Below the pieces are notes generated by a model. That model was given only the letters and a program-made list of their open reading frames with translations, was not told the origin of the DNA and did no database searches. A stretch of DNA of 64,000 bases from Nemertoderma westbladi (lineage: Eukaryota > Animalia > Xenacoelomorpha). Shown in pieces: positions 1 to 64,000 of this stretch (positions within the stretch are counted from its first letter, which is position 1; every line of letters starts with the position of its first letter). The stretch is from the NCBI GenBank assembly GCA_032718475.1, contig JAUCBJ010003058.1, forward strand, positions 36,156 to 100,155, in the 5' to 3' direction. The translations under genes and the position numbers were made by a program.

Positions 1-332
1 AGGGAGTAAATAAATAGGATAGTTTAATAAATGGAGTGCTAAGTGAGGGTGGGACACTCCCTGCTTTATCGGTAACAGCCAAGAGAGAGGAGCCTTTGGG
101 TTGCCTCCGGGGGTTCGTGTTCCCCACGTTCACCGATTACTTTGCTTTCCTTTTCTAAAAAAGTTATTTAAAGTGTTATTCATTAAAATCGAAAACATTA
201 CGATATGGGAATTAAACAATCTATATGATAATGATAAATTTCAAGTCCACTTTTACCACAAAGTTCCTATTTAATTTAGCCATCTGATTCCATTCTCAGT
301 TTTTACAGCTCAATTTACATCTGTTACTACAG

Positions 333-1092
333 GGATCATTCAGGTGGGAACAATTTCCTCAAGAATAATGCCTCTACCAGCAATGTGCCAATCTACTGTG
401 GTGAGAAATGCGAATATGTAACCAACATGCTGAAAGACGGCCAGGAAATCGTCGTGGGTAATCTCACGTTTGTCGCCCTGCTTACCCCAGCACACACGCA
501 GGGCTCCATGTGCTACTTGGTGAGACCATCTGAAAGCGATGAACAACAAATCCCGGTTCTATTCACCGGCGATACCTTGTTCGTAGGCGGTTGCGGAAAG
601 TTCCTGGAGGGTTTCGGAACGGCCCAGCAGATGAACCACTCACTCAATGTAATCATAGCGGGTCTACAACCAGAAACCCGGATTTTCCCAGGCCACGAGT
701 TCACTCTCAACAATATAAAATTCGCTTCGCTGGTGGAACCTAACAACCACGACGTGGCACGGAAGTTAATGTTCGCTAAGTCGCATCTGTTGCAGGGCTC
801 GAAGGATCCGTTCTACCCGGTTTCAAACGCGGCTACAATCGCCGATGAGATGCGATACAATCCCTTCATGCGGGTCAAAGAGGAAGTCGTGTTACGTCAT
901 TGTGGTACAGACGACCCAATCAAGGCGTTGCAAGTTCTTAGGGCCCAGAAAGATTTCTTCAATAAAGAAGGTTTCATACCATCAGGTGAAGAGTTACGGG
1001 ATAACTTGGTTGATACCGGCACCATAATAGCGAAACCTTACAGCATGATGGCACGTGTCAAGTCTGATAGGAAACATACGGCGTTTAATTGA
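333..1092 (+). CDS. HAGH-like: Terminal coding exon of a hydroxyacylglutathione hydrolase (glyoxalase II / HAGH-PNKD family, metallo-beta-lactamase fold); upstream exons are outside the window
   Basis: Acceptor ctacAG at 331-332 is followed by G-GAT-CAT-TCA-GGT-GGG-AAC = (W)DHSGGN, the end of the THHHWDH motif, in frame with ORF 385-1092. The ORF has TPAHT, LFTGDTLFVGGCGKF, GHEF, EPNN, TIADEMRYNPFMR and LRAQKD motifs. Confidence 0.93.
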
Positions 1093-1280
1093 TACTGATA
1101 ATATAAATAATTATTGCACATTTTCATTACAAACACCTAAGTAACCAAACCATCCTGTCTAAAATAATGTTTAAGTATACAGTATAGAAGTTTAGTATTA
1201 TTCAATATTCAATTCAAGTATATTTAAAATTCCTTTAAGTTTAGTGGAAACTGACATATCATTGGGAAAATATGCTACAA

Positions 1281-1820
1281 TAGGGTTGGTGCGCGAAAAA
1301 ATTGTTGGGCTAGAAACAATCGAATAAAGGGTAACAAGGTGCCCTGAATCGAGTGGCGTGTGCGTGTGCTATGATAAATCTCTTATCTTGGTTTCTATGG
1401 ATAGTAATTTTCGATCAATTCAAATACATATTATAATTATCAATATTCTTTCAATTATCAATATTCCTTCTTATTAATTTAATTAATTGTAATGTAAAAA
1501 GACGCGCAAGACGCTTTCAATTGATATAAGCCACGTGTGAAATGATATAAATTTAATATGTATTTGAATGGATCGAAAATCTCTATCCATAGAAACCAAT
1601 ATAAGTAATTATTAATTTCTTGTCGTGACGTCAAATCTGTAGCAGCCAATCAGAACTGATTTTCAAAATTGGCTTCCCGCTCATACTTAAACCCGCCATT
1701 TCGACCGTTTCCTCGTGTTTTTACAAAAACACACCCCGCGTCACGATTCAGGGCACCTTGTTACCCCTTATTTAATTGTTTTTAGCCCAACAATTTTATT
1801 TTATTCGTCCACCAACCCTA
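1281..1820. mobile_element. Non-autonomous DNA transposon (MITE) with long terminal inverted repeats
   Basis: tagggttggtg...ttgttgggcta...ggtaacaaggtgccctgaatcg (1281-1351) is mirrored by cgattcagggcaccttgttacc...tagcccaacaa...caccaacccta (1744-1820). There is a second internal inverted pair (~1385-1433 vs ~1554-1602). No clear TSD. Confidence 0.75.
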
Positions 1821-3559
1821 TTTAACCGAATATAAATGATATTTAAATAGTTATTTCAGGTTTCACATTTCAGCAGTTCCTCCAATTATGGCTGCCATTA
1901 TGCCATGGTAATAATATATACATTATGCAGGGCAATTAGTTTGTTTTTTAATTAATAAATTAATTTTTGGGGCAATTACTCTGTTTCATCAATACGTTTG
2001 GGCGTTTGGTGGCCTTCAAAATGATAATAGTTTCATAATAGTAAAAAATAATAGTAAAATAATGAAAATAGTTTCAACCCTTTGACTCTTTAGACTCTTT
2101 TACCAGAAATCATATTAATCTACACTGTTACATCAATAAATCTTTTAAACAGCTGTACAAACACAACGAACTACGACAAAATAATAGTAAGTATGGGGTC
2201 GCCTTTAAACAATCACGACGGTTCCTTATTAGTGAGAAAATGCAGCTGAGAATGACAATAAAGTTCTGGAAACAACGAATTTGCATCGACACTCCTGCAG
2301 CTGCAGAACCTCAATACGAGCTTAAAAACACCCAGATATATTCGGCATTGCTGTTGTAATATTGTAGACAAGTAAATGCGCCGGTTTGACCGGATGTGAT
2401 CTTGTTATATGTCATTAGCAATTATTTTTCTTTGTAAGCAGAATGGCGAAAATCTTTTCATACAGAAATTGGTCAACACTAAATGTTTTGTTATAGTACA
2501 AACACTTCACCAAATGGCAATAACATAACAATGTCCAACACATCACGCCTGTATTACAAATAATAATTCAGTTACCTTTTATCATTTATTTTGAGGTGTG
2601 GTTAATGGTTGTCTTCCACTATACGTCGCCATAAAACCCAAGATTATCCAAGGTGAAAAATCCTCAAATCCAGCATAAAGTAATTCAAAGTTTGTCATTG
2701 AAAATAATAATGCATTGTGTATCTATCAATCAGATGTGTAACTCAATACTAAACTAAATGTTGCGGCTATTCATCACCTGTCTTTGTAATACAATAAATA
2801 ACAGCATGCGTTTCGCACTGAAATATTTAAATGATAGATAGCTCAAGGGCACTTTAGCCTATTTAGCTGAAGGTCTTTTTAATTTGGCTACCACGCCTTC
2901 AATCAACACTTCATATTGTATTTTTTGTGTCACTTTTATCACCTTATACTTCCCGACATTTTAATGAACAACTTATTCTAATGAGGTTATTTGATATGCT
3001 TAAACTCACTTTTTTGTCACTTCATGTTGTACTAAGGGGAAATCCATGGGTTATTTCCCAGAGTTAGTGTTTCTAATTATTGTTATCATTTCAGTGTAGG
3101 CTAGTAACAACGTTGAGGGCTATTATTCTGTGTTTGGTCTGTTTGGTGGCCTTCAAAATGAACGATTAGAATAGGGATTTTTTCTAGTATGTTTAGCATA
3201 CTTTAAATAATTTTCCAATGGCAATGGTGCTTACATTGGCCCATGATAGCGGTACTACTTACATTAACATGACAGTGTAACCTACGTTGGCCCATGACAA
3301 AGGACAGGGGTATTTTTTATTATTATATATTATAGAAATCGTTACCTATTAAATATCAAAGATAAAGCTCCACAGTACATAGGTGACCAAATGAGATAGA
3401 AACTATAACAACCACAAAAATAATCTACTGTACCATAACACCGTAGATTAACTCAACAAGAACAATGATAATTTGATGTAAGATAATGTAAGATATCACC
3501 AAGATATCATAACATGTATGATATGATATCATCAATGTATGAGTAGATATATCAGCACA

Positions 3560-3745
3560 GACAATAATGACAAGTAAATAACATGTAAGATATCACAAAT
3601 GACAATAATGACAAATAGATAACATGTAAGATATCACAAATGACAATAATGGCAAATAGATAACATGTAAGATATCACAAATGACAATAATGACAAATCG
3701 ATAACATGTAAGATATCACAAATGACATTAATCACAAGTAGATAA
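3560..3745. repeat. Minisatellite, ~39-bp unit (gtaagatatcacaaatgacaataatgacaaatagataacat), ~4-5 copies
   Basis: Direct tandem copies are visible. Confidence 0.9.
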
Positions 3746-4409
3746 CAAGTACCAAACAAAGCAAATACTACAATGATACTAATATCAAGTAGACAATATA
3801 AGATAAAGCAATTATGTTTTTACATTTTTATAATCTTATTATTTAAAAATAGAACATTAATTTTATTCTAATTATTATCACCAAACACAGCAATAATGAT
3901 ACAAGCGGATGACAAAAAATTATAAATGAAACTCAGTCGGAAATAACATAAACATGAAGCATGACAAAAACACAATACATGCAGCCAATCAAAGAATCAA
4001 CTACTAATGAATTGTAATAGAGGAAAAATCAATGCATGATTAAAGAACGGAGTTACAGGTTACAACAAAAATAATTAAGATTATGGTAAATACATACAAC
4101 ACAATCAGAGTAAAACAGCTGATAGCGGCATAGCAATACATTACAATAAAACATAATGCATTTTTGGTTACAGTCATACGTGAAGCGCACACAAACAAAG
4201 AACCAGAACAAAATAAATAAGGTAAAGAGTGTCTCAGATACATGGGATGAATGGATTAATGTCAGAACAAAAAGGGATATGTGAGTTAACATTTTGAATG
4301 CATCACTTGATCTCTTAGATACGCGTACAGGATCGTTTAGGGTGTCATCTTATTATGGTACTTACATTGTCCCATGACATGGCACTACTTACATGGCAGT
4401 GTTACTTAC

Positions 4410-4530
4410 ATTGTCCCAAGTTAGAGGTATCATAGGTCGAGTCATTGAGAACACATCATCAATGGGTTGTCCAAGAATATCAGGTAATATTTGACCCAGC
4501 GCTGGACCTTGGTGGCTAATTGTAAGATTC
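4410..4530 (-). CDS. Soluble guanylate cyclase constant exon 5 (HNOBA/PAS domain)
   Basis: Acceptor taaacAG, phase 2. Encodes (R)NLTISHQGPALGQILPDILGQPIDDVFSMTRPMIPLTWDN. Donor GTAAGT. Matches the sGC PAS segment (F.L.RP.I.....I). Not in the ORF track. Confidence 0.88.
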
Positions 4531-4849
4531 CTGTTTAGGGAAATTTGTTGCAATTAACAATTAGTAATAAATTAGATGCGCTAAGACCTATCTCCCTCAT
4601 TCATACAATTTCATATATTCTGTATTATGTAGGTTCAGATTGTTACTTTAGCTCTAACGAATTACCAAGGGCAGAAATCAATATACAATTAGTATCTTTA
4701 GATGAATCGATAAGTCAAATAATTATTTAATTTGAAGTGATAAATAAACATTTCTACATCAGTTTTAAAACGCATACTGTATAACATATTATTAGGTAGA
4801 TACCATGTTTATACAATAAGTCACTTATTTTCATCGTTTAATGTCCAGT

Positions 4850-5122
4850 AACCTTAACCGTGTCCATTTAAATATTGAGTATCCGTAACACTGTGTCCAT
4901 TTATATGACCATTATCCTTAACAGTGTCCATTTAAATATCGAGTATCCGTAACTGTGTCCATTTATATGACCATTATCCTTAACAGTGTCCATTTAAATA
5001 TCGAGTAACCGTAACTGTGTCCATTTATATGACCATTATTCTTAACAGTGTCCATTTATATGACCATTATCCTTAACAGTGTCCATTTAAATGACCATTA
5101 TCCTTAACAGTGTCCATTTAAA
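4850..5122. repeat. Minisatellite, ~30-31-bp unit (cagtgtccatttatatgaccattatccttaa), two alternating variants
   Basis: Tandem copies are visible. Confidence 0.9.
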
Positions 5123-5249
5123 TCTATAGTATATATCAGTGACGGTAACAGTTTCTCTTTAAATGTTCAGTGTCCGTAACTGTGACCTTGGAGCCTATTC
5201 TGGTGCTTAGAAGGATGCTTCAGTTATCAACATAGAAACTTTGTTGTCT

Positions 5250-5720
5250 TATTTAAAGGCTTCGATTCACTCTCACAACTAAGTATGTTCAGCATACTTG
5301 CAGCATATGGGATTCCTGAGAAAATCATCATCAGATCAGATCATTATCGATAGTTCCACCACATTTGTATCTACTGATGATGGTGACACATATCCATACA
5401 AACTCTTAAGGGGAGTTCTTCAGTGTGACACACTTGCACCGTTGTTATTCGTAATAATGGTTGATTATGTTATATGGATGTCCTTATACCATCTTAATAA
5501 TGATGGGGTGATGGTAACGCCACCTACTGGCACAAGAAGTAGAGGAAATCCAGCAAAGTACCTTACTGATCTAGACTTGGCTGATGACTTAGGGGTATTG
5601 TCAGAATCACTAGAGGGAGCCCAACGGCTCCTCTGCACATTGGAGCAGGCTGCTTCTAGTGTTGGTCTTTTTTTAAACTCAAAGAAGACCACAATTTCGA
5701 CAGTGAACTTTTACAGCCCT
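5250..5720 (+). mobile_element. Decayed RTE-group non-LTR retrotransposon RT fragment
   Basis: GVLQCDTLAPLLF and TDLDLADDL motifs. Same family as 54125-55300. Confidence 0.85.
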
Positions 5721-7068
5721 TTCTTATTTCTCAAACGTTAAGTTAGCATTATAAGTTAAGTTAAGTTAAAGTATAATCAATTAAATTGATATCAGTAAAA
5801 TAAAGTAAAATTGCATAGCACATATTGCAAGATTAAAACAGAGTGTAAGCGGATTCAATTCCCTACATTACCCACCCAAAATGGGACCAGCGGCATTTTA
5901 CCAACATAGTTGTCGATGCGAGATTACCAATAAATAATCTCGCCTCATAACCAACTCGGGGGGGGGGGGGGGGGGACACACGCCCTAAGCTACAGAGAGA
6001 GGTGAGAGGTCAAACCACGTCAGATGGACAACCTAGCTAGCGAGGCTAGCACCAGGGGGTAACACCTACAGGGAGTGGCGAAGTGACAATTAATATATAA
6101 GCCAATAGCGGGCAGGGAAGCACGTGGGGAAGGACAGGAGGGCATCCATTGGGTACCAAGGGCCACAGTAGTGTAGAGCTGAAACCAATATGTATCAATC
6201 ATATAGTTACTCTAGTTACTGATTTACCGGTCAGTTGATTATCACACAGTTGCGGACCGGCATAGTTTTGACCGTCATTTCATATGGTAATTTATATTAC
6301 TATACTGTTGCTGTCTTCATTTGTATTACAATCTATATTGTCATTTATATTCGACTGTGCTAGTATCACTGGAATTATTAATACTGAGAAACAAACTCTA
6401 TTATTTTCCCCAACGGCCTTCAGCCAAAGATATAAGCCCAGCAGCCCAGCAGCCAAGTGACGCGTACAATCTTACCCGGTCGGGATCTCAGAGTCGATCC
6501 CGTCACACAGAGTCTGATTATTCCTTCAAGTATTATTACATACAGTCGTGCAGACGATCCAATTTAAATCAAAATTTAAATCAAAATTTAAAAATCAATT
6601 TAATTGATATGGTATAAATTTCGAACTTGTAATGGAGCTCCAGCTATATTGTAAAATACTTCTATGTAGAGACATGTAGCAGCAGTCGTAGTCAGTTGAT
6701 AAAATAAGGAAGATAACGACAAATAATTAAGTAAAAACTATGTAATGTAAAAGTTGCGTGCTCTATGGTCTCAGATTATGGGATAAAGTTCAGGATTCGA
6801 CGGTGCTTAGCAGTAAAGGATCCGGCCACATGCTGGTAACAATTGGCTATTAAGGATGCCGCCGATTTTTCTGTGTGAGTGAGGTTTCCTGGTTGAAGGC
6901 GGTTCTTTAATAACTGGTTCACGCAGTAAGGGGAGCAGAGTAAGAGCAGAGTTGGAAGGGGATAATAGGGCGTTGCCTTTTTGTAGGTGCTACCTAAACC
7001 GGTGTAGTCCGTATTGTTTGATGTTTGTATTGACCCTTAATGGTTGCACTGAGATTGTTAGTTCTTAC

Positions 7069-7210
7069 CTGCTGATAACAATAGCAAAGGGGAACAGTCC
7101 AACGAACGATCGGCCGCTCATATGTACATCACCCATGTTTACTTTGGATGAAGGACGTCGTGGGGGCTTGTATGAGGAGTTGTTAAACTTTAATCTGAAC
7201 CGAACAAGAA
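7069..7210 (-). CDS. Soluble guanylate cyclase constant exon 4 (end of H-NOX, linker, start of PAS)
   Basis: Acceptor tttgtttcAG, phase 1. Encodes (V)LVRFRLKFNNSSYKPPRRPSSKVNMGDVHMSGRSFVGLFPFAIVIS(R). Donor GTAAGA, phase 2. FxLxFxN and FPF motifs are present and phases fit exons 3 and 5. Confidence 0.9.
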
Positions 7211-8302
7211 CTGAAACAAATAATTGTTAACCTTCAATTGATATATATATATTCAGTAATCTGCAATCAATAAGTCAATTTGTGCCCTTCTATCAAAGGA
7301 ATCTGCAGAAAGATTATGGGTGTAAGTCATCCACCCTGGTCTCAGCTATGGATGCACGATCCTCTGCGATCCGAGTAAAGTCGATAATCTAGATAATTTT
7401 TAGAAGTATCTGAAACTGCGGTGCACACTAAGTAAATGCAAATCAAGATCTCCCATACTCGCGAAAAACGATGGCAAATCAGAAAAAAAACGATGGTATA
7501 TCTTTACATCAGTTGAACTGCTAGCGTCCACACTCGGCAGTTGAACTGCTATCGAATGTTTACCATCACCATGGTATCAAGCAAGTGCTCGCGTCCAACT
7601 GAACAGTTATCCTATTCTGCCATTCCGGTTCGTTACCAACTATTTAATATTAATATTATAAACTTTCAAGAACTCTATAAAGGGGTAAACGTATATTTTA
7701 CATTGTAGGCTACCCCGGATTTTAATAATATTTAACTTATAATTTATTTTAACTAAATAATTAATTAATAGTTCTGTATCAAAAAGTGTCCTAATTCATA
7801 TTTTTCAGTAATAAGACCTTATAATGAGCTCAAAAAACTGATTTGAAATTTTGAAAAGTGAAAGTTAATGCTCAGTCAATTTCGCAAACCATATTATGAT
7901 AGTGTACAAATTTTTTTTTAAATTTTGTAAAAAAAAGTTTTATCTCGAAAAGTAAAGTTAATTAATATCAGCTAAAGAAAGAGGAAAATGATATGATATG
8001 ATATGATAGATCTGAAGGAAGGGCAAAATCGAACACTTAGATGACACAAAATAAATTTATTTAAGATTATGTAATATTGAACTCTGCGCCCCAACAACAA
8101 GAATGAGAATACTCCAAATGGTGATCTAAAATAAATTTACCAAAGAATAAATGAATGTACAACAGAAAGAAATCAAAATATTGATTCGGGATATTAATTT
8201 CGGGATGATATACTTTTCTATCGCGATATTCTATATCGACATGTTTTTTACTATTAATAGTAGGTTGATATTAAAGCAAATATAATGGACAATTATTCAA
8301 AA

Positions 8303-8414
8303 TTGGGCTAGGCTGCAGCATTTAAAGCACTGTGCTCAAACAGTGCTGCCCCATCAAGGGATCGAACCAGGGCCCCCTAATTGGAAGCCTAGGAATGTCA
8401 CCACTAGAGCAAAC
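8303..8414 (-). mobile_element. tRNA-derived SINE, 5' part (family shared with 61818-62056)
   Basis: The minus strand has A-box-like tgctctagtgg and B box ggttcgatccc. Closely similar to 61943-62056. Confidence 0.75.
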
Positions 8415-8442
8415 ATAAGTAATAATGAGCTATAAAACTTAC

Positions 8443-8633
8443 CTGTGTCATCCATTATAGTTTCTGACAGAACTGTGATTTCTACTTCGGTATGAAATAA
8501 ACTAGTCGAAATCTCTCGAATCTGTCCGATAACATAATTCCTGAATCCTTTACGTTTACTGCGATAATTTAATGTCAATCCTGTCCGATCTTCATCAGTG
8601 ACAATGAATGACACTCTTCTCATTTGGGGATAA
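8443..8633 (-). CDS. Soluble guanylate cyclase constant exon 3 (H-NOX, YxSxR motif)
   Basis: Acceptor attttAG, phase 2. Encodes (S)YPQMRRVSFIVTDEDRTGLTLNYRSKRKGFRNYVIGQIREISTSLFHTEVEITVLSETIMDDT. Donor GTAAGT. Confidence 0.95.
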
Positions 8634-8799
8634 CTAAAATGATATAATACAAACCAATTTACAATGATAAAAAGGTCATTGTTACTTAATTGGCCATAAT
8701 AATGAATTGGAGGTTGGAATATGGTTGGGTTAATTTATGGACTCATACGTCATTGAATTTATATTTTTGTACAGTAAAATTTACAAAGAGCTATATTCC

Positions 8800-9530
8800 G
8801 GTGTACGGACAATTGCGACCCGGACAATTGCGACCCGGACAATTGGGACCCGGACAATTGGGACCTGGACAATTCCGACCCGGACAATTCCGACCCGGAC
8901 AATTCCGATCCGGACATCTCCGACCCGGACAATTCCGACGCGGACAATTCCAACCCATTCAGACATCGAATGAAATTTTCATGGGTCGGAATTCTCCGGA
9001 TCCATCATAGGACATTTCCGATCCAAATAATTAATAATAATTATACATTATAAGTGATAGAAACTGCACAAATTATAATAGTGGCTGTATAAATAAATGT
9101 AAAAATGTCATCAATTATGTTATAAATAAGTTAGCTTATATTTATGGATATAATAATACAGGCCCTACTGGTTATTAATAGCTATACACCGCCTACCGGT
9201 AGGTAATGCAGTAGGCCTATCTGGCTGTCAGGCTGTCATTTCCACCTATTGTTTACGTGGTATCCAATGACCGCGTTATAAGTAATGTCCCCTTAGTGGA
9301 CATTACTTAACGCCGTCATGGGTTGTCCGGGTTGGAATTGTCCGGGTCGCAATTTTCCGAGTTGGAATTGTCCGGGTCGGAATTGTCCGGGTCGGAATTT
9401 TCCGGGTCGGAATTATCAGGGTCGGAATAGTCCGGGTCGGAATTGTCCGGGTTGGAATTGTCCGGGTCGCAATTGTCCTGGTCGGAATTGTCCGGGTCAC
9501 AATTGTCCTGGTCGGAATTGTCCTAACTTG
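8800..9530. mobile_element. Foldback-type DNA element with inverted arrays of a 15-bp repeat (ggacaattccgaccc)
   Basis: About 10 copies at 8807-8955 and about 13 reverse-complement copies at 9320-9525 flank a unique core. Confidence 0.8.
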
Positions 9531-9833
9531 ATATATTTCCAAGGAGTGGCTGATTAACTACCTAATTATTATAAATTAAATTGATTATTTTTACAAAACC
9601 CCAAACGAAAAAATAAAGCCATTATTATCTATCCGAACTAACCCAAATCCAATCTAATTTATATATAATATAAACTGGATAAATGTTATTCTTACTGCAT
9701 ATAAATAACCCTATCGATAAAACGGGTTTAAATAAAATATTCTGACATCACTTAGTCATTCTGACATCCTCCTTAACTACCAGTACTAAATACTACCTAA
9801 ACTGTATTCGAGTATTCAAAAAATACACATTAC

Positions 9834-10042
9834 CTGAATCGAAAGAACTCGTGGAGATTATCCAAACCATTAAAAAACTCAGCCAAGTTTCTCCCAAGTA
9901 CGCGAATCATTTTATCATATCCATATGTTGAAAGAAAACGGACAAAGTCCTTCCCAAATTGTTCTATAATTGCATCTGGAGGTTGATTTAAAACAATAGA
10001 TGCCGCCTGGACCAATCTTGGGATGTATGTTTCACTGTAGAC
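9834..10042 (-). CDS. Soluble guanylate cyclase constant exon 2 (H-NOX, proximal heme His)
   Basis: Acceptor ttttccAG, phase 0. Encodes VYSETYIPRLVQAASIVLNQPPDAIIEQFGKDFVRFLSTYGYDKMIRVLGRNLAEFFNGLDNLHEFFRF(S). Donor GTAATG. Confidence 0.95.
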
Positions 10043-10379
10043 CTGGAAAAAATGAAAACCATTGTAGTAATACAAATTACCCAGTGCAAAAGTACTTTTT
10101 GACGGCATTATTGTATTGCTGACAAATAAAAGGCAATGTAATCTTCTATCCATGCACCTGTTAAACAGTCACCAGAAAAAAATGATGCAGTAGTTGGCGC
10201 CTCCCTGCCTAAGGTGGAAATACTACATTCTTGATTTACATCGTGCCTGTTTCAATTTCATTTATTTGCAATTGCTTAAAAGCTTAAAAGGGCGACTTAA
10301 CACAAACACACACATGGCATTTATTATCAAAGGGTAACATAACATACCTATTACATACGGCAAGTACATAGATAATACC

Positions 10380-10850
10380 GACTGTCACAAGAAATCGAGG
10401 AAATTTCTACCAAGTACCTTACAGATCTAGCCTTTGCTGAATACTTAGGAGCACTGTCAAAATCACCAGATGGAGCCCACAGGCTCCTCCGCTCAATGGG
10501 ACAACTAGTGTTGGTATTTTTGTAAAAATTCCAAAATTTTGACAGTGAACTTTGACGGCCCTCAGGAAATGCCTGATTCTATGAGCATAATCTCTAAGGA
10601 TGGCTTGCTTAAGCATGTGGATAACTTTCGCTACTTGGATCATGGATCCCGAAGTCAGATAAATACCTTTGGATACATAATGAGAAGCCATTGGTTGCAT
10701 TGAATGAGCTACATATAATTTGGAAGTCCCATAAAATAAAACTGAATCTCAAGGTTCGATTATTTAAGGCAGCACTGTGTAACCTATAAGAGAGTCTATC
10801 CTGGGCTTTAACAGCAGAAGACGCCAAATATCAGGATGGCACTTATTACT
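10380..10850 (+). mobile_element. Decayed RTE-group retrotransposon fragment
   Basis: DNA similarity to 5535-5720 and 55060-55520 (ccaagtaccttacagatctag..., tacttggatcatggatccc). Confidence 0.75.
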
Positions 10851-11169
10851 CTTTTTTTTCAAGCCAGCCTAGCATCTCAATGTGCACCTTAGGCATAGGC
10901 ATAGGCAGCTTAGAGGCCAATTAGAGGCATTAGAAGTGTGTTTGGCTGTAATGATAAAATATCAACGAAATTAGATGGCCTCTGTAAATTTGATGTCCAC
11001 ACTGACCTCTTACCTCATATATCTATCTTTAACAGAGAAATATTAAAATGATGTGGGGCGAGTCAAAACTGCGAGCCATCAGCGAACCGTTATAATTATA
11101 CTATGGCCGTTTTCTAAAAGTACGTGTGTGTGTCTGTCGGAAGCCAAGATATAACTAGCCATAGTATAA

Positions 11170-12000
11170 TTATAAATGTTCGAAAGATGGCTTGTAGCTA
11201 AAACTAAACCTAATTTATTTAATATGAATGTAGTTCATATTGCAGGAACCCGAAACCTATGCGCTGATGCCCTTAGTCCTAATATAGATATGATCTATCT
11301 CCTGAACATATCATTATCAATGACGGTACTGAAATCAATGCATGTCTTGACAGCATCAGCCTCCAGTGAAATGCAGGTTTCTTATGGTTGTTCTTGAGAA
11401 TATGGACCATCAAAGTTTTAGCAATTTGAACTAATGAAAACTGCAGATAATGATATAGCTTATATTAAATTTAAGTCCCTATTGCTACACTTACCAACTA
11501 TCTCATTACATTGGGAACAACGTGAATGTGAAGTAATTGCAATACAAATTTTACATGGAAGACCTTGGAGATATGGCTGGTAAGAAGTGTCTAGTTGTTG
11601 CAGATGAACGTACTGGATGGATTTTTATCAAAGAATGTGGAATCCATGCTGACACAAAATGTATCTCTAACAATCTATGAGAAATATTTCAACATTGTGG
11701 TCACCCATTACACTACGTTTATATCATGATGGTGGGCCTCCATTTCATTCGAAATCATCTAAAGATTTTTTTGTGTGTGTGTTTATTATTAGTGATAAAA
11801 CTACATCTCCAAATTTACCACATGCAAAGGGTGTGCAGGAAGCAAAAAACGAATAAAAAACTGCATTGATCTCAAAGGTCAATTAAACCGTGATTAACTG
11901 ACACGTGGTCTAATTTCCCTTTGTTATATCCCTTGCATATTGTGTGATAATACAAGCTAAACCCAAGAAGTAAACTTTTGAATTATGAAGGAACTATGGG
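11170..12000 (+). mobile_element. Highly decayed Gypsy-like LTR retrotransposon remnant (RNase H end / integrase)
   Basis: Scattered across frames: HIAGTRNLCADALS (cf. HIxGxxNxxADALSR), RPW, DGGPPF (cf. SDxGPQF) and SPNLPHAKG (cf. SPxxPQSNG). Confidence 0.6.
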
Positions 12001-12629
12001 AAAATTCGATAATGGCTCTTATCTACATCATAATTGAGTATTTATGGGACCTATTCAACCAATACCATTTGGCGGTGGACCAACAGACACGCCCATGGTA
12101 GTTCCAGTCCCTTTACCCTATTCAGCCTCCCAGGTCTGATGCAGGCACTGTAGTGGTCCCTCAATCAGCTATAATTCCAACTACAGACGATATCCAATGC
12201 GTATTATTATAGTTATCTTTGCATATATTTTTGTGTTCATATTTCAAGTATATAGGCCTACCTTTAGTATTCTATGAGAAAGGCGGTGCTAGACATAATT
12301 AAGTATGTAGTCAGTCAGTGGTCTAATGTCAACAATTGTACGTTTTGTGAATGTTGTTTACGATATAAAATATTAAAGCAATTAAAGTATTAGTATGCCA
12401 AATCCTTGATATATTAGAGAAGACTGGGTGACCTAAGGCAGCTTAAACTGAAAGTAAATAAAATAAAATATAACATAAGTATAACTTTTGTAAGAGACTT
12501 TATAAAATTATTGGGAAATAGAGATGTGGCAGTATTACAGTAGGTACATGTCCGATTATTAGTACTTGGCCACTGGTTTAGGAGAGTATTACTGGGGTTA
12601 ACATATAAGTGTTGGGAAGTAAATTACTA

Positions 12630-12796
12630 TGTACTATTGTACAGGTACAGGTACCGATACCTGTACTATTCTATTGTACAGGTACAGGTACATGTGCAGG
12701 TACAGGTACAGGTACAGGTACAGGTACAGGTACAGGTACAGGTACAGGTACAGGTACATGTACCTGTACTATTCTATTGTACAGGTACCGGTACCT
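12630..12796. repeat. (ACAGGT)n microsatellite with a duplicated tacctgtactattctattg spacer
   Basis: Directly visible. Confidence 0.95.
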
Positions 12797-15700
12797 TTGA
12801 CCAGATATTACTCTATTGATTTTGGTTATTATGTGATTATTATAGTATAGCAGTACTAAGTACTCAGTACATTATTTTTTATCTTCTTCCCTTGGATGGT
12901 CATACCTACGCCAAAAGTGTTGTGTTATATGCAGTGTTAGAATGTAGGCTATAGTTTGGTAGTTTGTTCTTGGTTTCAATTGGAAGTTGCAGTTTCTAGT
13001 TCAGTAGATATAGCCAAATGTAATGAAAGGTGAGGAAAGATTCTATGAAGATCCTATTGTGTGAATGACAGCTACAGCACTGCAGTTGTAGGTATTGTTT
13101 ATCGCCTTCGTTAGCAAAGCACCCGCCTGTATTTCCGAGTGTTTATAGTTTTGATTATAAAATCATGCCTTTGAAACCTGTTCCTTTATCTCAACTGGTA
13201 TCATATAGATTCCTTTTATTTTACTTACTTTTATTGTTTGGTTAGAATATCCAGCCTATGTAACTTGCTTTTCCCTCAATGGGTAATGATAGCCTAGCAT
13301 TTATTGTTTTTATATATTATTATTATTCATGAAAAATGCAGCAATGGACTTGATCCTCAGCGTGTTTCATCAGAGTTGGATGGTCATACTGCGATAATAG
13401 TTGACTGATGTACCAACGTACCGGCAGGCCCACAACAGTAAATTTAGAGCCTGGTTGTGTTCAGTGATTCTGATAAATGAAATGATTAAAGGGAAACTGA
13501 ATCTGAGAACAAGGGACATTATCTGCTTGCAGATTCAGTTCCCCCGACTCAATCCGCTAGCGGACATAGGCCCCCTGTACTGATGCAGTCTGTATCCGCA
13601 GGGGGGCAGCATGCACCAGAATCAGAAGTTACACCAGAACGTCGGACTTCACATGTGCTGTGGAAGATGATTTTTTCAATTGTTTTTCACCTTCGAATTT
13701 TAGGTGACAGACTATCAGACGACAGAGATTGAAACAGCAGTACCCATATGATAATATCTCTTTTTGTCACTCATTCCACGACTAGAACTTCCAACTCCTA
13801 CCAAGAACCAACTAAAAACTATACACTCTGCTGACACTGCAGCACTAAGCTACAACACTGGACCCGTATGTAATTGGTGAAGTTCTTAGTCATATTTTGG
13901 GTGTTTTCCCAAATTCCACCTATGTGGGAATAATATGTGCATCACATGGTGTCTGGTTAACCGTTGCTGGTGTCCTCTACAGAGGCAATGACGATTGTGA
14001 GTAATAATACCAAAACCAATAAAGGACAATATTAGATGGGTAATAACGGTGGATGTAATATTGGCTACCGAGTGAGATCAATGTGTGAGCACTCACGGAG
14101 GTACGATGTGAGAGATGTGTCATATCATTGGATGAATAAACAGAGAGAGCAATTTAGAGTGCCGAGGATAACCTAAACACTACATATTAGTAAATGCACA
14201 AGTAAGGTACTTGCAATATACTGGCCAGCAGTATACTACTCCCGCAATATACTGCCCAGCGATACTGCTTGGCAGTATCGCTGAATTTTAGTCTGAATTT
14301 TAGTCAATATATTTTCAGGTATTTTTTTTCATCGGAGGGAAGGGGGGTGGGGGGAGGGATATTGCAAGGGATTGTTTGGGTTTGCCCCCCCCCCCCCCCC
14401 CCAAGGAATATTCTGGATTAAGTTATACTACACCAAGGAAGGTGGCACTACAGTGTTATTGACCACCCTAGGTTAGGTTGAACCAGTGGCGTAGCCAGCA
14501 TTTAACAAGGGGAGGGTCCAGAGCCAAAACGGGTGGGGGGAATGAATGAAACTAAAAAATGCTAACATATGTGAGGTTTCATAAAGAAACCGACCTACGG
14601 TTGCAAAAATTAAACTTGTTTTTTTTAATGATTCAAATACACATTTTTATGCTGAATCGAACACTGAAAACTGATTTCGAATCCAATAACGTGTTGTCAC
14701 GAAAATGAGTTTTGAAAATTAGCAGTTAGAATTAGCTAAAATACTAATTATAATGCTAATGCTAACTTAGCATTAGCTAATGACCAAGACTTTGAAGTTA
14801 TGAGAGTTTCAAACTTTCCCGCCAATTTTCTGTTTTTGGGGGATTTTTCCAATATAAAATTTTACGATATTTTTAAAAGTAGACATGTAAAAAATTAGGT
14901 ACATGTTAGAATTCAAACACAAGTCAGTATGGCCTTTAGCTAACATGTTTTATTTTTATTATTACTGGAGGTCACTGTGTCTGTCTGTCTGAATGTCTGT
15001 ATTTTTGTTTGTCAAGAAATATTACAAATAAATAACGAAAAAACAATTTTTTTGGTAATGGGGTTTTACTTGCCGATGATTTCAATTACGATGTCAGTTT
15101 TCACTATTTGCCGAATCTAAACTTTTGTCTGCCTGTCAGTCAGTTTATTTGTTATTATGTCTTTCTGCCCGTTAAAATTTAAGAAAGAGCACAAACTATT
15201 TAGAATTTGTGTTAATAGGGTTTTTCTGGGCGGTGATTACATTTAAAATGTAACTTTCCTGACTGGAAGAAATCTAAACGGTCTGTCTGTCTGTCTCCTG
15301 GTCTGTCTGTGTGTTTGTCTGTCAAAAACGAGAAAAAAATAAAATTAACAAAAAATTCAATTTATGAGTTTTATCTATTGTTGTATGTTTATATTTTATA
15401 TAGTTTAGTATACTGTATATATATCTTTTTAAATAATCGATAAGCCCACAATAGCCTTCGGCAATTGAAACACAATGGATTATTTAATAATGAGATTAAT
15501 TTAGTGGTGAACTGCTGACAGCTGACCAGCGGGGTCTGGCCAACCATGTAATAAGGTTGAAATGATTTCCGAAAATATCGAGAATAATAATAACTGTTGT
15601 GTTGAGAAGAAATAGGTTGGTTTCAAGTTAATAGAGTGCTGGGCAAAACTGTTCATCTATCTATCATCAGTTATTTGCACATACCAACGGTGGTTTATCT

Positions 15701-15880
15701 TTACCCCCAAATTTAGTAAGAAATCTGGAGGGATATATGGCATTGACTATTCCTTTTTGTCCATATAATAATATAATAAAAGTAATAAAACTGATAATAA
15801 TTATTTCCAAAAGTGGTTTGGATAGACTTCTATGAATCGAAGGCCAGGACTCAAATCCCATGATGTATTTTCTTACGTAC

Positions 15881-16000
15881 CCCGTGACTGTTGAAGGTCG
15901 CCGTTGAGAGACGTGCCTTTATAAGTATCAACTCATAAACTTTAGCGCCACAACTTTCCACTACTGAACGCAAAGCGAAATCTATTATAACTCCATACAT
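15881..16000 (-). CDS. Soluble guanylate cyclase variable first coding exon 1c (proximal, divergent)
   Basis: 120 nt, ATG at 16000. Encodes MYGVIIDFALRSVVESCGAKVYELILIKARLSTATFNSHG. Phase-0 donor GTACGT joins in frame to exon 2. Confidence 0.85.
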
Positions 16001-17419
16001 TGCACTTCTTTTATATTGAGTTGTGTATGTTGTGGTTAATTGAATTGAACCAGATAGAAAATGGAGGCCTATATGTATGTATGTAGACTATTAATTTGAA
16101 AAATAGATAACTCTAAAGGTGGTGCACAAAGCTACCTCATAATGTATACTGTTTACAAAGAAAACTAATATAGTGCTCAAAGTTAACTAATATACAGTAA
16201 TTCACAATACTGTAGTTCACAAAATGGATAAGTTAAACATTTGCGTGATTTGTACCTAAATATAAATACAAATAGCTGCATTATTTTTTTTATGAAAGGA
16301 ATGGTTTTTTCAGTCCTATATAATGTATCGCGTAGGTAAATAAATGATTATATATCCTGCTACAATAATTATAAACAACATACCAAATTTTATAAGAATT
16401 CAGTAGCGTTTGAAGATTATTAATTACTTTCAAGAAGAGATAATAAAACTTTAATAAAACTTTAATAACACTTTAATAAAACTTTAATAAAACTTTAATA
16501 AAACTTGATAATAAATGAAGATAATAATATTTTTACCTTATAAGCAACATAACATAGTCCTGCTACTCACAATTCTCTTTGTATATGTCTTATTAAATAT
16601 TGAGGCAATCACTACTTGTTTTTATGACCATAATTATTGTTTAGATTCACTTTTATTTATCTTATTTTAGAGAAGAAATACAGCTGATTATAATGTAGAT
16701 CAAAAGATAAAGCAATCAATAATTAATTTTTAATTAATGGTGCATTCCAATGGCAAGGGTAATTCCTTTCAAAGGAAATTCTTGAAATTCTTTGATGTAT
16801 ATAGTTAGGAACCGCAAGTTGCTTATTGTCATAAGTATGTAAGCTCTGAATTTAATTTGAGTTAGTTCATATTCAATATCAAATTATTCCAAAAAGCCCT
16901 AACGATTTTCCTACCTTTTAACACTGGTACACCCTAAATCAAAGGTAACTCGCAATTTTACAGACTCATAGGGTCAGGGGTCTAGCAATGGGATGTTCTG
17001 ATGGGCAAACCGATCGATCAAACTCGACTAATCTAAAAGGAATCTCTCAAGGAATATCCTACACCACAGTCTCTACACTCTGGGAGTGTCGAGATTCAGT
17101 TGGCAGAGGGGTCTAGGAATCGGATGTTCTGATTGGCTAATACTGAACCATCACATACTATAAATATTCTGCACATATTTTTTTCAAGGCCATATTTTAT
17201 GGTCTCTGGGTTTTATTGGAATTTTTTTCGTTTTTAAAAAGTTAATTAAATTAATGTGTCCAGTACAGAAATTAAAATAACCTGAACACCCCCCAAATGA
17301 CCCTCTGCTGCATCGTTTTTTGGGGGCTGTATGGGTCATTTCTCATCATTTTGAAGTTTGATAATGAGTTTTCGGATTTATTTATCATTTATTTTATTTC
17401 CTAGAGTTTTTTTTATCTA

Positions 17420-20400
17420 TACTTGTAATCCTAAATATACTGTATAATGTTTGTGAGAGGTATATTTAGCGAGTTTGCCCCTATTATATGCATTCCTCTT
17501 CTTGGCCCTTTGACTTTCATCAACCACCATCACCGATAGAGGTTCGTGGGGAGTCGACGCTGCCATCTTTTTTGCTTGTTTCCGGTAGGCTCGGTTCGGT
17601 TTAGGGAACTTTATCTCATCCACTCGTCAATATATTTCCCCTTTATAGGCAGGCAATCAAGAACCATTCGTCGTCTCCAAAATCTTGTTGGTAGGAGTAT
17701 AGTCGACGGATTATTTTGGTTGGTCCAAAGAGGATGGCGCTCTGAATAAGATACTGATAGCTGAGAGGGAGGTTCTTCCTCTTTGCAAGCTCCTCAGGGA
17801 ACATAAAGTATCCCCGGTACATATCTTTCCCATCGTTTGCTACGTTATATCGGTCCCTTGTTTTGAGATGCGAACTAGCAAACGTCTCGAAAATTACCAT
17901 ATTTCTGGTAGCCAGTTTATCCGTTGCAGGTCACTTGATATGGCCTCTTCCTCCACGTGTAAGTCTATGAAACCCACAGGAGTCGCATACTGAACTAAGC
18001 AATGAGCAAACCCAGACATTGTGCCTCGATCGTGTGCAGTATGTGCATTGTGCAGTACAACATTCCTAGCAAAGCTAGACATGGTTCAGCGATCATGCAC
18101 ATTGTATAGCACAGACATTGTTCCGATCCGCAGTTATTGCAGACATTCCAGGTGTCAGGAAATCTGTAGTATACTGGGATTTTGTTCCCAACATTGTACA
18201 TTGTACATCCAATATCGCTGCTTTATGTTGGCCATAATCCAGTTCTGACCAGCATGCAGGTTATCTTCATGGCATTGTCACACTAGTAGTCTGGCTAGAT
18301 GGGAGTTTCCAGGAAGAATTGCTGGGTACTTTATTTCATATTCCACTGGTGCGTTTGCCATGTGGGTAATTATTAGAATCACTCTATCATTGCCCATAGT
18401 GGGCCTTAGTTGATAAATAGGACTATTGGGTTTGATGGTTTTACCCTTCACTAACTGCTCCCACTCATCCAAAAATACTCCGGATGTATCGTGTAATACA
18501 TCACTCAGCTGTGGTGAGCTCCTGGTTATTGCGCTTTACCATCGGGACACTGAGTCTCCATCTCATAAAGTTCCAGAGTGCTAATACATAGTTTGTGAGT
18601 TTTTTCATGTCCATGATCCAAAGATGTCCGTGATCTTCCCTTCTTTGACCTTCTCGATCTCTTTGTCATCCTCAGTATACTTCCCACTGTCTTTTCCGGA
18701 TAAAATTTAATGCTCCAGGTCAGTTGGGTTTGATTGAGGAACTCGGGCCCATCTAGCCACATCTGATGTTGCCTAATTCATGTGGGGTAGCTCTATGGCT
18801 AGCAATGTCTGTGGGGTTCTGTTTTCCAGCGACTTGGTGCCATTGTTCTCTGTCCATGCACTGTTTGATCTCTGTGGCATGGTTCACTACAAATGTCGTG
18901 TGTCATTGGGATGGGGGTGGAGGTAATAGAGAATGATGCTGGAGTCCACCCAGAAATGTTCCGACTGTATCTTAATCCACAGCTCTCTCAGGATCATTCG
19001 ATTTTGACGAATGGTCCATACAGCTGCTTGAAGCTCCAGTCTCGGTACCTTTGCCACGAACTCTCCCAATACTGTCTTGGCTTTGGTAAATATGAAACTG
19101 GTATCTATCTCACCATCCTCATTTCTCCTCCTCAGGTATGTGAAGACCCGTATCTAGGTGTTTGATGCATCTGAGAAGGTGTGTAGCTGGTAAAAATCAC
19201 CCAGGAAAAAACGGACGCGGGACTCTCATTAGTTTTAACTATTCTAGGTTCTTCACCCACACTTCCCATTTTTTTCGTAGAACCAGGGGTAACTCCTGGT
19301 CCCATCCTAGACCATTTATCCACATCTCCTTTATTCGGTTGATTCCAGCTAGGGTGACTGGGGTAACGAAATTTAATGGATCGAATATCGAACTCCATAA
19401 GGAGAGGCATCCTCTTTTAGTGAGTGGTCTGTCGACGTGGGTATATTTAAAATGGAAGCTATCATAATGGATATTCCACTCTGTGTTACAGATACTCTGT
19501 GTTTGTCTCTCTCGGAGTACATTTTTTCTAGTTTGATCTCTTCTGGAATTGCTCCATTAGCTCCATGTTGCGTGATCAGAACTTTACCAAGGGGAATCCT
19601 CCCGTTCCAAGGCAGTTGACCATACCCATGGCTAAGTCATATGCATCATCCAACCTCTCGGCCCCAGAGCATCCAATCTACGTAGAAACAGCATCTGATG
19701 TTATCGATAACATTGTGGGGTATTTCATTTCAAACATGTCAACTGTTTTCTTTATCATGGCGCTGCAGACTACAGGGGAATTCTTTGCCCCAAATACCCA
19801 TATATGTATATATATAATATATGCAATATTTCAACGTCTTTTAACATACGATTGTTGATTTCTGATATAGTTAGTGCTTGATTCATCCAACATATCCTCA
19901 GGCTGTTGGAGTCTATTGGTAGTGTCCATACCTGATGGAACATCACCTTTATATTGAATGTGAAAGTAATATTGTTCTCGGAAGTGCAGCAGTACGCTGG
20001 CAAGTAAACTATATATGTTAGGCCTGGTAATACAGTTGGCTGTTCAGGGATTCTCCTTGAAAGGTAGCTGTGGTGTCGTTAACTACTCTGATCTTTCCAG
20101 CCTTACATTTTTCATTCACATAGTTGGTGGGCAGGTAATAAGTGTGAGTGGACCCTTCTAGTTCTGTCGTCGGCACCCTCTCCATTAAACCATATGACAA
20201 ATACCCGGTTATGACCCGGTTCAATGTAATGGGCTTTAATCTCTGGCTGTATACTCAGCTGTCACAATATTCCCTTTAATCGAGTGAGCGCCATACTCGA
20301 ATAATTAACCATTGTTTTATCTAATTGTTTCCACAACATCCGTGATCTTCAATGCCCATCAACAAACTCAGGTTGTTCCATAAGCATCATGCAGTATTGG

Positions 20401-21362
20401 TCTTCTTCCAACAAGACTTTGTTGCTCTTGGCGAACTCTTGTGTTTCGAAGTTGAAATATCTTGCCAGTTCTTTCTGTGTCCTTTCTGATTTCAAGAACA
20501 TGTCTCCAATGTATTCTGACACCAAGTGGTGTCTTATGTTGACGGCGTTATCTTCTACCCGATATTTGGGAAGATATGTGTAGGTGTTGGTGGTTTCCTC
20601 TTTTATACCACACAATATCCATCCAGCCCATAATTGTCCTTTCCGCATAAAATCCGTCATTGGGTTTGGTTGATCTGGTGATCTCGCCTGTTGGAATGTG
20701 AAATCAGGGGTGTCTAGGCTGATTAGGATTGTCGGAATCTCACACACAGATTGGTGTGCACTAAGGCACTGTGTATTGTGATGAATGAATGGGAATTACC
20801 TTGGTGAATATGGTATATCTCCTATTAATCATGTTCACTACGTTTGAGATGTTTGTGGTGTGGTATCTCTTCTGGGATGGCACTGCTCCGGTTGGAATTT
20901 GGTTCTAGGATTAGACAGTTCGACACTCATCCTACCACCCTCCTTTGACCTTGAGTAATAGGAGGGTTTGCTGGATCTATCATTTTGAGCATCCCTTCTC
21001 CTCCGCATTTCTCCTCGGTAAGGTAGTATGGAAAAATCGAAGTTTGCCGTGGAATATGCAGCAATGTATGATGTCAGTTGTCACTACAGATAGGAACAGA
21101 CACCACCTCATTGAGTCACTGGTTGCCAGGAGCTACGGCATACGGGAAGCGGACTCGCCTGCGTATTGGGTGGGATACGCCCGCAGACTCTAGTTTGCTC
21201 TGTGTGCGGGGTGGATGGCGCATATGGCAAGCAATTGGATTTGGTGATGGGGCAGGTCTGCGTGGCATTGACCTCAATGGCAGCTGTTCAGGGCGTTACT
21301 ACTTAACATCCTTTCCAGAGTGACTTGTAGCTTTAATCCAGAGTGACTTACATTTCTCACCA
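17420..21362 (-). mobile_element. Decayed BEL/Pao LTR retrotransposon internal region
   Basis: Fragmented ORFs contain GKIRVVND...GESLNSQL (RT), KVPRLELQAAV and FWVDSSIIL (Pao RNase H), WLDGPEFL and YPAILPGNSHLARLLV. Many frameshifts; boundaries are approximate. Confidence 0.85.
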
Positions 21363-21836
21363 ATATACTATTCCTGTACAAACAATATGTAAGCAGGTGA
21401 CTGGTTTTGTCTGATAACTATAATATTTCCATTTTCGAAAGAAAAGTGTTCGAATTATTGCATTTTTGTCATTTCGAATAAAGACAAAAAGACAAAAAAC
21501 ATAATAATTATAACGATTTACGCTTCAAAACTTTCACCTTAGTATATTGATAATATCTTTGGCAATCTATGGTGAAATTCACAACGGTTTTCAGATTCGG
21601 AATTTGCAGAAGAAGGCGTTTCTAATGGTATCTGGATTACTTTCAAAAGATAAAAAAATAAAGCCAACTGAGATGGTTAAATATTGTTAGAAAGGCGCTT
21701 TTAACGGCTTGTTATATCGGAATAGCTCAGATATTGGAAAATCCGCCTCGGCCAGCAGTAAGTAAATTTGTCGAATTATCATCATACCAAATTTCGTAGC
21801 ATAATATGATTGAAATTTGAAAAAAAATGAGGAGGA

Positions 21837-21867
<31 letters not shown>

Positions 21868-23228
21868 AGTGGCTTTATAAACATTTGATGTGGCGGATGT
21901 TGTTCAATCATAATTAAAACGAATAACATTTTATTATGGAAATATTTCGAACACATAAAAACAAAAATTTGTAAGTTTATATTATTTACTCCAAATCAAA
22001 TTCGAGGCATCCGACAGCAACTATCTTCGAAATGCTACATACTTAAAATGAAAATGCTTCATTCAACACCATAATGTACTATTCCAGCTAGTACCACAGA
22101 AAGTCATTAAGTTGACAGGAAGATATTACTCTAGCAGTTAACACCTACAATCATACATTGTCACAGTCCATTAATAAGAAATCCATTAAAATAGACAGTT
22201 ATTCTGAGTTCGGGTTCCGCGGTGTTGTTTCAGTGTATATTACGTGCTAAATGTACACAATAAATTGATCAGTAAAATTCACCAAAGATTGTCGCTATGG
22301 AGAATAAATAAACAGCAGTGGGAACTATTGATGTAATTTAGATGCGACGCGAGTTGTTTGTTTATTATTTACGTCGTCAAGTTATATAAAGTAAACCACT
22401 ACCATCGATTCCATCGAGACTATTAATTCAATTGTTGCCAACACGTGGTTTCATGACAATGTTCCTGGCAAATGTTAAAGGTCTCCTTTCGCATGTAGAC
22501 TGGTGGGAAAACTGGCAGAAAACTGATAACGATGGCTAGCAGACAAGATAGATAGATACTTCTTTTTATTCAAAAAATCCGATTGTTTACACTCACAGAG
22601 ACAGCCTAATAGTAAAAAACTATTGTTGCTGATAATGGGTGGAATAAAGCGTCAATATTTATGGCGTTATTTAGGTTCTACGTAACATAATTAGTAGCAC
22701 ATACCTTTCCACAAAGAAACAAGAAACACTTACACCAGCAATTCGAACATTAAAGTAAGCCTTTTTAATTTAATTTAATGTAATTGATTTATCTCTATCG
22801 TATTTTCTACAGAAATGGTATTAATTTTGGTTAGAAATTTCTAGTATGTTTTTTTATTTCGCGAATTTTATTATTTAGTGCATTCCATAATAGGCGAGTA
22901 CAGCTAACCAGTATACTATTGTATCCAATGATTTTATGGGTTTTATGAATTTTTACACCAAAAAGTAATTTTATTTATTTATATGTGGAGAGGTTAGTAA
23001 AGGTAGTGTTAAATTATTTATACACAGTAGTGATAAGTTGTAGAAATTTTAGTGCAAAGAAATCTCTAAGAGCTTGTAGATGTGGCAGTCCAGTGGTTTA
23101 TCTTATTTTTTTACAGTAAATAATACGGAGGTCATAATTTTATATTTTGTCCAGCCCATGCAGGATATCCTTGTTTGTATCCATGAATGCCATGCAGTGA
23201 AGAGATTAGTGTGCAGCAGTAGTTGTGT

Positions 23229-26200
23229 AGTGGTCGGAGAGGTGCTTTATATATAGTTAGTTAGCTAGTGGTCGGAGAGTTGCTCTGTATATAGTTAATT
23301 AGCTAGTGGTCGGAGAGTTGCTCTGTATATAGTTAGTTAGCTAGTGGTCGGAGAGTTGCTCTGTATATAGTTAGTTAGCTAGTGGTCGGAGAGTTGCTCT
23401 GTATATAGTTAGTTAGCTAGTGGTCGGAGAGTTGCTTTGTATATAGTTAGTTAGCTAGTGGTCGGAGAGTTGCTTTGTATATAGTTAGTTAGCTAGTGGT
23501 CGGAGAGTTGCTTTGTATATAGTTAGTTAGCTAGTGGTCGGAGAGTTGCTCTGTATATAGTTAATTAGCTAGTGGTCGGAGAGTTGCTCTGTATATAGTT
23601 AGTTAGCTAGTGGTCGGAGAGTTGCTCTGTATATAGTTAGTTAGCTAGTGGTCGGAGAGTTGCTTTGTATATAGTTAGTTAGCTAGTGGTCGGAGAGTTG
23701 CTTTGTATATAGTTAGTTAGCTAGTGGTCGGAGAGTTGCTTTGTATATAGTTAGTTAGCTAGTGGTCGGAGAGTTGCTTTGTATATAGTTAGTTAGCTAG
23801 TGGTCAGAGAGTTGCTCTGTATATAGTTAGTTAGCTAGTGGTCGGAGAGTTGCTCTGTATATAGTTAGTTAGCTAGTGGTCGGAGAGTTGCTTTGTATAT
23901 AGTTAGTTAGCTAGTGGTCTGAGAGTTGCTTTGTATATAGTTAGTTAGCTAGTGGTCGGAGAGTTGCTTTGTATATAGTTAGTTAGCTAGTGGTCGGAGA
24001 GTTGCTTTGTATAAAGTTAGTTAGCTAGTGGTCGGACAGTTGCTTTGTATATAGTTAGTTAGCTAGTGGTCGGAGAGTTGTTCTGTATATAGTTAGTTAG
24101 CTAGTGGTCGGAGAGTTGCTCTGTATATAGTTAGTTAGCTAGTGGTCGGAGAGTTGCTCTGTATATAGTTAGTTAGCTAGTGGTCGGAGAGTTGCTCTGT
24201 ATATAGTTAGTTAGCTAGTGGTCGGAGGGTTGCTTTGTATATAGTTAGTTAGCTAGTGGTCGGAGAGTTGCTCTGTATATAATTAGTTAGCTAGTGGTCG
24301 GAGAGTTGCTCTGTATATAGTTAGTTAGCTAGTGGTCGGAGAGTTGTTCTGTATATAGTTAGTTAGCTAGTGGTCGGAGAGTTGTTCTGTATATAGTTAG
24401 TTAGCTAGTGGTCGGAGAATTGTTCTGTATATAGTTAGTTAGCTAGTGGTCGGAGAATTGTTCTGTATATAGTTAGTTAGCTAGTGGTCGGAGAATTGTT
24501 CTGTATATAGTTAGTTAGCTAGTGGTCGGAGAGTTGTTCTGTATATAGTTAGTTAGCTAGTGGTCGGAGAATTGTTCTGTATATAGTTAGTTAGCTAGTG
24601 GTCGGAGAGTTGTTCTGTATATAGTTAGTTAGCTAGTGGTCGGAGAATTGTTCTGTATATAGTTAGTTATCTAGTGGTCGGAGAATTGTTCTGTATATAG
24701 TTAGTTAGCTAGTGGTCGGAGAGTTGTTCTGTATATAGTTAGTTAGCTAGTGGTCGGAGAATTGTTCTGTATATAGTTAGTTAGCTAGTGGTCGGAGGGT
24801 TGCTTTGTATATAGTTAGTTAGCTAGTGGTCGGAGAGTTGCTCTGTATATAGTTAGTTAGCTAGTGGTCGGAGAGTTGTTCTGTATATAGTTAGTTAGCT
24901 AGTGGTCGGAGAGTTGTTCTGTATATAGTTAGTTAGCTAGTGGTCGGAGAATTGTTCTGTATATAGTTAGTTAGCTAGTGGTCGGAGAGTTGTTCTGTAT
25001 ATAGTTAGTTAGCTAGTGGTCGGAGAATTGTTCTGTATATAGTTAGTTAGCTAGTGGTCGGAGAGTTGTTCTGTATATAGTTAATTAGCTAGTGGTCGGA
25101 GAGTTGCTTTGTATATAGTTAATTAGCTAGTGGTCGGAAAGTTGCTCTGTATATAATTAGTTAGCTAGTGGTCGGAGAGTTGCTCTGTATATAGTTAGTT
25201 AGCTAGTGGTCGGAGAGTTGTTCTGTATATAGTTAGTTAGCTAGTGGTCGGAGAGTTGTTCTGTATATAGTTAGTTAGCTAGTGGTCGGAGAGTTGTTCT
25301 GTATATAGTTAGTTAGCTAGTGGTCGGAGAGTTGTTCTGTATATAGTTAGTTAGCTAGTGGTCGGAGAGTTGTTCTGTATATAGTTAGTTAGCTAGTGGT
25401 CGGAGAGTTGCTCTGTATATAGTTAGTTAGCTAGTGGTCGGAGAGTTGCTCTGTATATAATTAGTTCGCTAGTGGTCGGAGAGTTGTTCTGTATATAGTT
25501 AGTTAGCTAGTGGTCGGAGAGTTGTTCTGTATATAGTTAGTTAGCTAGTGGTCGGAGAGTTGTTCTGTATATAGTTAGTTAGCTAGTGGTCGGAGAGTTG
25601 TTCTGTATATAGTTAGTTAGCTAGTGGTCGGAGAGTTGTTCTGTATATAGTTAGTTAGCTAGTGGTCGGAGAGTTGTTCTGTATATAGTTAGTTAGCTAG
25701 TGGTCGGAGAGTTGTTCTGTATATAGTTAGTTAGCTAGTGGTCTAAGAGTTGCTCTGTATATAGTTAGTTAGCTAGTGGTCGGAGAGTTGCTCTGTATAT
25801 AGTTAGTTAGCTAGTGGTCGGAGAGTTGTTCTGTATATAGTTAGTTAGCTAGTGGTCGGAGAGTTGTTCTGTATATAGTTAGTTAGCTAGTGGTCGGAGA
25901 GTTGTTCTGTATATAGTTAGTTAGCTAGTGGTCGGAGAGTTGTTCTGTATATAGTTAGTTCGATAGTGGTCGGAGAGTTGTTCTGTATATAGTTAGTTAG
26001 CTAGTGGTCGGAGAGTTGTTCTGTATATAGTTAGTTAGCTAGTGGTCTAAGAGTTGCTCTGTATATAGTTAGTTAGCTAGTGGTCGGAGAGTTGCTCTGT
26101 ATATAATTAGTTAGCTAGTGGTCGGAGAGTTGCTCTGTATATAGTTAGTTAGCTAGTGGTCGGAGAGTTGTTCTGAATATAGTTAGTTAGCTAGTGGTCG

Positions 26201-29200
26201 GAGAGTTGTTCTGTATATAGTTAGTTAGCTAGTGGTCGGAGAGTTGTTCTGTATATAGTTAGTTAGCTAGTGGTCGGAGAATTGTTCTGTATATAGTTAG
26301 TTAGCTAGTGGTCGGAGAGTTGTTCTGTATATAGTTAATTAGCTAGTGGTCGGAGAGTTGCTTTGTATATAGTTAGTTAGCTAGTGGTCGGAGAGTTGCT
26401 CTGTATATAATTAGTTAGCTAGTGGTCGGAGAGTTGCTCTGTATATAGTTAGTTAGCTAGTGGTCGGAGAGTTATTCTGTATATAGTTAGTTAGCTAGTG
26501 GTCGGAGAGTTGTTCTGTATATAGTTAGTTAGCTAGTGGTCGGAGAGTTGTTCTGTATATAGTTAGTTAGCTAGTGGTCGGAGAGTTGTTCTGTATATAG
26601 TTAGTTAGCTAGTGGTCGGAGAGTTGTTCTGTATATAGGTAGTTAGCTAGTGGTCGGAGAGTTGCTCTGTATATAGTTAGTTAGCTAGTGGTCGGAGAGT
26701 TGCTCTGTATATAATTAGTTCGCTAGTGGTCGGAGAGTTGTTCTGTATATAGTTAGTTAGCTAGTGGTCGGAGAGTTGTTCTGTATATAGTTAGTTAGCT
26801 AGTGGTCTAAGAGTTGCTCTGTATATAGTTAGTTAGCTAGTGGTCGGAGAGTTGCTCTGTATATAGTTAGTTAGCTAGTGGTCGGAGAGTTGCTCTGTAT
26901 ATAATTAGTTCGCTAGTGGTCGGAGAGTTGTTCTGTATATAGTTAGTTAGCTAGTGGTCGGAGAGTTGTTCTGTATATAGTTAGTTAGCTAGTGGTCTAA
27001 GAGTTGCTCTGTATATAGTTAGTTAGCTAGTGGTCGGAGAGTTGCTCTGTATATAATTAGTTCGCTAGTGGTCGGAGAGTTGTTCTGTATATAGTTAGTT
27101 CGCTAGTGGTCGGAGAGTTGTTCTGTATATAGTTAGTTAGCTAGTGGTCGGAGAGTTGTTCTGTATATAGTTAGTTAGCTAGTGGTCTAAGAGTTGCTCT
27201 GTATATAGTTAGTTAGCTAGTGGTCGGAGAGTTGCTCTGTATATAATTAGTTAGCTAGTGGTCGGAGAGTTGCTCTGTATATAGTTAGTTAGCTAGTGGT
27301 CGGAGAGTTGCTCTGAATATAGTTAGTTAGCTAGTGGTCGGAGAGTTGCTCTGTATATAGTTAGTTAGCTAGTGGTCGGAGAGTTGTTCTGTATATAGTT
27401 AGTTAGCTAGTGGTCGGAGAGTTGTTCTGAATATAGTTAGTTAGCTAGTGGTCGGAGAGTTGCTCTGTATATAGTTAGTTAGCTAGTGGTCGGAGAGTTG
27501 CTCTGTATATAGTTAGTTAGCTAGTGGTCGGAGAGTTGTTCTGTATATAGTTAGTTAGCTAGTGGTCGGAGAATTGTTCTGTATATAGTTAGTTAGCTAG
27601 TGGTCGGAGAGTTGTTCTGTATATAGTTAATTAGCTAGTGGTCGGAGAGTTGCTTTGTATATAGTTAGTTAGCTAGTGGTCGGAGAGTTGTTCTGTATAT
27701 AGTTAATTAGCTAGTGGTCGGAGAGTTGCTCTGTATATAGTTAGTTAGCTAGTGGTCGGAGAGTTGTTCTGTATATAGTTAGTTAGCTAGTGGTCGGAGA
27801 ATTGTTCTGTATATAGTTAGTTAGCTAGTGGTCGGAGAGTTGTTCTGTATATAGTTAATTAGCTAGTGGTCGGAGAGTTGCTTTGTATATAGTTAGTTAG
27901 CTAGTGGTCGGAGAGTTGTTCTGTATATAGTTAATTAGCTAGTGGTCGGAGAGTTGTTCTGTATATAGTTAGTTAGCTAGTGGTCGGAGAGTTGTTCTGT
28001 ATATAGTTAGTTAGCTAGTGGTCGGAGAATTGTTCTGTATATAGTTAGTTAGCTAGTGGTCGGAGAGTTGTTCTGTATATAGTTAATTAGCTAGTGGTCG
28101 GAGAGTTGCTTTGTATATAGTTAGTTAGCTAGTGGTCGGAGAGTTGCTCTTTATATAATTAGTTAGCTAGTGGTCGGAGCGTTGCTCTGTATATAGTTAG
28201 TTAGCTAGTGGTCGGAGAGTTGTTCTGTATATAGTTAGTTAGCTAGTGGTCGGAGAGTTGTTCTGTATATAGTTAGTTAGCTAGTGGTCGGAGAGTTGTT
28301 CTGTATATAGTTAGTTAACTAGTGGTCGGAGAGTTGTTCTGTATATAGTTAGTTAGCTAGTGGTCGGAGAGTTGTTCTGTATATAGTTAGTTAGCTAGTG
28401 GTCGGAGAGTTGCTCTGTATATAGTTAGTTAGCTAGTGGTCGGAGAGTTGCTCTGTATATAATTAGTTCGCTAGTGGTCGGAGAGTTGTTCTGTATATAG
28501 TTAGTTAGCTAGTGGTCGGAGAGTTGTTCTGTATATAGTTAGTTAGCTAGTGGTCTAAGAGTTGCTCTGTATATAGTTAGTTAGCTAGTGGTCGGAGAGT
28601 TGCTCTGTATATAGTTAGTTAGCTAGTGGTCGGAGAGTTGCTCTGTATATAATTAGTTCGCTAGTGGTCGGAGAGTTGTTCTGTATATAGTTAGTTAGCT
28701 AGTGGTCGGAGAGTTGTTCTGTATATAGTTAGTTAGCTAGTGGTCTAAGAGTTGCTCTGTATATAGTTAGTTAGCTAGTGGTCGGAGAGTTGCTCTGTAT
28801 ATAATTAGTTCGCTAGTGGTCGGAGAGTTGTTCTGTATATAGTTAGTTAGCTAGTGGTCGGAGAGTTGTTCTGTATATAGTTAGTTAGCTAGTGGTCTAA
28901 AAGTTGCTCTGTATATAGTTAGTTAGCTAGTGGTCGGAGAGTTGTTCTGTATATAGTTAGTTAGCTAGTGGTCGGAGAGTTGTTCTGTATATAGTTAGTT
29001 AGCTAGTGGTCGGAGAGTTGCTCTGTATATAGTTAGTTAGCTAGTGGTCGGAGAGTTGCTCTGTATATAGTTAGTTAGCTATTGGTCGGAGAGTTGCTCT
29101 GTATATAGTTAGTTAGCTAGTGGTCGGAGAGTTGTTCTGTATATAGTTAGTTAGCTAGTGGTCGGAGAGTAGCTCTGTATATAGTAAGTTAGTGGTCGGA

Positions 29201-32200
29201 GAGTTGCACTGTATATAGTTAGTTAGCTAGTGGTCGGAGAGTTGCTCTGTATATAGTTAGTTAGCTAGTGGTCGGAGAGTTGTTCTGTATATAGTTAGTT
29301 AGCTAGTGGTCGGAGAGTTGCTCTGTATATAGTTAGTTAGCTAGTGGTCGGAGAGTTGTTCTGTATATAGTTAGTTAGCTAGTGGTCGGAGAGTTGCTCT
29401 GTATATAGTTAGTTAGCTAGTGGTCGGAGAGTTGTTCTGTATATAGTTAGTTAGCTAGTGGTCGGAGAGTTGTTCTGTATATAGTTAGTTAGCTAGTGGT
29501 CGGAGAGTTGTTCTGTATATAGTTAGTCAGCTAGTGGTCGGAGAGTTATAGTTAGTTAGCTAGTGGTCGGAGAGTTGCTCTGTATATAATTAGTTAGCTA
29601 GTGGTCGGAGAGTTGTTCTGTATATAGTTAGTTAGCTAGTGGTCGGAGAGTTGCTTTGTATATAGTTAGTTAGCTAGTGGTCGGAGAGTTGTTCTGTATA
29701 TAGTTAGTTAGCTAGTGGTCGGAGAGTTGTTCTGTATATAGTTAGTTAGCTAGTGGTCGGAGAGTTGCTCTGTATATAGTTAGTTAGCTAGTGGTCGGAG
29801 AGTTGTTCTGTATATAGTTAGTTAGCTAGTGGTGTGAGAGTTGTTCTGTATATAGTTAGTTAGCTAGTGGTCTAAGATTTGTTCTGTATATAGTTAGTTA
29901 GCTAGTGGTCGGAGAGTTGCTTTGTATATAGTTAGTTAGCTAGTGGTCGGAGAGTTGCTCTGTATATAGTTAGTTAGCTAGTGGTCGGAGAGTTGCTCTG
30001 TATATAGTTAGTTAGCTAGTGGTCGGAGAGTTGTTCTGTATATAATTAGTTAGCTAGTGGTCGGAGAGTTGTTCTGTATATAGTTAGTTAGCTAGTGGTC
30101 GGAGAGTTGCTTTGTATATAGTTAGTTAGCTAGTGGTCGGAGAGTTGCTTTGTATATAGTTAGTTAGCTAGTGGTCGGAGAGTTGCTCTGTATATAGTTA
30201 GTTAGCTAGTGGTCGGAGAGTTGCTCTGTATATAGTTAGTTAGCTAGTGGTCGGAGAGTTGTTCTGTATATAGTTAGTTAGCTAGTGGTCGGAGAGTTGC
30301 TTTGTATATAGTTAGTTAGCTAGTGGTCGGAGAGTTGCTTTGTATATAGTTAGTTAGCTAGTGGTCGGAGAGTTGCTCTGTATATAGTTAGTTAGCTAGT
30401 GGTCGGAGAGTTGCTCTGTATATAGTTAGTTAGCTAGTGGTCGGAGAGTTGTTCTGTATATAATTAGTTAGCTAGTGGTCGGAGAGTTGTTCTGTATATA
30501 GTTAGTTAGCTAGTGGTCGGAGAGTTGTTCTGTATATAGTTAGTTAGCTAGTGGTCGGAGAGTTGCTTTGTATATAGTTAGTTAGCTAGTGGTCGGAGAG
30601 TTGCTCTGTATATAGTTAGTTAGCTAGTGGTCGGAGAGTTGCTCTGTATATAGTTAGTTAGCTAGTGGTCGGAGAGTTGTTCTGTATATAATTAGTTAGC
30701 TAGTGGTCGGAGAGTTGTTCTGTATATAATTAGTTAGCTAGTGGTCGGAGAGTTGTTCTGTATATAGTTAGTTAGCTAGTGGTCGGAGAGTTGTTCTGTA
30801 TATAGTTAGTTAGCTAGTGGTCTAAGAGTTGTTCTGTATATAGTTAGTTAGCTAGTGGTCGGAGAGTTGCTTTGTATATAGTTAGTTAGCTAGTGGTCGG
30901 AGAGTTGCTCTGTATATAGTTAGTTAGCTAGTGGTCGGAGAGTTGCTCTGTATATAGTTAGTTAGCTAGTGGTCGGAGAGTTGTTCTGTATATAATTAGT
31001 TAGCTAGTGGTCGGAGAGTTGTTCTGTATATAGTTAGTTAGCTAGTGGTCGGAGAGTTGTTCTGTATATAGTTAGTTAGCTAGTGGTCGGAGAGTTGCTC
31101 TGTATATAGTTAGTTAGCTAGTGGTCGGAGAGTTGTTCTGTATATAGTTAGTTAGCTAGTGGTCGGAGAGTTGTTCTGTATATAGTTAGTTAGCTAGTGG
31201 TCGGAGAGTTGTTCTGTATATAGTTAGTTAGCTAGTGGTCGGAGAGTTGTTCTGTATATAGTTAGTTAGCTAGTGGTCGGAGAGTTGCTCTGTATATAGT
31301 TAGTTAGCTAGTGGTCGGAGAGTTGCTCTGTATATAATTAGTTAGCTAGTGGTCGGAGAGTTGTTCTGTATATAGTTAGTTAGCTAGTGGTCGGAGAGTT
31401 GCTTTGTATATAGTTAGTTAGCTAGTGGTCGGAGAGTTGTTCTGTATATAGTTAGTTAGCTAGTGGTCGGAGAGTTGCTCTGTATATAATTAGTTAGCTA
31501 GTGGTCGGAGAGTTGTTCTGTATATAGTTAGTTAGCTAGTGGTCGGAGAGTTGCTTTGTATATAGTTAGTTAGCTAGTGGTCGGAGAGTTGTTCTGTATA
31601 TAGTTAGTTAGCTAGTGGTCGGAGAGTTGTTCTGTATATAGTTAGTTAGCTAGTGGTCGGAGAGTTGCTTTGTATATAGTTAGTTAGCTAGTGGTCGGAG
31701 AGTTGTTCTGTATATAGTTAGTTAGCTAGTGGTCGGAGAGTTGCTCTGTATATAATTAGTTAGCTAGTGGTCGGAGAGTTGTTCTGTATATAGTTAGTTA
31801 GCTAGTGGTCGGAGAGTGGTTCTGTATATAGTTAGTTAGCTAGTGGTCGGAGAGTTGTTCTGTATATAGTTAGTTAGCTAGTGGTCGGAGAGTTGCTCTG
31901 TATATAGTTAGTTAGCTAGTGGTCGGAGAGTTGCTCTGTATATAATTAGTTAGCTAGTGGTCGGAGAGTTGTTCTGTATATAGTTAGTTAGCTAGTGGTC
32001 GGAGAGTTGTTCTGTATATAGTTAGTTAGCTAGTGGTCGGAGAGTTGTTCTGTATATAGTTAGTTAGCTAGTGGTCGGAGAGTTGTTCTGTATATAGTTA
32101 GTTAGCTAGTGGTCGGAGAGTTGTTCTGTATATAGTTAGTTAGCTAGTGGTCGGAGAGTTGCTCTGTATATAGTTAGTTAGCTAGTGGTCGGAGAGTTGC

Positions 32201-33800
32201 TCTGTATATAATTAGTTAGCTAGTGGTCGGAGAGTTGTTCTGTATATAGTTAGTTAGCTAGTGGTCGGAGAGTTGCTTTGTATATAGTTAGTTAGCTAGT
32301 GGTCGGAGAGTTGTTCTGTATATAGTTAGTTAGCTAGTGGTCGGAGAGTTGCTCTGTATATAATTAGTTAGCTAGTGGTCGGAGAGTTGTTCTGTATATA
32401 GTTAGTTAGCTAGTGGTCGGAGAGTTGCTTTGTATATAGTTAGTTAGCTAGTGGTCGGAGAGTTGTTCTGTATATAGTTAGTTAGCTAGTGGTCGGAGAG
32501 TTGCTTCTGTATATAGTTAGTTAGCTAGTGGTCGGAGAGTTGTTCTGTATATAGTTAGTTAGCTAGTGGTCGGAGAGTTGCTCTGTATATAGTTAGTTAG
32601 CTAGTGGTCGGAGAGTTGTTCTGTATATAGTTAGTTAGCTAGTGGTCGGAGAGTTGTTCTGTATATAGTTAGTTAGCTAGTGGTCGGAGAGTTGTTCTGT
32701 ATATAGTTAGTTAGCTAGTGGTCGGAGAGTTGTTCTGTATATAGTTAGTTAGCTAGTGGTCGGAGAGTTGTTCTGTATATAGTTAGTTAGCTAGTGGTCG
32801 GAGAGTTGCTCTGTATATAGTTAGTTAGCTAGTGGTCGGAGAGTTGTTCTGTATATAGTTAGTTAGCTAGTGGTCGGAGAGTTGTTCTGTATATAGTTAG
32901 TTAGCTAGTGGTCGGAGAGTTGTTCTGTATATAGTTAGTTAGCTAGTGGTCGGAGAGTTGTTCTGTATATAGTTAGTTAGCTAGTGGTCGGAGAGTTGTT
33001 CTGTATATAGTTAGTTAGCTAGTGGTCGGAGAGTTGCTCTGTATATAGTTAGTTAGCTAGTGGTCGGAGAGTTGTTCTGTATATAGTTAGTTAGCTAGTG
33101 GTCGGAGAGTTGTTCTGTATATAGTTAGTTAGCTAGTGGTCGGAGAGTTGCTCTGTATATAATTAGTTAGCTAGTGGTCGGAGAGTTGTTCTGTATATAG
33201 TTAGTTAGCTAGTGGTCGGAGAGTGGTTCTGTATATAGTTAGTTAGCTAGTGGTCGGAGAGTTGTTCTGTATATAGTTAGTTAGCTAGTGGTCGGAGAGT
33301 TGCTCTGTATATAGTTAGTTAGCTAGTGGTCGGAGAGTTGCTCTGTATATAATTAGTTAGCTACTGGTCGGAGAGTTGTTCTGTATATAGTTAGTTAGCT
33401 AGTGGTCGGAGAGTTGTTCTGTATATAGTTAGTTAGCTAGTGGTCGGAGAGTTGTTCTGTATATAGTTAGTTAGCTAGTGGTCGGAGAGTTGTTCTGTAT
33501 ATAGTTAGTTAGCTAGTGGTCGGAGAGTTGTTCTGTATATAGTTAGTTAGCTAGTGGTCGGAGAGTTGCTCTGTATATAGTTAGTTAGCTAGTGGTCGGA
33601 GAGTTGCTCTGTATATAATTAGTTAGCTAGTGGTCGGAGAGTTGTTCTGTATATAGTTAGTTAGCTAGTGGTCGGAGAGTTATTCTGTATATAGTTAGTT
33701 AGCTAGTGGTCGGAGAGTTGCTCTGTATATAATTAGTTAGCTAGTGGTCGGAGAGTTGCTCTGTATATAGTTAGTTAGCTTTGTGTTGGTCGGCAGTTGC
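23229..33800. repeat. Satellite array, 38-bp unit (agttagttagctagtggtcggagagttgYtYtgtatat), ~278 copies, ~10.5 kb
   Basis: Uninterrupted head-to-tail copies with few variant positions. Copy number estimated as length/38. Confidence 0.99.
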
Positions 33801-34322
33801 CCTTTGATTAGTCTTGAGCATGTAACTGCGTGAGTCTTTCTGTCAGATATATATTTTATATGAGCCTCCCAGTTCAGTTGATTGTCGGTTATTAATTACA
33901 CGTAAATATGTAAATTTTGAACTTTGGTTAACACGAATAACTAACACGCTATAACACGCATGCTTCAATTTTGATCTACTACTAGGATCGGCATGCTGCA
34001 TTGCAGCTGCATTTTTAAGAATGCTGTGCTTCAATTTTGATCGCATGTCATGAACATTGAAAGATTCGCATTTATTTCCAGTGTTTCTTTAACTAACTAT
34101 TATTAGTAATTATTACATATTATATTATAATTAATGTTAGATATAATGGGCCTATGTATATATTATATATAATTGGTCTATATTACATATTATAATATAT
34201 TATAGTTATATATAATAGGTCTATATATTATAATGGAATGGACGTGATGTGGTTTTATTAATTTACATAAAGGAATTGACGACTATACATGTATGAAATT
34301 CAGCCTCTCCTATAGATATTAC

Positions 34323-34442
34323 CTTGTGGGAGGTGTAGCTGTGATGTAGAGCTCCAGATTTGCACCATATTTCTTCCCATTTATCTTCGCCAGCTGAGTC
34401 TTTAATGCTCAATATTATTATCTCAATAAGTAACCCATACAT
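34323..34442 (-). CDS. Soluble guanylate cyclase variable first coding exon 1b
   Basis: 120 nt, context tagcaacaATG. Encodes MYGLLIEIIILSIKDSAGEDKWEEIWCKSGALHHSYTSHK. Phase-0 donor AAG|GTAATA. Confidence 0.88.
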
Positions 34443-34577
34443 TGTTGCTACTAATCATTGAGTTTTTGGTTATAATTATAGTTATATAACAGTTCCTATT
34501 AGCGTAAACATCACAAACAACGACTGTAATGTGCATAAAGTTGGTGCGCGCCACGACGATTCTAACTAACTACAGTA

Positions 34578-34838
34578 TCTATACCTATAAAAATCAAATT
34601 CTCTCTCTCTGTGTTCGAACTCCTCCAAAACGGGCAGAGGGATTGCGCTGGAACTTGGCATGTGTGTATAACTTCAACCAGCGGTCGTTATAGGCCACTT
34701 TTCGAAAAGTTTAATTCACGTTCGGTACCGGTACTAAGTACCGGTACGTCAGTAGGCCTATACCGGTACCAGTACACCAGTAGGCCTATGCCGGTAGCGG
34801 GAAATACCGGGTAACATGCCTCGGGTATTGCCTGCTAG
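34578..34838 (+). mobile_element. Short non-autonomous Helitron-like element
   Basis: Starts A|TCtatacctataaaa and ends in an imperfect GC-rich subterminal hairpin followed by CTAG|T. Confidence 0.6.
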
Positions 34839-35789
34839 TATCCTATAAAAATAGAGTGTAAATGACCCACCTCTATTTTGGCCAAGAAAATGTTATCGGA
34901 AGAACAACTAAGGGTAGAGGTTTATAAGAAAGATCTACATTGTTACCAGAAAATCTGAAAATCGTTTGGCACAGGACGGCACACACACAACAATGCTAAC
35001 ATGGCAATTTGGGGGAAATTGCTACGCTATAAATAAAAACAAATAAACAATGAACTTGTGTTTATTTCTATAACCGGTTTCTATTTGATCTGACAGTATC
35101 TTATAAGACTACTGTACTAACCATATGGCAACGAACCACCAAATGGCGATAATTCTAAATTATATAAATTCTCCAAAAATTAGGTTGCAAACATTTTATT
35201 AACATTCGTTAATTTAAGGAAAATGGATAAAACAGCAGCAGCAAACAATTCACAGATTTACAGATCCATGCAAGAAGATCAAATACTAGCAAATGGCAAC
35301 CGCTAGCGGTACCAGTTGCTGGGTTACTCGGTTATGGATAGTACAATGGAGCTTCGCAGCCAATAGGTTATTTATATTCATATTTTCAAATCATGCAGGG
35401 GCTATAGTGTGTGCTGGGTGTCACATACGTTGCTCTAATTATTTGTAGTTCACTGTATTATAGAGATAAACTTGATTTAATCTGCACGGTTGATGATTAA
35501 TAAGGCAATTCAAAGTAGGCTTGGTGAATTGTATTCAGCTAATGCCATGCCATGCCATCTTATTCTTATTCAAGGAATACTAAGTAAAAAAACCCGAGAG
35601 ATATTGGTTATGTACATTAATAAAAAAAACACCTGAGCCTTATTTATCACCCTGTATTGTATACCTGCAAATTGTATTTCCTTTAATGGCATGTCCGGTT
35701 AAAATCACTCTTGAATAAACAAGTTAAGTGATCAGTAAACGTGTGAAACAAAAAACACCGGAGGCAACCGGTACGCTCCTCTCTCTTGG

Positions 35790-35965
35790 CTGTTACCTAT
35801 ATGGCAGAGAAGGCGCCACGCTAACTCCCAAGGGTCAACACTCCGTAAATATCCAACTCTTTTTCCTTTACTCCCTAAGCAGAAACCAGGTGACCATATC
35901 GTTGGGTTGGCGTACCAGTTACGAAATTGTAACTGGCGCGGAACGGGATCGAACCCGGGACCCAT
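35790..35965 (-). mobile_element. Probable tRNA-derived SINE fragment
   Basis: The minus strand reads gggtcccGGGTTCGATCCCgttcc (B box), followed by the hairpin ccagttac...gtaactgg. Confidence 0.45.
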
Positions 35966-36406
35966 GAATACTCGGGAAGAGTGTGTGAGTACTGTGAAGA
36001 GTTTATCCCAAAAAGTTTTTAATAAATAAATCATTTAATTCGTAATCTAAAAATCATGCATTAGAATTTTTCTAAGGTAAATAATGCAAGTAAAGTTAAA
36101 ATGCTCTAGAATATTATAGCTATATTCTGTTACATCTTCACATTAATTAAATTTTAAGTAAAATACAGTTGCATTGAAAAGCAAACTTCCGGAATTAAAG
36201 ATAAAATTCAGTATAATATATAAATGAAAACATCGCCATATTAAAACTACTACCCATGGTTTTCATTACCGGCCTGTGGCGCTGTACGCTATAGCCTCTA
36301 TTGGTAGTAACTTCCACCATCTAGCTAACGATAATAACCACAACTAACACTATACTGCATATTTATGTTCACGTGCTGGTTAGTTAACTTAACCTTATTA
36401 TTAATT

Positions 36407-36588
36407 ATAGTAGGATTTAGTCTAGAAGTGGAAAAAATTGGAAAGACATGACTGGGGTTTGAACCAGCACGATGCGGTACAGTTATGAACAGGCCTATTA
36501 GGCCGAAACTGAATCTTATAGGGATCGATGGTTCAACCTCTCGTGATATTAATCCATCTTTTTTTCCTCTTGAACAAAATCCTACTAT
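36407..36588. mobile_element. Small degenerate palindromic MITE
   Basis: atagtaggattt at the left end and aaatcctactat at the right end, with further internal symmetry. Confidence 0.45.
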
Positions 36589-36806
36589 ATTATTTATTAC
36601 AGTTCGATGATCAGCCCAACCACAATGTAATACAAAAAATTATTTCAATTTGAGCGAATGTGGGAGATTCATTACCATTTACGAAATCGTTTGAGGTGCA
36701 TAAAATACACATTTTGTCCTAAATATTAAAATATAATTATATAGTGACTCTACAAGAGTGAGTGACTGTACATAACTATGTCCTATGTTGCTGTTCTCTA
36801 GTTTAC

Positions 36807-36926
36807 CTTATGGGATGAGAAGCTATGAAGATGAGCTCCAGATTTGGCGCGAATTTCTTCCCATTTGTCTTCACCAGCTGATTCCTTTACGCTCATTATA
36901 ATGAGCTCTATGAGTAAACCGTACAT
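36807..36926 (-). CDS. Soluble guanylate cyclase variable first coding exon 1a (distal)
   Basis: 120 nt, context tagcaacaATG. Encodes MYGLLIELIIMSVKESAGEDKWEEIRAKSGAHLHSFSSHK. Phase-0 donor AAG|GTAAAC. Classic H-NOX N-terminus (MYG...G...WE.I...G...F). Confidence 0.9.
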
Positions 36927-38479
36927 TGTTGCTACAATTGATAATCAGCTCAACAAAATATCAATTACAATTAATTATTCTCTACTCTGTAACATCCATG
37001 ACATTTGGAAGCAAAACTTTTCTAATCCTCTCCATAATCTTGTTTTTTTTCAACTGATATAAATCCACTGCAGTTCTGCAGTAGATTAAGTTAATTATGT
37101 CGGATAACAGAAATGCACTGCATTTTCGTGAGAAACATAGTTTTATAGAACTATAGTAACATAGTTGGAATAATGATTATCCAATCAACGCCATCTTAGG
37201 AAGATGGAGTAGGGAAGGTGACAAGATTGGCATCCCATGGGTAAAATTAACATCAAGCCATGGTAATTATTATCATTTTACACACAAACTGTTATAAAAT
37301 AATTATTACTTGTTTGGAAGATTAAAAAATAAATTACCATCAATACCTATTAGCACTGTAGTGTTAAAATCATCAGCTCCAGTTGTTGTACTGAGAGGCA
37401 TGGGTTAGGATGCCACCTCCCCCTATTATACCTGCGCTTTTGTAACTTCCCCGCATTTACTAACAAACAATTTGTGCAATGTCAGAATTATCAAGCAAAG
37501 TTGGCCAGTAACATCAAAATATAAATCAAACTTGCGCGGCATATGACCCAAAGGGAGTCTAAAATATTGGCCGTTTACAATAGGCCCCTTGAATCTAGGG
37601 TTACGAGTCGATTGATACTCGCAATATTATTCCTGACAATAATACGGGTTTATAGGGAATGTACTAACAGTTCCTTTTAGGGTGTCGTGCTCAAGATATC
37701 AAACAGGTCTATGTGTGACGGCAATTACAACATAAGGCTAAGAAAGATCATAACAGTCATGTCCTTTAGGGACATGGGTTATAAACTCTATAAAGGAAAT
37801 ACCGGCCTAAAACACAAAAAAGTAGCCAAAAAGATACCAAAATGATCACAATTGGATAATTTTGCTTCTATTGGGATGAATTTTCTTGCAATAAAGTGTA
37901 TGATTTTTATTCTTTAATTTTAAGAAATCTGGGAACCCTCATTCAAACAACATACACAGATCGTAACATCAAGAAAACACAGCTCGAACCCTAAAAAACA
38001 TGGAAAAACGGATTAAGATTTACAATGTTGCCAATGTTTCCAAATGCAGTAAAACAAATAAATAACTATTATTGCAGTGTTAAATAGTATAGTGTTATAT
38101 ATTTCCTGAAAGTGCCTTAAATTAGCTACACTATGCACTAAATATTTACCAACTGGGATAAATAGAGAGGTAGTGGGAAAGCAGCAAACATATTTTTACT
38201 TATAAATTACGTAAATTGTCCTTTAGTAAAATTCAGTTCATAACTACTATTCTACAAAATTGTTGTCCAATCAATCAGATTTTATAAGATTCTGCAATTA
38301 TTCATCTTTATTAAAAAAAAAATTATCGCCTTTCAATCAGTAGTTTGAAAGATACTAGTGTTTAAAGCCTTCAAATTCGGTATGTTAAACCATAAATGTT
38401 GGTGGCTTGGGAGAGGGTTCGTGACTGGAGGGGGGGGGGGGGGGGGGGGGGGGGGATAACTGTGACATCTAGTGCCATG

Positions 38480-40805
38480 GGCTGGCCCCTTTTCCAGTTA
38501 CTAAAATATTTGAAAGTTCTCTACATGCCTGAATTAACTGTTCACTATCTACAGGTGCCGGTACAAACCTCATAACTTTCTTTACCGTTACTGAATTCAA
38601 AATATCAATAGGAATACCACAAAGATTACTAATTGATCTGAGATTGTGACCACTATTACTCCTACAATCATTGAAAGATATCCTAGCTAGAAATCGAACA
38701 CAGCACTTATTAGAATTCATTACACCAGATGCAAACCGTACTAACCGGCTACATAACATAACCTTGCGATGTGGAAAATTAACCAAACCTTCTACAATAT
38801 GATGGTGGCTATTACATGGAAAAAGCCATGTCCGTCTCACATTAATATTCCAAGCCGTGTAAATTTTGTCAACACTCGAGGAATTTAAATTCCAAACCGG
38901 GCTGCCGTAAAAACTAGTCGTGTTTAGCTTCTGTATGTAACACACATTACTAGGAAAAGCAAAATGGAACTCCTGTCTCAGTTTGGCTAATTTTGATATA
39001 AATTCGGCTCTTTTCATTAACACATCCCTATCAAATGAACACTTATAGTCTAAAATGATACCCAGATGCTTGGCCTGTTGAACCCAGGGTAAACTAATAT
39101 TATTTACAATAATTGTAGCTACTGGTGGTTTCCACTCGTACTGAAAAGGGATACACTTACATTTGCATTTGATGGGATTCATATCAGTACTCAAACGTAA
39201 ATTAAATTCATTGCAAAAAACATGTCATATATTGATCATAAATTGCAATCCTAAAACCGAAGGGCATAAGAGTAAAACGTCATCCGCATAAGCCAAGCAC
39301 CCAAAATAAATAGTGTGTACCAATAAAACAACCGACCTTGGAATTTTTTAACCTATTAATTAAAATATTTAAAATTACACAGAAAAGCACGGGTGAAATT
39401 ATGGAACCTTGTCTGGCACCATTACTAATGCTAAATTTAGCTGAACATGATGTATTCCATCTAACATAGCATTCTTGGATGCGATATATAAATAGCATGC
39501 ACCTAAGAAACAATGGACAAAAACCTTTTTTCATCAACTCTGAAAACAGCTTGGTCCATTCGACAAGATCGAACGCTTTTGTGAAATCTAACAAACAACC
39601 GAACACTGGTGTGCGTTCTCGTGAATAATGACTGATAACCTCACCAGCCGTCCAGGTACACTGTACTGTACTACTGTTCTTGCGGAACCCAAACTGCAAA
39701 TCATCAAGTTGCAATTTGTCCCCTTCCGCCAGTAACATGACACACTCGAAAACCTTTCGTAATAATGAAGCAATCGCTATCGCCCTGTAGTTAATACTTG
39801 AGTTAATATCCCCCAATTTATTTTTTACTAGCGGTACAAATGCAACTGACAATAAACAACGTGAAATAACACCATGCACTAAGAATGAACTGAATAAGGC
39901 TGCAATATGATGTTTTAGAATTTCGCCATCGTTATTAAAGCGTCTGAATCAAAACAACAGTTTACATCACTTTTACATGATTTAAGGTGATACAGACCGT
40001 CATGCACAGCACTTTGGGTAATTATATTCGAGCTTTTATCAGTTCCTAAATCATTATTAGTTGCACCATTAATTTTACTTTCGATATCATCTAAATTAGA
40101 GTCAACGTTTTGATTAAAGGGCTGTCTATATATTGTAGCAAAATTATCCGCTATATCACTATCTACAGTACAACAATCAACCGTTTTACTTTGTAAATTA
40201 ACATTTCCCCTTAATTTACGTATCTCCTTAAATAAATCGACATTCCCATTTAAAGAGGCTTGGAAGAGATTATAGCGCTTTACACGATCTTGTTGCCTTT
40301 TTAGCCTCCGCACAGCATATTTATATTAAAAGAGCTCGCGCTCTCTACCTGTGTTGAAATATATTACCTTGTGAGGAGTTGGGCCTCCCAGCGGACCACC
40401 AAACAGAGTGCCAGAAAATGGCCTCATTTTTGTATGGCTATACATACGAATTCCAACCGGGAATAATTTCCGTAGTACCACTACTAGTACTACTATGACC
40501 ACCCGTACTGGGTAATACTTTAGACGCCGTTTCTATAGAGTCTAAAATATTAAGTGTATATTGTACCAACTCGATTCGGTGAATGTTTGAGACACAATTA
40601 ATATTATCACAATCAGTACAATTATATATAGGCATTTCATATACAGTAATAGCTCATTTAAATTATTTTTAAAAAGTAATTTGTTCTCCCCCGAAGCTCT
40701 ACAGTATATATTCCTATGCGGATATAATTGTTCAGTTCTAGTGTTACGATCGACATTACCAACATAAAATTGAGAATATATTGGACTATGTCCAATAGGC
40801 ATAGT
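38480..40805 (-). mobile_element. 5'-truncated, frameshifted non-LTR retrotransposon (CR1/L2-group-like ORF2)
   Basis: NYRAIA, LQFGF, LLDFTKAFD, GARQGSIISPVLF, YADD (frameshifted) and KHLG motifs in consecutive ORFs. Confidence 0.9.
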
Positions 40806-41410
40806 TCATTAATATGGGGCGAGCCACGAAGTCTGAGCTGAGCCTTACAGCCTTAGCATCAATATTGGAAAGTCATTATTCTAACTCATTACATTATAAA
40901 GTTAATTATAATAACTATCTATTGTACTGTGAGGGAAATATAATCATCACGAGATCTGTTATTAAACGACAGAGCGCAGCGAGGGATGAGGTAAATAAGT
41001 CCCCATATTTTGGGAGTGGTGGTCCGAAACCTTAATTAAAACTGTCATGTAACCCCAACCTTAATTATTTTGGATCCTAAATTCCACAAAATTTCTTAGA
41101 TTGTTAGAGCATCGGGACTTTAAGGTTATAGGGTTACTAATGACAGTTTTATTTAGGGTTTGGGCCTGACCAACTAACCCAACCACAAAAATAAACCAAT
41201 AAATCCAAGTTAAAGTGCTGTACGCGGTACGCTAGACCTACTATCAGACTATTATTATACTGTACGTCTATCAGTCTAGGGCGGCTGGCAATCCGCGCGC
41301 GGGGGGGGGGGGGGGGGGGGGGGGGGGGTAGATACGCCTCGGACACCGGCAGCATTCTTAATGCAGCTGCTTCCAGCATGCCCATTATAGATAGATAGAT
41401 AATTGAAACC

Positions 41411-41677
41411 TGAAAAAGGTGGACAGTCCAATCACTAATAATTAGCTTTGCATTAATACGTTTCTGATTGGTCAGACTATTATTATCTATGTTTTTTGTG
41501 CATGTGTCCAGTCCACCTTTTTCAAACACACATCTTATTCCCAATCATGTAACTAAGAAAACGAAAACTTGAAAAAGGTGGACAGACCAATTGCTACAAA
41601 CTGCTTTGCATAATACGTTTCTGATTGGTCTGTCCCTTGTCCATGTTTTCTGTGTCCAGTCCACCTTTTTCAAACAC
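41411..41677. repeat. Two tandem ~110-bp hairpin units (gaaaaaggtggac ... gtccacctttttc)
   Basis: Copies at 41411-41523 and 41571-41671, each bounded by a 13-bp inverted repeat. Confidence 0.7.
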
Positions 41678-41735
41678 CCGTCTCACATTCAGAACAAGCA
41701 GTCAAGTATTATGAAGATCTGACTGGATTTATAAA

Positions 41736-41825
41736 TAGGAGTAGCGACAACCCCTACCCTCGGTTAGCAGCTATCGAAAGAGGAGCCTTTGGGTCGCCTC
41801 CGGCTTCGGCCGACTGTTGCTTTAC
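41736..41825 (+). mobile_element. SINE 3' tail fragment
   Basis: taggagtagcg...cccctaccc...gcagctatcgaaagaggagcc is shared with 56543-56594. A diverged copy lies at ~50-112. Confidence 0.65.
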
Positions 41826-42714
41826 CAAATAAAGAGTTCGCATATCATATTCCGTGTTTATTTCACCAGCAACATAGTACAACAATTTTTCAATTATTAT
41901 TATAAAATGAATGCAATACACATTGGACAATTTATTATATTTAAAGTATCATATTATTCATTATCGTATGTTTAAATTTTAATGTATTTTTAATTAAACT
42001 GACACATTTTCTAATTATTAAACTGACATCAATTTTCCAAAGTTATTTCCGTAATTCCTAATGGGACACTTTGTACAAATAATTGTCTATCTTCAAAATA
42101 CCTAGTTTCGTAAATTCCATATATAATATGCTGTTCAAATTTCATGCACCTTAACATAACTGCATAACTTTTAAAAATTTGTTTTTTAACAACGGTCAAT
42201 TTCTAACGTTATTTTTTGTAAAGTATAAATTTTATTATATCCTATAAGAATATGCCAAAATGTATAGAAAGGTTATATGCCAGAAGTACTAAAATGCGAT
42301 AAAAATTATTATTGGACACAAATATCGGTGATGTAGCGTCCAAATCGGTATACCTTAGGTCATGTAGCATTAGGTCCTATAGCATATATCTGACTGTTGA
42401 TTCTCTATTAATCTATTCTACAATATTTCTAACACTCATTTATTGTTTTGGTTCGTTTCCACGCGCCTCTGTAATCTGCTCCTTTACTAACCTGCCTGGT
42501 TTTGGAGGCAGACTGGACCTACTGGCACGGCCCTAACGCTACCAGTACCTAAGACCTAATGCCATGGACCTAACGTTACCAGGACCTAAAGCACCAGGAC
42601 CTAACGCACCATAACCCAAAAATCATCATATTAAACAATTTTAAACTGTAATACAATTTTAAATAATGCTTCTGTTTCTTATATAGGCTACTCAGTACCA
42701 GGAATATGGAATGT

Positions 42715-42870
42715 TCAGCTGTAACCGGTTGATGGATGTTGGTCAAAGAAAACGCTTTCAATAGGCTTCCACCAATGTCCAGGTGCCCCAGTCGCTTCAC
42801 CTTCCACAGGGACTACCAAGTCTTTCATTAATTCCCACCACTTCTGTATTATAGGATCCTCACCAATAGC
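42715..42870 (-). CDS. rhaM-like: L-rhamnose mutarotase family protein, exon 2
   Basis: Acceptor ttttttttaattcAG, phase 0. Encodes AIGEDPIIQKWWELMKDLVVPVEGEATGAPGHWWKPIESVFFDQHPSTGYS*. Has the conserved WW..M and WW...E.VF motifs. Confidence 0.9.
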   Translation of the reverse strand, partial: AIGEDPIIQKWWELMKDLVVPVEGEATGAPGHWWKPIESVFFDQHPSTGYS

Positions 42871-42940
42871 CTGAATTAAAAAAAATATTATAAACAATTT
42901 CAGCTGTATTTGCCGTTTGATTAATATAGTTACGGGCCTA

Positions 42941-43593
42941 TATGGAGCCCCTAAATGGACATGCAAAATATATTTTTTTATATCTTGTGCGCACAACTTA
43001 CTAAGTTGGTACAACTTAGTATTATTGTGCGCACAACTTAGAATCTTGTGCGCACAACTTACTACTGTATGTTGTGCACACAACTTACTACATTGTGCCC
43101 ACAACTTACAAGTTGTGCACACAAGTTAGTATTTCATGCAAACAACTTAGATTACTAACTTCCAATTGGTTACTTTGAAAGCATTGTGGTGGGAATTTTA
43201 TAAAATACAATGGACAAACCACTAACCACTTATATATCTCTAGGCTGCTAGGCTCCTTGCTCCTAGGATACTTTAAATTTCCCGATCAGGTTTTATATCC
43301 TAATTGGGCTTTATTACCCTCTATAGGCCTACTACCATACTTCACTGCATTAAAGATTTCTGACACAAATTAAGACATTACAATTTCGAAAATGCCACCA
43401 CACAGCGTTTTGAATAATTTGACCAATTTAAATTCAAAATACTGTGCACAGTTGTGCACACAAGATAGTGAGTTGTGCACACAACTTTGCTAAAGTTGTG
43501 TGCAGAAGATACAAATTGTGCGCACAAGATAGTAAGTTGTGCGCACAACTTAGGAAAAAAAATATTTTCCCATGTCTCTTTAGGGGCTCCATA
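42941..43593. mobile_element. MITE with TIRs and inverted ~21-bp subterminal repeats, inside the rhaM-like intron
   Basis: Termini tatggagcccctaa ... ttaggggctccata. ttgtgcgcacaa-containing arrays occur at both ends. Confidence 0.85.
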
Positions 43594-44551
43594 TGAGATA
43601 CCGACCTTTTGTTTCATAGAGATAGGATAGCAAAATGCATATACAATACAGTACCCTTGTCTAGTTACAAAATGTAAGTACCAAATTAAAAATATGTATT
43701 TAAGTTCGCAGCAATGTTCGAATTGTAAATCTCTTTATGGCTCGGCGCGGTACCTATCCAAATGAGTCTGTTCAGCATTGGAACTTCTTATTAGCCCCCC
43801 TGCCACCTAAAAACTTGCCACCTGAAAAGAGCGCCTCTGCTTTGCATGATATTGTCTACTCCGTGGGGACCACACTTGAAGATGTGACTCATCATGCTGA
43901 AGTTATTGGTGATAGAGAGCAGCATCCCCTAATACCCATTCGACTACATGCAGATGAATTATATAAATAAATTCAGACTCTAAAATATCTGCATCTCGTT
44001 TCCATATTATATTATTATATTATATATATATATATATTATATTATTATATTATAGAATCGATTAATTATTGATATATTTTCGATGTTGTGCACTTGATAC
44101 TTCTGACGTTTGTGTGCATTCATTGTGCGACATTTATGATAATGGCTTCTGGTCTGTTGGCTGATTCCATGCTATAATTGACATATATATATACTCTTCT
44201 TGATCATACTAAAGTCTTCGGCCTGTACACTATTGTACTGTACCAGTGGAATGTACCATTATAAAGTACATTGAAAAATATACCACAAGTGATAATTTAC
44301 ACTTCTTGGTATGATATAGATAGAATACATTCAATATTGTACTCGTATTTAATTATAGTAATTCACTATTTGACTAAATAAATACTACTGTTATTATTTC
44401 ATGTTGTCCTAGACACATTTGTTTTGTGGATTTCATCTTTTCTTTTTTCTTGAGAGAGAGTAATCATTTTCCGCAACATTGTTATTTTTCTTTGTGGTTA
44501 AATATAATCATTATGTCTACATAGTGACAGGAGAATTTCAAAAAATCTAAC

Positions 44552-44785
44552 CTTAGCATCAGCATCGATGTCATCTCCGATGTATTCTTTATATGAAAAT
44601 AGAAGATTATTCACCCGATCATAGAATATATTGTAATTTCTAAAATTACTTTTATACAAACGATCCAGTACTCCTGGCCATACATTGGAATGGTAAGTTT
44701 TATAAGCCTCATAACTTCCAGGTGTAAGTTTGATTACTGATCCAAATCTCTTAGGAGGTCGCGTAAGTGTTTCTTTACTAGACAT
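44552..44785 (-). CDS. rhaM-like: L-rhamnose mutarotase family protein, exon 1 (spliced product 129 aa)
   Basis: Encodes MSSKETLTRPPKRFGSVIKLTPGSYEAYKTYHSNVWPGVLDRLYKSNFRNYNIFY...LLFSYKEYIGDDIDADAK. Donor AAG|GTTAGA, phase 0. YxxxHxxVWP and NYxIF motifs match the RhaM family. Confidence 0.92.
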
Positions 44786-45996
44786 TATTACTAATTATTA
44801 GAAGCAATTTTTGTGCTAATTTAGATAACGTAGAACTTACTGTGTATACTAGTAAATAATTTATTAAGTGATCCATTAGTGTGTGATTTTAATTTTTGTT
44901 AATCACTAGAAAGTTTACTTCTTCACTACAACTATTGACAATTGATTATTTTAATAGAACGGATGAAGTGGTAGGCATTCACCAGCGGTAACATAGTGTA
45001 TGTATGAAAAAATAAAATATTGATGGTGGGGCGAGCCACGAAAGTAAGCGAGCTTAGCAAACAGGTACCACTAACTCAATCGGTGTGTCTGTCGTTCTGT
45101 TGTGTTAAATTTTAAACGTTAATAACTCAGCCAAATCTCTATGAAATCTAACCAAACTTCGTACATATGTAGTCTGAAAAAGTTTATAAATTTTCCAAGT
45201 TGAATTTGTGTGGGGTCTTCGTGCAGCACCTGTGTAACTGTCTTGTAGTTATAATAAATTTAACTATCCAAAATTATTAGGTTTGGCATCAGCTGGATGC
45301 TAGGAGGCTGCAGGATATATCAGGTGGGTTTCTGGCAAAATTCAGCAATACCTGAATACCGGTACAATGCAGCAATGTGGCCTTTGGCAGTGTGGTTGTC
45401 AGCCATTCCAGCATTTCCATATTGCGGAGTACAGAGTACGACACCAGTACCATGAAATGCCTGTACTCAATACCATATTGCTCACTGACTATTGCAGTAT
45501 ACTGTACATGGTAGGCCTAGCTGTCTAGGCTGGTGGTCAGAGGGTGGTACTGCAGTATTGGTAGGCCTAGTGCCGTGCCATAGCACCGTACACCATAGAG
45601 AGTCCTGCAATCACCGGACAGCTGGATGACTGAATTGCGATATTGTGACTATTCAGCCTGCTCCAGCAGCCATATCTTGTATGGTACGGCTGTACGGTAA
45701 TCTTATTAAACATATGTTTTACAGTAGGCCCTATTTAATTGTATTTGTATGTTGGATGAAAGAAAGCCCTTTTTAATGACTAGGCTGCTACATATTGGTA
45801 TTTTATACATTTTTATAGGAAGGGTTCTAGGGGTCTTAACCTCGAATGATAAGTATTAATTTACCGAAAATAACCTATCTTTTATTGGCGCAATTATAGG
45901 ACTAATCCCATCACATGCGTATTTTTTAACCAGGTAGTTTACAAATTTAGGAATTGCGTAATTTTTCTTGAAATTAATATCTCATATCTCTCCAAA

Positions 45997-46037
45997 CCAC
46001 GTATGCGTTTTGACCTTACTGGGTCTCATCAGCGTGG
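45997..46037 (-). ncRNA. Minimal type I hammerhead ribozyme motif (GAAA mutated to AAAA)
   Basis: Minus strand: CCACG CUGAUGA GACC caguaa GGUC AAAA cgca UA CGUGG. Stem I is a perfect 5 bp and stem II 4 bp. Confidence 0.7.
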
Positions 46038-46083
46038 TGTCGGATTCGAACCTGGGACCTGAAATTAATACTCCATATCTCAA

Positions 46084-46145
46084 GAACCTGTGGCCTAGTG
46101 GTTGTAGTCTCGGCTTCCACCTCGAGGTCCCAGGTTCGAATCCGA
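46084..46145 (+). promoter_or_regulatory. tRNA-like SINE head with Pol III A and B boxes
   Basis: A box TGGCCTAGTGG (46091-46101) and B box GGTTCGAATCC (46133-46143). No acceptor stem, so not a true tRNA. Confidence 0.75.
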
Positions 46146-46147
46146 CA

Positions 46148-46188
46148 CCTCGCTAATGAGACCCAGTAAGGTCGAAACGCATATGTTG
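46148..46188 (+). ncRNA. Minimal hammerhead ribozyme motif, second copy (CUGAUGA mutated to CUAAUGA, stem I decayed)
   Basis: ccucg CUAAUGA GACC caguaa GGUC GAAA cgca UA uguug, directly after the B box. Confidence 0.6.
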
Positions 46189-46699
46189 TTTGGAGAGATA
46201 TGAGATATTAATTTCAAGAAAAATTACGTGATTCCTTAATTTGTACACTACCTGGTTTAAAAGTACGCATGCGATGGGATTAGTCCTACAATTGCACCAA
46301 TAAAAGATAAAATATTTTCGGTAATATAAAATTTATTCGAGGTTAAGAGAACCCTTCCTATAATAAATGTATAAAAACCTACACCTCGAAAAATGCAGCT
46401 TGCCAACACATTATTGCTACGTATTGGTATGACCAAGTGAAGGAGCAATAGGCCTACCCAGCCCTTTTAAATGCCAAAACAGTCTATCTCATTTTTATGT
46501 AGTTTTGAGAAAAACGCAAAATACATTCCAGGCCTGTCATTTGATTCCTGATTTCGTTGAAATCCTGTGAAATGATGTCATTAGGTAAGTTATAGTCATA
46601 GAATTCTTTGAACAGCATATTTTTAACTGAAACTTGGATCTACATACTGTAGTGCAATGTGAGATTGAGCATATTTGCTTTTATGTTTTCATAGACATT

Positions 46700-47403
46700 T
46701 GTCAAGTCGATGCGGGATGCTCATATTTAACTACAGCTATATCAAATGCCACCATGCCATCATCCAGCAGAAAAGGGAAACCATGGTTCGATGGCAAATG
46801 CCACGCAGCCAAAATCGCTGCGATAAATGCCTTCTGGGTTTTAAAACAGAACCCATGCGTTCCGGCACATGAGACATATGTGGAATGCCAACGTTCGTAC
46901 AAACAACTGATAAAGAGTAGGAAGTGCCTGCACAAAGCGTGCACAACTCACAAACTCGTGGAATGCGAGTCAGATTCATCAAAGTTCTGGAATTTATTGA
47001 AGTTTGGCTCGCATACAAAACCTGTGGCACAACAATTCTCGAAAGACTCCTGGTCTAAACATTTTACAGCGCTTCTCTCTACCGACTCTGACACCAAATT
47101 ACCTGATGATCACCCGACTAATCCCTGCCCCACATTAGACATACCAATTTCGGCCGCTGAGGTAACAGCGGCAATTAACAGACAGAAATCCCACAAGGCG
47201 GCTGGGTCTGAGGGTGTGATTAATGAAGCACTAAAATCAGGGTTTGGCTTGATACTACCATACATACTGTCATTATTTACGATATGTTTTAATAGTGCCG
47301 TCCGCCCTGTAGCATCATATCTTCTACCTCTGTACTAGGGGAAAGGTGCCAAATGCTCACCTGACAGTTATCGCGGTATAGAACTACTTTCTTGCCTACT
47401 TAA
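46700..47403 (+). mobile_element. Non-LTR retrotransposon ORF2 fragment (region before RT)
   Basis: KPWFDGKC, LDIPISAAEV, KAAGSEGVINEALK and YRGIELLS motifs. Confidence 0.8.
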
Positions 47404-48665
47404 GTCGGTCAGGTCAGGTATTCTAGGTCATTGATCAAGAAACCTTGCCACCTCCATGCAGCATAAAGGAGGTGCCACCTGTAGCTGCATAGACCCTCTT
47501 ACTAGGGCAAATCTGGTCCTGTAACTAGGACCCCTATCGTTCCGGGATAAGGACGCCATTGGTGCTGGACTAAGGACCCATATACTTGGCTGCAGGGGTG
47601 TATGGCCTGGACAGGCAGGTGGTAATCTACCAATGGCTGGTCAGGAGTAGAGTGTTCTCATGTCCACTCTGAGTACACTTCCCCTCGACCTGCATCTGGC
47701 AGCAGGGGTACAGGGCATGACCCAGCAGATGAACTGCACAGCCAATGTGGGTCATGTGCGCCAGAGTAGATATGGGTGATGGGCCTCATATCTGACTCCA
47801 CTGCGACACCCACCCTGTGGAACGGCAAACCAGGGTGTGGTATTTGCCCCGAGAGCTGACTCGGCAAAAAAGCACCCCCAACCCCCCACTATGGATTACA
47901 TTAGTAATGCGGAGGTCCGGCCACTAGAGGCCAGTGGAATTACCGGACACATTCGGCCTCACAGGCATCAGTTATCTCCTGGCCGGCTGCCTGTCTCACC
48001 CCCTGCTGGAGAGAGTGACGCCAACAATTCTTGGAGTCCCTTTCCTGATGACCTTTCTGGCCCAAACCCTGGGTCACCAGGGAGGCAGGATTGTGAGGGG
48101 GGAGAGTGATTCTGGAGTTGGAGCCTACTATCATGTTCCACCCCGACCGACAAAGCCATTGGTGAATCTGAGGCAAGTCACTAGACTAGCCTCAGTAAAC
48201 ACCCTAACACTCGGGTCCCCAATGCGACAAGGTGAGCTGACTGCCTTGGCAGATAAGCTTTCTCTTAGCGCAGTGGGTGTTCAAGAGCACCGAATGCAGA
48301 CTGGACAGACTGATGAGGTTCTGATTAAGGACATGGGAGGCGGTTGGCGACTCGCCCTTGTGTCAGCAGCTTGGTGGTATTGGTAACATTGGTAACATGT
48401 ACATTGGAAGTGTATCATTGGTTCCCCCAAGCTTGACACTAGAACAAAATCGCCTCCGCTTTGCAGGACATTGCTTTCGCCGTGAGGACCAGCCAGTGCA
48501 TAATCTTGTACTTTGGCAGCCTCATGGAGTGAATAAGCATGGTGGACAGCCCATGACTTTCTTGAGACGCATCTTAAAGGACACTGGCCTTGAAGATGCG
48601 GATGATCTAGCAAATGTCATTGGTGATAGGGAGTTGTGGCGGTGCAATTTTGTTGATAAGCCGGC
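47404..48665 (+). mobile_element. Internally deleted RTE-group element (5' UTR and endonuclease start fused to the 3' end)
   Basis: A GC-rich UTR and LASVNTLTL...VGVQEHR (APE domains I-II) jump at ~48390 to LRFAGHCFR...VLWQP (ORF C-terminus; matches 55600-55853). Confidence 0.8.
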
Positions 48666-49264
48666 ACAGCATTCTTAAAAATGCAGCTGCAATGCAGCAT
48701 GCCGATCCTAGTAGTAGTAGTATAAATAAATATATTATATAAGTTATAAGTGTAAATACGTAAATACCGTATATGATATAAATTTATTAGTTTTATTCAT
48801 AAAATCATACAATAACGACAATCCACATACACTATTCATTTTATTCATTGACAAATATACAATAATTGGACTTTGCTACTGCATGGTCGGCCATATTATG
48901 ACAATAACCTATCTAATATTTATAATTACCGTTTAAGACTGTTAAACGGAGTCACTTTCTTGAATTTATATTATTTCTAATAAATTGTACATCATACTGG
49001 ATAGAGTTGATGTACAAATTGTTCTGATAGGGGGTTGTGGATGTGGTGGGCAGAATTTTTCATATTTATTTTGAAAATACATCTCAACTGTACATTTTAT
49101 CCGTGTAGAGCTAAAAAAAACAATGAGGGCAAACAATTGGCCCATGACAGTTAACGATATACAAGCTGACTGCATTCAATTTTTTATTGTTATGAGTAAA
49201 ATATATTTACTATTGGTGATTTTGGTGAAACAAAAGTTCTAATAAAAAAAAGTTCTAATTTCGT

Positions 49265-52200
49265 TTCTCCCAAGTGTTGATCTATATATGTTATGGCCGG
49301 TCGTCCACAACTACGCTTTCCATGAGTTGGTTGCCAGAGAAGTAGATCTGGTATGACCTCTTCTTTACTTCGCCAGCAGTGCCCACTGAATCTTAATCTG
49401 TGTTCACGGAGGGTGGTTGATACAGGTGGTATTGTACCATAAAGCTTGGCGTTTGTCATGTGTTGTCTCCAGCTGATGTTTAGGGCTGCCCTTAGTAGTC
49501 ATGTGTAGCAACCATAAATTCGTTGTTCAAGTGCTTTTTAAGTCATTGACCAGGTCTCAACCCCGTATAAAAATACACTTTCCACTATGGCTCGAAAGAA
49601 CTTAGTCTTCAGGTGCCTGGAGAGATCTGATTTCCAGATGGTATCCATTTTTGATAGAGCTACCCAAGCCTTTGCTTTCCCAACTTCTATGTCCTTTTTG
49701 CTACTCTCTATCCATGATCCAAGGTACTGGAAGTCGTCGACCTTCCTTAGTTGATTATTATCAATAGTTGTCAAGTTTCCATCAACATTAAAGGTCATGA
49801 ATTCGGTCTTGGTAGCATTTATATGCAATCCAACCTCCTTTGCAGCCCTCTCCACTTTATTTAGTAGAAGCTGTGTATTTGCGAGCGTATTAGAGAGCAG
49901 GGCGATGTCATCCGCAAAGTCGGTTTCTGTGACTGTAGTTGCCGGATATCTACTACTTCTGCGTTCTTGAAGTGTGAATCCCAGATCTTCACCCTTTGTG
50001 GCCGTCCTCATTGCGTAATCCAGCACAATTACAAATAGTAATGGTGCTAATGTGTCACCTTGCAGTACTCCAGCCAGGATTGAGAAAAACTCAGTTTCAC
50101 CATCTGGTGAGAGTACCTGCGCTTCTGTATCACAATATAACAATCCAATGCCAGCAACAATTACTTCTGGTATTCCATAAGCTCTTAGGATTTCAAGCAT
50201 TTTACCTCTATGGATGGAGTCGATGCCTTCTTGAAGTCCACAAAAGTCATGACTGCGGGGAGATTCTTTGACTTAATTCCTTCAATTAGTCTCCGTAGTG
50301 CAAGTATCTGAGCTATTATTGATCTGCTTGGTCGAAATCTGTTTTGGCTCTTACGCAGTAGTTTCTCTATGTGAGGCCTAATCCTATATAGAATCATTTT
50401 ATTGTATATTTTCGCAGCTACCACAAGCAGACAGATCCCACGATAGTTTGTTGGTATACCGAGGTCTCCTTTCTTGGGGAGAGGCTTTAGTTGACCTTTA
50501 GTCCAAATTGGTGGTGGCTTTTCCCCTTTTAAGATCCGGTTGCAAACATTCCTAGTAGTAGTAGTAGTGCAAACATTCAATAATGGTCTGTTTAGCACTC
50601 CTGTTTTCCATACCTCTGCTGGGATTTCATCTAATCAACTCGCTTTATTATTGGACATGCTTTTAATGCTTCTTTGGAGTTCGCCAGGTGTGAAGTCCCC
50701 TGTTTCTATAGGTAGTGTCTTGTCATATATTTTCCTTGTTGGGCTGACATCGATGTTTGGTGGCTGCCCAAGCAAGTTGCTGAAGTGATTTTTCCACTTC
50801 CCAACATGTTCTTCAGGACTATCGGCTTTGAAGTGCCCCTTTGTACAACTTTTCTGTCCAGATACCTCATTTACAGTTTGCCAGGTAAGTTTTGATTGTT
50901 GCTGTATATGAGCAGTTGTAATTGCTTCAATTTTATCCTGTATATACTTTTCTTGGCTGATGTTGTAGGCCAATTTAAGATCGTCCTTAGCTTTCTCAAC
51001 CTTGTTAATGTTTTTGGTTGTTGGTTGTTCGGTTTTAACTTTGTAGGCTATCTTAAGATCTTCTCTTGTACAAGTAACCTCAGAGTTTTGCCATGGCACA
51101 TACTGTTTTCGTTTGGGCTTCTGGGGGATATGCCTCTTAGCTGATTCCTTGTGGGCTGTTATTATATTCTGGTATATTGAATCGGTGGACTGGTCTTCAT
51201 CCATTGGCTGAAGTGCTTCAAAGCGGTTTTGAACTTCTACTGTGTAAGCATCCTTTACTGCATTGTCAGTTCTGAGTTTCTCCCATTCATAGTTGATTTG
51301 CTTGCTTGTCCTGGGTTTGCTGGCTCTCAAACTGAGTCTGAAACAATTCTGTGGTCTGAACCAATTAGGTTGAACGAGATGTATGCCTCGCAGTTGATCA
51401 TGCTGTTTCTCCACTTTTTGTTTATAAGGATGTAATCCAGTTATGCTTTGGTTCCATTAGGGTATTGAAAGGTCCATAGCTTCCCCTTACTCTCTTCGAA
51501 TGTATTGTTTGTTGGTATCAATTCACATTCGTCCATTAGATCTAAAAGTAAGTATCCATTTCTGTTAGAACTGGTGTTATAAGTGTAACCCTTGATGTCT
51601 TCTGGGCCAATTTGCACATTCAGGTCATCAGCAATGACTTTAACATTGTGTTTTGGAATGTCTTTTATAAGTCCAGTCAGATCTTCATAAAACTTGATTG
51701 CTTGTTCTGGCTCTGAGGCATTGGTTGGACTGTTATCACATCATTGTATAACTGTTGTCTTGGGATTCCCATCAAATGTTGCGATCATAACTCTGGAATT
51801 TATAGATTCGATGTTGTTCAGGGTCTTAAGTGCAAATGGGCTTAGCAGAATTCCTACTCCACCAATTGATGCATTGGCGGAGTTTCTTACTTCTGAGCTT
51901 GTTACTAACGTCCATCCATTTCCAATGTCATTGTACTTCATGGCAGTGTCTTCATGACAAATCCGATGCTCTTGGATGCAGATGATGTCGATGTTATATT
52001 CCATTGCCAGAGCGACCATGTCACCCTGTGGATGGTTTTTGGATTTACTATTATTGACAGAAGTTGAGACAGTTTTGGCAAAAATATAATTCCTTGGGAC
52101 TTCATAATTACGTCTTAAGATTTGGCTAGAAATTGTACTCAAAGCCACCAAGGCCACCGAGGAGGCCACCGCCTCTGTCTGTCGCAGTGTCATTGGCGAC

Positions 52201-52640
52201 CTCGACTTTTGTTATCGCACTGCGTTAGTGCTACTGGGAAGTTGCACTAACTGAGGAATGTGGACTGGAGAATACTTATAACTTTTTGAGTAGTTTGACT
52301 GTGGACTTCTATGACATCGATGCCAAGCTGCCAATGCAAAAGTTGTTTTAAAGTAACTCACTCTGCCATCACCCGGTGTCCAGCGACATTGCTCTTGACA
52401 TGTGGCCCTTGATACTGCTCCGAGCTTCCAGCTGCTCGGGTGCAACATCTGCACTGCCACACGTTGACTTGTGCTCATGTTTATGTTCACCTCTAACTAA
52501 CTGCCTAATCTCTGCAGCGTTTTCTGTCGAATGGCGTCGAACCATACCCATAATGCTAGGTGTATGGATACCAGTACAGAATCTATTCGATGCGAGTGAA
52601 AGGCCTAAGTCAAGTGAGATCGGATGGATCATTCTATAGT
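49265..52640 (-). mobile_element. Near full-length, decayed RTE-group non-LTR retrotransposon (APE + RT)
   Basis: IICIQEHR, GGVGILLS, PKKGDL..NYRGI, FVDFKKA, GVLQGDTLAP, DFADDIALL, FQYLGS and LRFSGHCWR occur in order, with stops and frameshifts. Confidence 0.93.
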
Positions 52641-53189
52641 TAAGTTATAGTGTTAGTGTACTGCCAGTGGTGTCTGTCTGTCGCAGTGTTGCCCACGTGG
52701 TAATAAAGACTTTGTTACCCTATTGATTTAAATAATAGGGATAGGGACAGATGGGGAGGGCTTTCGTTGCAATAAAAATTCATCCCTCTCCAGGGGAAAA
52801 TCAAAGCCAAACAGATGATTACTAATTTGTTATATTCACGTTAGTGGTGGCCCAAACCCTAGTTAAGTTTAGATCAATGTAATGGCATTGTGTTTTTTTT
52901 TTTGTTATAGTATATTAGCTCGTTAATAAATTCAAATATTTATTTAAATATTCCATTGTTCCCACCTGTTTTTGCAACAATTAGTACTGGTACTGTCCTG
53001 GAATCTATCGAGTTTATTATTTCAGAAACGATGGTTTAGTTTTGATACGAACGGTATGCAGCAAACCCCCCTCACCACTACTCAAAGGCAGCAATGTAAT
53101 GAGCCAGACTAAGACAGCTTTGCTTATTGTTTATCAAAATAATTATTAGGTGGACTATTTAATCGTGATTCTTTATATAGAATGTATTG

Positions 53190-55858
53190 CAGAGAATGAC
53201 AACCCAATACTGGGGTGTTGCTCCAGTAGTGGAGGTGGAAAATTTCTGCCACAATCTACACGCATCTACTGATGGAGTGGATCAGCATGCATTCTGAACT
53301 TTCCTGGGTGACTTTAATGCAAGTCTGCATCACTCATCCACATCACCCTGGATCTATAGCAATAATGTTAACCGAAATTCCATCCATCTTCAGGATTTCA
53401 TCTCTGGAAATGGGACTGTTTTCGGCTGGAACTCAGTTCAAGAAGCATACTGGAAAGCTATGGACTCACACTAGACCCAATGGCCACAAGTCCCAGAAAG
53501 ACCACATTCTGTTTCGTAGGAAATACAGGAGCTCTGTACAAGACTGTATTGCATTTACAGTTCGACCCTTCTCCAGTGATTGTCTTATTGTAACCAAGGT
53601 AAGACTTTATATGCGCTAACAGAATTACGAAATCTTCCTTGCCACGGCATGTCTGGTCCTCTCTGTTGCATCAGCCAGTGTGAGATCCAGCTTCACATTA
53701 AAGCTGAGCAACAGGTACGCGGTTCTCGCCTCTGAGGCAACAGATCATTGCAAACGCTATACTGCCTTCACAGAAGCAGTTAAGTTGCAGTAAGTTGTAG
53801 TAGCTGCAGAAACAGTTCCTGAATAGGCCTATATCCTGGAAAAAGGAAAAAGGCCCCCTGCACTGACCACAGAATTCGGAAGTGCCAAAATGACCTATCT
53901 ATGGCACAGAATGAATTCCACCGACTCGGGCACACGAGGACAGTCAAGGATGCAAGACACTTTAGACATTAGTGCTTATACCAACACAGTGGTATAGTGG
54001 GAACCTCTTTGCTGGGGGGAAAAATAATGTGTGCGCCCTAATAGGGCTGTAATAGCCCCTAAGGGCGCCTGCAATAACAAATATAAATGTATATTTTATT
54101 TATTAGTTTATTTTATAGTTATCTATAAAGAAAGACAAACAACTGGCTGTTATCTTTGTTGACTTCTTTAAAGCCTTCGATTCAGTCTCCCGACCACGTA
54201 TGTTCAGCATACTGGCAGCATATGGGATTCCTTAGGATATTATTGCAGCTATCAGATCATTGAACGATTGAACGACATTTGTGTCTACTGCTGATGGTGA
54301 CACATCCATTTGAAGTCTTTTATCGCGCAACGCGTGCAGCACCAGACGAGCTGACATTTATTTCATCAACAATAAATTCATAATAAAATTCGTAAACCGC
54401 ATTACAGGGAATTAAAATGTTTAAACATTAAATATTTATAAACACAACCCGGTCACGAAATTTCAGTTATAGAATATAGAACAATTACCAAGTGGTAGGG
54501 GCGATAAGTCAATTGCTAAAACTAACACAATCACACATAGTTCTAGATTATGAATTAAAATATATTTCTTACATTAATTATTTAATTAGAATAAAAGATA
54601 CATAGATCCATAATAGTGAAGTAAAAGGTATGCTGCCGACACATTTCGCGCATTAACAAAATTAAGTTAGATTAAAATGGCCACGATTGCATCGAATATA
54701 GCCTATATAACCCGCTACGTGAAATAAGATGTGGATTCAAAAATTCCAAATAAAAATATTTACGGTAGTCAGTTATGACTTATCAGCAAGCTGCTCATCA
54801 GTCTCTGAAATCGACAAGGAAGACCAGACCAGACTACAAAGTATTCCCGTGGATTGATGCAACATGTAATGCGTTGAAGAACTCTTTCAGTTTTAGGATA
54901 CAGCGTTTTCGGGACAAAGTCATTTGTGAGAGTGTTTTCTTAATAAACGTGGGTGACACACGTGCACCATTCTTGTTCGTAATTGTGGTTGATTATGTTC
55001 TATGCATGTCCTTAGACCATCTTAATTAAGATGGGGTGATGATAACACCCACTACTGACACAAAAAGTAGAGGAAATCCAGCAAAGTACCTTACTGATCT
55101 AGACTTTGCTGATCAGTAATAGATCATAAACTGTACTGTCAGAATCCTTAAAGGGAGCCCAAATGCTCCTATGCTCATTGGAGCAGGTTGCTTCTAGGGT
55201 TGGTCTGTTTCTAAACTACGAGAAGACCACAATCATGACAATGAACCTAGACAGCCCTCAAGAAATGTCTGATCGTAAGGGCATAAAGGGACGGCTTGCT
55301 TGAGCACTTGGAGGACTTCTAATACTTGGGATCATGAATCCGAAAGTCAGGTGAAGTCCTGCCGATACGTAAGGGGAAGGCATGGGCAGCGTTAAATATT
55401 GTGTCCAGGATTTGAAAATCCCATAGAAAAAATCGGAACCGTAAGGTATTTATGGCTGTAGTAGTACCAGTACTCTTATACGGGAATCCATGCTGGGAGT
55501 GCAGAAATCTCTGGATGGAACTTTCACAAGAATGCTGCGCCGGGTTCATTGTGTCAAGTACAATGAACATAATTCCAATCAGACTCTATACAACATTAGA
55601 GGTGTTCCATTAGTCTCACCTAGCTTGACACTTGAACGAAACTGTCTCTGCTTTGCAGGACATTGCTTTCGCCGTGAGGACCAGCCAGTGCATAATATTA
55701 TGCTTGCCTCATGGAGTGAATGAGCATGGTGTACATCCCATGGCTTTCTTGAGACCCATCTTAAAGGACACTGGCCTTGAAGATGCGGATGATCTAGCAA
55801 ATGTCATGGGTGATAGGGAGTTTTGGCGGCGCAATTTTGTCGACAAGCCGGCACGGGT
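53190..55858 (+). mobile_element. Decayed RTE-group element interrupted by an unrelated ~630-bp insertion (~54320-54950)
   Basis: KLWTHTRPNGHKSQKDHILF (APE), FVDFFKAFDS and GDTRAPFLF on either side of the insert, and FAGHCFRR at the 3' end. Confidence 0.85.
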
Positions 55859-56398
55859 TTCACAATATATATTTAATATATATATAAGGCAGTTGCAGCA
55901 TGCCGATCGTAATAGTAGTAGGCCTAGTATATTATATTAATTAAAGATACAGTAGTAAACGTTTTCGACCTATTGGTCTGCATCATACTATGTACTAGCA
56001 ACTAACAGGACGAGTAGAGGGTCTATATATATATAAGATTTAATGGGGAATACCTCATAGGTAAATCCCATAAAAGGTAATGTGTTTATATAATGTATGG
56101 CATAATTAATTGTGATAGGTGAATTTCACAGGGTAATAAGATGGCTACCTGAAAGTAAAAGGATAGGTAGGATACGCATAAAGATAGCTTGTCTACATAT
56201 TGTATAAGGAGATGTGAGGCTGGGAAATTTTTAAAAAATAAAAAAAATCCGGAAATTCGCGCAAAATCAAGATAGTTGGTTACAAACGCTTGTTGTGTAC
56301 CGAGGTATCATTGCACCAAATTGAACCATAACCAATGGCTATTTATGTATAATGTATATACTAATAATATACAGGTATTAAAGTATATACGTATCAAA

Positions 56399-56600
56399 GG
56401 CGTGGTAGCGCAGTTGGTTGAGCGCCGGGCCTGCAATCTATTGGTTGTAGGTTCAGCCCGGCTGGGTCCATCCACTCAGCCTTTCATCCACTGGGGTCGA
56501 TAAAATGAGTACCAGTTAAATAACTGGGAGCAAATCTTGGTATAGGAGTAGCGCCCACCCCTACCCCCGGGAAGCAGCTATCGAAAGAGGAGCCCTCGCT
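56399..56600 (+). mobile_element. tRNA-derived SINE with a Nin/Deu-type conserved core
   Basis: Head ggcgtggTAGCGCAGTTGG...ggttca, core ctcagcctttcatcc...ggtcgataaaatgagtaccag, and a 3' tail shared with 41736-41825. The core assignment is from memory of the consensus. Confidence 0.75.
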
Positions 56601-56699
56601 TGAAAGTATATTCAGTGATTGTCTATATAAATAACTTTATTAGGTTTAATATGAAATAAATAATATAAACTTGGGGAAATATGTAAGATACTGCCTTAA

Positions 56700-57170
56700 T
56701 TAAAACTTCCTTAAAAATCAGTTAGAACCTTTGTTTTAAAAATATCGGGAAGTTTTAGATTTAGAGCATCATTTTTTATTTAGCCTTACTTTTGCACTTT
56801 TTTTGAGGCGTTTTTTGAAAATTAAATTACATGAAATATGATTTCGTAACATCTCTAATTTTGATATACACCGTTTTTATGGTGTTTGCATTAGATGGAA
56901 ACTTGTTATTTTCGGTGGGTGCCAAATTTCGGTGCCAGCACCAAATTTTGAAATATGTCAATTTTGTAAATTGATTGTTTGAACCTGCTTTTGCGCAACT
57001 GGGTTTTTTGGGTTCTGGTTCAATAGAATATATACGAGTTGCACCAAGCGTTTCAAACCTGTATTATATTTTTTCGGTGTGCCAAATTTTGTGCTAGCAC
57101 GAAACTTTGAAAATCCATTCAATAGTTCAATGGATTATTACAACTTATTTCTCGAAATTTAGAGGTTTAT
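56700..57170. mobile_element. Fragment of the DNA-element family also present at 63041-64000
   Basis: Extensive shared sequence (gcaccaaattttgaaatatgtcaattttgtaaattgattg; tatacgagttgcaccaagcgt). Confidence 0.75.
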
Positions 57171-57171
57171 G

Positions 57172-57750
57172 GTAGCTGCATAGACCCTCTTACTAGGGCA
57201 AATCTGGTCCTGTAACTAGGACCCCCTTCGTTCTGGGATAAGGACGCCCTTGGTCCTGGATTAAGGACCCATATACTTGGCTGCAGGAGTATATGGCCTG
57301 GCCAGGCAGATGGTGATTTACCAATGGCTGGTCAGGAGTAGAGTGTTCTCCTGTCCACTCTGAGTGCACTTCACTGCGACCTGCACCTGGCAGCAGGGGT
57401 ACAGGGCATGACCCAGCAGATGAGCTGCAACAGCCAATGGTGGGTCATGTGCGCCAGAGTAGATATGGGTGATGGGCCTCATATCTGACTCCACTGCGAC
57501 ACCCACCCTGTGGAATGGCAAACCAGGGTGTGGTATTTGCCCCGAGAGCTGACTCGGCAAAAAAGCACCCCCCAACCCCCACTATGGATTACATTAGTAA
57601 TGCGGAGGTCCGGCCACTACAGGCCAGTGGAATTACCGGACACAATCGGCCTAACATCAGTTATCTCCTGACCGGCTGCCTGTCTCACCCCCTACTGGAG
57701 AGAGAGCGGCCAACAATTCTTTGAGTCCCTTTCCTGATGACCATTTCTGG
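57172..57750 (+). mobile_element. Isolated 5' UTR copy of the RTE-group element at 47404-48665
   Basis: Nearly identical to 47481-48060. Confidence 0.85.
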
Positions 57751-58134
57751 TTTTTTGTCTCATTCATGTTGAATGTGGTCTGCAATAAGATATCTATTGG
57801 TGTTATTAATAGCATCGTCACGTCATTATTAATAACACCATAACGTTATAAATAAATATAATATTATATAAGTTACAAAGTGTAAATACGTAAATACCGT
57901 ATATTATATAAATTTATTAGCTTTATTTATAAAATCATACAATAACGACAATCCACATACACTATTCATTTTATTAATTGACAAATATACAATAATTGGA
58001 CTTTGCTACTGCATGGTCGGCCATATTATGACAATAACCTATCTAATATTTAAGATTAACGTTTAAATGGTATTATGTCGATTCATTATCGGGCCGCTAG
58101 GCCCATCAAGTTTTAATAAGAGGAAATATTTTAT

Positions 58135-58900
58135 CCTTGTTGTTTAACCCACCCCGACCCCCCTTGTCGTTGAAACCCTCACCCCGACCCCCCTTGTTGT
58201 TTAACCCACCTACCCGACCCCCTGGTCGTTTAACCCACCATCCCAACCCCCTTGTTGTTTAACCAACCCACCCCACCCCCATTGTCGTTTAACCCACCCC
58301 GACCCCCCCCTTGTTGTTTAACCCACCCACCCGACTCCCTTGTCGTTTAACCCACCGCGACACCACTTGTCGTTTAACCCACCACCCCGACCCGCCCTTG
58401 TCGTTTAACCCACCACCCCGACACCCCTTGTTGTTTAACCCACCCACCCGACCCCCGTGTTGTTTAACCCACCCCGACCCCCCTTGTCGTTTAACCCACC
58501 ACCCCGACACCCCTTGTTGTTTAACCCACCACCCCGACCGCCCCTTGTCGTTTAACCCACCACCCCGACAACCTTTGTTGTTTAACCCACCCACCCGACC
58601 CCCTTGTCGTTTAACCATCCCCGACTCCCCCTTGTTGTTTAACCCATCCCTACCCCCCCCCCTTGTCGTTTAACCCACCACCCCTACACCCCTTGTTGTT
58701 TAACCCACCCACCCGACCCCCTTGTCGTTTAACCCGCCCCGACCCCCCCCCCCCCTTGTAATTTAACCCACCCCGACCCCCTTGTCGTTTAACCCACCAC
58801 CCTGACACCCCTTGTTGTTTAACCCACCCACCCGACTCCCTTATCGTTTAACCCACCACGAACCCCCTTGTCGTTTAACCCACCACCCCGACCCCCTTTT
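58135..58900. repeat. C-rich minisatellite, ~28-31-bp unit (ccccttgtYgtttaacccaccaccccgac)
   Basis: About 25 tandem copies with strong C/G strand asymmetry. Confidence 0.95.
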
Positions 58901-60512
58901 GTTTTATGCATTATTTTCGATATTACTTATTTCTCATTTAAACTTATACATTGCATAATCTACAGTTAGAATTGTCCATTTAACTTAATTCCTAATCGAG
59001 GGGTGCTAATCGAGCACCACCTATTTAGTGTTTTGGGTTTGTTTCAATCTGTTGTTTTTGTAGTAGTAGTACATAATGCAATATAACATTATTAGTTAGT
59101 GTCAATGTGCCAAGAACAATGTTTGCTTACTATGTACAAACCCTTTAGATACTGTTTGCATAATAAGGTAATTCATATGATACACATTTGGTGGTGGGGC
59201 CACAACTTATATAGTAAAGGATATTATTGTGAAATATGTCTTTTGATAGATAATAAATAGTTACCAAACAATTTATTACGTTTTTTTGTGACTACAACAT
59301 GGCGCAGTTGTGTTATAAACACATTCAAACAAATTAATTAATAATTTAAACAACATAGTTTAATAAATGTTGTTAAGCGGCTCTAAAGTTACGTAATAAA
59401 TATTCGAGAACACTAAATTATTTAACATTGAGTGAGACAGCATCAGGAGTTGAAGAGTACAGTAATTTTAATTTCAGTAACTATGGAAGCAATATAGTAA
59501 AATACTGCAGTTTAATTTACTGTATTTTGTAACATCATTTCGCTCTATCTTTTATTAAAGAATTGAGTAAAATTGAGTATTCATGGGAATAAAGAAGAAC
59601 TTATTTTTCTCTATTCTCGAGGGATTTGCCAATATGCCAATTCAATAATTATTTTTTATTAATTTATATAAATTATTACTAATCCATCGTTTCAATCTAA
59701 GTCGGTGCAAATTCAATTTACAGTCGGTGCAAATCCCCCCCCCCCCCCCCCCCCCACTTGTTTTGGTTCAGCGCTGCCCCTGATAATACTGTAGGCCTAT
59801 GTTGTACTTTTTACAAAAAAAAATCACAGAGCTTCATGCAATGTTAGAACAGGGCTGCAGGCCAAAATTCTACAATTCTCGGATATGTTCAGAATTATAG
59901 CCATACGCAGGAGCCAGGAGTTGGCACAGTTGCTGGAAAATAACTCCAAACTGTTAAAGAGTTCCATATTCCAATCTTATTGCTGATAACAAGCCATTAC
60001 CAGCATTGTCAAGGATATATTCGTTTACAAGAACTACGTTCAGAAAATGAATTTGAGCGCATTTATAACAAAGTAGACCTACTATTGAGAAGATGTTAGG
60101 AATAAAACACAATGATCTAATTACAAAATGAAAAAGATTTTGTTTGTCTTATTTTGTTTTTCATTCTAAAACTCCCATAGAGGATACAAATGCAGTATGT
60201 ATGACAAGAAGAGGCTCCTTGTGAATTTTATGAAGTGATTGACTCCCCAAGTCAATCACTCAAGCCAACAGCAATATAAAGTTTGCCGCACTTCACAAGG
60301 AACGCATTGATAACATCGTTTCCGAGTTTTTTTTTGTAAAAACTGATTTTACTGTTTTAACTAAATTATCTTAATTCACCGATTTTAAAATTCAAAATTT
60401 CAATTATATAACTGGCAAACATTCTGCTGCTTAATCTGTAATTATTTTTTTAATAAGTGCAATGTTTAAATGTTTCATACAAAACTTTTTATTTTACATA
60501 TGTACTGTATAT

Positions 60513-61539
60513 TAGGGCGGTCCCTTTTTATACTTTTTTTCGATTTCATTGTTCTACCGGTGCACAAAAGTTGCCAAATGGTAAAACAATAAGGCAAAAA
60601 AACTTTCTATAAATTTCATATATATCTTCATGGATCCCAAGAGGGATGATATTTTGAGCCATCGCGATGCACCATAATGAAATTTATTACAATTTAACAC
60701 ATTGATGAAAGATCAATAACTCAATAAATAACTTCCTGCATGCATCAAATGTCACCAAATGGGTCCAAACTTAGTTAGATACCAAAATACAGACACCTTC
60801 AAAATGAAAGAGTATTGATTAGTTGACTATAGTTTTGGTACAAAATGTGTGGAATGGGGTCAACTCAATATCAAGTATCAATTTGTGGACATAGTCTTGA
60901 CATTTTGTAAAATAACTCAAGAACTAATGACTCTACTCTTATTTTGAAGGTGTCTTCACCCATTATATCGATCATTTCTGTGATGTGTCTATTCTTGATT
61001 CCTTGAGATTATTTAGAGTATCATTTTTAGTGTATTTGTCCATATCACATCAAGGCGGTAATGTACACTTTTGCCAGACTTCACATTTTCTGCAATATCT
61101 CAAGAACTATTCGCTCTTTGTTTTGAAGTTGTTTACCCCCCACTAAATCGAACATTGCGGTTCTAATGAGCATAATATTAATGCAGTAGAACTAAAAGTT
61201 CGCTATCGCGAATATTGAGAATAATCATCACTTGCGCCAAATGGTAGTTCTGGCCATGTGCCTGTGGCACTACTTCCCTTGGTCCAAAAATTAAAATGTT
61301 GGTATCTAACTAAGTTTGGACCCATTTGATGCATGCAGGAAGTTCTTTCTTGAGCCATTGATCTTTCATTAATGTGTGATATAGTTATAAATTTCATTGT
61401 GGTGTTAACCCCCTTGGGATCCGTCAAGATATCGATGAAATTTAGATAATTTTTTTTGCCTTAATTTTTTACCATTTGATAACTTTTGTGCAATGGTAGA
61501 ACAATGAAATCGAAAAAAAGTAAAAAACGTACCACCCTA
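60513..61539. mobile_element. hAT-type MITE with ~270-bp TIRs and an 8-bp TSD
   Basis: Termini TAGGG...CCCTA with long inverted arms. ctgtatat is duplicated at 60505-60512 and 61540-61547. Confidence 0.9.
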
Positions 61540-61817
61540 CTGTATATAGGGCCTACGTAATGAAGAGGTGAAGTGGTATGCCCAGGCCCACCCCGCGCAG
61601 TAGTGGTCTAATATGAAACAGCGAATGGGTATTGAATAACAACGAAGTACGGTTTAACAATATATTATTGATAATTTATGGTTTATAATTTTTAGTATTG
61701 GTTTTTTGGTATTGGTATTGGATATTGGTATTTAGCTTTAGTGTTTATAGTATTTAGTTTTTGCAAGTAGCGGGATGCTATATATTTATGGACTATATTA
61801 TGAATGGAGAATCTTTT

Positions 61818-62056
61818 TGGCCCGTTAAGCCCAGGAATGCCTGTTCACCACCATGATTGATCTTCCACAGCAAACCCTCCTACTCTGTTTACCAAGTTGC
61901 CTTGGTTCCCATATATCGACCAGTTAAGGATGAAAGCCGGGGTTGGGCTAGGCTGCAGCATTTGAAGCACTGTGCCCAAACGGTGCTGCCCCATCTAGGG
62001 ATCAAACCAGGGCTTCCTCATTGAAAGCCCAGGAATGTCACCACTAGACCAAGCTG
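61818..62056 (-). mobile_element. tRNA-derived SINE with a Nin/Deu-like core
   Basis: The minus strand has tggtctagtgg (A box), ggtttgatccc (B box) and core ggctttcatccttaactggtcgatatatgggaacc. Confidence 0.7.
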
Positions 62057-62424
62057 TATTTATAAGAAGTATATTATAAGAATATAAATAACTTATTACT
62101 GGATACTACTGTTTAAATTACATTACATAACGTTTTTAATTAAACCTGAATCCTTCCAGTAGGGCGATAACGTTTGTTTGAAAATCAATATAATTTACCT
62201 TGCTGGTGTTTAAACCCTATATTTCGTTGTTATTCAACACCCCATCCGTTATGTTATGTGCAGTATGTAGGAGATACAGTATATATATATATATGTATTT
62301 TGTATGTTGTAATAATATTATATATGTTTTGTATTGTTGTTGCATGTATTTATTTTTTTATGTATAAATATACAATACCATGCAAACTTGTTAATTAATA
62401 CGTAAGCCTGTCCGTAAACGGATA

Positions 62425-63043
62425 TTCCGAAACACAATGTTAAAGTCATTGCTGGTGACCTGAATGCTGAAATTGGCCCAAAAGACATCAAGGGTTACAC
62501 CTATAACACCAGTTCGAACAGAAATGGGTGCTTACTCTTAGACCTAATGGAAAATTCGAAAAGAGTAAGGTGAAGCTATGGACCTTTCAATACCCTAATG
62601 GAACCAAAGCACAGCTGGATTACATCCTTAATAAACAAAAAGGAAAAACAGCATGGAGAAACAGCATGATCAACTGCGAGGCATACAGCTCGTTCAACCT
62701 AATTGGTTCGCAACCACAGAATTGTGACTGCAGAGATCAGACTCAGTTTGAGAGCCAGCAAACCGAGCACAAGCAAGCAAATCAACTATGACTGGGAGAA
62801 ACTCAGAACACGCAATGCTGTAAAGGATGCTTACACAGTAGAAGTTCAAAACCGATTTGAAGCACTTCAGTCAATGGATGAAGACCAATCCACCGATTCA
62901 ATATACCAGAATATAATAACAGCCCACAAGGAATCAACTAAGAGGCATATCCCCCAGAAACCCAAACGAAAACAGTATGTGCCATGGCAAAACTCTGAGG
63001 TTACTTGTAAGAGAGAAGATCTTAAGATAGCCTACAAAGTTAA
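62425..63043 (+). mobile_element. RTE-group fragment (APE end), inverted close copy of 51040-51660
   Basis: The translation is nearly identical (QINYDWEKLRT...YTVEVQNRFEAL...YVPWQNSEV). Confidence 0.9.
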
Positions 63044-64000
63044 CCCTATTAAATCCGGGGGGGGGAGGGGGGGGGGGGGTTCAATATGACCCCCCCCCCC
63101 CCGTGGTTTTTTTATTATAATTCTGAAACAAACGCAGTTGGGAATCTGAAATTTTATGACTTTTCCTAAAAATCTTTTGTTTTCCTAGTAGTGAAAACCG
63201 TTTTCAAAAATATTGGGTAGTTTTCGAGTTATAGCACCATTTTTTAACCCTACTTTTGGCACTTTTTTTGAGACGTTTTTTGAAAATTACATTTCATTAA
63301 ATATGAATTGTAACATCTCTATTTTTTGATTTACACCGGTTTTTTGGTGTTAGAAATTGGAAGGAATTCATATAAATTGATTTAGAAATTTCAAACTTGT
63401 TTTTTTCGGCGGGTGCCAATTTTTGGTGCCTGCACCAAATTTTGAAATATGTCAATTTTGTAAATTGATTGTGTGAAACTTGTTTTTTACGCAATTGGGG
63501 TTTTTTGGGGTTCTGGTTTCGGTGAAATATATACGAGTTGCACCAAGCGTATCAAACTTGTATTTTTTCGGTGGTGGGTGCAAATTTTGGTGCTAGCATG
63601 AAATATTGAAAATCCATTCAATTGATAAAATTGTTTGTGACAATTTATTTCTTGCGTTTTAGATGTTTATGGCTATTCTAAATTGAATGGAATATATAAT
63701 TTTCGAACTAGGCATCTCAAACTTGTATTTTTCGGGAAGTGGGTGCAAAATGTGGTGCTAGCACCAATTTTGAAAACCATCAAATATATCAATTGATTGT
63801 GTCACCTTGTTTCTTGCGTTATACGGGTTTGTGAGGGTTCTGAATTCAATGGAATCAGTAAAAACTTCATAAGAGTTTTCAAACTTGTATTTTTCGCCGG
63901 TGGGTGAAAATTGTTATGCCAGCACCCAAATTTTGGAAAATAAGCAAATTGATCAGTAGATAGTATCATCTTGTTTATTGCGTTATACGGGTTTATGAGG
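63040..64000. mobile_element. Non-autonomous DNA element beginning TTAA|CCCT (piggyBac-like end), running off the window
   Basis: Truncates the RTE fragment at ttaaccctatt...ccgggggg. Has internal ~160-bp degenerate repeats and is homologous to 56700-57170. Confidence 0.55.

Follow-up and report, generated by a model that had tools for sequence, protein, structure and literature searches.

In UGT1 and the clustered protocadherins, the variable unit of the gene is a whole domain or more. Both of these, and GCNT2 as well, resemble the locus described here in that tandem homologous 5' coding exons stand before one constant set (PMC3325998 and PMC1885805, in their accessible portions), and the 5' cassettes of chelicerate sDscam are similarly placed before their constant set, with Ig7 or Ig7-8 as the variable unit according to the accessible part of PMC4835542. 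The promoters of such variable-first-exon clusters have been demonstrated, whereas those of the present locus are predicted. On the side of the encoded protein, the closest described systems are atypical soluble guanylate cyclases (sGCs) of the Drosophila Gyc88E type, with which our locus shares an H-NOX domain with proximal His, a YxSxR motif and a Tyr in place of beta-1 Ile145; compared with the acoel proteins of this type (XP_063724279.1 and XP_075264519.1), the three first exons are a feature of the present locus. Its parts and surroundings in the window, that is, the whole 64-kb stretch of DNA that was analysed, are as follows:

42715..44785, minus strand: L-rhamnose mutarotase-like gene with two exons (Pfam rhaM on both; ends read by eye)
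36807..36926, minus strand: first coding exon 1a, H-NOX residues 1-40 with helices A and B
34323..34442, minus strand: first coding exon 1b, identical to 1a at 30 of 40 residues
23228..33780, no strand: 38-bp satellite between 1b and 1c, 278 copies with 96% matches
19242..19556, minus strand: broken BEL/Pao retrotransposon fragment between 1b and 1c (Pfam Peptidase_A17, E 2.6e-11)
15881..16000, minus strand: first coding exon 1c, identical to 1a at 15 of 40 residues
9834..10042, minus strand: constant exon 2, residues 41-109 including proximal His104
8443..8633, minus strand: constant exon 3, YxSxR motif and distal Tyr143
7069..7210, minus strand: constant exon 4, end of H-NOX and start of the PAS-like HNOBA
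4410..4530, minus strand: constant exon 5, PAS-like part, the gene's last exon found within the window

The original prediction of three stop-free minus-strand exons of 40 codons with phase-0 GT donors was correct in every position: 1a, 1b and 1c each comprise 120 nt, begin with ATG and end at such a donor (AAG/GTAAAC, AAG/GTAATA and GGG/GTACGT, respectively), and all three donors are similar to those of exons 2-5. This shape (ATG, 120 nt, GT) is by itself unremarkable: from 10200 to 42700, the minus strand has six such open frames, three of them unrelated. A profile built from 51 distinct N-termini of homologs, with the window's own exons left out, scored 1a at 47.6, 1b at 35.4 and 1c at 11.1 bits with the next best at 1.8, and a broader profile of 109 homologs gave 50.4, 38.0 and 18.4 bits; as measured by these profiles, the homology of the three exons exceeds chance. 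Pfam HNOB (PF07700) matched exon 2 (E 1e-17), 1a (0.0013) and 1b (0.011) and gave no match to 1c. The exon nearest the family consensus, by the N-terminus profile, is 1a. Exon 1b has Trp at position 26, where 49 of 51 homologs have Arg, and Tyr at position 36, where all 51 have Phe, and also carries Cys27. Exon 1c retains six of the eight invariant residues (M1, Y2, G3, G18, F36 and H39), has V4, I5, F8, A9 and C17, and is without Glu19, Trp22 and Arg26. Gene predictors miss such isoforms because each exon is just 120 nt long and as much as 27 kb separates it from exon 2.

Exons 2-5 have AG/GT ends and 221 codons in frame, and any one of 1a, 1b or 1c joined to them yields 261 codons free of stops. 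When a full-length profile was run over 2409 stop-to-stop fragments, exons 2-5 were each found once in the window, and no other fragment scored above 6.7 bits (iE 0.24, 20859-20785); this window-wide search bears out the earlier claim of one exon 2 and no copies of exons 2-5 between the first exons. The profile search found no exon after exon 5 in the 64-kb window, and unspliced exon 5 runs into a stop after 6 codons; we infer that the gene has a cyclase part, which would lie beyond the window. Proximal His104, the heme motif Tyr133-x-Ser135-x-Arg137 and distal Tyr143, which takes the position of beta-1 Ile145 in the register set by homolog alignment and the Gyc88E sequence, are all encoded in constant exons 2-3, and exons 4-5 match profile positions 174-264, the PAS-like HNOBA, of which only the first part is in the window. 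By these motifs, the gene is a Gyc88E-like atypical soluble guanylate cyclase, O2-type by class, where O2 binding by full-length sGC is not conferred by the distal Tyr alone according to the accessible part of PMC9592903. The two acoel proteins are its closest named homologs, with 54% identity over exon 2 and the RVSF motif in common; neither the protein collection (best matches 54-66%) nor the 50% representatives (best match 63%) contained a protein from this gene. Of 59 related loci, 15 have an intron at this same position, between codons 40 and 41.

Upstream, the locus is bounded by the mutarotase-like neighbour at a distance of about 5.8 kb from 1a. Over the 1a region (35828-37300) and the 1b region (34200-34604), the DNA contigs of runs X1 and X3 are identical to the window, and no exon 2 was found in the 2364 nt between these two exons. 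Since contigs from two studies carry 1a, 1b and most of the spacer with no exon 2 between them, 1a and 1b cannot have separate gene bodies. The connection of 1a and 1b to exon 2 rests on the assembly, because no contig spans either the repeat at 34604-34814 or the satellite, the latter being the one plausible site for a hidden misjoin. Contig word depth was lower at 1a/1b (X1 23-40, X3 6-9), and near zero in the bin with 1c (3.5 and 1.1), than over exons 2-5 and the neighbour gene (78-122 and 29-42); it is no measure of copy number, some contigs are removed by a filter and the library types are unrecorded, and we draw no conclusion from it. None of the six sequencing runs was listed as RNA. 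Contigs of the RNA-like run X4 cover none of exon 2, exon 4, 1a, 1b and 1c, X5, compared over 34200-37300 only, gave one record there, within a repeat, and X6 gave none on 200-16400; all three are uninformative on expression.

The differences between 1a and 1b are distributed 6/4/17 over the three codon positions (dS 1.28, dN 0.14), and in all six comparisons made, the score of their 300-nt flanks did not exceed that of shuffled sequence (p 0.16-0.76). On this pattern, 1a and 1b are under purifying selection: a null model with one copy neutral since the duplication reproduces it in 14 of 6889 retained simulations, and in 11 of 269 at the branch length most favourable to the null. Exon 1c is far more distant from both (dN 0.94-1.09), and neutral decay to its distance, simulated without indels and without the donor, preserved both an open frame and the six invariant residues in 2 of 10873 cases. 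Set against these neutral simulations, the reading frames of 1a, 1b and 1c show selection. These tests average over history and are blind to recent loss, and a late relaxation of 1b or 1c is possible.

Several states common to the three exons are rare among 111 homologs, namely a hydrophobic residue at position 8 (Leu, Ile and Phe in none each), Ser12 (2), Ala or Cys17 (0) and Ser38 (5). FastTree on 114 rows groups 1c with 1a/1b (support 1.0, long branch), and IQ-TREE on 24 of these rows, chosen to include the best matches of 1c, sets it apart with bootstrap 59 elsewhere; neither placement is rejected by the AU test (p 0.38). Among 278 proteins, those with long N-terminal extensions showed no fused tandem first exons, and two of the 278 have two whole H-NOX starts. 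A surplus first exon was found at none of 80 related loci, most of which are short contigs. Among 228 homolog proteins, 26 groups have an identical exon-2 stretch, and the six that vary in residues 1-40 do so by 1-3 substitutions only, none of them by a swapped homologous exon.

The reading that we favour, with about even confidence, is that the three first exons are alternative, each with its own predicted start, and are spliced to the single exon 2 of one Gyc88E-like gene. An ancestral first exon bounded by the old intron after codon 40 would have been copied in tandem, 1c being the copy that is oldest or has changed fastest and 1a/1b a pair formed later, and the donor of whichever first exon a transcript carries would join the acceptor at 10042. 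The 80 nt above the ATG contain no pyrimidine-rich acceptor in 1a, 1b or 1c, which fits the expectation for first exons, and 1a and 1b both have a TAG five bases above the ATG that could be an acceptor. A rather unlikely alternative is first-exon turnover, by which new first exons were gained and just one or two are still used, with 1c or 1b left over as recently relaxed or silent. The very long branch of 1c (2.06) and its lost near-invariant residues would agree with turnover, as would Trp26, Cys27 and Tyr36 in 1b and the inability of the selection tests to detect recent loss, but ATG, exact length, frame and donor are intact in all three exons, which is rare in neutral simulations (14/6889; 2/10873), and some of the departures are evidently tolerated since Tyr36 occurs in 5 and Leu26 in 14 of 111 homologs.

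Another possibility, to which we assign a low probability, is that all three are internal exons chosen by splicing from a common non-coding upstream exon, with 1a-1b joins cleared by nonsense-mediated decay. Exons 1a and 1b are alignable from 9 nt above the ATG with their common TAG, 1a joined to 1b at that AG would shift the frame and reach a stop at codon 50, and candidate acceptors are present 81-255 nt above the ATGs. However, a pyrimidine tract is missing from the common AG of 1b, 1c does not have this AG in that form, the common bases may be translation-start context, and a human catalogue ascribes N-terminal homologous swaps to alternative promoters, as far as the accessible part of PMC8373072 goes. 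It is similarly improbable that 1a and 1b are first exons of another, paralogous gene body, either lost, collapsed or misjoined at the satellite in the assembly or placed on another haplotype, with 1c as the sole first exon here. The 10.5-kb satellite does separate 1b from 1c, one tree sets 1c apart, and exon 2 copies were searched for within the window only, yet the window contains no N, the variants of the satellite unit shift in local blocks, as they would in a resolved array, the exon 2 contigs of X1 (9465-10766) and X3 (9465-11080) differ from the window by 1 and 0 letters, respectively, and the rare residues are common to all three exons. Even a second gene body would still leave a two-way choice between 1a and 1b.

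If the first exons are alternative and all join the single exon 2, the heme ligand, YxSxR motif and distal Tyr would be the same in every product, as would the cyclase if the gene continues past the window. In a structure model of the acoel ortholog, residues 1-40 form helix A (2-17), helix B (19-29) and then a loop; the expectation that they include helix alphaA thus agrees with the model, and its extension to pocket lining rests on published residue lists. At the six tunnel positions taken from such lists (4, 5, 9, 12, 13 and 17), 1a and 1b differ only at position 13 (V/I), and 1c, the sole exon altering the lining, differs from 1a at four. The original prediction of one heme ligand with three distal pockets is overstated about the pockets, as His104, the YxSxR motif and Tyr143 are in constant exons and 1a is close to 1b. 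The locus likely encodes up to three sensors differing in helices that are predicted to line the gas entry tunnel. The sensors starting with 1a and 1b would be nearly equivalent and differ mainly in the place or time of their production, and 1c would give a sensor with altered helix-A tunnel lining and so probably changed rates of gas entry and exit. We tentatively raise the possibility that promoter choice switches the tunnel of an O2-type cyclase, with all three exons used, in different cells or stages, and 1c conferring measurably different O2/NO/CO kinetics; no less tentatively, these kinetics might come from Ala9, Phe8, Val4 and Ile5, with heme ligand, distal Tyr and cyclase unchanged. 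The share of helix A and the tunnels, relative to proximal His and distal Tyr, in H-NOX ligand kinetics is still argued in the accessible parts of PMC7356049 and PMC9592903.

Several traits of variable-first-exon genes are found here, with homologous exons on the same strand, each with its own ATG and a same-phase donor, and one constant set within the window. The proposed UGT1/protocadherin layout holds to this extent and fails on the variable unit, which is smaller than a domain: 40 residues in three copies, or two helices of one 190-residue domain. On this comparison, we would better file the locus as an N-terminal tandem exon substitution, though one that would work like variable-first-exon clusters. 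Such duplication-derived substitutions make up 39 of 236 human events in the accessible part of PMC8373072 and resemble the present case in exchanging short homologous N-termini that derive from duplication of 5' coding exons; they are transcript-supported, whereas the present locus was read from the genome. The layout class is thus of a known kind and not rare. The supplementary table of that study contains GCNT2 and GNAO1, used as controls, and no GUCY gene; UGT1A is not listed. Human sGC splice variants (PMC11432225, accessible part) likewise bring isoform diversity to the H-NOX domain, but by insertions and missing segments, not by a homologous exon swap. In line with the original prediction that no such layout had been described for sGC, literature at the level of titles and abstract openings, with few subscription journals covered, gave no sGC with alternative or duplicated first exons, and acoel sGC literature at that level gave no such case. 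The supplements of PMC6821139 contain an acoel alpha-type sGC and lack the window's motifs, and the accessible main text of bioRxiv 10.64898/2026.09.15.751659 does not cover atypical sGCs. If our reading is true, an early-branching bilaterian would add a gas receptor to the genes with a variable-first-exon layout, and the locus, with its three natural N-termini before a single constant body, would offer a ready-made controlled experiment for the role of helix A and the tunnel. Should the more tentative possibility of a tunnel switched by promoter choice hold as well, a gas sensor would be tuned by a sub-domain exon swap, and one gene would do what gene families do in flies and nematodes.

The three-copy first exon, encoding H-NOX residues 1-40 of an atypical, Gyc88E-like soluble guanylate cyclase (sGC) gene, is real and has been under selection. 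The gene is laid out as follows:

36926-36807, minus: exon 1a, first coding exon, 120 nt, ATG to phase-0 GT, stop-free
34442-34323, minus: exon 1b, first coding exon, 120 nt, ATG to phase-0 GT, stop-free
16000-15881, minus: exon 1c, first coding exon, 120 nt, ATG to phase-0 GT, stop-free
10042-9834, minus: exon 2, constant, AG/GT ends, in frame with exons 3-5
8633-8443, minus: exon 3, constant, AG/GT ends, in frame with exons 2, 4 and 5
7210-7069, minus: exon 4, constant, AG/GT ends, in frame with exons 2, 3 and 5
4530-4410, minus: exon 5, constant, AG/GT ends, in frame with exons 2-4
23228-33780: 38-bp satellite, 278 copies, strong strand skew, local higher-order blocks

The original prediction was correct in placing three exons of this form here and in finding one exon 2 downstream and no copies of exons 2-5 between the first exons: in a full-length profile search of the window (29 homologs; 2409 fragments), exons 2-5 appeared once each and nothing else exceeded 6.7 bits. 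Joined, these four exons form 221 codons in one frame; profile searches found no sGC exon beyond exon 5 within the window, so that we infer the cyclase part from the family. Exon shape alone is little proof because six open ATG+120+GT frames lie on the minus strand between 10200 and 42700. Homology at the sequence level, unlike shape, establishes 1a, 1b and 1c as copies of this exon, with 47.6, 35.4 and 11.1 bits, respectively, against a profile from 51 distinct homolog N-termini (next best, 1.8 bits).

Among named proteins, exon 2 is matched best by two acoel sequences (54%) that carry the annotation "soluble guanylate cyclase 88E-like" and have an RVSF motif in common with exon 3, which points to an acoel or a near relative as the likely source of the window. 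Enzymes of the Gyc88E type respond to O2. The residues His104, Tyr133-x-Ser135-x-Arg137 and Tyr143 were found, the last at the alignment position of beta-1 Ile145 and aligned with a Tyr of Drosophila Gyc88E (sequence from the supplement of PMC6821139). Related loci show that an intron at codon 40 is of long standing: a GT follows that codon in 15 of 59 loci with an N-terminal match; most others are contiguous there. A structure model of the acoel ortholog predicts helices at residues 2-17 and 19-29 and would place the first-exon end in the loop preceding helix 43-58.

Selection tests on the three copies, which are averages over history and compatible with a recent loss of use, included 1a against 1b, with 6 differences at first, 4 at second and 17 at third codon positions (dS 1.28, dN 0.14); a null with one of the two neutral since duplication matched the data in 14 of 6889 retained simulations, and in 11 of 269 at the branch length most favourable to it. 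Silent sites of 1c are saturated, and it is identical to 1a at 15/40 residues; it keeps six of the eight columns invariant among the 51 homologs (p 0.02), all among residues matching 1a, and simulated neutral decay to its distance kept an open frame and these six residues in 2 of 10873 runs. The 300-nt flanks aligned no better than shuffles in 6/6 comparisons, and the exons are therefore old copies of which the coding part alone was kept. Against live copies count the absence of a Pfam match for 1c, its missing Glu19, Trp22 and Arg26, and Trp26 and Tyr36 in 1b.

In keeping with a common origin, all three have features seldom or never seen in 111 homolog N-termini: at position 8 a hydrophobic residue (L, I and F each 0/111), Ser12 (2/111), Ala or Cys at 17 (0/111) and Ser38 (5/111). 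In a FastTree phylogeny of 114 rows they form one group (support 1.0) in which 1c has a long branch; in an IQ-TREE analysis of 24 rows from that set, picked so as to include the best matches of 1c, 1a joined 1b (95) and 1c fell elsewhere (59). The three-exon clade was not rejected in an AU test (p 0.38; 5000 replicates, below the program's advice), and all of these analyses rest on forty residues, too few to settle whether 1c groups with 1a and 1b.

Most likely, each first exon would have a 5' start of its own and be spliced from its donor to the acceptor at 10042, over 26.8 kb (1a), 24.3 kb (1b) or 5.8 kb (1c); the 80 nt preceding the ATG contain no pyrimidine-rich acceptor in 1a, 1b or 1c. 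Choice may instead be made by splicing from a shared leader: both 1a and 1b carry a TAG five bases upstream of the ATG, and a junction of 1a to 1b at that site would run into a stop at codon 50. The link of 1a and 1b to this exon 2 depends on the assembly; the satellite sits inside the presumed intron between 1a/1b and exon 2. DNA contigs from two studies (runs X1 and X3, the former perhaps the run from which the assembly was made) cover 34200-34604, 34814-35850 and 35828-37300 and are identical to the window, so that 1a, 1b and most of their 2364-nt spacer are real; the covered part of this spacer contains no copy of exon 2. No contig spans the repeat at 34604-34814, nor does any span the 10.5-kb satellite that separates 1b from 1c. 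Unit variants of the satellite shift in local blocks, which fits a resolved array without proving it. Should the satellite conceal a second gene body, 1a and 1b would still have one exon 2 in common. A minimum two-way choice between 1a and 1b on one exon 2 is well favoured, and use of all three on exon 2 at 10042-9834 is somewhat less secure, though probable.

According to PMC7356049, positions 5, 9, 12, 13 and 17 line tunnel 1 and position 4 lines tunnel 3 (Nostoc/Ka H-NOX numbering), and the Nostoc protein aligns gap-free with the sGC family across the first-exon stretch. At positions 4, 5, 9, 12, 13 and 17, 1a has L-L-I-S-V-A, 1b L-L-I-S-I-A and 1c V-I-A-S-V-C; 1a and 1b are therefore predicted to form near-equivalent sensors and 1c a different one. 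Positions 12 and 17, usually aromatic, have lost this character in all three, a change that would make tunnel 1 wider in this lineage. The residues with the closest ties to ligand choice do not vary among the three forms, and according to PMC9592903 proximal strain outweighs distal access in sGC. For these reasons, the three distinct distal pockets originally predicted were overstated; the distinction stands for the tunnel residues of 1c but hardly between 1a and 1b. Production of every one of the three forms, together with an effect of 1c on gas kinetics, seems rather unlikely.

Further features of the window are:

280-1242, plus, opposite to sGC: final exon of a gene for a hydroxyacylglutathione hydrolase (glyoxalase II / PNKD-like), Pfam HAGH_C
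42715-44785, minus: L-rhamnose mutarotase-like gene, two exons, Pfam rhaM
17600-21200, 38469-40325, 49190-52211 and 5283-5741: broken retroelements
19242-19556: BEL/Pao fragment
39283-39948, 49541-50272 and 5283-5738: reverse transcriptase fragments

If the sGC gene continues, its fifth intron contains the hydrolase gene or overlaps with it; a contig of the RNA-like run X4 covers 333-1242 of the hydrolase exon, with 178 more letters outside the window. An unspliced 930-nt X4 contig (3669-4598) spans sGC exon 5 together with its flanks on either side and stops 27 nt past an AATAAA on the plus strand at 4566, whereas DNA contigs extend to 4919; in this one run, its end at 4598 is possibly the 3' end of a transcript antisense to exon 5. 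In sGC intron 2, inverted arrays of a 15-bp unit (8806-8956 and 9323-9523) flank about 370 nt and resemble a miniature inverted-repeat element. L-rhamnose mutarotase is mainly a microbial sugar enzyme; the gene found here has an intron and lies in an animal genome.

Among relatives, the predicted homolog proteins P0132 and P0136 each have two H-NOX starts, as tandem domains or fused gene models, and the related loci L003 and L069 are two sGC-like genes in the same orientation on a single 69-kb contig (JAAUXT010029281.1), a whole-gene tandem duplication, which is the usual route to sensor diversity. No swapped homologous first exon among groups with a common exon 2 was found in 228 homolog proteins, and no surplus first exon in 80 related loci, both weak controls because exons of this kind escape annotation and the loci are mostly short. 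Searches of part of the literature listed no sGC with this first-exon layout. Among human tandem-exon substitutions, 39 of 236 are N-terminal (PMC8373072), and no GUCY gene appears in the supplementary table of that paper. Layouts with variable first exons ahead of constant ones are described for UGT1, GCNT2 and protocadherins (PMC3325998, PMC1885805) and for chelicerate sDscam (PMC4835542). The sGC locus would work like such a cluster, but the unit exchanged is no more than two helices within a single domain.
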